A stretch of 64,000 nt of DNA from a virus: IMG/VR virus record IMGVR_UViG_3300032246_002986, positions 1 to 64,000 of that record; one strand, given 5' to 3'. Each line of letters starts with the position of its first letter. Position 1 is the stretch's first letter. Shown here piece by piece: positions 1 through 64,000 of this stretch. Both the position numbers and the translations under genes were made by a program. The notes beneath the pieces are model-generated. The model made no database searches. It was not told where the DNA came from and saw only the letters and a program-made list of their open reading frames with translations.

Positions 1-396
1 TATGAAGGAATGTTGGTGGTCAGGAGCGAATTGCGTAGTGTTTGTAGCCACCATCATCAACCTGTCAGTGGTGTTGCTTACATCGGTATTATTGCTGCCG
101 ATCGCCTTATTGGTCTCAGCAAGTATACCCGTATTGCTCAGTGGTGCGCTCGTCGTGGAACTCTACAGGAAGAGCTGTGCAATGATATCGCGAAAGAGAT
201 AATGAAGGCCACTGGCAGTAGCAATGTGGGTGTGTATGTACAGGCTGAGCATGGCTGCTGTACAAATCGCGGCATCATGGCCAAGAGCAGCCTCACACAG
301 ACTACTGTGCTAAAGGGTAGTTTCTTCAGCGATCCCGGTACAAAGAAGGAATTCTTCGACAACATCAAACTACAGCAGGATTATTCACCACGATGA
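1..396 (+). CDS. folE: GTP cyclohydrolase I (5'-truncated by window)
   Basis: Motifs CSHHHQP, GLSKYTRI, LQEEL and EHGCCTNRG (Zn ligands); frame is open back to base 1. Confidence 0.93.
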   Translation, partial: YEGMLVVRSELRSVCSHHHQPVSGVAYIGIIAADRLIGLSKYTRIAQWCARRGTLQEELCNDIAKEIMKATGSSNVGVYVQAEHGCCTNRGIMAKSSLTQTTVLKGSFFSDPGTKKEFFDNIKLQQDYSPR

Positions 397-758
397 GCGG
401 GCCATATATTTCAATGCAGGCAGTACCTGAAAGATTCCAATCTAAACCAAAGAAGCTGGGATGGTTCAAGCGTTGGTTTTTCCGTATGAGCGCAGAAGCC
501 CGAGATCACACATTATCAGAGTCCAAATCAGCACCAAGTGATATAGTGTGGGCTGGACCTATCGGTAAACAGGCCTCTATCAACACTCGCAACAGCATCG
601 ATATGAGCCTGGTCAGAGCAGACGGTGGTTGGATTGTCCAATTCCAATCCTATGATGATCGCGCCGACCGCACCAATGTTAACCATTATGTGATCCCAGA
701 TAGCGAAGATTTAGGTCAACGCCTGAGTGAAATAATCACACTACAATGCATGAGATGA
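393..758 (+). CDS. hypothetical protein
   Basis: 121-aa ORF with ATGA overlap on the folE stop. Confidence 0.7.
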   Translation: MSGPYISMQAVPERFQSKPKKLGWFKRWFFRMSAEARDHTLSESKSAPSDIVWAGPIGKQASINTRNSIDMSLVRADGGWIVQFQSYDDRADRTNVNHYVIPDSEDLGQRLSEIITLQCMR

Positions 759-1039
759 CAATGACGGAAAACAAACATAATTTTTTCCAAGTCGATTATG
801 AATATGATACCGGACACCTGATACCAGACTGGCGCAACAGTGCGCCGGCCGGAACATACCTGGTAAACAGTGGTGGACCCAAAGACAGTCCAGGATGGAT
901 ATCCTTCCAAGACAGACACCTCCAAGCTAGCGGCGGTGTGGATTTAATGCGTCAAGCTGAATTACGCGAGCAACACCCTGCATTACAGGAAGCGTGGCAA
1001 CAATACCTGGCTTTGTTACACGTTTGCAATGATAAGTAA
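755..1039 (+). CDS. hypothetical protein
   Basis: ATGA-coupled ORF; C-terminal ELREQHPALQEAWQQY helix; start could also be 746 or 761. Confidence 0.65.
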   Translation: MTMTENKHNFFQVDYEYDTGHLIPDWRNSAPAGTYLVNSGGPKDSPGWISFQDRHLQASGGVDLMRQAELREQHPALQEAWQQYLALLHVCNDK

Positions 1040-1044
1040 CCTAC

Positions 1045-1087
1045 AGCGGCGCTCACGGCTTCATCCCGCTTTACAAATTCTGCAGCC
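1045..1087 (+). ncRNA. candidate H-type pseudoknot cis-regulatory RNA (preQ1-I-like topology) upstream of queD
   Basis: AGCGG(1045-49) pairs with CCGCU(1066-70); loop GGCU(1057-60) pairs with AGCC(1084-87); connector UUACAAAUUC. Confidence 0.4.
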
Positions 1088-1098
1088 TATGCTATATT
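1070..1098 (+). promoter_or_regulatory. possible sigma70-like promoter for queD
   Basis: TTTACA-N17-TATATT with extended -10 TG; overlaps the pseudoknot candidate. Confidence 0.4.
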
Positions 1099-1116
1099 AA
1101 AACATAGGAGAATAAT

Positions 1117-1611
1117 ATGCAACCAATCACATACAAATATACCAGCACCAAGGAATACGTGGATGCGTTTCCCTGTGCTTATCGTCAGTGGCGAGCAGAC
1201 AGCCATTGCAACATGATCCACGGCTATGCTTTCAGTATGAAGTTCTATTTCGGCACCAATGATCTGGATGTTCGCAACTGGGCGGCAGATTACGGCGGTC
1301 TCAAGGAGCTCAAGAAGATCCTGGAAGATCAATTCGACCATACACTACTGGTAGCCGAAGACGATCCCGAGCTGGCGACATTCAAACTGCTACAGGAAAA
1401 GCGGTTAGCCAAGCTGACCATCCTGCCCAAGCTGGGCTGTGAGAGCCTGGCAGATATGCTGTACAAATACATCAACACAGTGTACATTCCAGATATGTGG
1501 GGGCCTGGTGAAGCAGAACGCTTGTGGTGCTATCGTGTGGAAGTGCGTGAGACGCAGGCCAATATGGCGTTCCGCGAAGGACATCGCGAATGGAACGAGG
1601 ATTTAGATTAA
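1117..1611 (+). CDS. queD: 6-carboxy-5,6,7,8-tetrahydropterin synthase (PTPS family)
   Basis: HCNMIHGY, FDHTLL and final VEVRET motifs; AGGAGA RBS; folE/queE context. Confidence 0.88.
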   Translation: MQPITYKYTSTKEYVDAFPCAYRQWRADSHCNMIHGYAFSMKFYFGTNDLDVRNWAADYGGLKELKKILEDQFDHTLLVAEDDPELATFKLLQEKRLAKLTILPKLGCESLADMLYKYINTVYIPDMWGPGEAERLWCYRVEVRETQANMAFREGHREWNEDLD

Positions 1612-1919
1612 TGGCACTATCTAAAAGAAAGAATGATGTAAAGTTTTTCAACTTGGAAACAGGTGAGGTTGTTTGCACATTCAACCAATGCCTACATAAA
1701 TTTACCATAATTGGTTCCGAAGATATAACACGGACACCAATTGTAGGTGTAGACGATAACGATAAGTTTATCAGGACGGAAGTTGTGAGCAAAACATACT
1801 TTCATCAATGCAAAGAATGTGGTCGAAAGGTTAGTGATAAAACTGACAAAAAGAAATCTTATCACAGCTATCGAGATAACAAAATGGAAAAGATTGTTTC
1901 TAATAAGGAAACATTATGA
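1611..1919 (+). CDS. hypothetical protein, possible zinc ribbon
   Basis: TAATG coupling to queD; CLH and CKECG motifs. Confidence 0.65.
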   Translation: MALSKRKNDVKFFNLETGEVVCTFNQCLHKFTIIGSEDITRTPIVGVDDNDKFIRTEVVSKTYFHQCKECGRKVSDKTDKKKSYHSYRDNKMEKIVSNKETL

Positions 1920-2113
1920 ACAGTCTAGAGCGCATCTGGGCTAGAGCAACAGGGCACGTGATGGGCGAGACCGATCACGATCGCCCTGATGTACCTATCT
2001 TGACTTTGCGTGAAGCAAGGATAGCTTTGTTCTTGAAGACCTTCTGGGTGGTGATCCACGTGATAACCTGCTTCTTCATCATCGCTGGAATAGTGAGGCA
2101 CTGGAATGGGTGA
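1916..2113 (+). CDS. small membrane protein
   Basis: ATGA overlap; single hydrophobic C-terminal segment. Confidence 0.7.
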   Translation: MNSLERIWARATGHVMGETDHDRPDVPILTLREARIALFLKTFWVVIHVITCFFIIAGIVRHWNG

Positions 2114-2279
2114 GAATAACTGGACGGTGGAAATAGAAGAAGATAAAGAAACGGGAGATCTGCTTCTGCCGTTTCCTCCAGATCTGCTGGCCCAGATGGG
2201 TTGGGCACCTGGAACAGAACTTTGGTGGGAAGATAACCACGATGGTTCATACATAATAAGAGAGAAAAAACATGAGTGA
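2106..2279 (+). CDS. small AbrB/MazE-like protein (57 aa, not in the ORF track)
   Basis: MGENNWTVEIEEDKETGDLLLPFPPDLLAQMGWAPGTELWWEDNHDGSYIIREKKHE; swapped-hairpin-like G-x-L-x-L-P...GW..G..L pattern; fills the gap and overlaps both neighbours. Confidence 0.7.
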   Translation: MGENNWTVEIEEDKETGDLLLPFPPDLLAQMGWAPGTELWWEDNHDGSYIIREKKHE

Positions 2280-2868
2280 TATCCTAAGCACCATACTGGT
2301 TGTTTGTAGGGAAGGTTTTGAAAGCGTCCTGCTCACAGCTTTGATTTTAAAATTTTTACCAGAAGATTTGAAGCCGCAATATTATATCAATTTCGCACTG
2401 TGTTGGATAATAAGCCTGGCGCTGGGTCTGTACGCTGCAAGCGAATTCCACGAGCTCGTGGAGCAGTGGGAACCCGTGATTAATATAGTGACAGGACTGG
2501 TATTGATTTATATCTTCACCACCAGCAAAGCTGTCTATGAGCACGCCAGAGAACACGCAGAGGAAATAACCACAGCCACGTGGATCAGCACACACATCAC
2601 TATATCATTCATAGTATTGCGCGAAGCTGCCGAAAGCACCATATTCCTTGCTGGTAATATCAGCAGAGGATGGGACAATACCCTAGTGGGTTTGGTTTTA
2701 GGTAGCGTGTTGTTAGTGGCATTATTGAAATCAGCCAATCGATTGGGACAGGCCCTGGTCAATAAAATTATCTTCCGTGTAGTTGGATTTAGCTTGCTTT
2801 TGTTAGGCGCTTATTATATAATAGATGGTATAAACGACATATTTGCCAGAATAGTAGAGTACATTTAA
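2272..2868 (+). CDS. FTR1/EfeU-like iron permease
   Basis: Two RExxE motifs in TM helices (REGFE, REAAE) in a duplicated arrangement; about 6 hydrophobic segments. Confidence 0.75.
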   Translation: MSDILSTILVVCREGFESVLLTALILKFLPEDLKPQYYINFALCWIISLALGLYAASEFHELVEQWEPVINIVTGLVLIYIFTTSKAVYEHAREHAEEITTATWISTHITISFIVLREAAESTIFLAGNISRGWDNTLVGLVLGSVLLVALLKSANRLGQALVNKIIFRVVGFSLLLLGAYYIIDGINDIFARIVEYI

Positions 2869-3710
2869 TGTTTGGAAAAAACGAAATCGTAGGACAAAAA
2901 TACTTCAACGAAGCTGCTGAAGATCAGCTGTACGTCACAAGTATCTTCTATACACTTCAGGGAGAAGGTCCCTATCGCGGGGAACCAGCAGTGTTCGTCA
3001 GATTAGCCAAGTGTAATCTGGCCTGTAGCTTCTGTGACACCTATTTCGATGGGGGCGATTGGCTCACGTTTGATGAGGTATATGAACGCGTCATGGCAGC
3101 GGCAGTGGATTATTTTGGTGGTGAAGTACCTGGATGGTTCGAACAGAAGGTGGGATTGGTCATCACTGGTGGCGAACCTATGTTGCAAAAGAATCTGGGA
3201 ACATTCTTGCACAAGGTGAAAAACTTTTTTGCTTGGACACAAATCGAGAGCAACGGCACTGTATGGCAGGACATCCCGTCAGAGACTACATTGGTATGCA
3301 GTCCCAAGTGTCTGGAAAAGAATGGACAACCAGTAAAATATCTCAAACCTAACACTGATGTCATGGAACGTGCAGATTGCCTGAAGTTTGTAATGAACGC
3401 AGATCCCGATAGTCCCTACAGCAGCATACCAGACTGGGCGCAGGAATATGCGTCAGCTGGTAAAAAGGTGTTTGTGAGCCCAATGAATGTTTACAATCGT
3501 GAGCCCCAAAAGAGCAAGCAGATGCGTAGCACCAAGAACGACATCAGTATGGAAGAACGCAGTGCTGTGGATGAAGTCATCAGCTTCTGGGAAGAAGGAC
3601 TGTTAAATATGACAGAGAACCAGAAGAATCACGAATACACAGCACAGTATTGTGCTCGTAACGGGTACACACTGAATCTGCAGATACATTTATATGCTAG
3701 TCTAGCTTGA
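2868..3710 (+). CDS. queE: 7-carboxy-7-deazaguanine synthase (radical SAM)
   Basis: FYTLQGEG, VFVRLAKCNLACSFCDT, ITGGEP, IESNGT, CSPK and LQIH motifs. Confidence 0.92.
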   Translation: MFGKNEIVGQKYFNEAAEDQLYVTSIFYTLQGEGPYRGEPAVFVRLAKCNLACSFCDTYFDGGDWLTFDEVYERVMAAAVDYFGGEVPGWFEQKVGLVITGGEPMLQKNLGTFLHKVKNFFAWTQIESNGTVWQDIPSETTLVCSPKCLEKNGQPVKYLKPNTDVMERADCLKFVMNADPDSPYSSIPDWAQEYASAGKKVFVSPMNVYNREPQKSKQMRSTKNDISMEERSAVDEVISFWEEGLLNMTENQKNHEYTAQYCARNGYTLNLQIHLYASLA

Positions 3711-3717
3711 GGCTTAT

Positions 3718-3945
3718 ATGGAAGAACAACTGGAATTGACCGAAGAAGAAGTGTCGTTTTTGGTGATAAAATACTTGTATGACCAGAAATTACAAGGTAG
3801 GGATCAAATATCATTAAGCGAAGTTTACCAATATCTAGGCAATGATCTGCCCGATGACGAGGAAGATGTATGGCTATGCATCAATGAAGACGGTGAAGGA
3901 ATCGTGGCTTTCCAGGACGAACAGCGTAAAAAGCGTTTAAATTAG
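3718..3945 (+). CDS. hypothetical acidic protein
   Basis: 75-aa ORF with GAGG RBS. Confidence 0.6.
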   Translation: MEEQLELTEEEVSFLVIKYLYDQKLQGRDQISLSEVYQYLGNDLPDDEEDVWLCINEDGEGIVAFQDEQRKKRLN

Positions 3946-3948
3946 CAC

Positions 3949-3976
3949 TTGACAGGTTTGATAAATAGTATATATT
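3949..3976 (+). promoter_or_regulatory. sigma70-like promoter with embedded late-like ATAAATA
   Basis: TTGACA(3949-54)-N16-TATATT(3971-76); ATAAATA at 3961-67. Confidence 0.65.
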
Positions 3977-4002
3977 AATAGTATACAGACCAGGAGGGTC
4001 AG

Positions 4003-4317
4003 ATGCGTAAACTAATCCTAGCTTCCGTAGCAGTTGCAGCAATTTTCTCAGCAACAGCAGCAAATGCTGATTATTACCGTAATCGTGGTGGGTACCATCA
4101 CGGTGGTAGGGGTGGTGGCTGGGTAGCACCTTTAGTGGGTGGAATGGTTTTGGGAGGAGTCCTATATGGACTGAGCCAACCCAGTTATGCCGCTCCCCCC
4201 ACATATTATCCTGCGCCGCCTGCTTATCGTACCGAATGCCAGATCGTGCCGGTGTATGATCGTTATGGTTACTATCGCGGAGAACGCCGCGAGTGTTACC
4301 AAGTTCCTAATTATTGA
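4003..4317 (+). CDS. small secreted/envelope protein
   Basis: Signal peptide (MRKLILASVAVAAIFSATAANA), Gly/His-rich segment, glycine-zipper helix, Pro/Tyr linker, two Cys; AGGAGG RBS. Confidence 0.75.
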   Translation: MRKLILASVAVAAIFSATAANADYYRNRGGYHHGGRGGGWVAPLVGGMVLGGVLYGLSQPSYAAPPTYYPAPPAYRTECQIVPVYDRYGYYRGERRECYQVPNY

Positions 4318-4324
4318 GGTATAT

Positions 4325-4774
4325 ATGTCAATCATCGATTCACTGTTCGGCTGGGCAAAACCCAGAGAGTATAAGACGCCCGAGCAGCCTACGTTTACCA
4401 CGGTCACTGTGACCACAGAGACCAAACCCAAGAAACCTCGCAAGCCTCGTGCCAAGAAACCAGAACCAACGCCAGAACCTGTGGCAGAAAAACCACAGGT
4501 CAACGCAGAGGTGAAAGTGCTTAAATTGGATTTCGATCCTCAGAATCCCCGATTGGGTAGTCTGGAATTGGATTGGAACGACCAGTTTATCGACTTGCTG
4601 GCAGAGCACGGATATCGTGGCAACAGTGCCGAAGAATTAGTGGATGCGTGGCTCAACGACATCTGCAGGAATATCCTGGCTAACAGCTATCCAGGCGCAA
4701 ATGTGACAAATATGGACGGTAGTCGTTACGTTAAACAACGTGACATCGGTGATGGCAAGACAGAAGTCAGTTGA
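4325..4774 (+). CDS. hypothetical protein
   Basis: GAGGT RBS before ATG 4325; Lys/Pro-rich linker followed by a globular ELDWND domain. Confidence 0.75.
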   Translation: MSIIDSLFGWAKPREYKTPEQPTFTTVTVTTETKPKKPRKPRAKKPEPTPEPVAEKPQVNAEVKVLKLDFDPQNPRLGSLELDWNDQFIDLLAEHGYRGNSAEELVDAWLNDICRNILANSYPGANVTNMDGSRYVKQRDIGDGKTEVS

Positions 4775-4798
4775 CATCCTGTCAGAAAGTGTTATATT
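4771..4798 (+). promoter_or_regulatory. sigma70-like early promoter, likely leaderless transcript
   Basis: TTGACA-N16-TATATT with extended TG; ATG lies 6 nt after the -10 with no SD. Confidence 0.7.
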
Positions 4799-4804
4799 AC
4801 TACT

Positions 4805-5806
4805 ATGAAATATTTACTCGTAGATACAGCCAATCTGTTCAGTCGTGCGCGGCACAGTACCCCTCGCGGTGCTGATACCTGGAGCAAACTGGGTCTGGCC
4901 CTGCACATCACTTTCAACGGTATCCTTAAAGCTGACAGGCTACACAAGCCTGATCACGTGATCTTCTGTCTGGAGGCACGTAGCTGGCGCAAGGATCACA
5001 CCGGCAGTTATAAAGCCAATCGCAAAGAAACCCGCGATAAGATGACCACCAAGGAGGCCGAAGAAGATGCAGAGTTTTGGGCTTGTTTTGATGATCTCAG
5101 CAAGTGGCTTGCTGAGCGTACCAATGCTACTGTCATTCGCGTGGAACGAGCTGAAGCAGACGATCTTATTGCCCGATGGATTGCACTACATCCAGAAGAT
5201 CAGCACACTATCCTTAGCAACGACAGCGACTTTTTGCAGCTATTGGCACCGAATGTTGACATCTACAATGGACTTACCAACCAGCTGATCAATCTGAACG
5301 GTTACTTCGATGACTGGGGCAAGCCTGTCAAGGACAAGAAAACCAAGGAAATCAAGACAGTGCCTGATCCCGAATGGTTGCTGTTTGAGAAGTGTATGCG
5401 TGGCGATGCCAGTGACAATGTCATGAGCGCCTATCCTGGTGTACGTACCAAAGGCAGTGCCAAGAAGGTGGGCCTCACAGAAGCCTTTGCTGACAAGGAC
5501 AAGAAAGGCTGGGCCTGGAACAACATGATGTTGCAGAAGTGGGTGGACCACAATGGTACAGAACATCGGGTGTTGGATCGTTATCTGGCCAATCGTGAAC
5601 TTATCGATCTCACACAACAACCGACAGAGATCCGCGATCATATCGACAGCCATCTGCTAGCTATCCAAGCCAAGAACAACAGCCAAATCGGTACGCATCT
5701 GATCAAATTTTGTACCAAATACGAGCTGGTCAAGATGACCGACAATGTGAAATATCTGGCTGAGGTACTCAGCAAAGCATTACCCAAGGAGATTGTCAAT
5801 GCTTAA
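4805..5806 (+). CDS. rnh: T4 RNase H-like 5'-3' exonuclease (FEN family)
   Basis: LLVDTANL, SWRK, YKANR, EADDLIA, SNDSDFLQL and GDASDNV motifs. Confidence 0.88.
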   Translation: MKYLLVDTANLFSRARHSTPRGADTWSKLGLALHITFNGILKADRLHKPDHVIFCLEARSWRKDHTGSYKANRKETRDKMTTKEAEEDAEFWACFDDLSKWLAERTNATVIRVERAEADDLIARWIALHPEDQHTILSNDSDFLQLLAPNVDIYNGLTNQLINLNGYFDDWGKPVKDKKTKEIKTVPDPEWLLFEKCMRGDASDNVMSAYPGVRTKGSAKKVGLTEAFADKDKKGWAWNNMMLQKWVDHNGTEHRVLDRYLANRELIDLTQQPTEIRDHIDSHLLAIQAKNNSQIGTHLIKFCTKYELVKMTDNVKYLAEVLSKALPKEIVNA

Positions 5807-5993
5807 GAAGTTAATGTTTTGGTCGCCATTGTTTGTCCTGGCATCTATTGTTTTAGACACTTATATCCATTGGGACGATGTGGCATATCGTACCCTGGCA
5901 ATCACAGCCAGCTTAGGTTGGTTGATGTATTGGGACGCACTAAACGACCTGCATAAAATCGAAAAGGAACAAGATACTGATGTTAAAAGCTAA
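5793..5993 (+). CDS. small two-TM membrane protein
   Basis: Two hydrophobic segments; overlaps both neighbours. Confidence 0.6.
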   Translation: MSMLKKLMFWSPLFVLASIVLDTYIHWDDVAYRTLAITASLGWLMYWDALNDLHKIEKEQDTDVKS

Positions 5994-6456
5994 AAATATA
6001 GTGGAGAACCGTTTCTGGGTTCTGGAAAATGATGCAGGAGAACGCATAGGTACTATCGCTGCGAAAAAAGATGCAGTGAGTTATCGTGTGGATGGTCAGA
6101 CAGAAGATTTTCCCACTATGGCAGAAATGATGCAGAAAAAAGGCATCACTATGTCACGTAAAACCAAAGATCTCAAGCCCAAGATCAGTACCAATACCGA
6201 TGTATACGGTTATCCCACAGGGCATACACCACATAACCAGATCTGGAATGTGCAGATGCGGTTGCCAATGTACACTAAGACAGCCAAGAGCAGCAGTTAT
6301 CATTGCGCCGGTTATTATATAATAAAATTCGATAAAACTTGGTGCAAGAGCCACACACCCAAGCTGATCACATTGCAGCGTTATCCGTATCTGGGCCCGT
6401 TCAAAACCAAAGAAGAACAAGCCATTAGCCTGAGAAAAACCCTTGAGACCGCCTAG
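5980..6456 (+). CDS. hypothetical protein
   Basis: 158-aa ORF with AAGGA RBS. Confidence 0.75.
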   Translation: MLKAKNIVENRFWVLENDAGERIGTIAAKKDAVSYRVDGQTEDFPTMAEMMQKKGITMSRKTKDLKPKISTNTDVYGYPTGHTPHNQIWNVQMRLPMYTKTAKSSSYHCAGYYIIKFDKTWCKSHTPKLITLQRYPYLGPFKTKEEQAISLRKTLETA

Positions 6457-6670
6457 CACTTACTGGATTCGCAAATTCAATGAACGGGTGAAATCAGCTT
6501 CTGGATCTGGCAGACAAGTGCTGGATAATGATGAAATCCGCGGTGTGACCACAGAATTACTGGATGTACTGTGTTATATCACAGAGCTGGAAAACAAGAT
6601 AGACGATCTAGAAACACAGGTCAAACAGAACGATCTGATAAAAGTGGAAATATTAGGAGATAATTTTTAA
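6443..6670 (+). CDS. hypothetical coiled-coil protein
   Basis: 75-aa ORF in operon; start uncertain. Confidence 0.6.
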   Translation: MRPPSTYWIRKFNERVKSASGSGRQVLDNDEIRGVTTELLDVLCYITELENKIDDLETQVKQNDLIKVEILGDNF

Positions 6671-6685
6671 CTGTTTTGTTAACAG

Positions 6686-6692
6686 ATAAATA
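6686..6692 (+). promoter_or_regulatory. T4-late-like promoter motif
   Basis: Intergenic ATAAATA, 11 nt before ATG 6704. Confidence 0.5.
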
Positions 6693-6703
6693 ATATATCG
6701 ATT

Positions 6704-7012
6704 ATGTCACGGCCTAAACCTCAAATCCTAATGGAAATAACTAACAAAGCCACATATAAGTCAGATCAGGTTCTGGCCAGTGAAGGTATATGGGCGGTTT
6801 ACTTCGATAACAAGCCTATCAATCTGAAAACCAGCAGTCTGTTAGCCCAATACCCTGGGCCCAAATATAAGAAAACCAGCTTCAGTAATCCAGGCCACGC
6901 TATAAATTTGTGTAAGAAACTCAACATCCAATACAAAACGACCAAATTCAGTGTGGTGCTGTTGAACCAGGGCAGCCAGGTATTTCCTGTCAAAAATGAA
7001 AAGCAAATCTGA
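6704..7012 (+). CDS. hypothetical protein (MSRPKP...GPKYKKTSFSNPGHA)
   Basis: Basic 102-aa ORF. Confidence 0.75.
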   Translation: MSRPKPQILMEITNKATYKSDQVLASEGIWAVYFDNKPINLKTSSLLAQYPGPKYKKTSFSNPGHAINLCKKLNIQYKTTKFSVVLLNQGSQVFPVKNEKQI

Positions 7013-7364
7013 ATGGACCAGAGAAATATATCTGCTCTATAACTTCAGTAATGATGCTGTGGAGACTATTCCTGCCAGCATAAAATTGATGCTGTGGTAT
7101 AATCTAAATGAAAATCGCGGTCTGAGGCTTACCACGGTGGCTGCTGAATTGTTGAAAGTAAACAATTACAAATTATACGAACATCGTATGGATATAAAAA
7201 AATACCCTATAAGCAGTGGTATACTGGTAACGATGGATCGCATATTGAAGATGCCCTGGTATTGGGATAATAAAAGCAATCTGACACTATTGGACGGCGA
7301 GGTCAGCAGTATGCTGACCTTGTGCGATGGCAATCTGGACCAGACACTTAAAACTCTGGGTTGA
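6996..7364 (+). CDS. hypothetical protein
   Basis: 122-aa ORF overlapping the upstream gene. Confidence 0.7.
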   Translation: MKSKSEWTREIYLLYNFSNDAVETIPASIKLMLWYNLNENRGLRLTTVAAELLKVNNYKLYEHRMDIKKYPISSGILVTMDRILKMPWYWDNKSNLTLLDGEVSSMLTLCDGNLDQTLKTLG

Positions 7365-7388
7365 CATCAGTGGTCTTTGTGCTATCAT
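7361..7388 (+). promoter_or_regulatory. sigma70-like early promoter
   Basis: TTGACA-N16-TATCAT with TGTG upstream of the -10. Confidence 0.65.
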
Positions 7389-7412
7389 AATTACTTGATA
7401 GGAGGGATCGCT

Positions 7413-7670
7413 ATGTTCGATATGCAAACACATTACAACGAATACAGCAAAATCCGCAATGCAATCAACACATTACCTGTGCAATCCAAAGCAGATTTCC
7501 AGAGGATGCTATTGACCCAAGAGCAATTAGTGTCGCATATCTTAAGAGAACAAGTTGTTTGCAAGCAACGTCGCAAGGTTACCAGAGACTACAACGAGCT
7601 TTTGGTCTTGTACGATAAACACAAAGAACATCTGGAACATCAGCTGGTTTTAGCTGTATTAAGTGCTTGA
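7413..7670 (+). CDS. hypothetical helical protein
   Basis: AGGAGG RBS before ATG 7413. Confidence 0.7.
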   Translation: MFDMQTHYNEYSKIRNAINTLPVQSKADFQRMLLTQEQLVSHILREQVVCKQRRKVTRDYNELLVLYDKHKEHLEHQLVLAVLSA

Positions 7671-7694
7671 CACATCAGATATCTGTGTTATATT
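7667..7694 (+). promoter_or_regulatory. sigma70-like early promoter
   Basis: TTGACA-N16-TATATT with TGTG upstream of the -10. Confidence 0.7.
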
Positions 7695-7717
7695 GAATTA
7701 TAAACAGAGAGCAGCGA

Positions 7718-8065
7718 ATGTCAGATTTTTTGGAAAGATTACCCAGCACTTTAGAGTTTCGCGATGCATTTCGCCAGGCTTTGAAAAATAATGGTGTGCA
7801 GATAGACAACACCAAGACTACCAATTTCAGGGGTAGCTTTTACAATCTCATACGCAATATGCGGCTATTGGGTTATCCTTCTAACCTGATAAAGCATACC
7901 AGATCGGTGCATTTCGGTTTTAAAACTGATGACGAAGCTGCTGTAAAACGAGCTATGGATGAGATCAAGGTATGGTTTAGTCTTGCAGACAAGCATCTGG
8001 AAATAGACCACAAATGTAGCTATAACAACGAATATCGCATTTCTTGTATTTGTGTCCTTAACTAA
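7718..8065 (+). CDS. hypothetical protein
   Basis: 115-aa ORF downstream of a promoter. Confidence 0.65.
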   Translation: MSDFLERLPSTLEFRDAFRQALKNNGVQIDNTKTTNFRGSFYNLIRNMRLLGYPSNLIKHTRSVHFGFKTDDEAAVKRAMDEIKVWFSLADKHLEIDHKCSYNNEYRISCICVLN

Positions 8066-8074
8066 GAGGCTGAT

Positions 8075-8722
8075 ATGACCGAACAAACTAGCGTTACCCA
8101 AGTACCATTGACCGAAGCATTGAGTGCTGCCTGTGCAGCCCTGCGTATCAATACCAAATATGTGCGCCGAGAAGAAGCAACGGAAGTAGTCAAAGCCAAC
8201 AGCTGGCTGATGTCCGATATACTTCTCGGCAAGACGGAAATGACAGATGCAGACCGTGAAGAAGGGGCCAACCTGTTGGCCTTCCTGCAAGGCAAGTTGC
8301 CAGATCTCATCGCAGAGACGCTGGAAAGCTACTGGCAGAAATGTGTGCTGATGACCGAGATGAAGACCATCCGCTTGGATGATTACAAGAACATCGCTTT
8401 CATAGCCAGTATGCCCAGCAGCTATTTCAATGCCCAACAGCGTGAAGAAATGATCACGCAGATGAATACACTGGCAGAGAACAGCACCTGGTTCGGCAAC
8501 AAGGGCGATGCTTTTCCTGCACAGCGTGTAGAGATCGTGGGTGCGGTCTACAGCCGCAATTACTTCAAGTGGTACCACACTGCTCTCACGGAGCAGAAGA
8601 ACATGATCCGGTTTCCCATGACCGATAAGATCGAGCCAGGAACATCGGCAGTTATCAGTGGCAAGATCCACAAGCACGGTGACAGCAACACGACTATTTT
8701 GCATTATGTGCGAAAAAAATAG
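8075..8722 (+). CDS. hypothetical protein, C-terminal OB-fold-like region
   Basis: GAGG RBS; beta-rich C-terminus ending ISGKIHKH...TILHYV. Confidence 0.75.
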   Translation: MTEQTSVTQVPLTEALSAACAALRINTKYVRREEATEVVKANSWLMSDILLGKTEMTDADREEGANLLAFLQGKLPDLIAETLESYWQKCVLMTEMKTIRLDDYKNIAFIASMPSSYFNAQQREEMITQMNTLAENSTWFGNKGDAFPAQRVEIVGAVYSRNYFKWYHTALTEQKNMIRFPMTDKIEPGTSAVISGKIHKHGDSNTTILHYVRKK

Positions 8723-8750
8723 TTGACTGTACAGTTATATGTGTTATATT
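8723..8750 (+). promoter_or_regulatory. sigma70-like early promoter
   Basis: TTGACT-N16-TATATT with TGTG upstream of the -10. Confidence 0.65.
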
Positions 8751-8781
8751 AAATTATAATTTGATGATGGAGAAACTAAAA

Positions 8782-9909
8782 ATGGCTAAGAATACCGAAA
8801 CTTTTACCGAAGTCCGTAGCGTTACCCTGCAAGCCGCCAAGCGCGAAATCATGGTGTGCGCTCGTCGCAAGCGTCCTGTGTTCCTGTGGGGCGCACCGGG
8901 TATCGGCAAGTCCGAACTTGTGGAACAGATCACTAACGAACTGGGCGGCAAGATGTACGACCTGCGACTGGCACTCATGGATCCATCGGATCTCAAGGGT
9001 GTGCTTTATTACAACCCAGCCGTGGGTAATGCTATGTGGAACGCTCCACCCGATCTGCCCAGCGCAGAAGATGCTGCCCAGTATCCAGTGGTTGTGCTGT
9101 TCTTGGACGAAATGAACAGCGCCGCACCTGCTACACAAGCCGCTGCCTACCAGCTGGTTCTCAACCGTCGTGTGGGCACTTATGAACTGCCTGACAATGT
9201 TGTTATCGTTGCCGCAGGTAACCGTGATACCGACCGCGGTGTCGTGTACCGTATGCCCAGCCCGCTTGCCAACCGCTTTGTTCACTTGAACTTGCGGGTG
9301 GACTTCGACAGCTGGAACGACTGGGCACTGAACAACGGCATCAATCCCGACGTTGTGGCTTACGTTACCTGCAACAAGAACGACCTGTTCAACTTCGATC
9401 CACGTAGCAGCGGCACCAGCTTTGCTACACCACGTAGTTGGTCGTTTGTTAGCGAGCTGTTGCAAGAACAACTCACGGACACCGAACTCAACGATCTGGT
9501 ATCAGGTACTGTGGGCGAAGGTGTCGCACTCAAGTTTGCAGCACACCGCAAGGTTGCCAGCCAGATGCCCAATCCCACGGACATCCTCAACGGCAAAGTG
9601 CGCGAGCTCAAAACCAAAGAGATCGGCGCCAAATACTCTTTGACTGTCAGCACCTGCTACGAGCTCAAAGACAGCTTCGTGCGTCGCGGTGCCGAACAGA
9701 TGAAGGAAACTGACAATGCTGCTTGGCACCAGGAATTGGACAATGTGTTCCGCTTCTTCCTGGACAATATGGACACTGAGTTGCAGGTCATGATGTTGGC
9801 TACGCTGATGCGTACCTACAAGCTGCCGCTCAAGACCAGCAAGATCACCAACTACAAAGAATACCATCAGCGTAACGGTGACTTCATCCTGAGTGCTGTC
9901 AAAGACTGA
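8782..9909 (+). CDS. MoxR-like/dynein-related AAA+ ATPase
   Basis: Walker A GAPGIGKS, Walker B LFLDE, AAGNR, LANRF, TPRSW; GGAGA RBS before ATG 8782. Confidence 0.9.
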   Translation: MAKNTETFTEVRSVTLQAAKREIMVCARRKRPVFLWGAPGIGKSELVEQITNELGGKMYDLRLALMDPSDLKGVLYYNPAVGNAMWNAPPDLPSAEDAAQYPVVVLFLDEMNSAAPATQAAAYQLVLNRRVGTYELPDNVVIVAAGNRDTDRGVVYRMPSPLANRFVHLNLRVDFDSWNDWALNNGINPDVVAYVTCNKNDLFNFDPRSSGTSFATPRSWSFVSELLQEQLTDTELNDLVSGTVGEGVALKFAAHRKVASQMPNPTDILNGKVRELKTKEIGAKYSLTVSTCYELKDSFVRRGAEQMKETDNAAWHQELDNVFRFFLDNMDTELQVMMLATLMRTYKLPLKTSKITNYKEYHQRNGDFILSAVKD

Positions 9910-9997
9910 TGCCCCCCGGCCCTCCATCATCAAAAATGGGGGGCATAGGAAAGGGTCTGATCACAGCAGATCCAATTGGTAGGCGAGGCGGGGGCCG
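9909..9997 (+). ncRNA. GC-rich pseudoknotted RNA element after the AAA gene
   Basis: ATGCCCCCC/GGGGGGCAT stem, GGGTCTG/CAGATCC hairpin, and loop CGGCCCTC pairing with GGGGGCCG. Confidence 0.45.
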
Positions 9998-10006
9998 TAT
10001 CAATAC

Positions 10007-10034
10007 TTGACATATCAGATAGATATGCTATTAT
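10007..10034 (+). promoter_or_regulatory. sigma70-like early promoter
   Basis: TTGACA-N16-TATTAT with extended TG. Confidence 0.65.
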
Positions 10035-10063
10035 GGTATTATGATGATAGAGGGGTCATAATT

Positions 10064-11323
10064 ATGTCAAAGAAGAAAAAGTTACAGAGTTTCATTACCA
10101 CAGAATTTGATGCCAAAGCCGATGCACTAGCTCGTGAGAACATCTTGCGGGCCCGTATCGCTCTTGTGCTCAAACAACCGTTCTTTGGTAACCTAGCAAT
10201 GCGGCTTAAACTAGTGGCTGCTGACAGCTGGCTGGAAACTGCCGCCACGGACGGTCGCCATTTCTATTACAACAGCAAATTCATCAATATGCTGGACACG
10301 CATCAGAACCTGTTCCTGTTCTGCCACGAGCTTTTGCACTGTGCCTACGATCATATGACTCGCGGTGCTAAATGCAAATACCCCAAACTGGCTAACATCG
10401 CCATGGACTATGTTGTGAATGCCGATTGCATCAAGTACAGCCTGGGCAAGAAGATCACACAGGTGCCGTTGCTGTACGATAAGAAGTACGAAGATTGGAG
10501 TTTCGAGCAGGTGTACGAAGACCTGCTCAAGAATGCCAATGTGATCGATATCGAAGATCTCATGGAGCAGTTGCTGGACGATCATCTTGAAGATGATAAA
10601 GAAGGCAATGGCAACAACAAGGGTAACAAAGAAGGCAAAGGCGGTGGCCGTCCTAAACTCAGCGATGAGGAAAAGGCTGCTATCCGTGACGAATTCCGTG
10701 AAGCACTGTTGGCTGCTAACCAGGCTGCTGGTGCAGGCAATATGCCCGGCAACATCAAACGCATGATCCAGGAATTGACCCAGCCCAAGATCAACTGGCG
10801 TGAACTGATTACCCAGCAGATCCAGAGCACTGTCAAGAACGATTACACCTGGGCTACGCCCAACAAGAAACACTTCAGCCAGGGTTTTGTGTTGCCCAAT
10901 ATGCGTAAGGACCAGGCTATCGATGTTTGTGTGGCTGTGGATACATCAGGTAGTATCGGCAACGATCAGCTCAACAACTTCTTCGGTGAGATCTCGGGCA
11001 TCATGCAGAGCTTCGACGATTACACCGTGAACATCTGGTGCTTCGATACTGCTATCCACAACCCACAGGTTTATACCCTGAGCAACGGCGATGAGCTCAT
11101 CAATTATGAGCCCAAAGGTTTCGGCGGTACCGACTTCGATGTCAACTGGCATTGGATGAAGGAAGAAGGCGTGGAACCCAAACTGTTCATCGTGTTCACC
11201 GACGGTGAACCCTATGGCAGCTGGGGCGATGAAAACTACTGCGATACGGTGTGGATCATCCACAACAAACACAACAAGAACATCGTACCGCCGTTCGGTG
11301 TCAGTGCTTACTACGAAGATTGA
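10064..11323 (+). CDS. HExxH metallopeptidase-like plus vWA domain protein (DUF2201-type)
   Basis: TAATDG, CHELLHC, MIDAS DTSGS, GGTDF, FTDG; adjacent to the MoxR AAA; GAGGGG RBS before ATG 10064. Confidence 0.88.
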   Translation: MSKKKKLQSFITTEFDAKADALARENILRARIALVLKQPFFGNLAMRLKLVAADSWLETAATDGRHFYYNSKFINMLDTHQNLFLFCHELLHCAYDHMTRGAKCKYPKLANIAMDYVVNADCIKYSLGKKITQVPLLYDKKYEDWSFEQVYEDLLKNANVIDIEDLMEQLLDDHLEDDKEGNGNNKGNKEGKGGGRPKLSDEEKAAIRDEFREALLAANQAAGAGNMPGNIKRMIQELTQPKINWRELITQQIQSTVKNDYTWATPNKKHFSQGFVLPNMRKDQAIDVCVAVDTSGSIGNDQLNNFFGEISGIMQSFDDYTVNIWCFDTAIHNPQVYTLSNGDELINYEPKGFGGTDFDVNWHWMKEEGVEPKLFIVFTDGEPYGSWGDENYCDTVWIIHNKHNKNIVPPFGVSAYYED

Positions 11324-11361
11324 TTTTAGATCAGGTTTTTTAAGCACCTAGTTATTTTTAA

Positions 11362-11394
11362 TTAAATATCTCCGGTATACCAACGGAGATATTT
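11362..11394 (+). promoter_or_regulatory. late-like promoter within an RBS-sequestering hairpin
   Basis: TTAAATA(11362-68); perfect 11-bp inverted repeat AAATATCTCCG(11364-74)/CGGAGATATTT(11384-94) covering the GGAGA SD. Confidence 0.65.
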
Positions 11395-11396
11395 TT

Positions 11397-11609
11397 ATGA
11401 CAGACTCGACAGAGCCAGTACAACCTGCAAGCATCACTATTCAGGACATTGGATTCTTGCTGCAAATCGTAGAAACTTGCAGCCAACGGGGAGCATTTCG
11501 TGCAGAAGAACTCAGCAGTATAGGCGCGATTTACGACAAAGTTAGACAGTTTTTAGCTGCCAATATACCGCAACCCGAAACAACCCCAGAGGAAGGAACA
11601 GAACAATGA
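11397..11609 (+). CDS. hypothetical protein (SQRGAFRAEE motif)
   Basis: 70-aa ORF with GGAGA RBS. Confidence 0.75.
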   Translation: MTDSTEPVQPASITIQDIGFLLQIVETCSQRGAFRAEELSSIGAIYDKVRQFLAANIPQPETTPEEGTEQ

Positions 11610-12232
11610 CATTTTTCAAACACGTAGGCAAAGTTAATAGCAAGAAGGTAATTATCGTACAGAGAGCGATGGCTGATGAGAATCATATGGCCTGCGTGAT
11701 CTACAGCGATATCATGCCCAGCAAATATCACGACGATGTGATGAAGCTACTGGAGTCGCACGAAGGTCAGGATTCATATGAATTCAAAGACATCCTGGAA
11801 CGTCGTATGATGGCCGAAGGCACCAATATGCTACAGGCTCTCAGCAGCGAAGGTTATCTCAAGAGAGTGCCAGCAGCAAATGTGATGGTCACACCCAACA
11901 GCAAGAGTGCTATGCGCCTGAGCGAATTGGTGGAACTATTGGCCAGTGTGGGCGGCAAGGGGCCTGATGCGGTCAGTAGACTGGAGCGTATGGAAAACCA
12001 ACAGGGTTTCGCCGACGACGCCAAAGCTAGGAAGACCGATGCTATGGTAGCGGAATCGGTCAAGATCGAAGAGCTGGTACCAGCACCCGCAGCCCCAGTA
12101 GATACCAATGCGCTCATGATGCAGATGATGCAGACTATGCAGTCTATGCAACAACAGATCAACGAGCTGGCAGGCACTAAGACACCTGTTAAAAAGACAG
12201 TGACCAAGGCAAAAGCAAAAACCAGTGCCTGA
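11606..12232 (+). CDS. hypothetical protein
   Basis: ATGA overlap; 208 aa with Met/Gln-rich coiled coil and Lys-rich tail. Confidence 0.75.
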   Translation: MTFFKHVGKVNSKKVIIVQRAMADENHMACVIYSDIMPSKYHDDVMKLLESHEGQDSYEFKDILERRMMAEGTNMLQALSSEGYLKRVPAANVMVTPNSKSAMRLSELVELLASVGGKGPDAVSRLERMENQQGFADDAKARKTDAMVAESVKIEELVPAPAAPVDTNALMMQMMQTMQSMQQQINELAGTKTPVKKTVTKAKAKTSA

Positions 12233-12533
12233 GGATAAATTCAGTGACGAATTTTATGAACGCTGGGATCATCTGATTTCCGACGTGGAAATAACCGATG
12301 TTCCCATGCGTTTTATAAAAGAAGTCAACATACTTTTCAATGATGGCAACACTGTGGTTTTCGACGTACAACAGATGCTATTAAATGACAAGCCCGGCCA
12401 CATAGAAGAGTGTATAGAAGTTTTTCTGGATGATCAGGCTGATGACATAATGACAGTGGACTTTCACATCAACGTGGGCGCACTGGCTAGTGAAGTAGAA
12501 ACAAAAACCAATCGTTTATTAGACAATGATTAA
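12225..12533 (+). CDS. hypothetical acidic protein
   Basis: GTG start overlapping the upstream gene. Confidence 0.65.
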   Translation: MPEDKFSDEFYERWDHLISDVEITDVPMRFIKEVNILFNDGNTVVFDVQQMLLNDKPGHIEECIEVFLDDQADDIMTVDFHINVGALASEVETKTNRLLDND

Positions 12534-13017
12534 AGCTATCTTTGCAGTCGATTTGGAAGGTGGTATGGGCAAAAACGGCTCATTGCCCTGGCCTCACGAT
12601 CGCGAAGATATGCTTTGGTTTAAAAATGCCACCACTGGGCACGTGGTAGTGATGGGGTCGAATACCTGGATAGATCCAGCTATGCCCAAACCTTTGCCCA
12701 ACCGACACTGTGTGGTAGTCACCAATCAAGATGTCAGTCAATTTCCTAAAGCACACGACATCATAGCCGGAGATGCGCTGATTCCCAGCCTGCAGGTACT
12801 GGAACTGAATCATCATAAAAAAGACATCTGGATCATAGGAGGTGCCAAATTGATACACAGCACAAAACACCTTTTCCGTCAGATCTACCTCACTTCTTTT
12901 TATGATAATTACGAGTGTGATGTTATAATAGACGTACAAGAGCTTTTATCTGATTATAATTTTCAGTATGAAAGTTACGGCAAAAACAAAATATTCAGCG
13001 TGTGGCATAGGAAATGA
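12526..13017 (+). CDS. folA: dihydrofolate reductase
   Basis: GKNGSLPW, D...FK..T, VVMG, KPLPNR and IIGG motifs. Confidence 0.92.
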   Translation: MIKAIFAVDLEGGMGKNGSLPWPHDREDMLWFKNATTGHVVVMGSNTWIDPAMPKPLPNRHCVVVTNQDVSQFPKAHDIIAGDALIPSLQVLELNHHKKDIWIIGGAKLIHSTKHLFRQIYLTSFYDNYECDVIIDVQELLSDYNFQYESYGKNKIFSVWHRK

Positions 13018-13874
13018 AAAATTATAACGAGCTAATTAGCAAGGTATTATGTGAAGGTGCAGCAAGTGCGGATCGCACTTGCGTAGGCACCATAAGCCTG
13101 TTTGGCGAGCAATTACGGTTCGATCTCAGCGAAAGTTTTCCAGCAGTGACTACTAAAAAGTTGGCCTGGCGAGCAGTTGTGGCTGAATTATTGTGGTTTA
13201 TAGAGGGCAGTAGTGATGAAAGACGATTGGCAGAAATCCAATTTGGAAGCAGAGACCCAGCTAAGAAGACTATCTGGACAGCTAATGCGGATGCTGATTA
13301 TTGGAAAAGCAAAGCATTATTTCCAGGCGATTTGGGCCGTGTGTATGGCGTACAGTGGCGTGATTGGCATAGTCCTAGCTTTAGTGGCACTTACAGCTTT
13401 ACGAGCACAGACCAATTAAAGAATCTGATTGCAGGACTTAAAGCAGACCCCACAGGCAGACGCCATATACTATCAGCTTGGAATCCAGGAGAGCTGTCAC
13501 AGATGGCATTGCCGCCCTGCCATATGATGTGCCAGTTTTATCTGCGTGATCAAAAGCTCAGCTGCCATATGTATCAGCGTAGTGCAGACCTGTTCCTGGG
13601 AGTGCCTTTCAACATAGCTAGTTATGCACTGTTCACACATCTGATCGCCAAGGAGATAGGTGCAGATGTGGGCGAATTAATCATCAGCTTTGGCGATGTC
13701 CACGTGTACACGAACCACATGGAACAATGTAAACTACAACTAAGCCGTGAACCGTTGCATCCTTGCCAGCTGGACATCAGCCAAGTGGCAAGTATCTATA
13801 CAGCAACAGTGGATCAGTGCCAGCTGATAGAGTACCGAAGCCACCCTGCCATAGCGGCTCCAATGGCGGTGTGA
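13014..13874 (+). CDS. thyA: thymidylate synthase
   Basis: DRT.VGT, ELLWF, GRVYGVQWR, MALPPCH, YQRSADLFLGVPFN, GDVHVY and terminal MAV. Confidence 0.96.
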   Translation: MKNYNELISKVLCEGAASADRTCVGTISLFGEQLRFDLSESFPAVTTKKLAWRAVVAELLWFIEGSSDERRLAEIQFGSRDPAKKTIWTANADADYWKSKALFPGDLGRVYGVQWRDWHSPSFSGTYSFTSTDQLKNLIAGLKADPTGRRHILSAWNPGELSQMALPPCHMMCQFYLRDQKLSCHMYQRSADLFLGVPFNIASYALFTHLIAKEIGADVGELIISFGDVHVYTNHMEQCKLQLSREPLHPCQLDISQVASIYTATVDQCQLIEYRSHPAIAAPMAV

Positions 13875-13875
13875 T

Positions 13876-14775
13876 ATGAATATTGTCATCACCGGCGGTA
13901 TGGGTTTCATTGGTCATAATCTGGGACGGCAACTCAAAGCCGAAGGGCACACTGTGACCGCACTGGATGATCTGAGATTTGTCACAGACAGTCTGTACAA
14001 CTACCGCAATGTACACAGTTACGATGAGCTAAAGATTGCGGACTGCACCAGGCACAATTTCAATCCTGACACAAAAGCAGATGTTGTGATACATTTAGCT
14101 TGCCATCCCAATCAGGCGGCTTTCGACAATGCTGGACTTCGCACAGCCTGGAGCAACACCACTGTAAGCACCAATGTAGTGGCACGATGGGCTGTGAAAC
14201 AAAAAGCAAAATTGATATACTTTAGCAGTAGCATGGTTTACGGCAACTGGAATGGAAAGATCAGCGAAGATGCCGAGCTGGCACCGATCAATGATTATGG
14301 TAGAGCCAAAATGTTCTGTGAACTAGCCATACCAGAAACAGTCACAGATTACGTGATAATCAGACCCACGGCGGTTTATGGTCCAGGAGACAACCCCCGT
14401 CGGTTGATATCCAAATGGATCGATCTGGCCAAAACAGGTCAAGACATACCAGTGGTAGATGATGTCACAGCACTGGATCTCACTCACGTATATGATGTAT
14501 GCCGTGGCATAAAGCAAATCCTTATGTATATGCCTGCTCAACAGACATACAACATCAGTGCAGGCACCAGCGTCAAATTGGCAGAGGTTGCAGATTATAT
14601 TATCTCATCCACTGGCAGCAGCAGTAAAATCGTATACACTGGTAAAGAGACAAATATGCCAGATAGAGGCAGCTTGGACATCACAAAAGCCAACAAACAT
14701 TTATTGTATACCCCGTCTTGGGATTGGACCAACGGGTTGAAAGAAATGATTGAAACACATGATAAACTTCTATAA
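13876..14775 (+). CDS. NAD-dependent NDP-sugar epimerase/dehydratase (extended SDR)
   Basis: TGGMGFIG Rossmann motif, SSSMVYG, catalytic YGRAK, VYGPG. Confidence 0.9.
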   Translation: MNIVITGGMGFIGHNLGRQLKAEGHTVTALDDLRFVTDSLYNYRNVHSYDELKIADCTRHNFNPDTKADVVIHLACHPNQAAFDNAGLRTAWSNTTVSTNVVARWAVKQKAKLIYFSSSMVYGNWNGKISEDAELAPINDYGRAKMFCELAIPETVTDYVIIRPTAVYGPGDNPRRLISKWIDLAKTGQDIPVVDDVTALDLTHVYDVCRGIKQILMYMPAQQTYNISAGTSVKLAEVADYIISSTGSSSKIVYTGKETNMPDRGSLDITKANKHLLYTPSWDWTNGLKEMIETHDKLL

Positions 14776-15841
14776 TGTACAAGAGCAATATGCAGATTGC
14801 AAAGCAGAAATAGATCACGCAGTGCAGGGCGTGATGGCTGGTGGTCAATTCTTCCAGGCAGACTACAACGTTCAGTTGGCAAACATCATCAGCAACAGAT
14901 ATGGATATGCCAATGTGCAGTTGACGAGCAGTTGCACAGCAGCACTACACGCCAGCTTGCTAGCACTAAAACTGCCTGCTAACAGCAACGTAGCTGTGCC
15001 TGCTCTCACATATGTGGCTACAGCACAGGCAGTGATAGCTGCTGGTCACAATCCGGTGTTCATAGACGTGGATAAACATTGGTTGATGGATGTGAACGAT
15101 CTGTACTGGGCTATGTACAGAGAACATAAGATAGCCGCTGTGATAGCTGTGGACTTGTACGGACAGGGCCCTGACATAGAAAAGATAGCGGCCCTGTGTC
15201 GCGATCGTGGCGCCAAACTGATAATAGACGCTGCTCAAAGTTTCGGTCTGCACAGCAAAAAATATAATCAATTGGCAGCAGATGCCATATGTCTCAGTTT
15301 CAATCCCCTGAAAAACCTGGGTGGTATGGGCGGCGGTGCTATTGTCAGCACCCAGCTGGATCCTGTGTTGCTCAGAGCCATATGCCACGAGGGAAAAACC
15401 AGCAGTGGCCCAGCAGGGCAAGCTGAATATCACGGATTAAATTACCGTATGGACAGCGTACAGGCTGCTATGTTGACAGCAAAGTTGCCCTACTATGACC
15501 GTATGAAACAACGTAAATTCGACATCTGTGAACGCTATTACGCAGAGTTTGCAGGGCTTGTGGAAATGCCAGACAGAGCTGACAGCGGGCATCAACATTA
15601 CATCTTTGCTATGGCACCTGACAATGCAGACACAGTGCGACAGAGCCTCAGCAATGCTGGTATAGGCACAAGCAGCCATTATCAGAGACCGCTCACGAGC
15701 GAACCAGCGTTCAGCTGGTATTACAGGACTTGTCCCAAAGCAGATAGATTGGAAGGCCGTATAATCAGCTTGCCAGCTCACTGGCATCTGAGTGATTCAG
15801 ATGTGGACACAGTGGTCAAAGTGGTTAAATCTGCGCTGTGA
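14759..15841 (+). CDS. DegT/DnrJ/EryC1/StrS-family PLP sugar aminotransferase
   Basis: SCTAAL, TYVAT, PVFIDVD, DAAQSFG, SFNPLKNLG (PLP lysine), NYRMD. Confidence 0.92.
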   Translation: MINFYNVQEQYADCKAEIDHAVQGVMAGGQFFQADYNVQLANIISNRYGYANVQLTSSCTAALHASLLALKLPANSNVAVPALTYVATAQAVIAAGHNPVFIDVDKHWLMDVNDLYWAMYREHKIAAVIAVDLYGQGPDIEKIAALCRDRGAKLIIDAAQSFGLHSKKYNQLAADAICLSFNPLKNLGGMGGGAIVSTQLDPVLLRAICHEGKTSSGPAGQAEYHGLNYRMDSVQAAMLTAKLPYYDRMKQRKFDICERYYAEFAGLVEMPDRADSGHQHYIFAMAPDNADTVRQSLSNAGIGTSSHYQRPLTSEPAFSWYYRTCPKADRLEGRIISLPAHWHLSDSDVDTVVKVVKSAL

Positions 15842-18072
15842 CGCTGACTGAAATATTCATCTAACCATCGCCATTCCACGGTTTTCAGCAGTTCGTCGTG
15901 GTACACCAAGCTGCCATAATATTCTATGGCATCTGCTGCGCCCATCAACTGCCAATCTGCATCTGATCCCATGGCATTATGTTGCCACTGATGCAGGCGA
16001 TATTGGCTTTCGATGGTCATTTCACTTATATTGGCATCCAATAATTTGATCACTTCACGAAAAGCGGTACGCCAGCTGATAACCGGATCGGTCAACATTG
16101 TTTCGCTGACTACTTCAGGCACCACCGTGTGTTTTTGTGCCAGTGTTATATCCAACCCACCACGATTGTCCAACATCAGTCTCGCATTATAAGCGATGGG
16201 AGCCATATGCCCATATGTCAGTCCAGTGTTGAGATTACGATTGTGGAATATGTAGTGTTTGGGTTCCTGCCAATAGTCTGGTGTCCAGTTCATCTCGACC
16301 AGGCTGGGCAAAACCTGGCACTTGGCGAATACTGCTATGAACCAGGGCGTGGTGCTCATACTGCTTGCTGCCTTGTAAGCAGCCAATCTGCCATTTACAC
16401 CTGTGAGCAACTTGGCATCAGGACAGATGCTCAGTAACCGCTGGTAATTCGCATCAGCATCTGGTTCGCCATTGCTGATGAAGATAACATCTGTTTTTTC
16501 ATCTGGCGCACAGTATTGTTTTAACAGATATGGATATTGATATATTTCTGTGGCGCAGACACAGTCCCTGGGTACCAGACTGATGCTGTGGCTTTTATTG
16601 AGTGCCATCACTGGTCTTTTTTCCCACAGGCACACGATAGGTTGCTCAGGCACAGATAGACCGCTGGGCACGAACAGGCTATACAAAGCGTGATCGCGTT
16701 TGATCAATGCCTCAGATAGACTGTCATTGTCATATGATACCACTGGCCAGGGTTTACGTTTCACGCTGCTGTGATCGAAATTGAATTCCATCTTGTCGGG
16801 GTCGAAACTAGGCACGTGTATGAGGAACGTATCACCTTTCTCACAATCGCCACTGGGCCAACAATGCACCTGATGCCTCTGATCCAGGTCGGGCAACCAG
16901 TGGAAATCGAATCCAGTATAGTCACAACAGTCTGCTATGATCCACAGCCATTCCTGTTCAGCTTTGTTCACAGCATTACGGATGCTCTGCTGCATCGTGG
17001 TTATCAGTTTGACGTTATAATCTGCGGTGTGTGGTTGCAGGCCCGTGTCCAGGTTACACACATTGGTATGGTGCTGTAATTGTTGCTGGGTATGGTAATA
17101 TTTGTACCCGGCGAAATCTGAGATGGCGTCCTGGTGTATCAGCCAGGTATAACTCAACTGTTGTTTGTCTCTGAGAGCGAAGCAATGGATGTATCTGGTG
17201 TCCCAGGCATCTGGTAACCAATCGAACGCTGCATCATCATACTGTATGCGTCGGTCTGCTATCCAGGTCCACTCCCTGCCTTGTGCTAATTCACAGGCAG
17301 CGTGGTAATCAGGCTTCTGTTTGCTGTGATCCTGCCAATATAACACAGGTGTCACATCGGCTTTGAATCTCAGATCGCTTTTACGGTATATGGTATGGTC
17401 CAGGCCGTCCCTGTTTACTAGCCTGGTATAACTGAGGCTTTCTGTGCCAGCTAGGCAGAACGCCTGTGTGCTGTACTGATCCCAGGCATCTGGTAACCAA
17501 CTCCAATCCCAACCAGTGTAGTCCACACGGTTATCAGCCAGCCAGGCCCATCGGACATCTTCAGGTATGGTGTCAGTGTCATAATAGATGGGCGTGTATT
17601 TCAGGCGCAGATCGCTTTTATGGTATTTCTTTATCTTGCTACCACGTGCCAGCCTGGTATAGCTCAGCTGCTGTGTGCCGGCCATTGCGAATTCGTGATC
17701 CTGATCCCAATCATAGATGCTGGGGAACCAAAGGAAATCGAATCCTTCATAACTGACTTCCTGATCAGTGTGCCATTGCCATAAGCCAGATGCCGCTCTT
17801 CTGACCGGTATCAGTGTATCATAAAAATGTTCGCCACTGCTGTCAGCTGTCAGCAACCAAGTGGTATAACACTCTGGATTGTTGTGGCTGGGCCAGGCGT
17901 GATTGAACTTGGTTTGATGCCTGTGTGGTATGAATCTTAGATCGAAATTGGTGTAATCTACGGCACGATGTAGCAACCACACAAACTCCGTGTTGGCTGC
18001 TGCTAATGCACTGGCTTTTAATTGTTGTATATCGGTACAATCGTCATAATCGTACCAGTAGATGTCAAACAT
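15778..18072 (-). CDS. repeat protein: five Trp-rich GT-A-like repeats plus a C-terminal glycosyltransferase-like domain
   Basis: Repeated W.W..D....Y..FD..WLPD.WD...H.F unit; C-terminal DVIFISNGEP...WRTAFREVIKL domain is paralogous to 27867..28799. Confidence 0.7.
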   Translation of the reverse strand: MFDIYWYDYDDCTDIQQLKASALAAANTEFVWLLHRAVDYTNFDLRFIPHRHQTKFNHAWPSHNNPECYTTWLLTADSSGEHFYDTLIPVRRAASGLWQWHTDQEVSYEGFDFLWFPSIYDWDQDHEFAMAGTQQLSYTRLARGSKIKKYHKSDLRLKYTPIYYDTDTIPEDVRWAWLADNRVDYTGWDWSWLPDAWDQYSTQAFCLAGTESLSYTRLVNRDGLDHTIYRKSDLRFKADVTPVLYWQDHSKQKPDYHAACELAQGREWTWIADRRIQYDDAAFDWLPDAWDTRYIHCFALRDKQQLSYTWLIHQDAISDFAGYKYYHTQQQLQHHTNVCNLDTGLQPHTADYNVKLITTMQQSIRNAVNKAEQEWLWIIADCCDYTGFDFHWLPDLDQRHQVHCWPSGDCEKGDTFLIHVPSFDPDKMEFNFDHSSVKRKPWPVVSYDNDSLSEALIKRDHALYSLFVPSGLSVPEQPIVCLWEKRPVMALNKSHSISLVPRDCVCATEIYQYPYLLKQYCAPDEKTDVIFISNGEPDADANYQRLLSICPDAKLLTGVNGRLAAYKAASSMSTTPWFIAVFAKCQVLPSLVEMNWTPDYWQEPKHYIFHNRNLNTGLTYGHMAPIAYNARLMLDNRGGLDITLAQKHTVVPEVVSETMLTDPVISWRTAFREVIKLLDANISEMTIESQYRLHQWQHNAMGSDADWQLMGAADAIEYYGSLVYHDELLKTVEWRWLDEYFSQRHSADLTTLTTVSTSESLRCQ

Positions 18073-19156
18073 GACTCTGATAACCTGGCATCAAGTATGC
18101 TATCTGACGCTGTTCATAGTCTGCATCAGCCCAGTTATAATCGTATACAGCCACATCTGTGCCCACTTGCAGGCTATAGATGTCAAGATGACGGCTCATG
18201 GTATTCCAGATGCTTTCCACGTCGGTTGTACCGAAACTACGTTTAAAATCTATCCGGCCTATTTCCAGATAACCAAGGCTCAATTCCGGGTCAGCAGGAT
18301 CATATCCCTGGCGTTCCAACCAGATGTTGAAATCATCTATTTCCTGCGTATGCCAGGGTTGATTGCCATAAGTTATGTCACGTCCCCATTCGATGTCGAA
18401 CTCACCGCTGTAGTATTGCAGGTGCGTGATGGCATCGCAAGTGGCTGCATCTATATCTGGTGCGCCTTCGTCTCTGAACACTTCCATAAGTGTCTTGCCT
18501 ATCTGTGTCCAGTGCATATACACGTGGCCAAACTTGCGATCGAAACCGTTGGCAGCAAATCCTTTACGATGTTCTCGATTGAGTTTATATCTGCGAGCAT
18601 TCAGGAATGTGGTTATCTGGCTGGGCCTGACCCACTCGGGTGTGTAATGTGCTTTACGCAGGCTCAGACATAATGTCTCTATTTCGTGACACAGATTGTT
18701 CAGTTGTCTGATGCTGTACTTGGTTGCAGCATCTACTTTCTTGTAGTAATCACTGAGATTTTCCACAGTGCCTTGCAGATGCTCAAAATGATTGTGTATG
18801 AGATTCATAATATCATGGTTGGGTCCACCACCGCGCTCACCAGGAATATTAACATCAGTAAAAGGCACCATCACTTGATCCGGAGCGATCAGATCTATTT
18901 GCGGATAATCTGGTATACCTGTATTGATCTGCTGGATATGTCTGTTCAATTGTTCACACAAGTATGATAGATCACGCTGTGTCCTGGGCCAACCGTGCCA
19001 GCAGTAATTCTTTTCCAGATGGCTATTTTTCTGTATTTCTTGTTGCAAGGCACACAACCAGTCTGCTGCCAGTTCTGTGCCATTGCCATTGATATGTATG
19101 GGTAATAATTCCAAGGGAAACAGTGGATTTCTAACCGTCATTATTAAATCATTCAT
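18065..19156 (-). CDS. hypothetical protein within the radical SAM operon
   Basis: 363-aa ORF with 8-nt overlaps on both sides; IHNHFEHL and LNNLCHEIE His/Glu motifs. Confidence 0.8.
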   Translation of the reverse strand: MNDLIMTVRNPLFPLELLPIHINGNGTELAADWLCALQQEIQKNSHLEKNYCWHGWPRTQRDLSYLCEQLNRHIQQINTGIPDYPQIDLIAPDQVMVPFTDVNIPGERGGGPNHDIMNLIHNHFEHLQGTVENLSDYYKKVDAATKYSIRQLNNLCHEIETLCLSLRKAHYTPEWVRPSQITTFLNARRYKLNREHRKGFAANGFDRKFGHVYMHWTQIGKTLMEVFRDEGAPDIDAATCDAITHLQYYSGEFDIEWGRDITYGNQPWHTQEIDDFNIWLERQGYDPADPELSLGYLEIGRIDFKRSFGTTDVESIWNTMSRHLDIYSLQVGTDVAVYDYNWADADYEQRQIAYLMPGYQSHV

Positions 19157-20450
19157 CGATGCTTCTCCACCAGTCTTGAGCTGGCTTGTATGCTGATAAT
19201 ATACTATCCATAGTCAGATTGCAAGTTCTTATTTGCTCTAATTTCTGGATATGTGCTTTGCCTCGGCGAGCAGCCTGCTGATACTCATCTGGCCACTGCT
19301 CTGCGAATGTTGGTCTGGTTTTTAGATGCTGTAACACTTCCACGATGCTGCGATTACGATCAGATATTTCCGATATTATCTGATCTACCCAGGGTTCCAG
19401 GATGTGTCTGGGTAATGCCAGTGGGCTCATCATTATGTCTGGTGTGAAGGCGAATACAACCTTGCTCAATATGCCAATATCAAGATCAGCACCAAGAGCC
19501 ACAATACCGGCAATATCGGCAAGGCCAGGTAGAGTAAGAGTATGATCAAGACGAATTTGAGCAGGTCGTCGTTGGTGTTTAATGCCCTCTCTAATATTAC
19601 GAACAAAAGTATCATAATCAAGACCAGTTCTAACATATTCGCCTATGGCTCCTGTTGCGTCCAGACTGGCACATATCTCCCAGTGTGGAAAATTATCCAG
19701 CAGTTGATAAAGGTTACCCTTCTTGTCGTTTATATAGCTGAGGTTGGTGTTGTACCTGATGCGAACCTGATCAGCATATCCCAGCTCTACGATACGATGC
19801 ATGAATTCCCAGTGTTCTTCATACAGCAGTGGTTCTCCACCCACCCAGTATATTTCTCTAACTGATTTATTTTCGATGGCGTTGCGGAATTCTGGTATCA
19901 CAGTATCGCGAACAAAGTGTCTGATCTTGTGACGATTTTCTGGTCGCATCCAATGGTTTTTGGGATTGGCCAGATCCACCATATTGTTCTTTTGAACTTC
20001 TATCTCCCATTTGCTGCTGAGCATATCACCACACATACGGCAACTGAAGTTGCAAACGTTACTGTAACGATAGTCCCAGCTTATGGGGCTCAGACTGGTG
20101 GTGCCGTCGGCTGCGGTATGGTTAAGGATATCATCTCGCAGGTGACCGAACAGGTGTCCGAAATAATCGCGGTAAACACTAGTGTTGAGAAGTTTTTTAT
20201 CGCACACTTGACATTCGTCAGGTACTTGGCCACTGAGCCATTTGGTACGTACCTGTCTCACGTGCTCGCTGTTCCACCATTGATCCAATGCCAGCGGACG
20301 GAATTCTCCGTCACCGCCTGCCGTGTCTATGTATTGACGAAAATTTTGGGCAGGTTCTCTGCTCGCACAACATAGACGGCGTTCTCCTTGAGGACTGATG
20401 TAAGTGTGTGTCCAGGGTGCGACACAAAAATCATTTGCAGAGATGACCGT
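19149..20450 (-). CDS. N-terminal Twitch-domain radical SAM protein (7th), apparent non-ATG start
   Basis: CNFSCRMC and VGGEPL; frame continues upstream of the track's TTG start through DFCVAPWTH...RLCC to ACG 20450, with an in-frame TAG just upstream. Confidence 0.85.
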   Translation of the reverse strand, partial: TVISANDFCVAPWTHTYISPQGERRLCCASREPAQNFRQYIDTAGGDGEFRPLALDQWWNSEHVRQVRTKWLSGQVPDECQVCDKKLLNTSVYRDYFGHLFGHLRDDILNHTAADGTTSLSPISWDYRYSNVCNFSCRMCGDMLSSKWEIEVQKNNMVDLANPKNHWMRPENRHKIRHFVRDTVIPEFRNAIENKSVREIYWVGGEPLLYEEHWEFMHRIVELGYADQVRIRYNTNLSYINDKKGNLYQLLDNFPHWEICASLDATGAIGEYVRTGLDYDTFVRNIREGIKHQRRPAQIRLDHTLTLPGLADIAGIVALGADLDIGILSKVVFAFTPDIMMSPLALPRHILEPWVDQIISEISDRNRSIVEVLQHLKTRPTFAEQWPDEYQQAARRGKAHIQKLEQIRTCNLTMDSILSAYKPAQDWWRSIDE

Positions 20451-21678
20451 AATCCTTTTCTAACCAGGGAAATATTTGCCGCCAATCGGTATTACGACGC
20501 CGATCTATTTCATTTAAAAATATCAATAATTTTCTTATCTCATCCAGATTCTGGTTGTTGCTGTATATTTCCTTTATCAGACCAACAAAATAATCTTTTT
20601 GTCCTAGATAATTGATTTTATCAAATTTAACCAAGCTGCGATTTAAATCTTTGCTGAAATATTTTCCAAAGATGTTGGGAGCCAGATAGGATGGTTTAAC
20701 GATGGGCATAAACCAAAAATAAACAGGATTTATTTTGTTCCAGGTGTTGATCTTTTCTATAAGATCAGGTAATGTTTTCAAACCGATGTTGGTCAAAGCA
20801 GCATTGACAGTCACAGTGATTGATTTCTGTTGCAAGATGTAAACGAAATTTTCTTCCCACTGTTTCAGATCCAGACCAGTGCGGATGTATTCTGCTTCAG
20901 GTCCCCAGCAATCCAAACTGCAGGTTATCTGTAGGCTGCCTATCTGCTTATCGGTTATCAATTGATTGAATTTATCTATATACTTCTGCAACTTCCATTT
21001 GCTGGTTTTCAAATTAGTGAAAATGACTATTTTTATTTCTGGGTTGGAGTGTTTGCGGAAAAATTCCAAACACTCGTCCATCTCTTTCTGGAAAAATGGT
21101 TCTCCACCCAATATCTGCAATATCTTTATGTGCTGGTAATTTTTTTCCAGATATATCCATAACTGTTGTTTCAATTGATCATAATTTTTACCGTTGGCCA
21201 TGTCATTACTTTTGACTATTTCACTGTCTATGCGGATACTGCCGAATTTTTTCAATTCCTGTTCCCATACACTGCTGTAATAGGGCCCACAATAGATGCA
21301 ACTCATGTTACAGATATTATTGAAATATATTTCCAAGGTAGTGGGTGTGACGTTTGTAGCCAGGGGATTTTCTGATAATTCATGGGGAGTGTGTTCTCCT
21401 GAAAAATCTTGTTTGATGACTCGCTCACTTACACCCCCGGCCTGTTCGATATCTCGACAGTACTCACAACCATTTCCGGGCCATTGGCCCTGTAACATAG
21501 CTTCTCTATCTCTTATCTTTACAGGTAAATTATGAAAATCCTGGAAATTTTCCACAGTAAGGTCTGTCTGCTTGCAACGATGACAACTACTGGTGGTCTC
21601 CCTGTGCAAGAACACCGTGCTCCAGTTCCATTTTAGCCTGCAGGCAGTGGCGGTTTTGATGGGAAATTCTGACGTCAT
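20431..21678 (-). CDS. N-terminal Twitch-domain radical SAM protein (6th)
   Basis: CRLKW...SSCHRC...GCEYC, CNMSCIYC, LGGEPF, C-terminal DRRRNTDW..IFPW. Confidence 0.9.
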   Translation of the reverse strand: MTSEFPIKTATACRLKWNWSTVFLHRETTSSCHRCKQTDLTVENFQDFHNLPVKIRDREAMLQGQWPGNGCEYCRDIEQAGGVSERVIKQDFSGEHTPHELSENPLATNVTPTTLEIYFNNICNMSCIYCGPYYSSVWEQELKKFGSIRIDSEIVKSNDMANGKNYDQLKQQLWIYLEKNYQHIKILQILGGEPFFQKEMDECLEFFRKHSNPEIKIVIFTNLKTSKWKLQKYIDKFNQLITDKQIGSLQITCSLDCWGPEAEYIRTGLDLKQWEENFVYILQQKSITVTVNAALTNIGLKTLPDLIEKINTWNKINPVYFWFMPIVKPSYLAPNIFGKYFSKDLNRSLVKFDKINYLGQKDYFVGLIKEIYSNNQNLDEIRKLLIFLNEIDRRRNTDWRQIFPWLEKDYGHLCK

Positions 21679-22715
21679 AGGTTGTTCACCGGTAAGTTGG
21701 CAACGTTTTTCAGATAATCGATATTATCTAAATATTGTTGGTGTCTGGGATGTGCGGGTTTCCATACTGCTTGATCGTCGAAATTAGGATAGGTGTTCCA
21801 GTCCAGGATTTTAGTAAAGTTGATCTTCCACCTGGGATATTCAGACATAAATTGTTTTGCCAACAATAGGTCATCCAGATTAAGAGCTTGCACTACATAG
21901 GAAAAATTTACCTGTAGCTCAGGTTTGGTATCCCTGAGCCAATGTAGATTTTCCAGGAGATTTTTATAATTTCCACCACGTCTGACCTGCTCATATACAG
22001 GTTTACTGAAAGCGTCGATGGATATTTCCACCTGTTTGATTTTATCTTCCATATGTGACAATTTGTGCCATCTGTCTTTCATCAACAGTCCATTGGTCCG
22101 CAATTTTATCTCACTCTCTGGATGATTCAACTGGAATTTAGTCACAAAGTCAATGTACAGATTGCTGGCAAATAAATCGCCATCGCCAAATAAGGTAAGT
22201 TTCAAAGGATGCTGGTATACATTGATCAACTGCGCCAGCTTGTCCAGTATTCGTTGTTTCTTGTCATATTCAGGACCGGATTTGTAGTACACGAATTCAT
22301 TACGACAACTGGGACAGGTCAGATTGCAACTGCGATCCACTGCTATCTCGATGATATAGGGTCTAGCTACTGTGGGCAATGATGATAAACCAGTGCGATT
22401 GCCTTTTAAAAAACTACAGATATTCAAAGCACAGTATCTGTAACTGCCATCCGCTACGCCGGATTGGATTTCTTTGGCTCTGGGACTGGCCATTATTTCT
22501 TCCAATGAGCCAAAGTCTTGCAGATTGCCCACGCTTATGGGCAACCATTCGCTGCAACCACATACAAAGCAGCGTCCCTGATGATCTATGTTTAGGCTAT
22601 TCCAGGGATATTCACATATGCAATCTAATTTTAAATCTTTATCGAAATCCATTTTGTGTACGCGATACTTGAATCGCATATCTGGATCAAGATCTTTGAA
22701 AGTTATCTTACTCAT
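21675..22715 (-). CDS. radical SAM protein with N-terminal SPASM/Twitch-like domain (5th)
   Basis: CEYPW...CFVCGC...YRYC...C, CNLTCPSC; GDGDLF replaces GGEP. Confidence 0.88.
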   Translation of the reverse strand: MSKITFKDLDPDMRFKYRVHKMDFDKDLKLDCICEYPWNSLNIDHQGRCFVCGCSEWLPISVGNLQDFGSLEEIMASPRAKEIQSGVADGSYRYCALNICSFLKGNRTGLSSLPTVARPYIIEIAVDRSCNLTCPSCRNEFVYYKSGPEYDKKQRILDKLAQLINVYQHPLKLTLFGDGDLFASNLYIDFVTKFQLNHPESEIKLRTNGLLMKDRWHKLSHMEDKIKQVEISIDAFSKPVYEQVRRGGNYKNLLENLHWLRDTKPELQVNFSYVVQALNLDDLLLAKQFMSEYPRWKINFTKILDWNTYPNFDDQAVWKPAHPRHQQYLDNIDYLKNVANLPVNNL

Positions 22716-23856
22716 AACTTATCGCCCGTGCCATCTCAGGATGATGATCACTGTATTTTTGTTTACGTTGGCGATCGCTCTGTTTCAAGACCCTGACTAA
22801 TTCCCTGGTGCGATCAGGATAGGCCATCTGCATGAATTGTATCACTCCGGCGATATCTTCTTTATAAGGGCCCTGATACTCTGCAAATTTATCTGAGACT
22901 ATTTTTTTAGCACTGGCATTAAGAGCTTTTACACTGAAATGATCTGCGCTGTGTAACACGTTGAAATAGACGAAATCGAAATGCTGTTGTTGTATCCAAG
23001 GTGCTATCTGGTCCAGATAATAGACATTCAGTGCGTTCACAGTGATGCACAGTTGCAGAACGATGTTGCTGCTGCCATCTCTGAGCTGACGAAACTTATC
23101 CAAGTTAGTTTGAGTATCTGCCCATTTAGCACCATAACGCTGGTACTCGAATCGCTCATACATATCATCCACGCTCACCGCTATCTCCACTTTCTTGAAG
23201 TGCGGCCATAATTCCAGGCCTTTTTCCGGCACTATGGTGGTGTTGGTGTTGTAATGTATCTCTATATTCTTGCTGTGACCATTCTGCACTGCCAATTCCA
23301 GTAATTCGAAATGCTCGTCAATCAGGAAAGGTTCGCCACCTGTGAACTCGAAGTATTTGACCTTGTGCAGGTTGTCTCGGAGATCCGACCAGAAATCCCG
23401 GCTGTCCCTGGGCCAGTTGCCGCTCTTGAGGTTTGCTCGTGCAGTGGTATTTTTTGGGCTTATGGCTATCTCTTCGGCTGCCCACTTGCTGCTGCTGAAA
23501 CTGCCACAGATGCGACATTTGAGATTACATATATTGCCCAATTTAAGATCTATGAATTGCAGTTGGTTGACACCTGCATCTATACTGACGCTGCGTAGCT
23601 TGTTGATGCTGTGCATACGCTTGCTGGTCCTGCCAGCTGCTTCTTCATCCCAGCAACGCACACAGTTTTCTGGTTTTTCATTCTGTAGGAATTGCTGCCT
23701 CATCTGGTTCATATAATCGCTGTGAAAAGCATCAGTGAGGGTATGGCTACGCAGATCTATGTCAGGTATGGTCTCTGTGCTGAGACAACAAACCTTGCAC
23801 TTGCCCATGGGATCTGCTTCTATGCTGGTAAACGGTAGTGGACAAAAAGTGTTCAT
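22708..23856 (-). CDS. N-terminal Twitch-domain radical SAM protein (4th)
   Basis: FCPLPF...CKVCC...CVRC, CNLKCRIC, TGGEPF. Confidence 0.9.
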   Translation of the reverse strand: MNTFCPLPFTSIEADPMGKCKVCCLSTETIPDIDLRSHTLTDAFHSDYMNQMRQQFLQNEKPENCVRCWDEEAAGRTSKRMHSINKLRSVSIDAGVNQLQFIDLKLGNICNLKCRICGSFSSSKWAAEEIAISPKNTTARANLKSGNWPRDSRDFWSDLRDNLHKVKYFEFTGGEPFLIDEHFELLELAVQNGHSKNIEIHYNTNTTIVPEKGLELWPHFKKVEIAVSVDDMYERFEYQRYGAKWADTQTNLDKFRQLRDGSSNIVLQLCITVNALNVYYLDQIAPWIQQQHFDFVYFNVLHSADHFSVKALNASAKKIVSDKFAEYQGPYKEDIAGVIQFMQMAYPDRTRELVRVLKQSDRQRKQKYSDHHPEMARAISYE

Positions 23857-25133
23857 AGCAGGTCCTTGAATTCAGGTATGACATCCAGGATGTTTTCTCC
23901 ACGTATCTGATCCAACTGATTGGTTTTTTGCCAAAACTTGGCCAGCAGATGTGATTTGTCCTCTGCGTTCATGAATTTGATAGCACTCTCGAATCCCACG
24001 GTGGCCCGGGTCAGTGTGTCGTGTGGACGCAACCATTCCAGATGTTCGGTGTATAAATCGGTTATCTGTTGTTTGGATTTCACAGGCAGCACATCCAATC
24101 GATACCTGTCAGGATTTTGTAGGATGTTGATATTAAGATCCTGGTGCTTGATGAAACCTTTGCTGACCCAGTCTTTGTGGAACTCTGGCAGATGCCAGGC
24201 GTTCATTATACTGAGCGTGGGACTGATGTAGAAATCCACACCAGGACATATCTTGAGCATCTGTTCTCTGTTGGATTCCACATTGGCCCACTTGGTGCCC
24301 TTGCGTATGTATTCTGCTGTATCACCCATAGCATCCAGGCTGGCACCCACGCTGACACTGCGAAACTCTCGCCACAATTCAAGCACATTGGTCTTCTTGT
24401 AGACCAGTTCGCTGAAATTGGTGTTGTAGATCAGCCTGACATTGGTCCTGCCTCTGGCTATCAATTCCTTTAACAGGCGATAATGTTCTTCCATTATCAG
24501 TGGTTCGCCTCCAGCAAAATACACCTGCTCCAGATTATCGATCTGGGGTTCCAACTGATTCCATATGTCATCGGGATCGCGTCCTGCGAAGTTGATGCGT
24601 TTGTTTTTGCTTTTCCATTCTTCTCCGGCCAGCTTGACCTGATCATCATACCAGTTACTACTGAAGATATGTCCACAGCTACGGCAACGCAGGTTACACA
24701 GGTTACTGAATCTGATGTCCCAGTAGATCAATCTCATCTGTTCCACGGTACCGTCGCTCAGCGTGTCATCCGTCAGAGCGATGTGATGTCCGAAATGCTT
24801 GTTGGCGCTCAGTCGCATACTGAAGAAACCCGACTGTTCCTGTTCATAACATCTGGTACAGCCAGCAACAGGTTCGCCATTCAACATCTTCAGTCTGACA
24901 TCACGCAACGCCGTGTCATTCCATATTTCTTTTATGGTTTTATCACGGGTATTGCCTATGACATCGGCATCGTTGGTGTTACAACAGGGATATGCTTCTC
25001 CAGTGGGAAAAGCGTGGATGTGTATCCAGGGGTACATACAAAAACTGTCGTTGTTGTATATGAGATCCTTGTGTTTTTCAGAGAAATTCTTGACAGGTAC
25101 GAGTGGGTCTTTGCTGTTATAGTTGTACTTCAT
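23853..25133 (-). CDS. N-terminal Twitch-domain radical SAM protein (3rd)
   Basis: FCMYPW...YPCC...CTRC, CNLRCRSC, AGGEPL. Confidence 0.9.
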   Translation of the reverse strand: MKYNYNSKDPLVPVKNFSEKHKDLIYNNDSFCMYPWIHIHAFPTGEAYPCCNTNDADVIGNTRDKTIKEIWNDTALRDVRLKMLNGEPVAGCTRCYEQEQSGFFSMRLSANKHFGHHIALTDDTLSDGTVEQMRLIYWDIRFSNLCNLRCRSCGHIFSSNWYDDQVKLAGEEWKSKNKRINFAGRDPDDIWNQLEPQIDNLEQVYFAGGEPLIMEEHYRLLKELIARGRTNVRLIYNTNFSELVYKKTNVLELWREFRSVSVGASLDAMGDTAEYIRKGTKWANVESNREQMLKICPGVDFYISPTLSIMNAWHLPEFHKDWVSKGFIKHQDLNINILQNPDRYRLDVLPVKSKQQITDLYTEHLEWLRPHDTLTRATVGFESAIKFMNAEDKSHLLAKFWQKTNQLDQIRGENILDVIPEFKDLL

Positions 25134-26472
25134 GATACCATTCTGTTAATAGTGGAAAGGCTGACATAAAATCCTTGCCACGCCTGCGATCATACTGTAT
25201 GATGAATGCACGTAGATCTAGGTCTAATGTCATACCATCACTGGAATTGTTATGGGGTGTGGTAGCTGTATTTAAGTATTCGATCAGGCGCTTTACGTGT
25301 TCTCGCTCCATCTCGTGCAATAGATCGCTATCAGCATAAGTGTCCAAGAACAGTCGCAACCTATCACAGCACTGTTGTTTGATAGTATCAGGCATTACCA
25401 CGGGAGATTGGAAGCTGGGAAATCTCAGGATGTTTAATGTGAATGTGGGTTTGCTTTTGCCATACTGCCTTTTGAAATCCATACACTGTTCCAGGAAATC
25501 TGGCAGTGTGGGTAAACATAATCCGTTGATCGTACACATCATATGGAAGGCTTTTACGTTGCCGTGTGTGAGTAATTTGTGTATATTGTCGATATAATCA
25601 GTGTACACCAGCCCATCGCGTATCCATTCGGCCGCTGAACCTGTGGCCTCGCAGCTGGTGTATATCTCCATATTGTCTATGTCGTGGGTGGCCTGTATCA
25701 ACCTATCGATCAGATCGGGTTTAGCACCCAGGTTGCTGTTGACAGCCAGCCTGACATCGCTCTTGTTTTGCCGGAACCAATCGAACAATCTCCAGATATG
25801 CGGACTCATCAAGGGCTCGCCACCTGTGATACGCAACTCACGTAGCGAGTTGTGTAGATCCGTGTCCCACCAACGGAAAAATGCTTCCACATATGGATTG
25901 GTTTCATCCAAAGCATACAACTGGCTGGCACTGTGCTCGTGAGTATAATGATTGCGACCGTCGCTGGTCAGATTGGTATAAGCACCATTCTGTTTGATAT
26001 CTTTGACCCAGGTTGTGCTGAAAGCTGGATTACAATAACTGCAAGCGAAATTACAGGTCCTGTCGAAAGCTATCTCGAGTGTACGCAGATTGAAGTCGCT
26101 GTGAGGATCGGCGAAAGCATCCGATAGTTCTTTTTCACTATAGATCATACTTTTATAAGGACGATCACTGATGGCATTAGGACTATTGTCTTCGATGCGC
26201 CAGCAGTATTCACATCCTGCAGGACGCTGCCCTTGTGCCATCATCAATCGTTCTGTTTTCTTTTGGACGGTATTGTGCAAGGCACGTGGATTGATGGCGA
26301 CTTGCTCTGCACTTACTTTATGCGGCAGAGGGTGATGGCAGCTGGTGGTCTGTCCGGATCCCAACCACACTGTAGCATTATACCATTTGGCACCACAGAA
26401 GCTGGCGCTTTTTGTATCTAATACTCTTTGTTTGTATTGTTGGAAAGATTCGTTGGATTTTTTGCTACGCAT
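25117..26472 (-). CDS. N-terminal Twitch-domain radical SAM protein (2nd)
   Basis: FCGAKW...TSCHHP...GCEYC, CNFACSYC, TGGEPL. Confidence 0.9.
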   Translation of the reverse strand: MRSKKSNESFQQYKQRVLDTKSASFCGAKWYNATVWLGSGQTTSCHHPLPHKVSAEQVAINPRALHNTVQKKTERLMMAQGQRPAGCEYCWRIEDNSPNAISDRPYKSMIYSEKELSDAFADPHSDFNLRTLEIAFDRTCNFACSYCNPAFSTTWVKDIKQNGAYTNLTSDGRNHYTHEHSASQLYALDETNPYVEAFFRWWDTDLHNSLRELRITGGEPLMSPHIWRLFDWFRQNKSDVRLAVNSNLGAKPDLIDRLIQATHDIDNMEIYTSCEATGSAAEWIRDGLVYTDYIDNIHKLLTHGNVKAFHMMCTINGLCLPTLPDFLEQCMDFKRQYGKSKPTFTLNILRFPSFQSPVVMPDTIKQQCCDRLRLFLDTYADSDLLHEMEREHVKRLIEYLNTATTPHNNSSDGMTLDLDLRAFIIQYDRRRGKDFMSAFPLLTEWYHEVQL

Positions 26473-27892
26473 TGTCTGCCCTGTACTTACACTCGTCCCA
26501 CCACTCTGTCATTTCTGGGAATGTATTTAAAAAGTTTGTACCACGTCTATTATCGTGTTCTGTAAAAAATCGGTAAAAGTCTGCTTTGACCACAGGATCG
26601 TCCCGGCGATTGGCTCGCATCCAATCCACAACACGTTGTAGCCGCTGTATCTCATAATCTTTGAACCCTTGGAAACGCCGGGTTTCCGTTTCAGGAGTCT
26701 GTCTCATCCAGTCTGTGATCTGTTGCAGCTTCCAAGCATAGGCTTCGGGCATGATGTCCAGGCACTGCCAAGTTGGGCTGCGTAGTATAGGGGTATCGAA
26801 CCACACACGTTGATAATCAGTGCTGAATTCCTGTCTGAGTTTCAGGATGGTATCCAATAAATTTTGTAAACCACCTATGCTGAGATTGTTCATTGTTATG
26901 ATGAATGTTATGCTGCTGCGTTTGTCCACATCAGATAAGAACTGGCCCACGTTGGTTATCATATGGTCATAATCCAGTCCGTGCCTGATATAATCTGCCT
27001 GCTCGTATGCGCTGTCCACACTGACAAACTGCATGAAGTGTTCCACAGCACCAGTGTCACATATCTTCTGCACCGTATTGATATACTTGAGCATCAGATG
27101 ATCTTCTACACTGAAGTTGCTGGTGACATTCAGATGCAGATCAGGTTTGGGATTTGCTATCACATAGTCCAACACACGAAAGGTGTTTTTGTCCATAAGC
27201 GGTTCACCACCGGTCATACGGAAATGTTTCAGTTTAGGATACAGATCCGGCCACCAACGCCAGAACGCTTCTACATAAGGATTATGGTCACGAACAGGAA
27301 TAGGCTTACGATCACTAGCAAAATATTGTGGATCGTTATGTCTGTTGGACGTGGGGTACGCTCCATACTCTTTGATCTCCTTGGCCCAAGTGCTGCTGAA
27401 CTGGGGGCTGCAATAACTGCAACGAAGATTGCAAGCACTGTTGAAATTCACTTCCACGTAACTGGGGATCACATCCCAGGTCAGTGGGTCTTTTGTGGTT
27501 ATGTCTGCATAGGCTTCTGCTGCCCAGGGTTCACCACTGCGGTAATGCCTGTCGCTCAGGTTACCCGTGGCTTCCACTTTCCAGCAATAACTGCAACCCT
27601 GCGGTTTCTGGCCTTGGAGCATCTGTACTCGTTCGGATTTTTTATGACTGGTGTTATGTAGCGCACTGGGGTTATCTTGTAAATCATCTGCATTGATCCT
27701 GTGTAATGGTGGATGATAACAACTGTTGGTGTGTCCAGTTGTCAGGTGTAGGCTGGTCTGTTGCCATTTGGCCAAGCACAAGGCTGGTCCGAGCTGGGCT
27801 TGCATCTGCTCAGCACTGCTCATGAACTCGCTGTTGAGTGTGCCGTCGGTATTTACTGTCACTTTATCACCGGAATTTTCTAGCTGCGTCAC
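26465..27892 (-). CDS. N-terminal Twitch-domain radical SAM protein (1st)
   Basis: LCLAKW...NSCYHP...GCSYC, CNLRCSYC, TGGEPL. Confidence 0.9.
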   Translation of the reverse strand: MTQLENSGDKVTVNTDGTLNSEFMSSAEQMQAQLGPALCLAKWQQTSLHLTTGHTNSCYHPPLHRINADDLQDNPSALHNTSHKKSERVQMLQGQKPQGCSYCWKVEATGNLSDRHYRSGEPWAAEAYADITTKDPLTWDVIPSYVEVNFNSACNLRCSYCSPQFSSTWAKEIKEYGAYPTSNRHNDPQYFASDRKPIPVRDHNPYVEAFWRWWPDLYPKLKHFRMTGGEPLMDKNTFRVLDYVIANPKPDLHLNVTSNFSVEDHLMLKYINTVQKICDTGAVEHFMQFVSVDSAYEQADYIRHGLDYDHMITNVGQFLSDVDKRSSITFIITMNNLSIGGLQNLLDTILKLRQEFSTDYQRVWFDTPILRSPTWQCLDIMPEAYAWKLQQITDWMRQTPETETRRFQGFKDYEIQRLQRVVDWMRANRRDDPVVKADFYRFFTEHDNRRGTNFLNTFPEMTEWWDECKYRADNA

Positions 27893-28799
27893 GCAGGAAA
27901 CTCCTATACAAGTGTTCTGGCATCATTATATCTATATTCTCATAGGGTTGTTGGTTGCGTTTGAACCAGGCGCTTTGTTCTGGTGTGAGTTCCACGATAT
28001 CCAATGCTAATCTTTTGGTCAATACCTCTGTGTGGAAATCTTGATTCTCTTGTGTCCAGCAATCATCGTACAGTTGATCCAGTTTATGGAAATCACGCAC
28101 CTCAGTATAGTCCCAGTCTGGCTCGAACATGACTTTATAGGCACCGTGGCGAGCTCCTGCGATAGCCCAGTTGCCGTTCTCCACATCTGCGCCCACGCTA
28201 CACCATATGGCCAGATTATCACGATTACCCACCCAGGTTTCAGATTCGAAATCTTCTGGATCTATGCGCCTGCCACGAGCCAGACACAGCTTGACGCCTT
28301 CGCGGAATCCAGCTCGCCAGGCCTGGTGTGATGTGGCATTGGGATATGTGGTGCTCCACACATCGTGCATCGCCCAGTAATCGTCTGCAAAACAAAACTC
28401 CACTAGGGTCTCATCGGTACCGTCCGTGGCTTCGTGTGTTTTCATATTCTGCACGAATGTCTTGGTCCAGCTACTGATGCCACCATTGCCATAACACAGG
28501 CCGTTCACGATGTTGCGAGCCCGCCAGCGGAATACTTTGCTATCGTTGGTATGATCTATGCGTAGCGTCTGATTGAAAAATTCCGGATCGGGACGATTGT
28601 CGCCGTCTATCAAGATGAAGCGTTCTGTACTGCTAGCTGCGGCTGCTGCCTTGTGTGCAGCATCTGAACCTTCCACACCGTGTACACGTTTGGCCCAGGG
28701 TGCGATGCTCTTTAGATATATGAAATTTTCATCAGCATCAGGTTCATCATAGCTGAGGAATACACAATCCAGATCCGAAACGTCAACTAACTCGACCAT
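27867..28799 (-). CDS. GT-A-like putative glycosyltransferase
   Basis: DCVFLSYDEP, GVEGSDAAH, FILIDGD (DxD), AWRAGFREGVKL; start reassigned to ATG 28799 based on the overlap. Confidence 0.65.
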   Translation of the reverse strand: MVELVDVSDLDCVFLSYDEPDADENFIYLKSIAPWAKRVHGVEGSDAAHKAAAAASSTERFILIDGDNRPDPEFFNQTLRIDHTNDSKVFRWRARNIVNGLCYGNGGISSWTKTFVQNMKTHEATDGTDETLVEFCFADDYWAMHDVWSTTYPNATSHQAWRAGFREGVKLCLARGRRIDPEDFESETWVGNRDNLAIWCSVGADVENGNWAIAGARHGAYKVMFEPDWDYTEVRDFHKLDQLYDDCWTQENQDFHTEVLTKRLALDIVELTPEQSAWFKRNQQPYENIDIMMPEHLYRSFLRDAARKFR

Positions 28800-29139
28800 A
28801 ACCCCATCCTTGAGCGCCTGGATAATCAGCTGACACTGCAAACTGATTATCGTTATGTAAAGTATAGTACACATTGCCACCTGTTTGCAATCTAATAGTT
28901 GCTGTCGGTCGCATATCCACCGGTTTTCCGTCTATGACTTTGTAATCAGCAGCTCTGTTGAATATGAAACTATTGTCGACCACGACAAAAACTCCTGGCA
29001 GGTCCTCATAGGTTACCACTGTGCCAATTAGAGTGTGGGGATCATAGTATAATTTATAAACCAATTTAACACTTGGTTTGGTCTGTTGTTCAACCAATCG
29101 GAAAACTTCAGCCCAGTACTCTTCGAAATTCATACTCAT
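28783..29139 (-). CDS. hypothetical protein
   Basis: 118-aa ORF in the coupled operon. Confidence 0.7.
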   Translation of the reverse strand: MSMNFEEYWAEVFRLVEQQTKPSVKLVYKLYYDPHTLIGTVVTYEDLPGVFVVVDNSFIFNRAADYKVIDGKPVDMRPTATIRLQTGGNVYYTLHNDNQFAVSADYPGAQGWGYGRVS

Positions 29140-29935
29140 ATCTATCTATCAATTCATCAGTAGCGAATGTTTTCTGTTGGTAATGCAGGGGCCTGTGCTG
29201 TTTATAACCGCCGATAACAGGGCTGTGATCATCTTGTATCTGCCAATCCAGCTGTTCTGTCCACATCTGTTTGCCAGGTAGATTTTGCACCTCTGGTTTC
29301 ATATGCACAAAACCAAATTTGGTATCTGCTGTGTGAATCTGTAAGATATTGTAAGCCAAGGCATATACTTCGTCCGTCCTGGCCGTATCATATCTACAGT
29401 TGATCAGGTAATGATCCCTGTACCAATTCCAGTCCAATACGATCTGGTTACAAGTATCGTAAAATTGTTTTGCTGTGAGATCATATTCGAAATAAGTCCA
29501 AGCACTATAGATATCTGGCAACATATTATCATCGAAAAGTTTACGTTGGCTGCGATCTGTCGCAATACGATGATCATATGTGTAAACTGTATGAGTAAAA
29601 TTTAAAGCATTTTGTCCATATATGTTCCACATATGGCTGTAGTCGCTGGTAAAAAGCATATCTGCTTCTGTCTTGATAGTGCGTTTATATGGACTCAGAT
29701 TGAAAACATTCGTTTCGTGCATTATGGGATGCAACACGTGGCTCACGACGATTATTTTATCGAACGTGTTATTCTGTTTTTCTGTTATGCATTCACTTGT
29801 TTCGGTATCCACTATGACACTGAAGTTTGCATTTTTTTTCTGCGTGAGTTTACAACTCAGCGCCTGCAAGTAAGCCATCCGCAGATAATCATTGCTGTCT
29901 GTATTGGTCGCCACACACAAAAACCCTGCACTCAT
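29108..29935 (-). CDS. GT8-like putative glycosyltransferase
   Basis: LSPYKRTIKTEADML (DxD-like EAD), RTDEVYA, FVHMK; paralog of the next gene. Confidence 0.6.
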   Translation of the reverse strand: MSAGFLCVATNTDSNDYLRMAYLQALSCKLTQKKNANFSVIVDTETSECITEKQNNTFDKIIVVSHVLHPIMHETNVFNLSPYKRTIKTEADMLFTSDYSHMWNIYGQNALNFTHTVYTYDHRIATDRSQRKLFDDNMLPDIYSAWTYFEYDLTAKQFYDTCNQIVLDWNWYRDHYLINCRYDTARTDEVYALAYNILQIHTADTKFGFVHMKPEVQNLPGKQMWTEQLDWQIQDDHSPVIGGYKQHRPLHYQQKTFATDELIDRYEYEFRRVLG

Positions 29936-30687
29936 TTGCTGCCCTTGTTCATCAGATGCAGATCGGTATCTTTGAATCTGTTGCGATATAATTTGTCGCC
30001 TATACTATACTCATAGGTCAAACTATTGTTTTTGAATTTATCATAATTTACCCTGCTGTCCATATTGATCAGCGGATAATTGGCAAATCCATAATCTGCC
30101 ATACCATAACCTCCAGCTATATGGCAGGCAATGGAAAATATGTAATCGTTTCTCACAGGCGTGGGATAAAATTTATACAGAGCGGAGTAATAGTCGTAAT
30201 GTTGCTGTACCATTTTAGCACATTCGAATACATTATGAGCAATGTTGCCTTTATTGAATAACATCACAGTGGCCCAACACAGGGGTATGGCTGTTTTAGC
30301 CAGTTGCTCTTTACGTATTGTTCCACTGATAGGGTCATATAATTCGGTAGTAATGACAAAGTCAGTGTTGCCGTTTATATGATTAACCAGTGTATCACTA
30401 CAGATGAAATAATCGCTGTCTATGACAAGTGTGCGATCATATGGTGTAAGATCGTAAGCCTGTGTTCTGGCTAGATTGAACCATTGTTTTTTTAATCTGC
30501 GATTATGATCTGGAGCATCTATCACTATGTTATCGTGTTCCGATAACACTTCGCGATCGCTTATGATAGTCACCGGTAAATCCAGATATCTGTTGACCCG
30601 TTCGCCAGCTAATACAGCGTCAGATATGTAATCTATATCATCTGTATTAAAAGCAAATATGCAGCAACCTTTAGAGTTGTTGGGCAT
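29932..30687 (-). CDS. GT8-like putative glycosyltransferase
   Basis: LTPYDRTLVIDSDY (DxD), WATVMLF, RNDYIFS, LHLMNK. Confidence 0.65.
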   Translation of the reverse strand: MPNNSKGCCIFAFNTDDIDYISDAVLAGERVNRYLDLPVTIISDREVLSEHDNIVIDAPDHNRRLKKQWFNLARTQAYDLTPYDRTLVIDSDYFICSDTLVNHINGNTDFVITTELYDPISGTIRKEQLAKTAIPLCWATVMLFNKGNIAHNVFECAKMVQQHYDYYSALYKFYPTPVRNDYIFSIACHIAGGYGMADYGFANYPLINMDSRVNYDKFKNNSLTYEYSIGDKLYRNRFKDTDLHLMNKGSK

Positions 30688-31003
30688 TTCTTACCTGTGT
30701 TTGTTCTTGGTATTGCTGTTGCCATTCGTTCATTACTTCTACATAACGTCGTTTAGCCAGCGTCAGTAGTTCCATCCTGTTAACCATAACTGGAGTGTCA
30801 TACATATCCAAGATTATCATTTCATCGTTCCAACCATCATCTGGCAGGAGATTCAGCAACACAAACAATTCCGTATTGACTGGAAACACACCATCGCGAT
30901 GTGTCACCGTTAATCTGCTGGTCATCAGAGTCTTGAGATTTTGTTTTGCCAGCAGACGGTCGTAGGTTGCACGGGCTTGATCACGTAATTGTTCTTGATT
31001 CAT
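30671..31003 (-). CDS. hypothetical protein (first gene of the GT/radical SAM operon)
   Basis: 110-aa ORF directly behind a consensus promoter. Confidence 0.75.
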   Translation of the reverse strand: MNQEQLRDQARATYDRLLAKQNLKTLMTSRLTVTHRDGVFPVNTELFVLLNLLPDDGWNDEMIILDMYDTPVMVNRMELLTLAKRRYVEVMNEWQQQYQEQTQVRNAQQL

Positions 31004-31009
31004 CTTGTA

Positions 31010-31038
31010 ATTATAACAGATAGGTTTAATTTTGTCAA
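31010..31038 (-). promoter_or_regulatory. perfect sigma70 consensus promoter, likely leaderless
   Basis: On the - strand: TTGACA(31038-33)-N17-TATAAT(31015-10) with extended TG; ATG lies 6 nt downstream. Confidence 0.8.
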
Positions 31039-31995
31039 TTAAGCTACAGTCACGTTGCCCACATTAGTAAATGCGCCCCAAGTATTGGCCAAATATGTGG
31101 TGATAGGGGGATACACTGTGCCTACGGTTGCTGTGGTACCTACTACTGTGTCTCCAAAGTCAGATGCAGTTTTACCTGTACCTGTGGTATCTGCAGCCGC
31201 ATCCACAAAGCTGACTTTGATCAAAATCCTGTTGCCAGTGTCGCCATTGCCATTGATGTTAGTGCCACCAGTTGTGCTTGCTTCTATTTGTATATAGTTA
31301 GATGTGTAATCTGCTGCGCTGGGACTATCAAACACTTTAAACCAAATGGTGGGTGTACTTGTCAACTGATAATAACCACTGGTTGTCAAGTTAGTGCCTG
31401 GTGTGAACCCAGTGCCAGTGTATCCGCTAGTACTAGCTCTGATATACCAGGTGCCTAAACCAGTATTTAAAAAACTGTTCCAATAAGTACTTTTGTTATT
31501 ACCAGATAAACTAGTTCCACTGGCGTTAATTTGAATTTGACCGCCAGCATTAAAGAAATATCTAGCAGCATCACCTGATGGAAATGTTACCAGATAATAA
31601 AAAATAGCGTTGGTGGTCCAGGTGGTGCTACTGGATGTCGTACCTGTATTGAGAGTACCAGTACCAAAATTCGCATAATTTGTCAATTTGTTAGATTGTA
31701 AAGTAGTGATACTGCTACTCAGTGAGCTGAGATAAGTCACGATACCGCTAGCAGTCGGCCCAGTCAAACCAGTAGTGGTTCCACTGCTTTGATGTTGACT
31801 CATTGAGTTCATTCTGCTTATCATAGTTGCCCAGTCACTTGCGGCAACCACAGTGCTAGTACCTAGGTTAGTGCTTAGATTACCAGTTTGTCCATATCCA
31901 CTGGAACCACTTCCTGCACTCCATAAAGTGTTTACACTGGTTGCAAAACCATTGTAATCCGCACCCTGAATCAAACCACCTGATGAATATGCCAT
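31039..31995 (-). CDS. virion structural / fibre-associated protein
   Basis: Ser/Thr/Gly-rich; ARYFFNAGGQI motif; late-like motif upstream. Confidence 0.7.
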   Translation of the reverse strand: MAYSSGGLIQGADYNGFATSVNTLWSAGSGSSGYGQTGNLSTNLGTSTVVAASDWATMISRMNSMSQHQSSGTTTGLTGPTASGIVTYLSSLSSSITTLQSNKLTNYANFGTGTLNTGTTSSSTTWTTNAIFYYLVTFPSGDAARYFFNAGGQIQINASGTSLSGNNKSTYWNSFLNTGLGTWYIRASTSGYTGTGFTPGTNLTTSGYYQLTSTPTIWFKVFDSPSAADYTSNYIQIEASTTGGTNINGNGDTGNRILIKVSFVDAAADTTGTGKTASDFGDTVVGTTATVGTVYPPITTYLANTWGAFTNVGNVTVA

Positions 31996-32014
31996 AACTT
32001 CCTATCCTTGTACC

Positions 32015-32021
32015 TATTTAT
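32015..32021 (-). promoter_or_regulatory. T4-late-like promoter motif
   Basis: ATAAATA upstream of ATG 31995. Confidence 0.55.
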
Positions 32022-33406
32022 CTGACGCCAACAACCACTTGTATTAATTGTATGCTGTTGTCTTCTATGCTTTCCAAGGCCTTGCCTAGTATGCATCCTG
32101 GCACATATTTTTTGGGGTCCATTCTTTGACCAACTCCGGGATTAGTGCTTGTGACGATACAATCACCTTGAGCTACAGGACCTTGCACATTAACGGGGAC
32201 CTTGCCGGTTAGTGCTATGGGTAGTCCTGCGCTTTCCCCGTTGTCATTCATCAAGAATGCAGGGTAATCACTGAGCACCCCAGCTACTCTGGGATCGTAT
32301 TCTTTGTCGGTCATCTCCACTTCCGCTTGTCCACCGAATACCACGATTGCGTAGGGATGCAAGGGACTGCTGGGACGATAACATTCGGCCAAATCGGCGT
32401 ATTTTGCTGTGGTACTAGTACCATAAAAATTTATACCGTAGATGCTATTAAAGCTGCTGGTTGTGCTACCAATGTTTGCAGTTACATTGCTTAATGGCAC
32501 AACGCTATTTGCCACACGATAATTTGTAGCATACATATCACCAAACATAGTACTGGCTGTACCTATACTCTGGCTGTTGTTGCTACTAGGAACAACTGCG
32601 CCAGCCATTGTTAGACCAGTAAGTGTGCCTAAACTTGTTATGTTGCCCTGTGCTGCACGACTAACGGCAACCGCAGTTCCTAACAAATCACTATTAATTG
32701 CGCTGCTGACAGTCAAACCGGTCAATGTGCCTACGCTTGTCACATATGGTTGGTTATTTTGTGTCAATGTACCATACAGATTGGTACCTGATCCGCCAAA
32801 GATAGTGCTATTGACATTGAAACCAGGTTTAACAGTGCTAAATCCAGTGGTGTTGATGGGCGGACTAGCCGGTGTGAATTCCACATCCTTGCTGATGATA
32901 GCAGTGAGGATACCGTTGGCATACATAGCCAACACTACTCTGGGAGTACCATTGCTATCTATGATATCCAGCGGACGAGCTTGTGTCTCTTGTTGTGTGG
33001 TAGTATATACTGGACCAACTGTCTGCCACGCACTACCTGTGTATATTTTCAGCTGATTGTCGTTGGATTTATACCAAAGATCGCCCTGTGTCAGGCTATA
33101 GGTGGGCGCACTGCTGTCACTGTAGATGGTAGTGATGTTGCGCCACTGTGTACCAGTGTATACCAACAGGTAACCGTTGTGGATAGTCCCGTCCAGGCCT
33201 GTGGGATTGTAATAAATCTGCCCTTGCTGGGGGTTGCTGGGTCTGCTGGTACCAGCAAAATTTGTCATTATACTGACTAGATTTTGTTGCATCAACTCCC
33301 CATAATTTGGGTAGTTTTTACCAATCAAAACAAGACTGGTCGTGGTATTTCTTTCACCTGTACCAATCGAAAATGTGCCACTGGGTGCAACTATATTATA
33401 TGACAT
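32018..33406 (-). CDS. tail fibre/appendage protein with C-terminal peptidase G2-like intramolecular chaperone
   Basis: Shared N-terminal TSLVLIGKNYPNYG...P..P..GQ module; C-terminal YADLAECY...VAGVLS..PAFLMN...ALTGKVP. Confidence 0.78.
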   Translation of the reverse strand: MSYNIVAPSGTFSIGTGERNTTTSLVLIGKNYPNYGELMQQNLVSIMTNFAGTSRPSNPQQGQIYYNPTGLDGTIHNGYLLVYTGTQWRNITTIYSDSSAPTYSLTQGDLWYKSNDNQLKIYTGSAWQTVGPVYTTTQQETQARPLDIIDSNGTPRVVLAMYANGILTAIISKDVEFTPASPPINTTGFSTVKPGFNVNSTIFGGSGTNLYGTLTQNNQPYVTSVGTLTGLTVSSAINSDLLGTAVAVSRAAQGNITSLGTLTGLTMAGAVVPSSNNSQSIGTASTMFGDMYATNYRVANSVVPLSNVTANIGSTTSSFNSIYGINFYGTSTTAKYADLAECYRPSSPLHPYAIVVFGGQAEVEMTDKEYDPRVAGVLSDYPAFLMNDNGESAGLPIALTGKVPVNVQGPVAQGDCIVTSTNPGVGQRMDPKKYVPGCILGKALESIEDNSIQLIQVVVGVR

Positions 33407-33426
33407 GATCTCACCTTATACAAGTA

Positions 33427-33433
33427 TATTTAT
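33427..33433 (-). promoter_or_regulatory. T4-late-like promoter motif
   Basis: ATAAATA followed by AAGGTGA RBS before ATG 33406. Confidence 0.55.
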
Positions 33434-34830
33434 TATACACGACCAACTACTACTTCTATAACTTTTATAGTGTTTTCCAGATGATCTTCCAGACTTTTTC
33501 CTATTACACAACCAGGACAGTAAGAAATAGCGTCCATTCCTTGCCCTACTCCGGCAGTGCCGCTTGTGACGATTTGCTGGCCTTTCTGGACCGGTCCCCA
33601 TACAGCGCAAGGCACACGCCCCTGTAGTGCTATAGCCAGGTATGTTTCATCGTCGTTTTCGTTCATAAGATAAGCAGGATTGGTACTCACTACGCCGGCC
33701 ACTCTAGTATCGTGGCTCATATCCGTGGTAGTTATCTCTGCGGTACCACCAAATACTACTATGGTACCTGGAGGATAGTGCTGATCTGCTTTATATCTTT
33801 CAGCCAAATCTCCATATCTTGCAGTAGTACTGGTACCAACGAAACTGACGCCGTATACAGTGGACCAATAGGCAGTGGCATTGCCCAGCGTGATACTGTT
33901 GTTGCTGCTGGGTATGACCTGACCAGCTGATGTCAGCCCAGTCAAATTGCCCACGCTGGTGATGTTGGTTTGAGCAGCGGTACTGATAGTTCCCGTAAGT
34001 GTTGCACCAGTATTGCCTATCAATGATGCGTTGATTGTAGCCGCATACAATGTGCCGTTGACATTGGCTGTGCTGAATGTGCCAGTATTGGCTGTGTTAG
34101 CGCCAATGGCGCCGGTGAAATAACCTGTAAGTTGACCACCCGAACTTGTTGTGACACTTGTAGCTACCACACTGTTAGGTGTGTTGGCACCCAGTGCACC
34201 AGTTAGATATCCATTGACCTGACCGCCCGAACTTATGATAAGGTTGGCGGCTTGTGCCGTGCCGGTGGTTAAAATCGTACTGGTTAGAGTAAGGTTCGCC
34301 CCACTGAAAGTTGTGCCTGCGTTACCTATAGTCGCTGCATTTAGTGTTCCGGCAGTCAGTGTACCGTTTACTTGTGTGCTGCCAGTTGTGATACTGGTGA
34401 ATGATCCAGTGTTGGCTATGTTGGCGCCGACTGCACCGTTAAGATAACCGTTAACTCGACCACCGTTACTGGCATAGAGATTAGATGCAGTAAAGCTACT
34501 TGTAGCTGTTATGGTACTAGCAGTGATACTGGTGTTTACAACTAAACTACTTAGATGCCCGTAGACTGTCTGCCAGGTAGTACCGTCCCAGACGCACAGG
34601 TAATTGTTGACATTATCCCACCACACTTGTCCAGTTATGGGGTTGGCTGGGCCTGGGAAAGGACTGCTGAAATTTTCCAGCAGATACACGAAATTTTCGT
34701 TCAATGCTGTGCCATAAGTGGCATAGTTCTTGCCTATTAGCGTGAGGCTAGTTAAGGACGTGTCAATACTGTTGTCGTTCACTGTGCCCAGAGTAACTGT
34801 TTGGGCGTAATTCTTTATCGTATAGGCCAT
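33433..34830 (-). CDS. tail fibre/appendage protein with C-terminal peptidase G2-like intramolecular chaperone
   Basis: Same N- and C-terminal modules as 32018..33406; three internal GGxxxGYxxGAxGAN repeats. Confidence 0.78.
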   Translation of the reverse strand: MAYTIKNYAQTVTLGTVNDNSIDTSLTSLTLIGKNYATYGTALNENFVYLLENFSSPFPGPANPITGQVWWDNVNNYLCVWDGTTWQTVYGHLSSLVVNTSITASTITATSSFTASNLYASNGGRVNGYLNGAVGANIANTGSFTSITTGSTQVNGTLTAGTLNAATIGNAGTTFSGANLTLTSTILTTGTAQAANLIISSGGQVNGYLTGALGANTPNSVVATSVTTSSGGQLTGYFTGAIGANTANTGTFSTANVNGTLYAATINASLIGNTGATLTGTISTAAQTNITSVGNLTGLTSAGQVIPSSNNSITLGNATAYWSTVYGVSFVGTSTTARYGDLAERYKADQHYPPGTIVVFGGTAEITTTDMSHDTRVAGVVSTNPAYLMNENDDETYLAIALQGRVPCAVWGPVQKGQQIVTSGTAGVGQGMDAISYCPGCVIGKSLEDHLENTIKVIEVVVGRV

Positions 34831-34850
34831 TGCTATCCACCGGTTAATAA

Positions 34851-34857
34851 TATTTAT
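34851..34857 (-). promoter_or_regulatory. T4-late-like promoter motif
   Basis: Intergenic ATAAATA upstream of ATG 34830. Confidence 0.55.
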
Positions 34858-34880
34858 CTAGGATGGAAAAATGATATTTT

Positions 34881-35999
34881 TTAATCTAAGCCGGTGCCGC
34901 TGCCGTCCGTGCCTGTTGCACCCGTACCACCAGTTCCATTGGGGTCGCCGGTGCCCGAATCATTTCCCGTGTCTATCACAGGACAAGGATCTGGCACATA
35001 CACACGTGGAGCGTGTGTGGTCGCAGGGCAAGCTGTGTAACCCATATAAGTGCTGTAACTAAGTTGAGTGAACAGGCAATTAAGGCCGGTCTTGTATCTT
35101 CCGGAATTGTCCGGATTGGCCACATAATATCCCGGACCGTTTTCTATGTACGGACCCTGATTTTGTATAGGTCCTGCACCCAACGGGTTCCTGGGACCAG
35201 ATCCCACACCAGGAAATATTGCTGCTCCACATATACCCATGCTTATGGTGTCGCTGAATATTCCACCATAACCCCAAGCACGGGCCACAGGTCTGGCAGT
35301 ATATCCGTCCCATTCCACTTCATAAATGTGTTGGAAACTGGTATCGGTAGTTCCAGCATCCCACTTGACCAATGCCGCTTCATTCTGAAAAAAACTGAAA
35401 TTTTCAGGAAAAACTCTGCCAGTCAACTGTTCTCTACCGTCGTATCTTAATCCTGTATTTCCAGCGCCAAAACTTATAGCATCCGAATACGGATGGGGTA
35501 TATTGTAAGGCACATTATATACGCCGCTGGCATTGGGTAAGAGATAATGTGAGATATAATTTGCAGGTCTGCCTATCTGCAGATATACTTCCACCACTTG
35601 ATTGACTGATAAGTTGTTGGTAAAAAATCCCGGGCTATCCTTGCCATAATTATCAGGTGTACCGAAATATACTGGTATCACTACCCAGGTTCCCGCAGCA
35701 GGCCTATCCAATGCTTCGAACACATCCATGGGTATACCTGGTAGATAATATGTGTTGACACCAGGACACTGGCGTTGTTGGCCTATTATCTGTACAATTC
35801 CTGTTCCGCAAGCGAAGGGCGGTGTGAATCTTTTACCATAGAAATACTCGAAATTTAACGTATTCTGAATGAATCTACCATAACCACCGTCATCTGTCCA
35901 CCAATTCTGGTAGTAATAGGATCCTAGATCCGATCCATAACTGTGCGGTTCGTCAATGATATCTTGGAAACTGAGCACACCGCTTGTTTTAATTGTCAT
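34881..35999 (-). CDS. fibre-associated protein, possible receptor-binding/tip protein
   Basis: N-terminus MTIKTSGVLSFQDI resembles proteins that follow S74 fibres; Gly/Tyr/Pro-rich; low-complexity tail. Confidence 0.6.
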   Translation of the reverse strand: MTIKTSGVLSFQDIIDEPHSYGSDLGSYYYQNWWTDDGGYGRFIQNTLNFEYFYGKRFTPPFACGTGIVQIIGQQRQCPGVNTYYLPGIPMDVFEALDRPAAGTWVVIPVYFGTPDNYGKDSPGFFTNNLSVNQVVEVYLQIGRPANYISHYLLPNASGVYNVPYNIPHPYSDAISFGAGNTGLRYDGREQLTGRVFPENFSFFQNEAALVKWDAGTTDTSFQHIYEVEWDGYTARPVARAWGYGGIFSDTISMGICGAAIFPGVGSGPRNPLGAGPIQNQGPYIENGPGYYVANPDNSGRYKTGLNCLFTQLSYSTYMGYTACPATTHAPRVYVPDPCPVIDTGNDSGTGDPNGTGGTGATGTDGSGTGLD

Positions 36000-38007
36000 T
36001 TAGCTTATCCTGCAGGATGGCTACCTTTTCATTCAGCGTTTTGATAGCTTCTATCAACAGCGGAACGATCTTTTCGTAATCCACTGCCAGTTTGCCATTA
36101 GTTCGTTCCACCACCGCTTCAGGAAGGATGTTCTGTATTTCTTGTGCTATCACACCCACATCGTGTTTACGGATAAAATGGCCATCTTCGCCGCCATGGT
36201 ATGTCAAATATTCGTCTGACCAATCGAACTCCACTCCGTTTATCTGGCATACTTTAGCCAGTGCATCTGGAATTTTAACGATATTTTCTTTCAGTGTTTT
36301 GTCGCTGGCAGTAAAGCTGAAAATGTTATCTGCTGCACGAATGGTTCCTGGTGCTCCGCTAGATGTGTTTGCTGCCAGAGCAGAACCTGCTATGCCGCTG
36401 CTGCTGTTGATATTGCCGCCAGCAGTGATGCCGTTAACCACGGTGATGCTATTACCAACGTTCAATCTTTTGGTTATGCCTACACCACCGTAAAAAAGAC
36501 TGGGGCCGCTGGAATAACTGGTACTATCTGATGTGCTGCTTACACCCAATGTGGCTGTGGTTACATATCCTGTGGTAAGGAGATTGGTAACACCAGTATA
36601 ACCGCCTGATGTTATTAAATTTAGATTGTTGGTGCCCACGATACTATCACTACCACCAAAAATACTAACATTGCCGCTTACAAGTGCAGGAGTGTATACC
36701 GCCGTATTGGCATAAAGGTTGGTAGAGCTGGGTATGCTCCAAGCACCATTCGTATATACCAAACGATCAGTATTATTGACCACTACAGCAAGACCATTTC
36801 CGTCGGTCCTGCCTTGGATGGCACTGTTTCCAGTTGTGCCTTTGAAATAAATGGTGCTGGTTCCATTCAATTTTTCGTTGCCATTGACTGTGAGCACTTC
36901 ACTGCTGTCGGTAGTAGCTATGCTCACTTGTGTAGCATCTATGTTATTGGCGCTGAGAGTGTCGCTCACTGCCACATTTGCCACATTGACATTCGCTGCA
37001 ATCGTGGCACTGTCGGACAATGTTATGCTGGAGAACGATGCAGCACCGGTGACACTCAACGTGCTCTGTAATGCCGCGGCACCTGAAATGCTTAAGGTGC
37101 CCGTACCTGTTATGTTTTGGGAATTTAAATTCACACTCTCCACTGTACTGATGAATTTAACATAGCCGTTGGAAAAGATTTTTTGTGCCAAGATGTTGTT
37201 ACCAATACTGTTGGTCACATTCACATTGATGTTACTACCGGCAGTATTATTGGTGAGGGTTGTGTAGGTGCTCGTTGTAGCTACAGATAATGTATTGTTG
37301 TTTCCCAGATTTACTGTGTTTTTAAAATTTTGCACACCATAGAAATTATTGTTTACATCCAGACGAGCATAATTTGCAGCAACCACATTGCCCAACTGTT
37401 CTGAATTGGTGGCACTACCATCGAAATTATAACCTATGGCATTGTTTATGCCCGGTTTCAGACTGATGAAACCTGCGATGCCAGGTTCAGGATAAAAAGT
37501 ATCATTAGCGATTATACTGACCAACACGTTATGGTTGTAAATTTTCGTTACCACATAGCTGTTGTTGTTTATATCTGCCAGGGTATCTACTTCGAAACCG
37601 CTTTTTTGTTGTGCAGAACTATAAATGGGGCTGATTATACGGTAACTGGCTGTGTTTTCATCATAATACTTCAGCTGCTGCGTGTTGCTGTCATACCAGA
37701 AATCTCCGGTTTTGTTTGTGGTAGGGGCCACCGTGCTGTTGACAACATTGTTCAATGTCCTGAAATTAGCATCATATACTTTAAGTTGTCTGTGTGTTGT
37801 ATCGAACCATAATTGCCCAGTCTGGGGATGTAATGGACTATCACTGTTAGCGAAATTTTCCATCAGTTTCACAAAACTTTCTGCGATGATCTCGCTGTAA
37901 GCTGTGTAACCTATGCCAACTAATTGCAAGCTGGTGTCATTATTCAAACTGCCGTCCTGGACGGTAGTGACTAGATTATTTGATGAATTTCTTACGCTAT
38001 AGCTCAT
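35989..38007 (-). CDS. tail fibre with C-terminal peptidase S74 intramolecular chaperone
   Basis: Shared N-terminal module; C-terminal SDKTLKENI...INGVEFDW...GVIAQE...LIEAIK plus coiled coil. Confidence 0.85.
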   Translation of the reverse strand: MSYSVRNSSNNLVTTVQDGSLNNDTSLQLVGIGYTAYSEIIAESFVKLMENFANSDSPLHPQTGQLWFDTTHRQLKVYDANFRTLNNVVNSTVAPTTNKTGDFWYDSNTQQLKYYDENTASYRIISPIYSSAQQKSGFEVDTLADINNNSYVVTKIYNHNVLVSIIANDTFYPEPGIAGFISLKPGINNAIGYNFDGSATNSEQLGNVVAANYARLDVNNNFYGVQNFKNTVNLGNNNTLSVATTSTYTTLTNNTAGSNINVNVTNSIGNNILAQKIFSNGYVKFISTVESVNLNSQNITGTGTLSISGAAALQSTLSVTGAASFSSITLSDSATIAANVNVANVAVSDTLSANNIDATQVSIATTDSSEVLTVNGNEKLNGTSTIYFKGTTGNSAIQGRTDGNGLAVVVNNTDRLVYTNGAWSIPSSTNLYANTAVYTPALVSGNVSIFGGSDSIVGTNNLNLITSGGYTGVTNLLTTGYVTTATLGVSSTSDSTSYSSGPSLFYGGVGITKRLNVGNSITVVNGITAGGNINSSSGIAGSALAANTSSGAPGTIRAADNIFSFTASDKTLKENIVKIPDALAKVCQINGVEFDWSDEYLTYHGGEDGHFIRKHDVGVIAQEIQNILPEAVVERTNGKLAVDYEKIVPLLIEAIKTLNEKVAILQDKLNDN

Positions 38008-38022
38008 TATGTTTCCCCTGAT

Positions 38023-38029
38023 TATTTAT
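38023..38029 (-). promoter_or_regulatory. T4-late-like promoter motif
   Basis: ATAAATA upstream of ATG 38007. Confidence 0.55.
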
Positions 38030-38033
38030 CAGG

Positions 38034-38954
38034 TTAACCTACGAGACTGATGCTCATATTGCTGTATTTGTAATCTATGACGCCCAAGCTATCAGCACTC
38101 ACTTCCATCTGTAGGATATCACCCTGATTGCAGGTCAATAATCCAGTGGCAGTCATGGGAATACTGACAGAATTGGTATGATATGCACGACTCATTACAG
38201 GCGTAGCTGCTTGATTCTGGTACCAGACCACCTGTTGATTGGTGGCAGTATTATAACCCAAACTATAGACAGTACCAGAGACTTGATATACCCCAGCCAC
38301 AGGACAAGTAAACACGCCTGTACTGGTATTGAAGTAGTTTCCAGTATTGATAGCAACTGTGCTGGGTTTCCAAGTTGTTAATTGGGTCAGTCCAGAGCCA
38401 GTTATCACTGAATTATATACATATCCACTACCGCTGAAGTTAGGATTGTATGGTACACTCATCAGTCCACTTGCCGACACTCTAAACACATTGTTACCAC
38501 CAATCTGGACAATGAAGCTGTTGGTACCACTTATTTTGTTCAGTCCATCATTCGTGGTATTTGGCCCGATAGTGATCCACTGTAAAGTGTCATAAAATTT
38601 CAGCTGCTGATTGGCCAGGTCCCACCACAGGTCGTTCTGTTGGGCACTGGTAGGCGTGGTGCTGCTGTAAATGATATTGGCTAAACTTTGCCAGCTGTTG
38701 CTAGCAGTGCCAGCTCGATAGTATTTCAACTGGTGATTGTAATTGTCATACCAAAGTTGTCCCACCAATGGTGATAACGGAGCACTGACGTTGCTGAAAT
38801 TCTGCAACATATAAACCAGATTCTGGTTTAATAATTGTCCATAAGTGGGAAAGTTCTTGCCCACAAGAGTTAGACTTGTGCTGGTGGTATCTATAGTTCC
38901 ATCTTGTACAGTAGCAAGGGCAGTACCGTCGCTGTTATTAATAAAAAAGCTCAT
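38034..38954 (-). CDS. short fibre with C-terminal C1q-like domain
   Basis: Shared N-terminal module; NTGNYFNTSTGVFTCPVAGVY...QGD.L C1q signature. Confidence 0.78.
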   Translation of the reverse strand: MSFFINNSDGTALATVQDGTIDTTSTSLTLVGKNFPTYGQLLNQNLVYMLQNFSNVSAPLSPLVGQLWYDNYNHQLKYYRAGTASNSWQSLANIIYSSTTPTSAQQNDLWWDLANQQLKFYDTLQWITIGPNTTNDGLNKISGTNSFIVQIGGNNVFRVSASGLMSVPYNPNFSGSGYVYNSVITGSGLTQLTTWKPSTVAINTGNYFNTSTGVFTCPVAGVYQVSGTVYSLGYNTATNQQVVWYQNQAATPVMSRAYHTNSVSIPMTATGLLTCNQGDILQMEVSADSLGVIDYKYSNMSISLVG

Positions 38955-38959
38955 TTTTA

Positions 38960-39577
38960 TTATCCTTGGCTACTTAAATTGGTGAGAGTCTGGATTCTCA
39001 CTGTGTAGTCTATCTGTATCAAACGATTCAAACTTTTCTGTATGGGATGGAAGACCACGTGAGTGATCAAATTTCCAGTATTGGGAGTTCCAGCCCAGCT
39101 TTTCAATCCCAGCTCGTCGAATACAAACTGATCATTGAAATTGGTGGTGTTGTCGAACGCCTGCTGCTGACCAGGTTCGCCATAATCCAGGGTACAAGAG
39201 ACGAATATATCGCTGTACACTGTACCCGTAACGTGGCGGATTTCCAATTTGTTGCGTGTGGGATCCAGGTTGTAGGTGCTGTTGCTGTCCACGCTTTTGT
39301 AATATGTCTGGTTATACAAGCTGGCGCTGGAACCTGAAGTATTAGTGGGCAGATAAGTTATCACTCCCGTGGGATCCACACTGGTTCCACCGTTGCCCAG
39401 TGCCAATTCGCTTATGAATCCATATCCAGTATTAGCTAAACTTTGCGCCAGAGCATAACTGAAATTTTCATAATGGATGGCATTCCTTTTGTCCACAAAC
39501 ACTTCTCCAATATCAGGATCAAATATTTTAATGTGTCCTTGCACATATACGCCGGACTTTTCGTTGGTTTCAGACAT
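38960..39577 (-). CDS. conserved virion (baseplate/fibre) protein
   Basis: GHIKIFD, DKRNAIHYEN, FDELGL, THVVFHPIQKSLNR; start probably Met22 of the track ORF because ATAAATA lies at 39613-07 (alternative start 39640). Confidence 0.75.
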   Translation of the reverse strand: MSETNEKSGVYVQGHIKIFDPDIGEVFVDKRNAIHYENFSYALAQSLANTGYGFISELALGNGGTSVDPTGVITYLPTNTSGSSASLYNQTYYKSVDSNSTYNLDPTRNKLEIRHVTGTVYSDIFVSCTLDYGEPGQQQAFDNTTNFNDQFVFDELGLKSWAGTPNTGNLITHVVFHPIQKSLNRLIQIDYTVRIQTLTNLSSQG

Positions 39578-39606
39578 TTTTTCTTTCCAAGATTGTTCTA
39601 CTGGAT

Positions 39607-39613
39607 TATTTAT
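39607..39613 (-). promoter_or_regulatory. T4-late-like promoter motif
   Basis: ATAAATA about 30 nt upstream of ATG 39577. Confidence 0.45.
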
Positions 39614-39640
39614 CTGCACTGTATCTTGTGGTTCATTCAT

Positions 39641-42600
39641 TTAACTGGTCCTTAGGAAAGCTGCCTGTGTTTTATTGCTGGTTAGAATACTTTCTCCAGG
39701 ATTGACGAACATGACGCCCTGTGTAAACACGGATCCGTTTGCTATCAATCTGGTGTTATTGTAACCATTACTTAATAAAATATCCTTATCAGCTGTGATA
39801 ATAGTGTCTTGGCTGTTGGGTATTTCCATGAAACTGCCGGTGTCTTGCACCAATGTGCCAGCTTGATGTACTGTGGCTGCACCTGTTCCAGCAGTGCCTC
39901 TGCGTAGATTACCCAATCTGTTGTTAATCCTATCGCTATAACCATAGATTATACGTTCGCCATTTACAAATACTATACCAGGCAGGTTATTGCTGGCATC
40001 TGGATTTTGCAGCTTACTAACATCATCCACATACATCCAAGTATCGGTCAGATTCAGATCCTGTTTCAAGTAAGTGGTTTTATTAGGCTTGACTGCATAA
40101 TATTTTGTGTTGTCTTGGATATCCTTGAATATTCTAAATTCCACAGCATTCTGTCTTGTATCGCTGGCAAATATTCTCACAACTATGGTGCTGTTGCTGC
40201 TTACACCCAGGTCGTCACTTAGGATCAATTTAGTGGGTGTCTGCAGATAATATTCACTATAGGGACTGAGATTATAACCACCAGTGGTGTTCGGATCTTT
40301 CAGTGTGATGTACAGCTGGTTGTAGTTGTACACAGGCACAGGCAGTGTGAAAGTGCTGTTGAGGATAGCAACAGTGTTGAGTTCGTTATCGAATGGACTT
40401 TCGAAACCGTTGTTATCGAAACCAAGATCTATCACGGTAGTGGTATTGGTGCTGCCACTGAATATTTTTGTATACAAACCGGTCACGTCGTGATTGCCCA
40501 TTGTTACCGCTGTAACAACGTCATATTGGTTCAAAGTAATCCTGTTACTTAGGATCAATGTGTTGTTACCGTAAATCCTGTAATCAGCACTGCTGTAATC
40601 TCCGATAGTTATTTTACTGTTCAATGCAGGCGCTGTGGTAAAGACCACGTCCACATACCAAGTGGTGACGCTGCCCACTGTGACACTACGTTTGTTCAAG
40701 GTGTAATCTATGGTGTCTACCTTGGTCACACCATCAACCACTACTACGATATCGTCGCTTATCACTATGCTGTAATCTTTCACATAGCTGTCTGTAAGAG
40801 TGAAGGTGGTAGTGATGGCATCTCCGATGTAATAACTCTGTTGGCTGGGAATCAGATCATTCTGGTTCAGTCTGACGATAGTGTAGGCCCCAATGGGATC
40901 AACATATTCGGCAGGGTTGGACAGATAGAAAGTATAATCGCTGGCATAACTGGGGCTGCTGCTATTAACAACAAAGGTCTGCTCTGTTATCTCGGTATAT
41001 GCTCGGGTTCCCAGTGCCAGATTGTACAAGTGTATCTGTACAAAATCATTTTCCGCAGGAGGTGTATCGAATCTCACACTGAGAATTTTCCTACCATTTG
41101 TGAGTTTGTTCACCAACTGCCAGTTGTTGACTTTGGATCCATTGACTTTGACATAAGCCTGTTGCACATCGCTCAGGACGTTGTCTGTAAGATCGAAATC
41201 AGTTTCTGCACCATCCGCATAGAGATTGAGATCATAAACTGGGTTCACACCAGTGCTGCCCAACATTATGAAATATAATCCATCGCCGTCTTGCGGGCTT
41301 GTTGTGAAATCTACGGTTTTATTATACCAATCTATGGTAAAATCGGTATTTTCAGCCTGGGGGTTGCCCTTTGGACCGCTATTATCGTTGAAAACCAATA
41401 TCTTTTCGATGCCGCTCTGTGGCCAACTGACACCTGTGACAGCAGGGTCGAAGCTGTAACTCAGCACGCCTTTGCTGGCACCAGTGCTGAACACTTTTAT
41501 TTCTGGTCCGCCGCTTCCTGCTAGTGTCCTTACTTTGATATCCAATGTATCGCTCATTATGCCAGGCACAAGTTCTTCAGGAGCGTGGCTGCTGTATGTG
41601 TCCACATATTCACCGCCCAGCACGATGATATCTTCTGGTCTCAACCCCAACTTGCTGTCGGTGTAACTACTGATGATGTTAGTGTCTTCTTCATAATTAC
41701 CCGCAGTGTCATACACGCCACTGATATCTTTGGTTTGGACATCGTAAGTTTTTGTGTCGAAATTCACTATATCATAATTTGGTGTCGCAACAAACACAGG
41801 TCCCAGGACATTCACGCCGCCGTAATGGATACCGGTCATCAACTGAGCTAGATCTTTGCCTGCTTGTCCCAGGGTAGGGCTGTAGTAACTCCAGATCCTA
41901 TCGCAAGCATTGTCCAACCATAGACCATTATATGCACTGAGATATTCCATATCGAATACATTTTTGCTAGTAAATACACTGGCAAGTTTATAATTGATGC
42001 TCAGTGTACCTGCAGATGCAGGTGCGGTGAAGAACACAACATTTGGACTATTAATATTATCACGTATGATAACATAGTCTATATTTTCAGTTAACGCGGT
42101 GCTGTTCAAAGTCACTATGATGTTATCATTGGTGACCAGTATGCTGTTGGTGTTGTTTGTTTGATCTATGGGATAACTTGTCTTGACACTATCTGTAGTG
42201 TAGGTGGTCACTTTGTTTATTTCAGCAACATAACTTGCTCTATTATAGATGATGATATCGTGAGCATCATAATCTGTATAGGGATACCATACTTTTACTT
42301 TAAGTGGTAAAAACTTAGTGAAATCGAATTTTTCAGTGCTGGTATGGTTGGCAATAACCCTATATGGTTCAAAATTATTGACTACCACTGTATCTATGCT
42401 ATATGTAGTATCTGCCTGCCAATCCTGTATATTATTGAAGTAGGTATAACGATCAAATTTGATCGTGGTGTCGAAACTACGTGCCACATTGTTACCTAGT
42501 ATAGGCACTACTTTAGCGCCTGTGCCCAGACCATAGACCACGACTTGAGCATAAGTGTAATCTTTGCCCATATTTGTTACATTGACGGTATAAACGCCAC

Positions 42601-45600
42601 CGTTCAAGATCTCGACCGTGGCTGTGGCGCCTGTGCCATCACCTATCACTTTGACTGTAGTGCTGCCTGTGTAACCTGTGCCAGAACTTACCACATCTAT
42701 CCTGATAACCTGATACTTGTGATTGTTATTCCAAGGCTGATATATGGCTTTGGTTTCGATCAGGTTGGTGTCCAAGCTATTTCCCAGCTGTGGACTGCGA
42801 TATGTTTTGCTAGTGGTATTGTAGTAACTGGGCAAATCGAAATCGCTCACACCAGTATTGGCGTAATCTGGACTGTTTTTATTGTCGTACTTGGCCACAT
42901 ATTGCTTCAACTTGGTGTGGAAAGGTTTGACTTCTTGGAAGAAGTCCGTGACAATGGTTTCTGGTTGTGGCAAGTATACTGGCAGTTTGTCCAGACCTCG
43001 GACACGGTGATAGATGTCTACGAAACTGGTTTTAAACAACCAATCATTTTGCAGATGTTGATTAGCGGCAGTATCTATCATTATCTTGATGAGATTCTTG
43101 AATTTGCTGCGATATTCTGCAATCAGCAGCTGGTTTTGTACCACTTCAAAAATATGTCTGAATTCTATGTTATTGTCGCTAGCGAATCCTGAAGCTTCCA
43201 GGCTTGCAGTCTGATAACCAAATCCCGCTGATACCTGATCATATAGACTGGTGGCAAATTCGATAGTTCCATTTTGTTGGGCTATCAATTCTATGTTGTT
43301 ATTGTTTATCAGCACGATTTTCCAACCATTGCTGGTGCTGTTCTTGATATAGATTATCTGGCCAACTTTAAGGTTTATATTGCTTAAATCTCGTTCTGTA
43401 TCCAGGATGTAATCAAAAACGATGCTGTCGTTATACTTGGTGCTGTACCAATCCTTATAGGACCAATAATTGTTCACATTGAATTTTTGTACTTTATACA
43501 ATGACCAAGATCTTGTACCCACGGCGTCGCTGACAAGTTTATACACAGCCCATCCTTTAGCCGTGATGTCATCGCTCACTAATGCCAGATCATCTATCAG
43601 ATATTCATTTTTATTAAGGAATTCCAATTCTTCATTGTTGTTTACTTTTACAGTGTATGTGTCTGCGATGGGTTCTGCATCCACATAATCCAGTGACTCC
43701 ACAGCCTTGTTTCTGGTCAATACTATGGGAAACTCTGTGCATATGGCATTCAGTTGCTCTATATAGAACTTTCTTGCAGTGAAGCTATCCTTGAATATGT
43801 TTTGGCGAGGTCTGAGATCTATACCATATTTCTCATTCAAGCTCAGAGCAGGATCCGGTACCATTCTGGTACCGCTGTCTTGGTTCGCCAGACTGTCATT
43901 TAGCTTATTAAGAAACTCTTCTGCTACACCTAGATCTGTTCCATCATCGAACAGTGTCCATTCCACGTGGACAGGTTTGGGGTTATTGATAGTTTTATAT
44001 TCCACTACCACATTGGTGTCGTTATTGATTAAACTAGCAGCGTTGTAAATGGCGAAGCTGCCGGAATTAATGACAGTGGCAAAAGCATCCTGGGTATTTT
44101 TAGGATTAGCTATGGTGTTCTGGATTTCCAATGCAGTGGGACGGGATTGACCTGGTCTCACTCTCAAGCTGTTGCGTACCCAGAAGTAGTACCTGGTCAC
44201 CGGTAATCCAGTCTTGGTATCGATAACCACTTTTGTGCTGTAAACATTGTTTACAGTGTAAAGCGGAGGACTCAGCGGATTCTTAGCAGCATAATCGCTG
44301 GGGATAAGATCGCTTTCGATCCATTCGTAAATGCTCACTGTGCTGTTGGGGAAAGCCAGGGACCAGGTATTGAACTGATCCAGGGTGGATCCCTGAGTGT
44401 AGTCATAATATTTGATACTGTTTGTATCCCACCACAGGCTGCCTACTTTTTCCGGACCCCAGTTATTTTTCTTGTCAAAAGCAAAACTAACTGTAGTGGG
44501 AACGTTACTGTATGTGGCAGGATCATAATTGACACTGTAATCGATATAACTTTCCATGCTGTTTGGCAGCTTATTTTGGAAAATGTCCACTATAGGCAAT
44601 TCTTTTATCAATAAACCAGTGGTAGTGTTATACAGATAGATCCTGGTTATTAGACTGCTATCGTGCTTAGTTTTGGATTGTCTGATAGTCTGCCAATTGG
44701 GTGTGCTAGTTTTATTATAGTAAACGTGCATCACACCAGTGGGATTGCCTAAAGTTTTACCATTCGGTGCCCCCACTACGATATACTGTTTACCTATGTC
44801 TATGCCTGTGCTGAATCTATCCAGACTGGAGATTGTCTTGGTGCTGATAAGACTCGCATATGCAAAGTTTCCGATATCATCTGCAGTCTCTGTGAGGCTT
44901 TGTTGATATTCATACAGATGTGCTGCACCGCTGCGATATATTGTATCGTAATATCTGAGACTGAAACGATCAAAACTGGTTAAATTGTTGTCGAATGTTG
45001 TCGTCAGACGATTGTTGCTCAGTGTGGCGCCGATTACAAGGCTGTTGCCCCAATAATTCAGATTCAACTTTTCACCGAATCTTTCTGTATCCTGATTCAA
45101 TGGACTGAATATTTTCTGGACCAGTTTAACTGGACTTAAACCCAACTGACCCACGGTATTGATTAGTTCTTGTCCTGCGACAGGAACGTTGCGGATATCT
45201 AGTTTGTTGTTGCTTGTGGTATCAGTACTGTCGATCTTGATATAACCGCTGCTGCTTATACTGGCAACTACTCCTCTGATATTTGCCTGGTTGATATCAT
45301 TCACTGCACTGGCTATGGTATTACCAGTGAATGTAACTATGAAATCATTGATACTGATCTTGCTACCAGTGAATTGTTCACTCAATGTGCTGACTGTGCC
45401 GGTCACAGAGCCGTACTGTCTTCCTACATCCACAAATCTATAAACTATACCATTGTTGGTAGTGGTGTTATTGAAGTTAGGTGCGCTGACATAATAGCTA
45501 CAACCAGTGGGACAGACAGCGACTTTCTGGCCAAAATTCATTTTTTCCTGGCCGCTGTCTGGATACAATGTGTTTTTCAATACCAATTGATTGGTGTCGA

Positions 45601-48600
45601 TTTTAACTATGCTGTCTGTGTCAGGAACATTAGCCAAGCTGATGAAATTATTTGCAGCATTATACGTAAAGCCGGACACGACACCATCCACATAAACAGT
45701 GGGATCGCTGATATTGCTCACGGTAGTGAATGTGCTGACGTTACCGTTGGCCACATATTTTTCCGCAGATCTGGCAAATAGATATGCTTGCCCATTTTTG
45801 TTATAGATGACATCTCTGGTATAAGAATGGTCCGGATCTCCCACCAAGAGCAGGCTGCCGTCGGAATTGGTACTGATACTGGTTCCCAGGCTGATGGATT
45901 CCAACTTGTCCTGATCTAACAGGCCAACTTCTTTGAACCAGCTGCTATAAGTGAGGTGGATGGCAGCGGCATTGGCTGGAGGATAATAAAAAGTTATGCT
46001 ATCAGCATCTGGTGTTTTATAATAATCCACATCAGGAATCTGTAAGATACCGTCAACTGTGATTTTCACATCTCTTGCTGTCAGACTTTGGTTCAATGCA
46101 TCGTTAGGAAAGGCAAATTCGCTGGTAGCACCAGTACCTATACGGTAACTGACATTGCTGGTTACTTTCTTGTATTTGTAAGACCAGACATTATTGGTCA
46201 CCACATCGCTGACATACATCCAGCTACCATCGCTGCTCATGATTACATCAGTACCGAATGTACTACCTGGAGCCAGATTGGGATAGATGGTGAGCCTGGT
46301 ACCAGCTGCTATAGTCGCAGTATTATTGATGCCTATGATGCTATACAGATTGGTGCCGCCTGGCCACAAGTTGTTGATATAGGTGTTGGCTGGTATGCCA
46401 CTACCCAGTATAGCCATACCATTGGCCAGACCGGTCAAACTACTGGTGTTGGCCAGCAAGATATTGGCATTGCTGGTGCTTGTGACGCCTGTGGTGAGAT
46501 AGTTATAGTTGTCATAATGTATGACCTGATCCAGAATTATGGCCTGGCTGTTGGCGATGGCGACATATACACTGCCCTTGCTATTATATTTTGGTGCTGT
46601 TATGGCTACCAGATTGTTGTCATTGATATCCAGGTTGGTACCGAAACCGCTGCCACCCACATTGATATTGTTGCTGACCTGGCTGAATATCTTGACGAAG
46701 ATGTTGGCGCCATTGGATACAGCACTGTTGAACACCAGCACGTTGGGACTGTTGATGGTGTAATTGGCTGATGTGACGATGTTTCCGCCCACGCTAACTA
46801 GTGTGTTGCTGGTGCTGGCTCCATTAGGCAATATGAATGTTGTATAAGTGCCGTTACCTGTATTGCCATAGAGTTTAGTAGAGGTATAAGTCACACCTCC
46901 CTGTCCCTGGCCAGGATCTAGACTGCTTATCTCTCTCCAGTTACCGCTCTGATCCTTGTTGTAGACAAACACCTGACCGCCGAATCCTTTATCAGGTGCG
47001 CCTACAACAGTGATGCTTTCACTGGTATTGATTCTTATGCTGGTGCCGAATTGATCTGCTGGTACACTATATGTGGGACTGTGGGTCTCACTGTAGATCC
47101 AATTGGCTTTGTTTTGTTTGACAACGAACTCATCTCCGTTATCGATGTAAACTATTTCCCCAGTCAACCAACCTCTCACAGGTGTCTTGTATGTGAAATC
47201 CTGAACGTTGCTGAATCGTACATTTGTTAACTTGTACACGTTGGCATTCAAGCTGCCGCTGCTGACAGTGCTGTTGTTGGTGATTTTCACAGTGAAGCTG
47301 GTATTGGTGGCTCTGGTTACACGGTAAAAACCGCTGAGATCTATAACGCCGGCAGTGGTGCTACTGGAGCCAGTCTTGGCGTTCTTGAGCATGACATAAT
47401 CCAGCACCACGAGTTTGTGGGGGATATCTGTTATGAAAGTTATCTCTGTGGGACTGGTCTGGTTTACGTTGATAACTTTCACATTGCCATTGGCTGAAAG
47501 TCTATAAACTCCCCACTGGTTGCTGCTGTCAGCAGCTATCCAAATCTTACTGCCTTCGCTCAAGATGGTGTTTAATTTACTAATATTGTATATTTTGTTT
47601 ATATCGAACACAGTGGCATTGACATCTGTCAACTGGACAGGTCCTGCACTTGCATAGTTTTCTTTAGGTGCAGTAATGGCAGTGAATGGTTCCAGTGTGT
47701 AGGATTTGGGTTTGATCAACAGGTCTGTGTACTTCACACTGTTGTAGATATCGCTGCGCTGGTCGGTCTGGGACACAAACTCGAACAAATAATTGTTGTT
47801 TATGACTTTACTGTTGGCAAGACTGAATTCGATTTTTTCTCTGTTGCTGATGCCACCGTAGCTGCCGATCTTCACAGCCCATTGTTCTTTGATCTCCAGG
47901 TCGGTGTTCAAACGATTCTGGCTGTTACGCAGGAAGGCATTCATTACCGCCTGTGTGCCTTTTTGCTTGATCATACCCAGATAGAACTTGTATTGGCTGG
48001 TGCGATCCATACCCAGATCCGTGAAATACTGGCGATCCTGGAATCCGAAAGCGTGTTTGCTTTGTCTATCTGCCGTGGTATTGAGGTCTGGACTGTCGCT
48101 GTCGTAGAAATTGGTGAACTGAGCTGCTTGGCTTGCCATATTTGGCATCAGTTGCTTGTTGAGCATATCGCCGTTTATCTGATACCAGTTACTGGCGGTA
48201 AATTTCTTGTTGCCAGGGATGAAGTTTTGTGCAGCATAATATTGATTCTTATAGAGTACTATATCACCTTTGTAATAATCAGTGAAACTGGCCCATTGTT
48301 CCACTGGCACGTGATTTATCAGGAACCCAGGAGCATAAAGACTACCGTTCCATTCACTGGTTTTAGCACCATCCAGACGCAATCTGAACTGTCTGCTGCC
48401 GATCTTTTCTTCATACAGCACATCGTTGAACACTGTTTTGTTATCGAACACCAGGCAATGTTCATATTGTACCACTGCTATGTCCAGCAGGTGTATGCCT
48501 TTTTGTTGGTTTTTCAGATTGATATTGAAATAATTGTCTTCACGGTATACTCTGTAATCGCGACCCGTCAACACTACCCCGTCGCTGTCTATGACTTTGG

Positions 48601-51600
48601 TATAGTTGTGATCATTGGTTATTTTATCCACGATACCGAAAGGACTGTTGAAACCCAATTTGGTTCCAGCTGGTGTGAGACTGATAACGGTGCTGCTGCC
48701 CCAATTCTGCTGATTCCAGAACAGGAATTCTTTTGCACTCAATGTGAAATCAGATATAGTGGCATTGTCTGGCAACAGGTTATCGAAAACAAAACCCTGA
48801 TTTTCCAGATATCTGCCATAGCTTATCAGGAAGTCCACGACCTGTTGTTGGCTTGTGAAAATGGTATTATAAGGATAGCTGGTGACAGAGTCGTAACTGT
48901 CCTGATAGACGATAGCACGTTCGCTACCGCTGGTGATGGTGTAGTTGTTGTTGGTGACACGGCTGGGTATCACCAGGAAGTATGGTCTTTCTTTATCGAA
49001 TCCATTGATCTGGAAACCACTGGCTGTCTTCTGGATGATCACAGCACTGTAGACGGCACGGCTCACAGGCGCACTCTTGCTTACTATCAGTTCATAATTC
49101 TCAGCAGGTATCAGGATACTGCTGTTGCTGCTCTGTGGGCTTACCTGGTCGGCCACCACTGTGAGATAACTCTTGTCAGTGAAGCCTGCCATCTTATACA
49201 CCAGATTGAATGTGCTGTTTTCCACAACATCGGTCCAGTGGCTCTGGCTGTCCAGGTTCAAATATGTGAGACGTTCTTGTATCCAGATGTTTAAACCTGG
49301 CACATATTCGCTAGGGCTGCTTAATTTGAAATCGAACATACGATTATTGTTGGCAACGTTTATGATCTGATCCAGTTTGCTGTTGTAAACCAGGTCTCTG
49401 GTATTATACTTCAATGCACAATATTCTGCAGGACGAGCCAGCATCCAGGCCAGTTGCACAGCGAATGGATAGTCACTGCTGCGTCTCCAGGCTGTCTCCT
49501 GTGGACTTTGGTCGCCTATCCTCCAATTATCTGCTGCTGTGCTGTCATCATATGATGTCACGATGCTTTGCAGCGGAGGCAACAGGTTACCGTGTTCATC
49601 CACTGGGATTATCTTGGTCAAACCTGGTCTGGAATAACGGGTATCGATATAACTGGCACTGGGATTGCCGTTATACACTTTACCTGCTTCCAGATCTTTC
49701 CACAGGCTCAAATTTTGTCCTGTGTAAGGCGCAGGTCCATAATAGGCTTCCCACCAGGTTGGTTTAATGCTGAAACCCAGCATTTCCCAAGGATGAGTAT
49801 GAGGTCTGTCTGTGTCATAGAAGTACTGATAGATACCTCTCCAATAACCAGGAACCGTATCTTTGAACAACTTGTCCGTGGCTTTGCTGTAATTGAAGCT
49901 GAATAGGTCGCTGGTCTTGACAAGTGCTTGTAGCGTATTCTCGAATACGTTGACCTTATTGTTGCTGGCCCAAGTCAAATAACTGGTGGCCAGCAGTTGT
50001 GTCCACTCAGCAAGGCTGTAATCAGTTTTACGGAAAGCACCTGGCACCACACTGGGCAGATCGAAATTGCTGTTGTTCTGGTATGACACCTCTATGTTGT
50101 TGTAAACACGTTTTTCATATTCCAACAGGATATAGTCTCTGTAGTCGCCGTAAGCAACGGTGATGCTGCCATCGTGTCCCACTATGACCTGCTGTGCGCC
50201 GCTGCTGTAAGTGTCATCAGTGCGTATTTCAGGTATGAACTTGGGGTATAGTCCCAGTTTAGTAGGTGTTGCTGGCACACTGCATCCGGCAGTAGTTGTG
50301 TATTCGTGTACCTTCAATACATCATTACGCACTATCGTCAGGCTGTCCAGTAATGTCAGAGTGTAGTTTACTAGGCTGTAATCCCTGTCTTTAACCAACA
50401 GAACGTCGTTGAGATAAATCAATACTGCCTGATAACCATAGGGTTTGGAAGCATAACTGTTTGTCAGATTAAATGTGCGATAAGTGGTATTTGCTATGGT
50501 ATATTGGTTTATGATGTAACTGTTGCCAAACGCCACCATATCTGTGTAATAGTAGTTGCTGGTAATCATGCTATTCTGGTTGAAATTCTGCAGGATTATA
50601 TCCACACAATCTTTATAATTGCTGCTATTGGGGAATTGGTTGTTATTCAAATAGTCTATGAATTGGTATTTGAAATTCTGGTAACTTTGCGCTGCAAATA
50701 CTATGGCTTTAGCAGGATCAGCATCTTGGTTAGCCAGCATCAGAGCAGCTGGTCGTAGGCTAGCACTGTGCTGTAGCAATTTACCACCGATATTGGTGTA
50801 ATTGATATCACGGAAATTATTGCTACCAGCAGCACTACCAGTCATCTCCAAGCTGTTATTGCCTATTTCGATCAGATGGTTACGCAGATCTCCCAGCGTA
50901 ACTTGTGTTAAATCTTCGTTACCGCTGTTGAAGTTAAGATTTTTAGGTATGCTGTAATCTTGCTTATAATTTAAACTGCTTCCGAATATTTTTATGAAAA
51001 CACGATCAGTAGGCACCAGAGCAGTGGCGAAAGTTATCACACAGCTGGTATTGCTGGTTTTGATGGTGTAATCGGTATTCTGTGCTTTTAATTTACTGTT
51101 GACGTAAACGAACAGATTATTTTCAAAATAGCTGTTGCTGTATTTGACATCCAGATCGAAATTATTTGTCTGTAATTCAGTGACATCTATGGTTTTACAG
51201 ATGTACTGCTTGCTCTTATCTGTAACGCTCTTCCATCCATTGGCGAATTTGTAATTATCGTAACCATTGATGATAGCAGCATAACCCATATTGATGTTTT
51301 TTACTGTATCGGCTTTATTGTAGTTGTAATTGAATAGGTCGGTGTTGTAGTAATTTTCGAATACTATGTCGCCGATATTCCCTATGTTTTTATAGACAAG
51401 CGGAAAACCCAGTTCTGTATCACGACTGCCTGTGCCTATGGCATAATTAAACAGGTAGCTTCCTGCGAAATTACTGCTGGGATATGCACCAGTATCGCTC
51501 AAACTGATGCTGTCATTGTCCAGGATGTCGAAAAGAGGAAACTGTGGACGACTGGTCTTCTGTTGGCAAGCGATGTATTCATTGTTTAGGAATTTGTAAA

Positions 51601-54139
51601 CCTGTCCCTGTCTCACTGTGCCTTCCATTGCAACCACAGTGTCTCCATCAGAAAGTTGTTTAACGGGCACCAGGTTGATTTGGCTAGCTGTGTTGTCCAG
51701 ATAAAATTCGGTGGCTCTGGGAATGTCTACTACCAGGTTGTTGCTTAAATAGACCAGATTATTGACTGTGTCCACGTATTTGACAGTGGCAGTGATGTTA
51801 TTGCCAAAAATATTAGTGATTTCTGTACTGGTATTGGTATCCATACAATAGCTGTATACTTTTTGTCCTTGCACTATGTTATTAACATCATAGACACTGA
51901 TGACATTCGTACCCGCTGTGCTGTAATTATAAGTTGGATCCGTGGTATATGTGGCAGCGTTTACGTTGCGACTATAGTAGCTGGTTATCCGATAGACTGT
52001 CTTCCTTACCTCTGGATCGTGATCATTAGCAAACACCACTGTCAAACCATCCAGCAATTCTATACCGTCGGTGTCGAACACACCATCTGTATTGATGGCT
52101 CCGCTGTTCAAACCTTCCACTTCCAACATAGCATTGTTTATTTTAGTGTCAATTACTGTGACAGGACCTGCAAAGTTATCTCCGTAATTGAACAATTTAA
52201 GATCAGGCAGGAATTCGATGACAGGTCTTTTGGCCTGATCAGCACTGTCGAAAACAAAAACCTGGTTGGAAACATCTGCTGCATATTGCAAAACATCACG
52301 ATGGAACCAGCGATTGTTACGGCTCCAAGGATTGCCGTCTCTGCTGCTGCGATTGATCACCATGTAATCTTTTTGTGTAGGAGCATTGAGAGTGGCATCG
52401 AAGTTACCAGCATCATATGTGGTATCACTGAAGTAGTCACTGATGTTGTTGTTGATAATTTCCGGGGTGACTAGATCTTGCCAAGGTATCAATTTGATGC
52501 CTTTGCCCACTTGTTCTACCACGTACTCATTATCCTGGTAAGACTTGGGATAGACGTTGCCTGTGAATTTAATTTTCAGTCCGCTGGTGAATTTCACACC
52601 ATTGGGACTGATATATTGATCTCTGCCCAAGATCTGGTTGATGTTCAATTGGGCACTGCTGCCGCTATCAACCAGGTTGATCACTCCATATATCAGGGGA
52701 TTATCCGCATCCTGATAGTAAAGCGTATCCACGTTGGCTGTGAGATTGGGGAATGGCAGGACCTGACCACTGCTGTTCTTGTAGCAGTACAGATGCCCAT
52801 ATTTGGTTCCCTGGTTGACGAAAGTCTTATATTCATTAGGCCAGCCCGTTTCATAGGTCAATTTGATTTTTCTGAAATCAGGATTGGGTAGCTGGTTGTA
52901 AAAACCCACGAATACACCTGTGTTGGTCACTGTGGCAGGTTGGCTCAATACCAGAGTGGTAGTTCCTGCCCCGCTCACCACAGTGGTACTTGGCACTATG
53001 CCCTGACCGTATATGGCCTGACCGTTGACGATTCCGGTGCTGCTGGCAACTGTGATAGTGTTTGTGCTCAACAGCGTGGCAGTGGTGCTTGCTATCAGGC
53101 CACTCAATATGGTGGGATTGCTGTTGGTGACTACACGCCAGATTCCTGTGCGTTGTTCCTGTGGCACATCTGCCCAGGTATCCGCATAAGGAACATTGAT
53201 ATAGATCAATTTGTTGTCAAAGCTACGCACACCATCCATATTGTACTGGGTGATGAAATCATCGTAATTTTGATCCTGCATCTTGTTGTAGGGCACATCC
53301 ACGATCATATCGATTGTCAGGATATCAGGTAGGTTTAACAGTCTATCCTGTGCATCTTTAGTAGGCACATTGAAAATCAGGGTACCCTGATCCTGTCCGT
53401 TATTGACCACGCCCAGAACATCACGTGGGTTGATGTTGCTTTGTACAGTGCTAGTGCCAGTGGTGCCTATTTCGCTCTGGATCCAGAATCGGTGCCCTGG
53501 CTGATTCAATGCAAAAGTGTATTTGCCACCTCGTTGTAATGTTATAGTGGGATTGGTGCTGCCTGTGTAGCTGCTGATGTTATAACCGCTTTTGCCGATG
53601 CTTGCGCTCTGTACTTCAGTCTCATCGGTGGTCACATAACTGATGCGGTCCACAGTGAAATTCTTTTCCAGAGGCACACCTGCCGCTGTGACATCCACTG
53701 TGAGCGGGCCATTGGGAACCCAATAATATTGCCTGTAATTGGTCAGCTTGTCCAGATCCACGAAGCCATCATAATTGTAGTACTGGTTAGTGAACAGGCG
53801 GCTGTGATCGTTGTTCAGGCCACCGTTGCTGCTCAACTGGTTCAGCAATTCAGGATAGCTGTATACATTGTCTATCTTGTAGGTATTGCTATTGAATTGT
53901 TTCTTTTTGACTATTACGCCTGGCTCTAACTGGTAAAATTGGCTGTAACTGTCTGCTTCCCCGATGTAATAATCGTTCTTGTCATATATGGTGCTCTGAT
54001 CTTGTTGACCGATATATCCGAATATCTTTTTGAGACTGGGTTCCTGTATCAGTTGATCCACTGTGGCATTCAACAGTCTCTGATTAGTCGCAGTACGAAA
54101 AACACTGGGTAGAAATTCGGAACTTTTACGCTTTGCCAT
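39641..54139 (-). CDS. giant 4832-aa virion structural protein (baseplate wedge/fibre scaffold-like)
   Basis: Uninterrupted 14.5-kb ORF after the gp6-like gene; FG-GAP-like VGAP repeats, repeated V.xDG/NG......DY modules, VKPFHTK motif. Confidence 0.8.
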   Translation of the reverse strand: MAKRKSSEFLPSVFRTATNQRLLNATVDQLIQEPSLKKIFGYIGQQDQSTIYDKNDYYIGEADSYSQFYQLEPGVIVKKKQFNSNTYKIDNVYSYPELLNQLSSNGGLNNDHSRLFTNQYYNYDGFVDLDKLTNYRQYYWVPNGPLTVDVTAAGVPLEKNFTVDRISYVTTDETEVQSASIGKSGYNISSYTGSTNPTITLQRGGKYTFALNQPGHRFWIQSEIGTTGTSTVQSNINPRDVLGVVNNGQDQGTLIFNVPTKDAQDRLLNLPDILTIDMIVDVPYNKMQDQNYDDFITQYNMDGVRSFDNKLIYINVPYADTWADVPQEQRTGIWRVVTNSNPTILSGLIASTTATLLSTNTITVASSTGIVNGQAIYGQGIVPSTTVVSGAGTTTLVLSQPATVTNTGVFVGFYNQLPNPDFRKIKLTYETGWPNEYKTFVNQGTKYGHLYCYKNSSGQVLPFPNLTANVDTLYYQDADNPLIYGVINLVDSGSSAQLNINQILGRDQYISPNGVKFTSGLKIKFTGNVYPKSYQDNEYVVEQVGKGIKLIPWQDLVTPEIINNNISDYFSDTTYDAGNFDATLNAPTQKDYMVINRSSRDGNPWSRNNRWFHRDVLQYAADVSNQVFVFDSADQAKRPVIEFLPDLKLFNYGDNFAGPVTVIDTKINNAMLEVEGLNSGAINTDGVFDTDGIELLDGLTVVFANDHDPEVRKTVYRITSYYSRNVNAATYTTDPTYNYSTAGTNVISVYDVNNIVQGQKVYSYCMDTNTSTEITNIFGNNITATVKYVDTVNNLVYLSNNLVVDIPRATEFYLDNTASQINLVPVKQLSDGDTVVAMEGTVRQGQVYKFLNNEYIACQQKTSRPQFPLFDILDNDSISLSDTGAYPSSNFAGSYLFNYAIGTGSRDTELGFPLVYKNIGNIGDIVFENYYNTDLFNYNYNKADTVKNINMGYAAIINGYDNYKFANGWKSVTDKSKQYICKTIDVTELQTNNFDLDVKYSNSYFENNLFVYVNSKLKAQNTDYTIKTSNTSCVITFATALVPTDRVFIKIFGSSLNYKQDYSIPKNLNFNSGNEDLTQVTLGDLRNHLIEIGNNSLEMTGSAAGSNNFRDINYTNIGGKLLQHSASLRPAALMLANQDADPAKAIVFAAQSYQNFKYQFIDYLNNNQFPNSSNYKDCVDIILQNFNQNSMITSNYYYTDMVAFGNSYIINQYTIANTTYRTFNLTNSYASKPYGYQAVLIYLNDVLLVKDRDYSLVNYTLTLLDSLTIVRNDVLKVHEYTTTAGCSVPATPTKLGLYPKFIPEIRTDDTYSSGAQQVIVGHDGSITVAYGDYRDYILLEYEKRVYNNIEVSYQNNSNFDLPSVVPGAFRKTDYSLAEWTQLLATSYLTWASNNKVNVFENTLQALVKTSDLFSFNYSKATDKLFKDTVPGYWRGIYQYFYDTDRPHTHPWEMLGFSIKPTWWEAYYGPAPYTGQNLSLWKDLEAGKVYNGNPSASYIDTRYSRPGLTKIIPVDEHGNLLPPLQSIVTSYDDSTAADNWRIGDQSPQETAWRRSSDYPFAVQLAWMLARPAEYCALKYNTRDLVYNSKLDQIINVANNNRMFDFKLSSPSEYVPGLNIWIQERLTYLNLDSQSHWTDVVENSTFNLVYKMAGFTDKSYLTVVADQVSPQSSNSSILIPAENYELIVSKSAPVSRAVYSAVIIQKTASGFQINGFDKERPYFLVIPSRVTNNNYTITSGSERAIVYQDSYDSVTSYPYNTIFTSQQQVVDFLISYGRYLENQGFVFDNLLPDNATISDFTLSAKEFLFWNQQNWGSSTVISLTPAGTKLGFNSPFGIVDKITNDHNYTKVIDSDGVVLTGRDYRVYREDNYFNINLKNQQKGIHLLDIAVVQYEHCLVFDNKTVFNDVLYEEKIGSRQFRLRLDGAKTSEWNGSLYAPGFLINHVPVEQWASFTDYYKGDIVLYKNQYYAAQNFIPGNKKFTASNWYQINGDMLNKQLMPNMASQAAQFTNFYDSDSPDLNTTADRQSKHAFGFQDRQYFTDLGMDRTSQYKFYLGMIKQKGTQAVMNAFLRNSQNRLNTDLEIKEQWAVKIGSYGGISNREKIEFSLANSKVINNNYLFEFVSQTDQRSDIYNSVKYTDLLIKPKSYTLEPFTAITAPKENYASAGPVQLTDVNATVFDINKIYNISKLNTILSEGSKIWIAADSSNQWGVYRLSANGNVKVINVNQTSPTEITFITDIPHKLVVLDYVMLKNAKTGSSSTTAGVIDLSGFYRVTRATNTSFTVKITNNSTVSSGSLNANVYKLTNVRFSNVQDFTYKTPVRGWLTGEIVYIDNGDEFVVKQNKANWIYSETHSPTYSVPADQFGTSIRINTSESITVVGAPDKGFGGQVFVYNKDQSGNWREISSLDPGQGQGGVTYTSTKLYGNTGNGTYTTFILPNGASTSNTLVSVGGNIVTSANYTINSPNVLVFNSAVSNGANIFVKIFSQVSNNINVGGSGFGTNLDINDNNLVAITAPKYNSKGSVYVAIANSQAIILDQVIHYDNYNYLTTGVTSTSNANILLANTSSLTGLANGMAILGSGIPANTYINNLWPGGTNLYSIIGINNTATIAAGTRLTIYPNLAPGSTFGTDVIMSSDGSWMYVSDVVTNNVWSYKYKKVTSNVSYRIGTGATSEFAFPNDALNQSLTARDVKITVDGILQIPDVDYYKTPDADSITFYYPPANAAAIHLTYSSWFKEVGLLDQDKLESISLGTSISTNSDGSLLLVGDPDHSYTRDVIYNKNGQAYLFARSAEKYVANGNVSTFTTVSNISDPTVYVDGVVSGFTYNAANNFISLANVPDTDSIVKIDTNQLVLKNTLYPDSGQEKMNFGQKVAVCPTGCSYYVSAPNFNNTTTNNGIVYRFVDVGRQYGSVTGTVSTLSEQFTGSKISINDFIVTFTGNTIASAVNDINQANIRGVVASISSSGYIKIDSTDTTSNNKLDIRNVPVAGQELINTVGQLGLSPVKLVQKIFSPLNQDTERFGEKLNLNYWGNSLVIGATLSNNRLTTTFDNNLTSFDRFSLRYYDTIYRSGAAHLYEYQQSLTETADDIGNFAYASLISTKTISSLDRFSTGIDIGKQYIVVGAPNGKTLGNPTGVMHVYYNKTSTPNWQTIRQSKTKHDSSLITRIYLYNTTTGLLIKELPIVDIFQNKLPNSMESYIDYSVNYDPATYSNVPTTVSFAFDKKNNWGPEKVGSLWWDTNSIKYYDYTQGSTLDQFNTWSLAFPNSTVSIYEWIESDLIPSDYAAKNPLSPPLYTVNNVYSTKVVIDTKTGLPVTRYYFWVRNSLRVRPGQSRPTALEIQNTIANPKNTQDAFATVINSGSFAIYNAASLINNDTNVVVEYKTINNPKPVHVEWTLFDDGTDLGVAEEFLNKLNDSLANQDSGTRMVPDPALSLNEKYGIDLRPRQNIFKDSFTARKFYIEQLNAICTEFPIVLTRNKAVESLDYVDAEPIADTYTVKVNNNEELEFLNKNEYLIDDLALVSDDITAKGWAVYKLVSDAVGTRSWSLYKVQKFNVNNYWSYKDWYSTKYNDSIVFDYILDTERDLSNINLKVGQIIYIKNSTSNGWKIVLINNNNIELIAQQNGTIEFATSLYDQVSAGFGYQTASLEASGFASDNNIEFRHIFEVVQNQLLIAEYRSKFKNLIKIMIDTAANQHLQNDWLFKTSFVDIYHRVRGLDKLPVYLPQPETIVTDFFQEVKPFHTKLKQYVAKYDNKNSPDYANTGVSDFDLPSYYNTTSKTYRSPQLGNSLDTNLIETKAIYQPWNNNHKYQVIRIDVVSSGTGYTGSTTVKVIGDGTGATATVEILNGGVYTVNVTNMGKDYTYAQVVVYGLGTGAKVVPILGNNVARSFDTTIKFDRYTYFNNIQDWQADTTYSIDTVVVNNFEPYRVIANHTSTEKFDFTKFLPLKVKVWYPYTDYDAHDIIIYNRASYVAEINKVTTYTTDSVKTSYPIDQTNNTNSILVTNDNIIVTLNSTALTENIDYVIIRDNINSPNVVFFTAPASAGTLSINYKLASVFTSKNVFDMEYLSAYNGLWLDNACDRIWSYYSPTLGQAGKDLAQLMTGIHYGGVNVLGPVFVATPNYDIVNFDTKTYDVQTKDISGVYDTAGNYEEDTNIISSYTDSKLGLRPEDIIVLGGEYVDTYSSHAPEELVPGIMSDTLDIKVRTLAGSGGPEIKVFSTGASKGVLSYSFDPAVTGVSWPQSGIEKILVFNDNSGPKGNPQAENTDFTIDWYNKTVDFTTSPQDGDGLYFIMLGSTGVNPVYDLNLYADGAETDFDLTDNVLSDVQQAYVKVNGSKVNNWQLVNKLTNGRKILSVRFDTPPAENDFVQIHLYNLALGTRAYTEITEQTFVVNSSSPSYASDYTFYLSNPAEYVDPIGAYTIVRLNQNDLIPSQQSYYIGDAITTTFTLTDSYVKDYSIVISDDIVVVVDGVTKVDTIDYTLNKRSVTVGSVTTWYVDVVFTTAPALNSKITIGDYSSADYRIYGNNTLILSNRITLNQYDVVTAVTMGNHDVTGLYTKIFSGSTNTTTVIDLGFDNNGFESPFDNELNTVAILNSTFTLPVPVYNYNQLYITLKDPNTTGGYNLSPYSEYYLQTPTKLILSDDLGVSSNSTIVVRIFASDTRQNAVEFRIFKDIQDNTKYYAVKPNKTTYLKQDLNLTDTWMYVDDVSKLQNPDASNNLPGIVFVNGERIIYGYSDRINNRLGNLRRGTAGTGAATVHQAGTLVQDTGSFMEIPNSQDTIITADKDILLSNGYNNTRLIANGSVFTQGVMFVNPGESILTSNKTQAAFLRTS

Positions 54140-54148
54140 TTTATTACC

Positions 54149-57100
54149 TTAATACGTGATGCTGCTGAGATTAATACCAGCACTGTTGATACCACTTAGA
54201 ACACCGCTGACAACCTGGACGTTGTCCACAGTAGCACAATTAATGAAGATTTCGTTGGGTAGACATCTGATTTCATACAAGCTACCGAAGTTCGCAGTGA
54301 TGTCCACTGGCACCAAGATGATGCTGCTGAGATGTCCGTCCATTTTTTGATGGATATATGCACTCAATTCGCTGAAATAAAATGTGCTACCGAAGTCCCA
54401 ATTTTCCAATGCGAAGTAGTTATTGATAGTATCGATGACTCGGCTTTTCAATTCCGTGTCACTGATAGTGGTGCCTGGGCTCTTGATGATCTGGAAATTG
54501 GCCTGTAGGCTTTTGGCGGATTTGCTGCCGAACAACAGCTTATACACACCGGCATTCAGGATCATCTCATCGCTCAACATCTTGTACTGGAATAGATCGC
54601 TGTAGCTGTTGTTGAGAGTTGTGGTATCCAGATCTGCTGGTTTGCTAACAGTACCTGTCAGATCCAGAACATAGTTTCTGTATTGCTCGTCATAACTGCG
54701 TGTGAGGATGTAGGTGTCGATCAGATTGCTGGGGGCAGGATCGATTCTTCTTGTGTTTTCTGCATTGTGCTGGTATTCGAATACCAGATTTTGTCTACCA
54801 CTGAATGCCAGATATTCATCAGATACATCTGTGAGGGAGTTCACTGCATTCGTGGTAGTGATCTGCCAAAACTTCTTGTCGGTTGTAGCATATAGCGTTT
54901 TGCCAGCTGAGAAATTATTACGCACAGTCAGGATATCGCTATATGTCTTATATGTGTAATTTACCACACCCAGATCCTGCAGGCTATATCTCACCAAGTT
55001 GTCTATATCCACGTATTTTTTAAAAAATACCTTGCCAGTGCCTGCATTGAGATTGGTGAATATCTCGGGATCGTTGGGCAGGTTACTGAGATTGTTAACA
55101 GGATAGGTAACTTCCACCCTGGTGCTGTCCAGATATCCATCAGATTCTATGATGTTTTTGTACACGTTGACGTTTATGTCGTTGAGCAACAAAGTATTGA
55201 CACTCAAGATCCTCACATTGTCTTTGACCAGAGTATTGGTGCTGCTGTCATACACTTTGGTAGGGTTGGTGTTGATGAAGGCTACCTGCCTGCTGCTACC
55301 GAAAACGAAATCTTGTTGACGGTAAGTCACGGTGTATTTGACACCATCCGTGTTGAATTTGAACAACCAACTGCTGTCGCTGCTGCCATATTGGCTGTTG
55401 AGATCGAAGTTGTTGTCACTGACTTTATTAATGGGGATGATAGTCCAAGGATCTGTGACACTGCTGGTTTTAGCGTAATCGTAAACCAGCGCGAATTCTG
55501 TCTTGTTTATGATGTAATTGGTCAGCGTGTTGATGGTGGTTATCTGGAAATTGGTGCTCCAGGGAGCATATACTTTTTCCAATATAGCACCAGTGGGGAT
55601 ATTATCGCTCAGCGTCACAGCGCCTATGTTACGTCCAGCTACCAGGACAGTAGTGGCACCTGTACCAGTGACGCTCTGTATATTGGTCCAGATGTACTGT
55701 TTGTCGGTCTCCAATGTGATAGCACCCTGAATTAGCGTATTGTTCACATCAAAATAGTAACCAGTGGGCGCACTGAATTTAACCAAACTGCCCACTTTCA
55801 GATATTGTCGCACACTCGTGGTGCTGGATCCTATGGGCATTATAGTTTTACTGGCGTCTAAAAAGAAACCTGTGCAACTGCTTACATCATTGGTACTGCG
55901 GCTCCAAGTAGTGAATGCCAGAGTGGGCATATACAGCGGAGTGTAATTTTCATAATAGAAGTGTTTTGTAGGGTTGCTGTTGAGCAAAGGCATTATGTTG
56001 TTGTCTATAACAGCCAGGATATCGTTCCTGCTGGTATATGTGAAATCGAAGCTCTGCAGATAGTTATTTTTGTAAAACACACCATCCTTGGCATAGATGT
56101 CGGTGCTGCTATATTTTCCAGTGGGATCAGTGATGTCCAATCCACGGCTGACGCCACTGGCAAAACGGTTGACGCTCTTGACTTTAACTATATCGCTATA
56201 AGTGGTGTAGGGCAGGATGTTGTAATCTTCTCCGTTGACCATACGATTCTGGGTATAATAAGCCTGCGGTGCCTTGGCTTTGATCTCATTTGTCAAATCC
56301 CTGCGGCTGCTGTTGCTGACAGTGTATTGCAAGCTGGCGTTGATGGTCAGTGTTTCTGTCCTGCCCAGCTTGCTCACATAAGGTATGGCCACTGTGACGC
56401 TGCTCATATCGCTGGGGCTGATGCGGTATGTCTGTCCATTGCTGATACGGTAATACACACGATAGTTGCCCAGTGGAATGTCAGCGAAACTGCCATCGCC
56501 GAATACCAGATCGATCTGATCGTTGATCCTGGTGTTTACGCTGTACAATGTGCGTATTCCACGAGCAGTGCTGTTGTAGATGGCATTGCTGCCAGCGGTG
56601 CTGGGTACCTGTGTCCACTGGTTACCTATAGTGCTATTATTGATTTCATACATCCAGATATCATTGTTATTGATATTCTGGTTGTTGATGCTGAACACAC
56701 GATTGGCTACTTTTTCCGTGATGCTGAAATCCAGGCTGGTCAATGTGCCTTGTTTGAAATACAAGAAAAATCCAGTGTTGGGACTGCTGTTGCCACGGCT
56801 GTCATTCTGATATACGAAGCCAAATTGTCCACGTGTGCCAGGATCCAATTCGCTGATGGTGTCAGTGGTCAATATGCTGGCACTCAACACTTCGAAATTC
56901 ATGGTGTTCTGGGCTACTAGACTGCTGAATCCGAACACAGGCAGTATGGTAGTGGGCACAGCAACATTATATTGCTCTGTACGCACACCATTGATTGTCT
57001 TGTTTGCATAGGGTTTGCCGATCTTTTGACCGCTGCCCAGTGCAGCATTGAACACTTGGGTCATCTGGCCTGCCCAATTGGCATTGTTGGCATCGTTCCA

Positions 57101-57523
57101 CACGATGTTCACACGGCTCAGATTCTGGTTATTGATGTCTGTGATGCTTTCAGTGGTGTTGATGCTCTGTATCTTTAAAAATCCACTGGCGCTGCGATTG
57201 CGGCTGGGATTATAATTCAACTGTTTTACCAGTTTCAATACACTGTCGCGTCTTTCAGCCGTTTCCAGGAAATTTTCTCTGGCATTCAAATCGGTCCTGA
57301 ACGCGATACTTTGTGCAGTGAATGCTATCAGATCCAACAGTGCCACATATTCTGAACTTTCGATGAAGTCGTTGAAATCTTCAGCATAATAGGTCTTGAT
57401 GTAATCTATCATGACTTTTCTGATAGTTTCAAAGTCATAACTCTGGAAATCTGCTTCACTAAAAGTGGTGTAGATTTTCTTCCAGTCTTCAGTCGCGAAT
57501 ATGTTGGTTTGTCTAGTTGCCAT
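54149..57523 (-). CDS. baseplate wedge protein (T4 gp6-like)
   Basis: SYDFETIR, RENFLETAERRDSV, FGDG, QNRMVNGEDY, WDFG.TFYFSEL. Confidence 0.85.
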   Translation of the reverse strand: MATRQTNIFATEDWKKIYTTFSEADFQSYDFETIRKVMIDYIKTYYAEDFNDFIESSEYVALLDLIAFTAQSIAFRTDLNARENFLETAERRDSVLKLVKQLNYNPSRNRSASGFLKIQSINTTESITDINNQNLSRVNIVWNDANNANWAGQMTQVFNAALGSGQKIGKPYANKTINGVRTEQYNVAVPTTILPVFGFSSLVAQNTMNFEVLSASILTTDTISELDPGTRGQFGFVYQNDSRGNSSPNTGFFLYFKQGTLTSLDFSITEKVANRVFSINNQNINNNDIWMYEINNSTIGNQWTQVPSTAGSNAIYNSTARGIRTLYSVNTRINDQIDLVFGDGSFADIPLGNYRVYYRISNGQTYRISPSDMSSVTVAIPYVSKLGRTETLTINASLQYTVSNSSRRDLTNEIKAKAPQAYYTQNRMVNGEDYNILPYTTYSDIVKVKSVNRFASGVSRGLDITDPTGKYSSTDIYAKDGVFYKNNYLQSFDFTYTSRNDILAVIDNNIMPLLNSNPTKHFYYENYTPLYMPTLAFTTWSRSTNDVSSCTGFFLDASKTIMPIGSSTTSVRQYLKVGSLVKFSAPTGYYFDVNNTLIQGAITLETDKQYIWTNIQSVTGTGATTVLVAGRNIGAVTLSDNIPTGAILEKVYAPWSTNFQITTINTLTNYIINKTEFALVYDYAKTSSVTDPWTIIPINKVSDNNFDLNSQYGSSDSSWLFKFNTDGVKYTVTYRQQDFVFGSSRQVAFINTNPTKVYDSSTNTLVKDNVRILSVNTLLLNDINVNVYKNIIESDGYLDSTRVEVTYPVNNLSNLPNDPEIFTNLNAGTGKVFFKKYVDIDNLVRYSLQDLGVVNYTYKTYSDILTVRNNFSAGKTLYATTDKKFWQITTTNAVNSLTDVSDEYLAFSGRQNLVFEYQHNAENTRRIDPAPSNLIDTYILTRSYDEQYRNYVLDLTGTVSKPADLDTTTLNNSYSDLFQYKMLSDEMILNAGVYKLLFGSKSAKSLQANFQIIKSPGTTISDTELKSRVIDTINNYFALENWDFGSTFYFSELSAYIHQKMDGHLSSIILVPVDITANFGSLYEIRCLPNEIFINCATVDNVQVVSGVLSGINSAGINLSSITY

Positions 57524-57541
57524 TTTTTAATTCACCCAGTG

Positions 57542-57548
57542 TATTTAT
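57542..57548 (-). promoter_or_regulatory. T4-late-like promoter motif
   Basis: ATAAATA upstream of ATG 57523. Confidence 0.55.
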
Positions 57549-57571
57549 TAGCTGAATTATATGCTCAGTTA

Positions 57572-57958
57572 TTAAATCACATACAATTTTTTTGTCTTGC
57601 TATCGAACAAAACATTGAGAGCTGCTTGTTTGTTATCTGGAGAGAATGTCAACTGGAAATTGAGCACCAGTCCACGACCATCCGGAGACTCTTGCACAGT
57701 GGTGTTTTGCACCACACTAAATCTGGGATCATAACTGATTATGCTGTCTATATTGGCTTTTATTTCTTGTTTGAGCGCATTTGTCAGTGGATCAAAAAGG
57801 CGATCCCATATGATACAACCGAAATCGGCTTTCATTAGTTTCTCGCCTTTCTTAATCTGCAGGTGATTCAAAAGGTCTTGTACTATCAGATCGTTATCCG
57901 ATACCCTGTAGCTTCCGAAGTCTCTGTTTACTGTGCTGTAACCGCGATATAATGACAT
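57572..57958 (-). CDS. baseplate protein gp25/GPW-like
   Basis: QDLLNHL..KKGEKLM..DFG.IIWD.LFDP...YDPR motif. Confidence 0.88.
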   Translation of the reverse strand: MSLYRGYSTVNRDFGSYRVSDNDLIVQDLLNHLQIKKGEKLMKADFGCIIWDRLFDPLTNALKQEIKANIDSIISYDPRFSVVQNTTVQESPDGRGLVLNFQLTFSPDNKQAALNVLFDSKTKKLYVI

Positions 57959-57962
57959 ATGA

Positions 57963-57968
57963 TATTTA
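57963..57968 (-). promoter_or_regulatory. late-like promoter motif, near-leaderless
   Basis: TAAATA 4 nt before ATG 57958. Confidence 0.45.
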
Positions 57969-57970
57969 CC

Positions 57971-60900
57971 TTAACACGCTGCCTTGCCATTCTGATCGCC
58001 CATCATCATGCTGCCAGGAGCATTGGGGCTACCATTATTGGAACCGTTTGCTCCTGGAGGAGGAGTATTGCCTGTGACAGGAGGTCCAAATCCAGCATCG
58101 CTGCCTGCTGCATCTCTCTGTACATCAGTCTGATCTGCTCTGGCTTCTGTACCACCAGTACCAGTGCCACTGCTGCTGCCGTCCCCAGTCACGCTGCTGG
58201 CCTGAGTTGTTTCACCGTTAGCGCCTTGTTCTCCCTGTGGTGTTGTGGTTGTGGTAGTAACAGGACCGCTGCCATTATCCACAGTTGTTCTTGTCACAGT
58301 ATTGCCATTACTATCGGTGGTGGTAATACTGCTACTACTACTGACCTGGGTTCCTGGGCTACCGCTTACCTGGGTAGTGACAGTCACACTACCGTCAGGA
58401 CTGGTGGTGGTAGTGGTATTATTGACCGGAGTACCGCCAGCACTGGTTGTTTCTTGCTGAGTGGAACCTGCACCGTTTATGTTGGTATTGGTGCTCACAT
58501 TATTGTTGTTGGATCCAGCATTGTTGTTTACGATTTCTTTGCCATCGGCATCTGTGATTTTGACACTGCTACTGCTGCTGCTGACACTGATATTGGTGGA
58601 TCCATCGTTATTGGTCTGCACACTCGTGCTGCTGCTTTGTATGACATTGCCCTGAGGATCAGTGGTCACTGTCGTGGTGTTGCCTTTGTTGTCATTGGTT
58701 GTCACTGTCTTGTTTCCGTCGCCATCATAACTGACTGAGCTAGAGGATTTGTTGGTGGCCACTGGCGTTCCATTATCCAGTTTCACATCGTCCACTTTAT
58801 AACTGCTTGCTTTACCTGTTTGGTCATAAGTGGTTACAGTTTTGGTACCGTTGTTAATATTAGTGACGCTCACGAGATTGCCATCTGCATTGGTTGTCAC
58901 TACAGTGAGACCTTCCTGGCCTAATGTGGTAACTTTGGTGCCACCAAAGTCGGTATTTTTTACATCCAAGATAGTATCTGTCTGTCCTGCATTACCGGGA
59001 TTAGAATATTTGGTGTCATTGGCATTTTCTGTGACATAATTGGTGTTGCGACTGGTTGTTTCAGTCTGAGAATTCACAGTCTGATAGGGGTCGGTCACTG
59101 TTGTGGTCACTCTGGTATCCACAGGTGGGGTATAGTCTACCGCCACTGTTTCAGTACCTGTGTTCGTGGCAGTGCTATCAGTGGCAGGTGGTAGTCCTGT
59201 TACTGGATCTACTACGCCTTCGTTGGTTTTGATATCGGCCGCGGCAGTGGCTTCCTGTTGGGCCACTGCGGTTTCTTTTTCGGCAACCAGTGCAGTCTCT
59301 CTTTCTTTACTTGCTGCCAGATCGGTCGTAGCTTCATTTTCCAATTTACGAGCTTGGTTACCTAAACTTTGGTTCTGACTGGTCAATGCTGCTGTTTGTG
59401 TTTTATAAGTGTCTGCATCAATCTTTCCGGTATCATACTGTTCCTGAACAGCTTCTTGTTTTGCTCTTACATCTGCCTGCTGCGCTCTCAAATCAGCTGC
59501 CTGTGCTTGTTTTTCCTCAGCTTGAGACTGGATTGCTTTTTCAGATTCGATCTTAGTATTAATCTCGTCCACTGATTTTTGTGCAGGCGGATCTAACTTA
59601 GTAGCACCATTTTCCTGCTCTACCTTCTGTGCGACAGTACCTTCGGGTTCCCCTTCCTTTTTTTCCGGATTGAGATCTCTGGCATCAGCAGGATTTGATG
59701 CAGACTTGGCACGATTTGCTTCGATCTCATCCAATTGGCTCTTTTTCATTGTTTCGCCACTGACCGGATCACGTACCATTGGATCGTTGGCATCCAATTT
59801 TTTCTGTGCCTCTTCTTTGAGCCTGATGGCTTCTGCGTTTTCCTTCTGTGCTCGTTCTGCACCTCGGATCATCACACCGTTGGGATTCTTGTCATTTGCC
59901 ACTTGCCTGTAAGCAAGAGCATTATTGCTATCAGATTTACCAGGTTGTTCATAGATCTTATGGGTGGATACACCATTACCTTTAGGCCAGTTCTGGTCCT
60001 GGACCAGTATGTACCTGCCGCGTTCGTCCTGTCCTTGGTCCAGATATACCGCTGCGTGGTTGCCGGTGTCCCTGTTGGCATAGCTGCCTTTGTCTAGTGT
60101 GGCGATGACCGCTCCTGGAGGTGGTGGATTGTCGAATATGTTTTGGCTGCTCGCCGGTCTCCAGGTGCTAACAACACCGCAATCCGAATTATAGAAAGGA
60201 TACATCACACATTGTCCGTTGCCCACGACCTTGCCCATCAGTTCTGGATTGGGAACGGAACCGCTGTATACAGCACTGGGAACGCTTGGGTTTATCCCAC
60301 TGCCACTGTTGGTGTTGTAATCGGTGCTGTAGTTGGCACTGGAACTCCAGTTGCCACCGCCGCTGGTACCCCCACTGACATTGATACTGCCGCCGTTGCT
60401 GCTGCCTCCTGAGAATAGATTGTTGACAGCTTTGTTCACATATCCTGTAGCGATACCAGTAACTTTATTGACTACAGTGCTTATGGCTGCATTTTTAACT
60501 ATATTCAACAGACTGCTGCTGCCTTTTTGGGCACTGGCAGTATAAACCGGACTGTAACCTCCGAAACCAAACTGCCCACTGCCGTTCTGCCAGGGTTTGG
60601 TAGTGGGAGCAATTGACTGGATCAGGTCAGTGGGAGCCACTCCCAGGCTCAGCGCACAACCGCCCAGTATCTGATTGTAGGTGTAAATTATCCTGCCTTG
60701 CACGAATTTTATCATTGCACTGATGAACGCCACACGGGTCTTGCCCTCTTTGAGGTTCACATAATCATTGGGCGCGATACCCACCAGGTTTTGTGTGAAT
60801 CGGGCCAGGCTTTTCACGTTGTTATCAGTGACATTTGCCTGCAGATACTTGGCTATCAGTTGGATGCAGGTGAGTTTATTGCCCGAGTAATAGCTGTCGA

Positions 60901-62977
60901 ACAGGCTGACGAATGCGGCTATGCCCTGTTCAGGCTTGGTATAGATGGCCAGGCTGTTGGCGAATCCCGCAGCGTATTTGTCATCAGGACCATATTGCAG
61001 ATTACCAGGATTGTTTTGCAATTCCCCTGCACTGTATTTGGCTTTATCTGCCGCGCTCTGTGTCTTGAGGCTCACATCGAAGCTGGCACCTGTACCGTAA
61101 CTGACATTCTGCAATGGTGTTGTGGTGCTGTAGTGTTGTGTCTTGGGATATTGTGGATTGCTGGTATTGTAGCTTTGCCCATTGTTGATCAAATTACTCA
61201 CTGCGGTCTTGATGGTTGCAGTAGCGATACCGTTAACCACGCTATTGACCACCTTACCGAAACCGAAGCTGCTGCCTTGGCCTGCGTTGCCGTTGTTGTA
61301 GGCAGCGGCGTTGGTGTTCATATTGCTGCCTGCATTGCCTCCGGTCTGGCCAGTGGCATCAGGGATAGCACTGTCGCGCAATGAACCGGTGCCTGCACTC
61401 GTGCCTATGTTGCCAGCATCGCTGGCTGCTGCCGCTGCCTGTGCTGCATCATTGCTGCTGCTCTGTGCAGTGTTGCTGCTCTGCCCTTCGAAACTGCCTT
61501 GCTGGCCATTGTTATATGTCACAGGGCCTATGTCGTTGGTCATTGATCCATAACTTTGTGGTGTCATACCGCTGCCGAAATTATTGGTGGCACCGAACTC
61601 TCCAGCTGCGCCGTCTGGCTGGCCATTAGTGGCTCCATATGTGGGCTGTGCTGCCGGATTTGCAACACCACCTGATCCGCCTCCGTTGGTGCCTTTGTGT
61701 CCGGTCCAAGGTTCTTTGGTGGGCATCTGCATAGGCATCATCGCGCCGCCAGCGTCCATTGCTTTGGTGGCCATGGTCGTCTGGATAGTGGTACAACTGC
61801 CTTTGACATTGATGATGCCGCCGCTGGCCACCTGCAAACATTTGTCGCCTGTGAGATAAGTGTTCATACCTTTCAGGTGCAAGCCCATCATGCCGCTGAT
61901 CTTGGTTGTGCCACCGCCTTTGATGTTGACATCTTTGCCTTCTATATTGACCGCCGCGTCGGATTTGATATCCACACTAGCTCCGTGTATCTTTATCCCA
62001 GCTTTGCTGTCCAGATTGATACCAGCCTGTGCATACATATTGACCTGTGCGCCGCTGTACACGTTGACATCGCCTTGTCCGTTCAATTCCACCCAAGCCG
62101 TGCCTTTGCTGTTGATGATGTACATGAAATCCTTGGTATCGTTCATCAGGATCATATGGCCGTTGCTGCTTCGCAGGCGGAACATACGGTTGTTGCCCTG
62201 TGCGTCACCATCATCCATCACGAATGTATGACCACCGCGCCTGCCTTTGGTCTGAGCACTGTATGTGACAGGATCCGGACCTTGATCGCTGCTGCCATCA
62301 TTGGGGTCAGGAGCGTTCTGTTCCACATTTTGCTGTATGGGTTGGCCTGGAGTGCTGATACCGAAAACACTGCTGGGTGTTTCGCGGAAAGCACTGCTGG
62401 TTCCTGGTCCACGATCAGGGTCCTGTAACAAGCCCTGTGTGCTCCAGATCTGTTTTTGTATGTCGTGGCTGGCTTTCTTGAGTGTATGTACACTTGCTAG
62501 CGCACTGGGGTCAGCGCCGTTATCATAATATTCTACCACAGGATCAGGACTGCTGTGATCCACACTGGCACTGATGCCTGGCAACATATGCAAGCTGGGC
62601 CATTCAGGCACACAGGCGAAATAATATCCCCTGGCTGGGTCACCATTGACAAACATACACATGACTTTGGTTTCCAGATCAGGAGGGGTGAACCACATAC
62701 CATAGCTGTGGGGCGCACTGGCAAAATCAGCGCCTTCCACTTTGTCTGTGACACCATAGAACGGCGTGCAGTAACTTACACTTCTCCAGCTGCTGTCATC
62801 ATCAGGGTCACCACCCAGTTCCGGGATCCAGACCTGCAATTTACCGCTACGCAGGGGATCGGTATTGCCTTTGACAATGCCTATGAAAGGCCCTGGGGCC
62901 ATCCTGACACCAGCTGCCGATTCGTGTACTGTATGACTTGCGGCTTTTCTAGCTTCTGTGTTTTGTAAGTTTGCCAT
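57971..62977 (-). CDS. gp5/VgrG-like baseplate spike with C-terminal enzymatic extensions
   Basis: N-terminal DPLRSGKLQVWIP...SYGMWF.PPD OB fold, GHTFVMDDGD, beta-helix repeats; NNPGNL domain; GNGQCV...NHAAVYL Cys/His hydrolase; coiled coil; Thr-rich repeats. Confidence 0.85.
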   Translation of the reverse strand: MANLQNTEARKAASHTVHESAAGVRMAPGPFIGIVKGNTDPLRSGKLQVWIPELGGDPDDDSSWRSVSYCTPFYGVTDKVEGADFASAPHSYGMWFTPPDLETKVMCMFVNGDPARGYYFACVPEWPSLHMLPGISASVDHSSPDPVVEYYDNGADPSALASVHTLKKASHDIQKQIWSTQGLLQDPDRGPGTSSAFRETPSSVFGISTPGQPIQQNVEQNAPDPNDGSSDQGPDPVTYSAQTKGRRGGHTFVMDDGDAQGNNRMFRLRSSNGHMILMNDTKDFMYIINSKGTAWVELNGQGDVNVYSGAQVNMYAQAGINLDSKAGIKIHGASVDIKSDAAVNIEGKDVNIKGGGTTKISGMMGLHLKGMNTYLTGDKCLQVASGGIINVKGSCTTIQTTMATKAMDAGGAMMPMQMPTKEPWTGHKGTNGGGSGGVANPAAQPTYGATNGQPDGAAGEFGATNNFGSGMTPQSYGSMTNDIGPVTYNNGQQGSFEGQSSNTAQSSSNDAAQAAAAASDAGNIGTSAGTGSLRDSAIPDATGQTGGNAGSNMNTNAAAYNNGNAGQGSSFGFGKVVNSVVNGIATATIKTAVSNLINNGQSYNTSNPQYPKTQHYSTTTPLQNVSYGTGASFDVSLKTQSAADKAKYSAGELQNNPGNLQYGPDDKYAAGFANSLAIYTKPEQGIAAFVSLFDSYYSGNKLTCIQLIAKYLQANVTDNNVKSLARFTQNLVGIAPNDYVNLKEGKTRVAFISAMIKFVQGRIIYTYNQILGGCALSLGVAPTDLIQSIAPTTKPWQNGSGQFGFGGYSPVYTASAQKGSSSLLNIVKNAAISTVVNKVTGIATGYVNKAVNNLFSGGSSNGGSINVSGGTSGGGNWSSSANYSTDYNTNSGSGINPSVPSAVYSGSVPNPELMGKVVGNGQCVMYPFYNSDCGVVSTWRPASSQNIFDNPPPPGAVIATLDKGSYANRDTGNHAAVYLDQGQDERGRYILVQDQNWPKGNGVSTHKIYEQPGKSDSNNALAYRQVANDKNPNGVMIRGAERAQKENAEAIRLKEEAQKKLDANDPMVRDPVSGETMKKSQLDEIEANRAKSASNPADARDLNPEKKEGEPEGTVAQKVEQENGATKLDPPAQKSVDEINTKIESEKAIQSQAEEKQAQAADLRAQQADVRAKQEAVQEQYDTGKIDADTYKTQTAALTSQNQSLGNQARKLENEATTDLAASKERETALVAEKETAVAQQEATAAADIKTNEGVVDPVTGLPPATDSTATNTGTETVAVDYTPPVDTRVTTTVTDPYQTVNSQTETTSRNTNYVTENANDTKYSNPGNAGQTDTILDVKNTDFGGTKVTTLGQEGLTVVTTNADGNLVSVTNINNGTKTVTTYDQTGKASSYKVDDVKLDNGTPVATNKSSSSVSYDGDGNKTVTTNDNKGNTTTVTTDPQGNVIQSSSTSVQTNNDGSTNISVSSSSSSVKITDADGKEIVNNNAGSNNNNVSTNTNINGAGSTQQETTSAGGTPVNNTTTTTSPDGSVTVTTQVSGSPGTQVSSSSSITTTDSNGNTVTRTTVDNGSGPVTTTTTTPQGEQGANGETTQASSVTGDGSSSGTGTGGTEARADQTDVQRDAAGSDAGFGPPVTGNTPPPGANGSNNGSPNAPGSMMMGDQNGKAAC

Positions 62978-62995
62978 TTTAGTTCACCTATATTA

Positions 62996-64000
62996 TTATG
63001 GTTGTAAATTATCTTCCGAATACCCAGGACTGGTATTAATGGGCAAGGGAGGTAGTGCAGAACCGCCATACCCTGGCGGATTGGGTACGATAGTCTTGTT
63101 GTTGGCTTTTTCTGCCGTGGGATTGGTATTTCTATCAGAACTGACCACGACTTTTTCGTCTGATCTAACTTTAACCGTGGTGCTTTCCGTCTGATTCCTG
63201 GTGCGGACATTCAACAACTTCTGAGTGAACTTGCCTCTCTGGAAATAACTGGTGACCTGTATCACGTTATATGTGCCGCTGAATGTGCTGTAGGCACCAT
63301 CCTGATTGAACAAGCCGCTCTGATCATCGTAGTCGGTATTGGGGGTGCGGAAAAAGAAATTGAAATATGTTTCTCTAGTGAAATTGACGCTGCCGTTACC
63401 TATATAGGGACTGGGTCCGATTTCCGGTCCAAACAACACAGTGTCCTGGTCTATCCAATCGGGATCTCCCACTATGGTTATATCCAGTTGTATCATATCA
63501 GCGTCATTATCGAACAACTTGTTCATCAATTCGCCCACGGCGATATTGCTCTGATTGATAGTGGTGGGACCAGTGTTCTGTTGGTTGGCTAGGCCTCGTG
63601 TGTATAGATATTTGGGCTTGCTCCATCTGGGATCAGTGGAACCATCATATTTGTCAGGCGCTGGTGGTGTATCTGATCCTGGAGTTTCATTGGTCTTATT
63701 GATGTAATTGGTGGGTACACCGTTTTTCAATTCGAAAAACGCCATCTTGTACTCTATGCCCACATTGATGACATCTTTGTTGTCACCAGTATAGATGTAA
63801 TTGTACTGTTTGACGATATCGCTGCTTGCTGGTGGTTTCTGCCCGAAACCCTGTGCATCTTGTCCCAGGATCTGGTATGGTGTCACGACGAATCTCACAG
63901 TGCGCTGGTAATAATTGGTAGCTGGATCCACGGGCCCCCATTTGACCACAGGATTTATCTTGTAAGTATACAAGGGTTGATCCTTATTGGCACCATCTGG
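62996..64000 (-). CDS. baseplate hub-like protein (gp27-like, 5'-truncated by window)
   Basis: YNYIYTGDN, LDITIVGDPDWI, FSGTYNVIQVTSYF..GKFTQKL; upstream of the gp5-like gene; frame open to the window end. Confidence 0.7.
   Translation of the reverse strand, partial: PDGANKDQPLYTYKINPVVKWGPVDPATNYYQRTVRFVVTPYQILGQDAQGFGQKPPASSDIVKQYNYIYTGDNKDVINVGIEYKMAFFELKNGVPTNYINKTNETPGSDTPPAPDKYDGSTDPRWSKPKYLYTRGLANQQNTGPTTINQSNIAVGELMNKLFDNDADMIQLDITIVGDPDWIDQDTVLFGPEIGPSPYIGNGSVNFTRETYFNFFFRTPNTDYDDQSGLFNQDGAYSTFSGTYNVIQVTSYFQRGKFTQKLLNVRTRNQTESTTVKVRSDEKVVVSSDRNTNPTAEKANNKTIVPNPPGYGGSALPPLPINTSPGYSEDNLQP

Follow-up and report, generated by a model that had tools for sequence, protein, structure and literature searches.

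Cassettes that pair glycosyltransferases (GTs) with radical SAM enzymes (rSAMs) beside tail fibre genes are already in print for large myophages, and the fibre-adjacent islands of this kind in pelagimyophages have been read as host-surface remodelling (PMC7029224). A smaller arrangement occurs in the cultured Ralstonia phage RsoM2USA, which carries a minimal module (g2-g3-x-g5-g6-g5' in the gene numbering used below) beside a fibre-like gene and a GDP-mannose dehydratase nearby; its ORF349 is 35% identical to g6 (E 2e-98), the rSAM type kept in that phage. Among bacterial N_Twi_rSAM clusters, G152 has as neighbours a GT22-like gene (a GT-C-like membrane transferase) and a gene in which a methyltransferase is fused to a GT2. 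The neighbours of G080 are five PhyH dioxygenases, a WelO5-type halogenase and a methyltransferase, and a glycosyltransferase is absent. BtrN, an enzyme with an aminocyclitol substrate, is the only solved relative that we found; its twitch domain resembles the N-terminal one of g8. Peptides are the substrates of most characterised SPASM rSAMs (review PMC9012708).

The window analysed here is a 64-kb stretch of DNA from an uncultured giant phage. A sequence-only reading had proposed that it holds a pathway with no characterised counterpart; we likewise found none in the literature searched, but the genomic pattern itself has been published (PMC7029224).

Organization of the operon

The ORF list of the window bears out a 15-kb operon of 14 coupled minus-strand genes, flanked as follows.

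31039..33406, minus strand: 318-aa protein (31% Ser+Thr, by composition) and 462-aa tail-fibre-like protein (PHROG tail-fibre families), directly upstream
31010..31038, minus strand: sigma-70-type promoter, TTGACA-17 nt-TATAAT, TG before the -10
30671-31003, minus strand: g1, 110 aa, first gene, without Cys (ORF list)
29932-30687, minus strand: g2, 251 aa, GT-A-like candidate (weak GT2 profile match)
29108-29935, minus strand: g3, 275 aa, g2 paralog (profile comparison with g2)
28783-29139, minus strand: g4, 118 aa, accessory (ORF list)
27867-28799, minus strand: g5, 310 aa from ATG 28799, GT2-like candidate (weak GT2 profile match)
26465-27892, minus strand: g6, 475 aa, N-terminal-twitch rSAM, 'SC-H' subtype (NF033640, 324.3 bits)
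25117-26472, minus strand: g7, 451 aa, N-terminal-twitch rSAM, g6 subtype (286.3 bits)
23853-25133, minus strand: g8, 426 aa, N-terminal-twitch rSAM, 'CC' subtype (416.9 bits)
22708-23856, minus strand: g9, 382 aa, N-terminal-twitch rSAM (346.9 bits)
21675-22715, minus strand: g10, 346 aa, divergent rSAM of the same inverted layout, accessory (58.3 bits)
20431-21678, minus strand: g11, 415 aa, N-terminal-twitch rSAM, g6/g7 subtype, accessory (231.6 bits)
19149-20288 as listed, frame open to ~20459, minus strand: g12, N-terminal-twitch rSAM (241.1 bits)
18065-19156, minus strand: g13, 363 aa, acidic (ORF list)
15778-18072, minus strand: g14, 764 aa, very acidic, about five Trp-rich repeats followed by a g5-like domain (profile comparison with g5)
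14750-15841, plus strand: DegT-family aminotransferase, convergent (Pfam DegT, 210.5 bits)
13876-14775, plus strand: SDR NDP-sugar epimerase/dehydratase, convergent (Pfam Epimerase, 117.7 bits)

The claim that every gene overlaps the next holds at 12 of the 13 junctions, with overlaps of 4-32 nt, and fails at g11/g12, where a gap of 142 nt results if g12 begins at its listed TTG. The promoter, which the same reading had placed at 31038, is the only perfect sigma-70 match in the 64 kb (0.06 expected; one such match arose in 6 of 100 shuffled sequences). Its -10 box ends 6 nt before the g1 ATG, so the mRNA would be leaderless or nearly so. Among 52 distinct regions upstream of g1 in relatives, 33 have a -10-like box 4-8 nt ahead of the g1 ATG, compared with 0-12 of 51-69 for inner genes, and the perfect promoter recurs in 7 of 53. 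The operon appears to form one self-promoted transcription unit read by host RNA polymerase. A perfect match to the sigma-70 consensus points to early expression, and such timing would suit a role directed at DNA or the host better than decoration of the virion. The operon products are all predicted to be soluble and acidic: none has a likely membrane helix, and g5, g13 and g14 are strongly acidic (K+R versus D+E of 34/54, 31/50 and 67/102).

The predicted convergence on an NDP-sugar epimerase and a DegT aminotransferase was confirmed by the Pfam scores above; the 3' ends of DegT and g14 share 64 nt. Neither enzyme reaches an NCBIfam equivalog cut-off, and together they likely supply an NDP-amino-deoxy sugar.

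A catalogued family of radical SAM enzymes

The seven twitch-type rSAM paralogs described from sequence are well founded. All carry CxxxCxxC, five match Pfam Radical_SAM at its cut-off, and six (231-417 bits) pass the 170-bit cut-off of NF033640 (NCBIfam), with g10 below it; by these profile matches, the family of the operon is one already catalogued. The motif is CNLRCSYC at residue 154 of g6 and lies at residue 140 in g7. In g8, Pfam SPASM (residues 32-96, 40.2 bits) precedes Radical_SAM (141-285), and a profile of g8 orthologs compared with the PDB matched BtrN alone, with query positions 30-97 on its twitch domain at 186-256 (E 8e-4). SPASM scores 27.4 bits at residues 34-96 of g10 (Radical_SAM, 42 bits) and 19.3 bits, under its cut-off, in g9 (Radical_SAM, 38.5 bits).

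The listed TTG start of g12 (20288) removes the first Cys motif, which lies in the frame that stays open to ~20459. This frame of 436 aa contains no ATG, GTG or TTG up to that point. Its orthologs, 425-457 aa long, start M-N-D-F-C where the window copy reads A-N-D-F-C, and the 379-aa form enters NF033640 only at profile position 41.

Orthologs of g7 (52-67% identity) and g8 (53-74%) were found in all 80 relatives. Because rSAM orthologs are 53-74% identical and paralogs only 18-27%, each rSAM is probably an old, separately conserved enzyme. The accessory members are rarer: g10-like ORFs, placed elsewhere in the locus, occur in 9 of the 80 loci by tblastn (5 distinct ORFs in a separate comparison), and true g11 orthologs in 5 loci, at 44-45% identity. 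Matches to g11 at 22-29% in other loci were rejected as orthologs, being cross-hits to paralogs.

Candidate glycosyltransferases

Four genes had been called glycosyltransferase-like. Profile searches recovered Radical_SAM and SPASM as anticipated, but no GT-like ORF of the window reached a curated family cut-off, and g1-g5, g13 and g14 of the window matched no Pfam, PHROG or NCBIfam family. The evidence comes from motifs and weak profile matches, which mark g2, g3 and g5 as GT-A-like candidates. In a 41-sequence alignment, g2 has invariant D90-x-D92 and H244/K248; it gave no Pfam signal and no PDB sequence match, but in hhalign it aligns with GT2 from the N-terminus, colinearly and with DxD on DxD (28.7%, E 6e-4). 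Its paralogy with g3 is clear (99.5%, E 2.8e-22), with an invariant E90-x-D92 in g3 in place of DxD. Compared directly, g3 scores 0.1% against GT2 and 0.4% against GT8, in a test so insensitive that the GT2-versus-GT8 positive control scores 0.1%. The earlier assignment of g2 and g3 to GT8 is unsupported, at 5.5% and 0.4% in the same weak test.

The most conserved non-rSAM gene is g5, with a mean column identity of 60% over 42 sequences and an invariant D65-x-D67. Although the ORF list begins it at GTG 28880, its orthologs begin at ATG 28799. Weak Pfam matches appear among the 42 orthologs (Glycos_transf_2 in 11, Glyco_tranf_2_3 in 7) but not in the window copy, and hhalign aligns g5 with GT2 at 38.3% (E 3.3e-4), including a G-x-x-A...DxD motif; control profiles of g13 and g8 gave 0.1-0.7%. 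Given the GT2-GT8 control, values of 29-38% are no proof. In metagenomes g5 is represented by at least 8000 clusters, and none of the 120 clusters listed bears a Pfam domain.

The terminal gene, read earlier as a GT-repeat protein, does combine repeats (motifs near residues 38, 111, 188, 283 and 388, three found by regex and two by eye) with a C-terminus that matches g5 (99.6%, E 8.2e-25). Its GT character is doubtful: the g14 consensus conserves AVFAK in place of ILIDGDN and so lacks DxD, and g14 gave no GT2 signal of its own in hhalign.

Conservation among relatives

Relatives were 80 fetched IMG/VR loci, with gene presence scored by tblastn. The core g1-g2-g3-g5-g6-g7-g8-g9-g12-g13 keeps its order across them, and the synteny of rSAM and GT-like genes is borne out by their co-occurrence in 80 of 80. 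Individual counts are 61 for g1, 72 for g2, 73 for g3, 13 for g4, 79 for g5, 65 for g13 and 33 for g14. The usual rSAM complement appears to be five (g6, g7, g8, g9 and g12), with g10 and g11 accessory: in the 67 loci spanning g6 to g12, five rSAMs occur in 51, six in 9 and seven in 7. Of the flanking genes, SDR is found in 32 and DegT in 27 of the 80 fetched flanks (4 of 5 near-complete relatives encode a full-length DegT no more than ~13 kb from the operon), and relatives of the 318-aa and 462-aa proteins in 62 and 46.

By their domain matches, the accessory genes of relatives are mostly NDP-sugar enzymes. GDP_Man_Dehyd was matched in 3 of 58 scanned proteins, Epimerase in 3 and RmlD in 2, tallies that are not assignable gene by gene; of the 58 proteins, 3 are RsoM2USA ORFs and 3 are fusions. 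In several loci, SDR-like genes separate g6 from g7. Also present are carbamoyltransferase, GHMP kinase, cytidylyltransferase-like (nucleotidyltransferase) and APS kinase genes, 2OG oxygenases, a PNP_UDP_1 nucleosidase-type protein and an AMP-binding enzyme.

No Pfam, PDB or Atlas match was found for g13, which has 744 representatives at E<=0.001. In one of them, P0275 (754 aa), a g13 domain is naturally fused to a g8-like rSAM (E 7e-87), and g13 is probably a partner of the rSAM enzymes.

Further evidence bears from both sides on the sugar-tailoring pathway proposed below. The rSAM-GT2 pairing of G152, the g13-rSAM fusion, the lack of a likely membrane helix and the RsoM2USA module with its nearby GDP-mannose dehydratase speak for it; the pairing with oxygenases in G080 and the greater frequency of peptide than of sugar modification among SPASM/twitch rSAMs speak against it.

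Proposed pathway and its target

Somewhat more probably than otherwise, in our judgement, the operon encodes a cytoplasmic pathway of NDP-sugar transfer and radical tailoring. The steps, substrate and target that we infer would run as follows. NDP-sugars would be drawn from the host pool and the phage SDR/DegT pair, and in relatives GDP-mannose dehydratase, a sugar kinase paired with a nucleotidyltransferase, and similar enzymes would add to the supply. The putative transferases g2, g3 and g5 would place sugars on an acceptor conserved across the phage clade. Next g6, g7, g8, g9 and g12, here with g10 and g11, would act, each abstracting hydrogen from the sugar or aglycone through a 5'-deoxyadenosyl radical and each performing a distinct redox, epimerisation, deoxygenation or C-C step. 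By analogy with BtrN or MoaA, the auxiliary cluster at the N-terminus may take up electrons or anchor the substrate; g13 would work as partner of the rSAMs, and g14 may be a GT-like protein that has no catalytic role and serves for scaffolding or binding.

A host envelope glycan ranks second as target and is unlikely. Here soluble GT-like enzymes and rSAMs, working at the inner membrane face, would modify intermediates of O-antigen, capsule or core that are linked to undecaprenyl, and the altered surface would block superinfection or progeny re-adsorption during a long infection. Early expression would suit this, as would the G152 association with GT2 and a GT-C-like transferase and the published interpretation of comparable pelagimyophage islands. 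The operon, however, has no flippase, polymerase, ligase, GT-C or likely membrane helix. Peripheral GT-A enzymes do not need such a helix. Core enzymes are also better conserved (53-74%) than the adjoining fibre proteins (~28-50%) in a clade whose hosts differ, which argues for a substrate that is universal or encoded by the phage, and against a variable host O-antigen.

DNA or nucleotides rank third, at a low probability, with rSAMs and GT-like enzymes installing and decorating a modified base against restriction. The early-type promoter agrees with this, dfr-thyA abuts the operon in the window and its closest relatives, QueD-like and QueE-like genes occur in the window, and phage DNA glycans are reportedly diverse (Pyle et al. 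in 2024). Against it, the window thyA passes thymidylate synthase equivalog cut-offs, five near-complete relatives that all carry the operon have 0-1 ThyA-family copies, ThyA is absent from 2 of 4 relatives at least 90% complete, and TGT/DpdA occurs in 0 of 5. Tet_JBP gave 0 of 5, in a search whose control matched nowhere. Acidic g5, g13 and g14 are also unlike typical DNA-binding transferases.

It is improbable that the rSAMs mature a phage structural protein (such as the Ser/Thr-rich 318-aa protein, fibres or a 4832-aa giant protein) in RiPP-like fashion, by crosslinking, epimerising or oxidising its residues, with the GT-like ORFs as unrelated helpers. The peptide substrates of most SPASM rSAMs, the adjoining fibre genes and secondary NCBIfam matches of g8-g10 to the maturases StsB, WgkB and DynA favour it, but those matches score 20-35 bits against cut-offs of 340-650, no gene was recognised that resembles an RRE or a precursor, the great majority of accessory genes encode sugar-nucleotide enzymes, and BtrN acts on an aminocyclitol. 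A diffusible aminoglycoside-like or nucleoside-like metabolite or cofactor made during infection is very improbable: the BtrN-related rSAM, DegT, SDR and transferases resemble an aminoglycoside-type gene set, joined in relatives by carbamoyltransferase and an AMP-binding enzyme, but the operon shows no exporter, resistance or core cyclitol/nucleoside synthase gene and keeps a fixed place behind fibre genes in distant phages, and we know of no such pathway in lytic phages.

Sugar transfer with radical tailoring, the reading we prefer, would most plausibly be aimed at a glycan carried by a structural protein of the phage close to its fibres, a target that we rank first, tentatively and short of an even chance. 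The 318-aa and 462-aa proteins directly upstream are candidate acceptors, and these phages may decorate their own particles.

Operon organization and genomic setting

The source record is 86.5 kb long, with the window as its first 64 kb, and its CheckV completeness of 25% therefore indicates a jumbo phage of roughly 340 kb, an estimate with which three DTR-bounded relatives of 328–344 kb are consistent. The ORF list places fourteen ORFs, g1 to g14, on the minus strand from 31003 to 15778. The sequence-only reading had each of these genes overlapping the next, which holds at 12 of the 13 junctions (overlaps of 4–32 nt) and fails at the thirteenth. It had also placed the operon under a perfect sigma-70 promoter at 31038, and such a site is indeed found directly upstream of g1:

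31038–31010, minus strand: sigma-70-type promoter, TTGACA, 17-nt spacer, TATAAT, with TG extension

The window has no other perfect match, against an expectation of 0.06 and with one present in 6 of 100 shuffles; promoter-like sites taken together show no enrichment in the region (46 found, 39.3 ± 6.7 expected). The g1 mRNA would be leaderless or nearly so, because the −10 element ends six bases ahead of the ATG (31003–31038, minus strand), and no Shine-Dalgarno sequence is present there. Of 52 distinct relatives, 33 likewise have a −10-like box 4–8 nt ahead of the ATG of g1, compared with 0–12 of 51–69 at the inner genes, and the perfect consensus is carried by 7 of 53 relatives.

The far end of the operon faces a DegT aminotransferase gene, next to which lie thyA, dfr and an SDR epimerase/dehydratase gene. 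Convergence on an NDP-sugar epimerase and DegT is thereby confirmed, with Pfam scores of 117.7 bits for Epimerase (cut-off 20.9) and 210.5 bits for DegT (cut-off 19.8), and neither protein reaches an NCBIfam equivalog cut-off. DegT and g14 overlap tail to tail by 64 nt (window 15778–15841); a scan finds no terminator-like site inside this overlap, the nearest on the minus strand being at 15287–15273 and 14835–14814. Fibre-like genes, kept in relatives, lie directly upstream of the operon, which is adjoined by a 318-aa protein with 31% Ser/Thr. The 15-kb operon has no megablast match among 50,697 phage records.

Radical SAM enzymes with an inverted domain order

The seven tandem Twitch radical SAM (rSAM) enzymes of the sequence-only reading, g6 to g12, bear up well: the CxxxCxxC motif occurs once in each, is invariant across the seven-paralog alignment, and six of the seven pass the cut-off of NCBIfam NF033640.

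Table. Radical SAM motif position and profile scores of g6–g12. Columns: gene; first residue of CxxxCxxC; Pfam Radical_SAM PF04055, bits (gathering cut-off 29.5); NF033640, bits (cut-off 170); Pfam SPASM, bits (cut-off 21.5)
g6; 154; 20.4; 324.3; undetected
g7; 140; 28.5; 286.3; undetected
g8; 146; 30.8; 416.9; 40.2
g9; 110; 38.5; 346.9; 19.3
g10; 130; 42.0; 58.3; 27.4
g11; 123; 29.5; 231.6; undetected
g12; 79; 33.1; 241.1; undetected

Five of the seven reach the PF04055 cut-off; g6 and g7 fall under it yet both pass NF033640, and g10 stays below the latter. The matches of the six span almost the whole 398-position profile, and profile scoring settles their family as NF033640, N_Twi_rSAM (twitch domain-containing radical SAM protein).

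In every paralog an auxiliary Cys-rich domain precedes the radical SAM core (in g8, for example, SPASM covers 32–96 and Radical_SAM 141–285), and the SPASM matches of g8, g9 and g10 all lie on the N-terminal side. Three Cys residues of this domain are invariant in all seven paralogs and six of them have a fourth, and the SPASM model together with an alignment to the twitch domain of BtrN predicts a twitch-type auxiliary-cluster domain. Among solved structures, the g8 ortholog profile matches only BtrN (PDB 4M7T/4M7S), the butirosin 2-deoxy-scyllo-inosamine dehydrogenase, with E 8e-4. Profile positions 30–97 align with residues 186–256, the C-terminal twitch domain, and no match is detectable outside it. 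The phage enzymes do not belong to the BtrN family, the likeness being limited to the twitch domain, which is C-terminal in the 270-aa BtrN and N-terminal in the phage enzymes of 346–475 aa. The available text of PMC9012708 presents BtrN as a twitch rSAM enzyme oxidising an aminocyclitol, a substrate akin to an amino sugar, and describes SPASM and twitch domains as C-terminal extensions of the rSAM core. As judged from the profile matches, the inverted order of the phage enzymes is real and already catalogued, since NF033640 likewise has its Cys-rich domain at the N-terminus, ahead of the CxxxCxxC core. Our literature search found no paper on the N-terminal-twitch order and no described reaction for this named family, of which a single phage operon here holds five to seven members.

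The paralogs fall into two subtypes, one marked by Ser-Cys (g6, g7 and g11) and the other by a Cys-Cys pair (g8, g9, g10 and g12). They share 18–27% identity with g8, while orthologs across the clade share 53–74%, which indicates that the duplications are old and each copy has been kept separately. A query of the ESM Atlas with g8 returns only viral twitch rSAM clusters. The frame of g12 (window 19149–20459, minus strand) stays open to about 20459, takes in the first Cys motif and overlaps the g11 stop. It has no in-frame ATG, GTG or TTG ahead of the N-terminal Cys motif, and reads A-N-D-F-C where orthologs begin with M-N-D-F-C; a rare start codon, re-initiation after g11 or a sequencing error are possible explanations. 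At a distance of about 46 kb from the operon, outside the window, the source record has an isolated eighth N-twitch-like rSAM gene (76953–78263, minus strand), which encodes 436 aa and shares 26% identity with g9.

Putative transferase-like proteins

Four glycosyltransferase (GT)-like genes, g2, g3, g5 and g14, had been proposed. A DxD-type motif is invariant in the ortholog alignments of three, as D90/D92 in g2, E90/D92 in g3 and D65/D67 in g5, and is absent from g14; profile comparisons also show kinship within the pairs g2–g3 and g5–g14. None of the four matches a curated family above its cut-off. Pfam, PHROGs and NCBIfam give no family for the window copies of g1–g5, g13 and g14, and Pfam on all g2 and g13 orthologs at E ≤ 1 gives just scattered single matches. 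Below threshold, Glycos_transf_2 matches 11 of the 42 orthologs of g5, with E 0.008 at best, and one of the 41 orthologs of g2.

Against a GT2 alignment of 25 bacterial proteins built for this analysis, hhalign gives 38.3% for g5, 28.7% for g2, 1.6% for g14 and 0.1% for g3, with 0.1–0.7% for the control profiles g13 and g8; the test is insensitive, because its positive control, GT2 against GT8, gave 0.1%, and by it g3 and g14 have no GT2 signal of their own. In g5 and g2 the G-x-x-A...DxD and N-terminal strand motifs are in register with GT2. The DxD...H...K spacing resembles that of GT8; an alignment of just 4 GT8 sequences gives 5.5% with g2 and 0.4% with g3, and Pfam GT8 (PF01501) matches none of 41 g2 orthologs. 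The proteins g2 and g3 are paralogs (hhalign 99.5%), and no kinship is detectable between g5 and g2 (2.6%). Searching PDB sequences with the g5, g2 and g13 profiles yields nothing better than E 0.04 (g5 best 0.1, g2 best 0.46). Taken together, we regard g2, g3 and g5 as putative GT-A-like proteins on sequence evidence that is weak but coherent. The best-conserved gene outside the rSAM group is g5 (mean column identity 60%), whose family comprises at least 8000 clusters in the metagenome protein collection, with no Pfam domain among the 120 matches listed.

The final gene, g14, had been called a GT-repeat protein, and it does consist of about five Trp-rich repeats followed by a GT-like domain homologous to g5 (hhalign 99.6%). 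Throughout the g14 orthologs a conserved AVFAK stands where g5 has DGD, and on that replacement the domain is predicted to be inactive.

The g13 family counts 744 representative relatives, none with an annotation, and the ESM Atlas gives no usable match for it. One representative (P0275) is a natural fusion with a g8-like rSAM, which we take as evidence that g13 and rSAM enzymes work together. Seven others (P0216, P0220, P0226, P0229, P0231, P0233 and P0252; 712–775 aa) carry an N-domain of about 400 aa fused to a C-terminal g13 domain, and hhalign of this N-domain against g2, g3, g5, g14, GT2, GT8, g8 and g13 stays at or below 2.5% throughout.

Conservation of the operon among jumbo-phage relatives

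A scan of IMG/VR with g8 finds 113 related stretches, of which the best 80 were fetched. Synteny in these relatives agrees with the proposed association of rSAM and GT-like genes, the rSAM core being present in all 80 loci, together with g5 in 79, g3 in 73 and g2 in 72.

Table. Loci with a match to each gene (best 80 of 113); many of the 80 loci are cut by contig ends or the 10-kb flank
g1: 61/80
g2: 72/80
g3: 73/80
g4: 13/80
g5: 79/80
g6–g9 and g12: 80/80
g13: 65/80
g14: 33/80
DegT: 27/80
SDR: 32/80

By tblastn and ORF mapping, the gene order throughout is fibre-like 462-aa protein, 318-aa protein, g1, g2, g3, (g4), g5, g6, g7, g8, g9, g12, g13, (g14). Across these 80 of 113 stretches the core amounts to ten genes with five rSAM orthogroups (53–74% identity), tblastn identities of 22–29% representing cross-hits between rSAM paralogs. 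The ortholog alignments (A1–A3 and A5–A7) hold 20–42 non-identical orthologs out of 20–70 available. The other two rSAM genes of the window are accessory: true orthologs of g11 occur in 5 loci, and g10-like genes in a handful, at other positions. The 67 loci covering g6 through g12 contain five (51 loci), six (9 loci) or seven (7 loci) rSAM ORFs, which puts the window at the upper end. Near-complete relatives (n = 5) each hold 6–11 N_Twi_rSAM genes, several outside the operon, and in four of these relatives a full-length DegT gene lies within about 13 kb of it.

Between the core genes, relatives carry 250 accessory ORFs in 59 clusters. We scanned 58 proteins with Pfam (52 cluster representatives, 3 fusion proteins and 3 ORFs of the Ralstonia phage RsoM2USA), a set that leaves out 7 clusters of short ORFs of about 121–152 aa. 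The results are tallies over the 58 proteins and not assignments to individual ORFs: Radical_SAM 5, GDP_Man_Dehyd 3, Epimerase 3, RmlD 2, and one each for carbamoyltransferase, AMP-binding, two 2OG-oxygenase families, PNP_UDP_1, cytidylyltransferase-like, GHMP kinase, APS kinase and B12-binding. The most frequent of the accessory genes, of about 346 aa, lies between g6 and g7 (71 ORFs in 39 loci, L014–L090); neither Pfam nor NCBIfam gives a family for it, and the window lacks it.

Cultured phages and bacterial genomes

The cultured phage RsoM2USA is the one entry among the 50,697 deposited phage records that has a g5, and it carries a four-enzyme minimal version of the operon:

ORF353: g2
ORF352: g3
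ORF351: ORF between the g3 and g5 counterparts
ORF350: g5, 39% identity
ORF349: g6-type rSAM, 35% identity
ORF348: second g5-like protein, DGD kept

This module adjoins the fibre-like ORF355 in the tail gene region, near a GDP-mannose 4,6-dehydratase (ORF358), and the main text of the phage's description (PMC8504454), as far as available, makes no statement on radical SAM or virion glycosylation. In a separate part of the window (39641–54139, minus strand), a single 4832-aa ORF is followed by ORFs of 1124 and 1668 aa, a group that by position belongs to the tail/baseplate region and parallels the 2541-aa structural protein and baseplate genes of RsoM2USA. Distant rSAM paralogs occur at four places in each of the Vibrio phages K566 and K567 and at one in VS1, with no g2, g3 or g5 detected at the K566 locus. 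The accessible text of PMC8066314 lists radical SAM genes in another jumbo phage; that on "Moraphages" (PMC12619734) describes four core putative glycosyltransferase orthogroups and does not contain the word 'radical'; and the available part of bioRxiv 10.64898/2026.10.24.761521 leaves radical SAM unmentioned.

In bacteria, NF033640 is found at E ≤ 1e-20 in 6 of 301 sampled Bacteroidota genomes, 3 of them above the cut-off, one of which is a MAG holding two copies of the phage operon. A contig scan of genomes with the g8 ortholog alignment returns only two contigs, both from one Haliscomenobacter sp. MAG. These contigs, L091 and L092 (148 and 183 kb), each bear the whole five-rSAM operon and are probably jumbo-phage contigs binned with a Bacteroidota genome, which gives at most a weak hint at the host. 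Annotation covered two bacterial contexts: in one, four N_Twi_rSAM genes lie beside a methyltransferase–GT2 fusion and a GT22-like gene, and in the other, two lie beside five PhyH dioxygenases, a WelO5-type halogenase and a methyltransferase.

Comparison with known viral glycan systems

Glycosylation of mycobacteriophage capsids and tail tubes has reportedly been described by Freeman et al. in 2023, and the fibril glycans of giant viruses are a further case of virus-encoded glycosylation. Such machineries use GT and NDP-sugar genes to decorate virion proteins, and none of them is known to contain radical SAM enzymes.

A likeness in gene content and position is seen in the host recognition cluster (HRC) of T4-like pelagimyophages and cyanomyophages, a variable tail-fibre-adjacent island (Zaragoza-Solas et al. 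2020, PMC7029224) that in pelagimyophages is reported, in the available text of that paper, to hold radical SAM cassettes and glycosyltransferases, mostly GT8. The phage operon is likewise a fibre-adjacent island with rSAM cassettes and GT-like genes. From what is available on the HRC, that island is hypervariable, whereas the operon has a conserved core of ten genes with five rSAM orthogroups at 53–74% identity in 80 loci, and its phages differ in being jumbo, about 300–345 kb, with RsoM2USA as a distant relative. What is new is the conserved, putative rSAM cascade; virus-encoded glycan machinery and fibre-adjacent islands were already known.

A proposed pathway and its target

From these gene assignments we lean, by a little, towards a cytoplasmic sugar pathway in which NDP-sugar enzymes act with DxD transferase-like proteins and radical enzymes. 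In such a pathway, g2, g3 and g5 would attach sugars to an acceptor shared across the clade, each of the five conserved rSAM enzymes would catalyze a distinct hydrogen-abstraction step on the resulting glycoconjugate, with g13 helping, and the variable accessory enzymes would diversify the product afterwards.

The target may be a virion glycan. The operon keeps a fixed position behind fibre genes, even in the distant RsoM2USA, its neighbor is the Ser/Thr-rich (31%) 318-aa protein, and the core enzymes are better conserved than the fibres, which argues for a phage-encoded or universal substrate.

The host surface may be the target instead, an option that fits the early-type promoter. Kyte-Doolittle analysis finds no likely membrane helix in any operon product; just two stretches score above 1.6, an upstream extension of the g5 ORF without counterpart in orthologs and a charged segment of g12. 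We reject the argument that this absence excludes a host-surface target, as peripheral GT-A enzymes work on lipid-linked intermediates without helices. A host-surface role is also the published reading of similar pelagimyophage islands, in the available text of PMC7029224.

DNA may also be modified, as the early-type promoter and the neighboring dfr–thyA genes would suggest, but the window thyA encodes a true thymidylate synthase (a hydroxymethylase is ruled out, the thymidylate synthase equivalog cut-offs being passed), the ThyA family occurs 0–1 times in five near-complete relatives, TGT is absent from all five, and g5, g13 and g14 are strongly acidic. A search for Tet_JBP found nothing, and its control was equally silent. 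Elsewhere in the window, at 1117–3710 on the plus strand, a QueD-like ORF (1117–1611; 34 bits, under cut-off) and a QueE-like rSAM ORF (2868–3710; PHROG E 3.5e-52) lie on either side of a 198-aa ORF that weakly matches the EfeU/Ftr1 iron permease (30 bits, cut-off 304); with neither TGT nor DpdA in the five near-complete relatives, a deazaguanine DNA pathway is not evident.

A bolder version of the glycan pathway, which we put forward as a long shot, makes the N-twitch rSAM enzymes a new carbohydrate-radical class, in which the five enzymes and g13 would run an ordered C–H activation cascade on a glycan built by the Pfam-less GT-A-like transferases and coating the fibres or particle. Epimerisation, deoxygenation, and C–C or ring rearrangement would then yield a sugar without known counterpart. 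If true, this would be the first radically tailored virion glycan, with accessory genes diversifying it as in O-antigen loci, in one of the most abundant jumbo-phage clades of fresh and salt water.

Should the general reading of a cytoplasmic sugar pathway be right, an uncultured jumbo-phage clade, very abundant given the at least 8000 g5 clusters in metagenomes and the 113 related IMG/VR stretches, would devote 10–20 kb to a conserved pathway, drawing on five to seven inverted-order rSAM enzymes, Pfam-invisible transferase-like proteins and the 744-cluster unannotated g13 family. Working this pathway out would allow reactions to be assigned to NF033640, which bacterial clusters also have, would tell whether large phages put radically tailored sugars on their particles, their DNA or their hosts, and would explain a recurrent feature of the fibre-adjacent islands of large myophages. 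The cultured RsoM2USA, with its minimal version, makes the question accessible at the bench.
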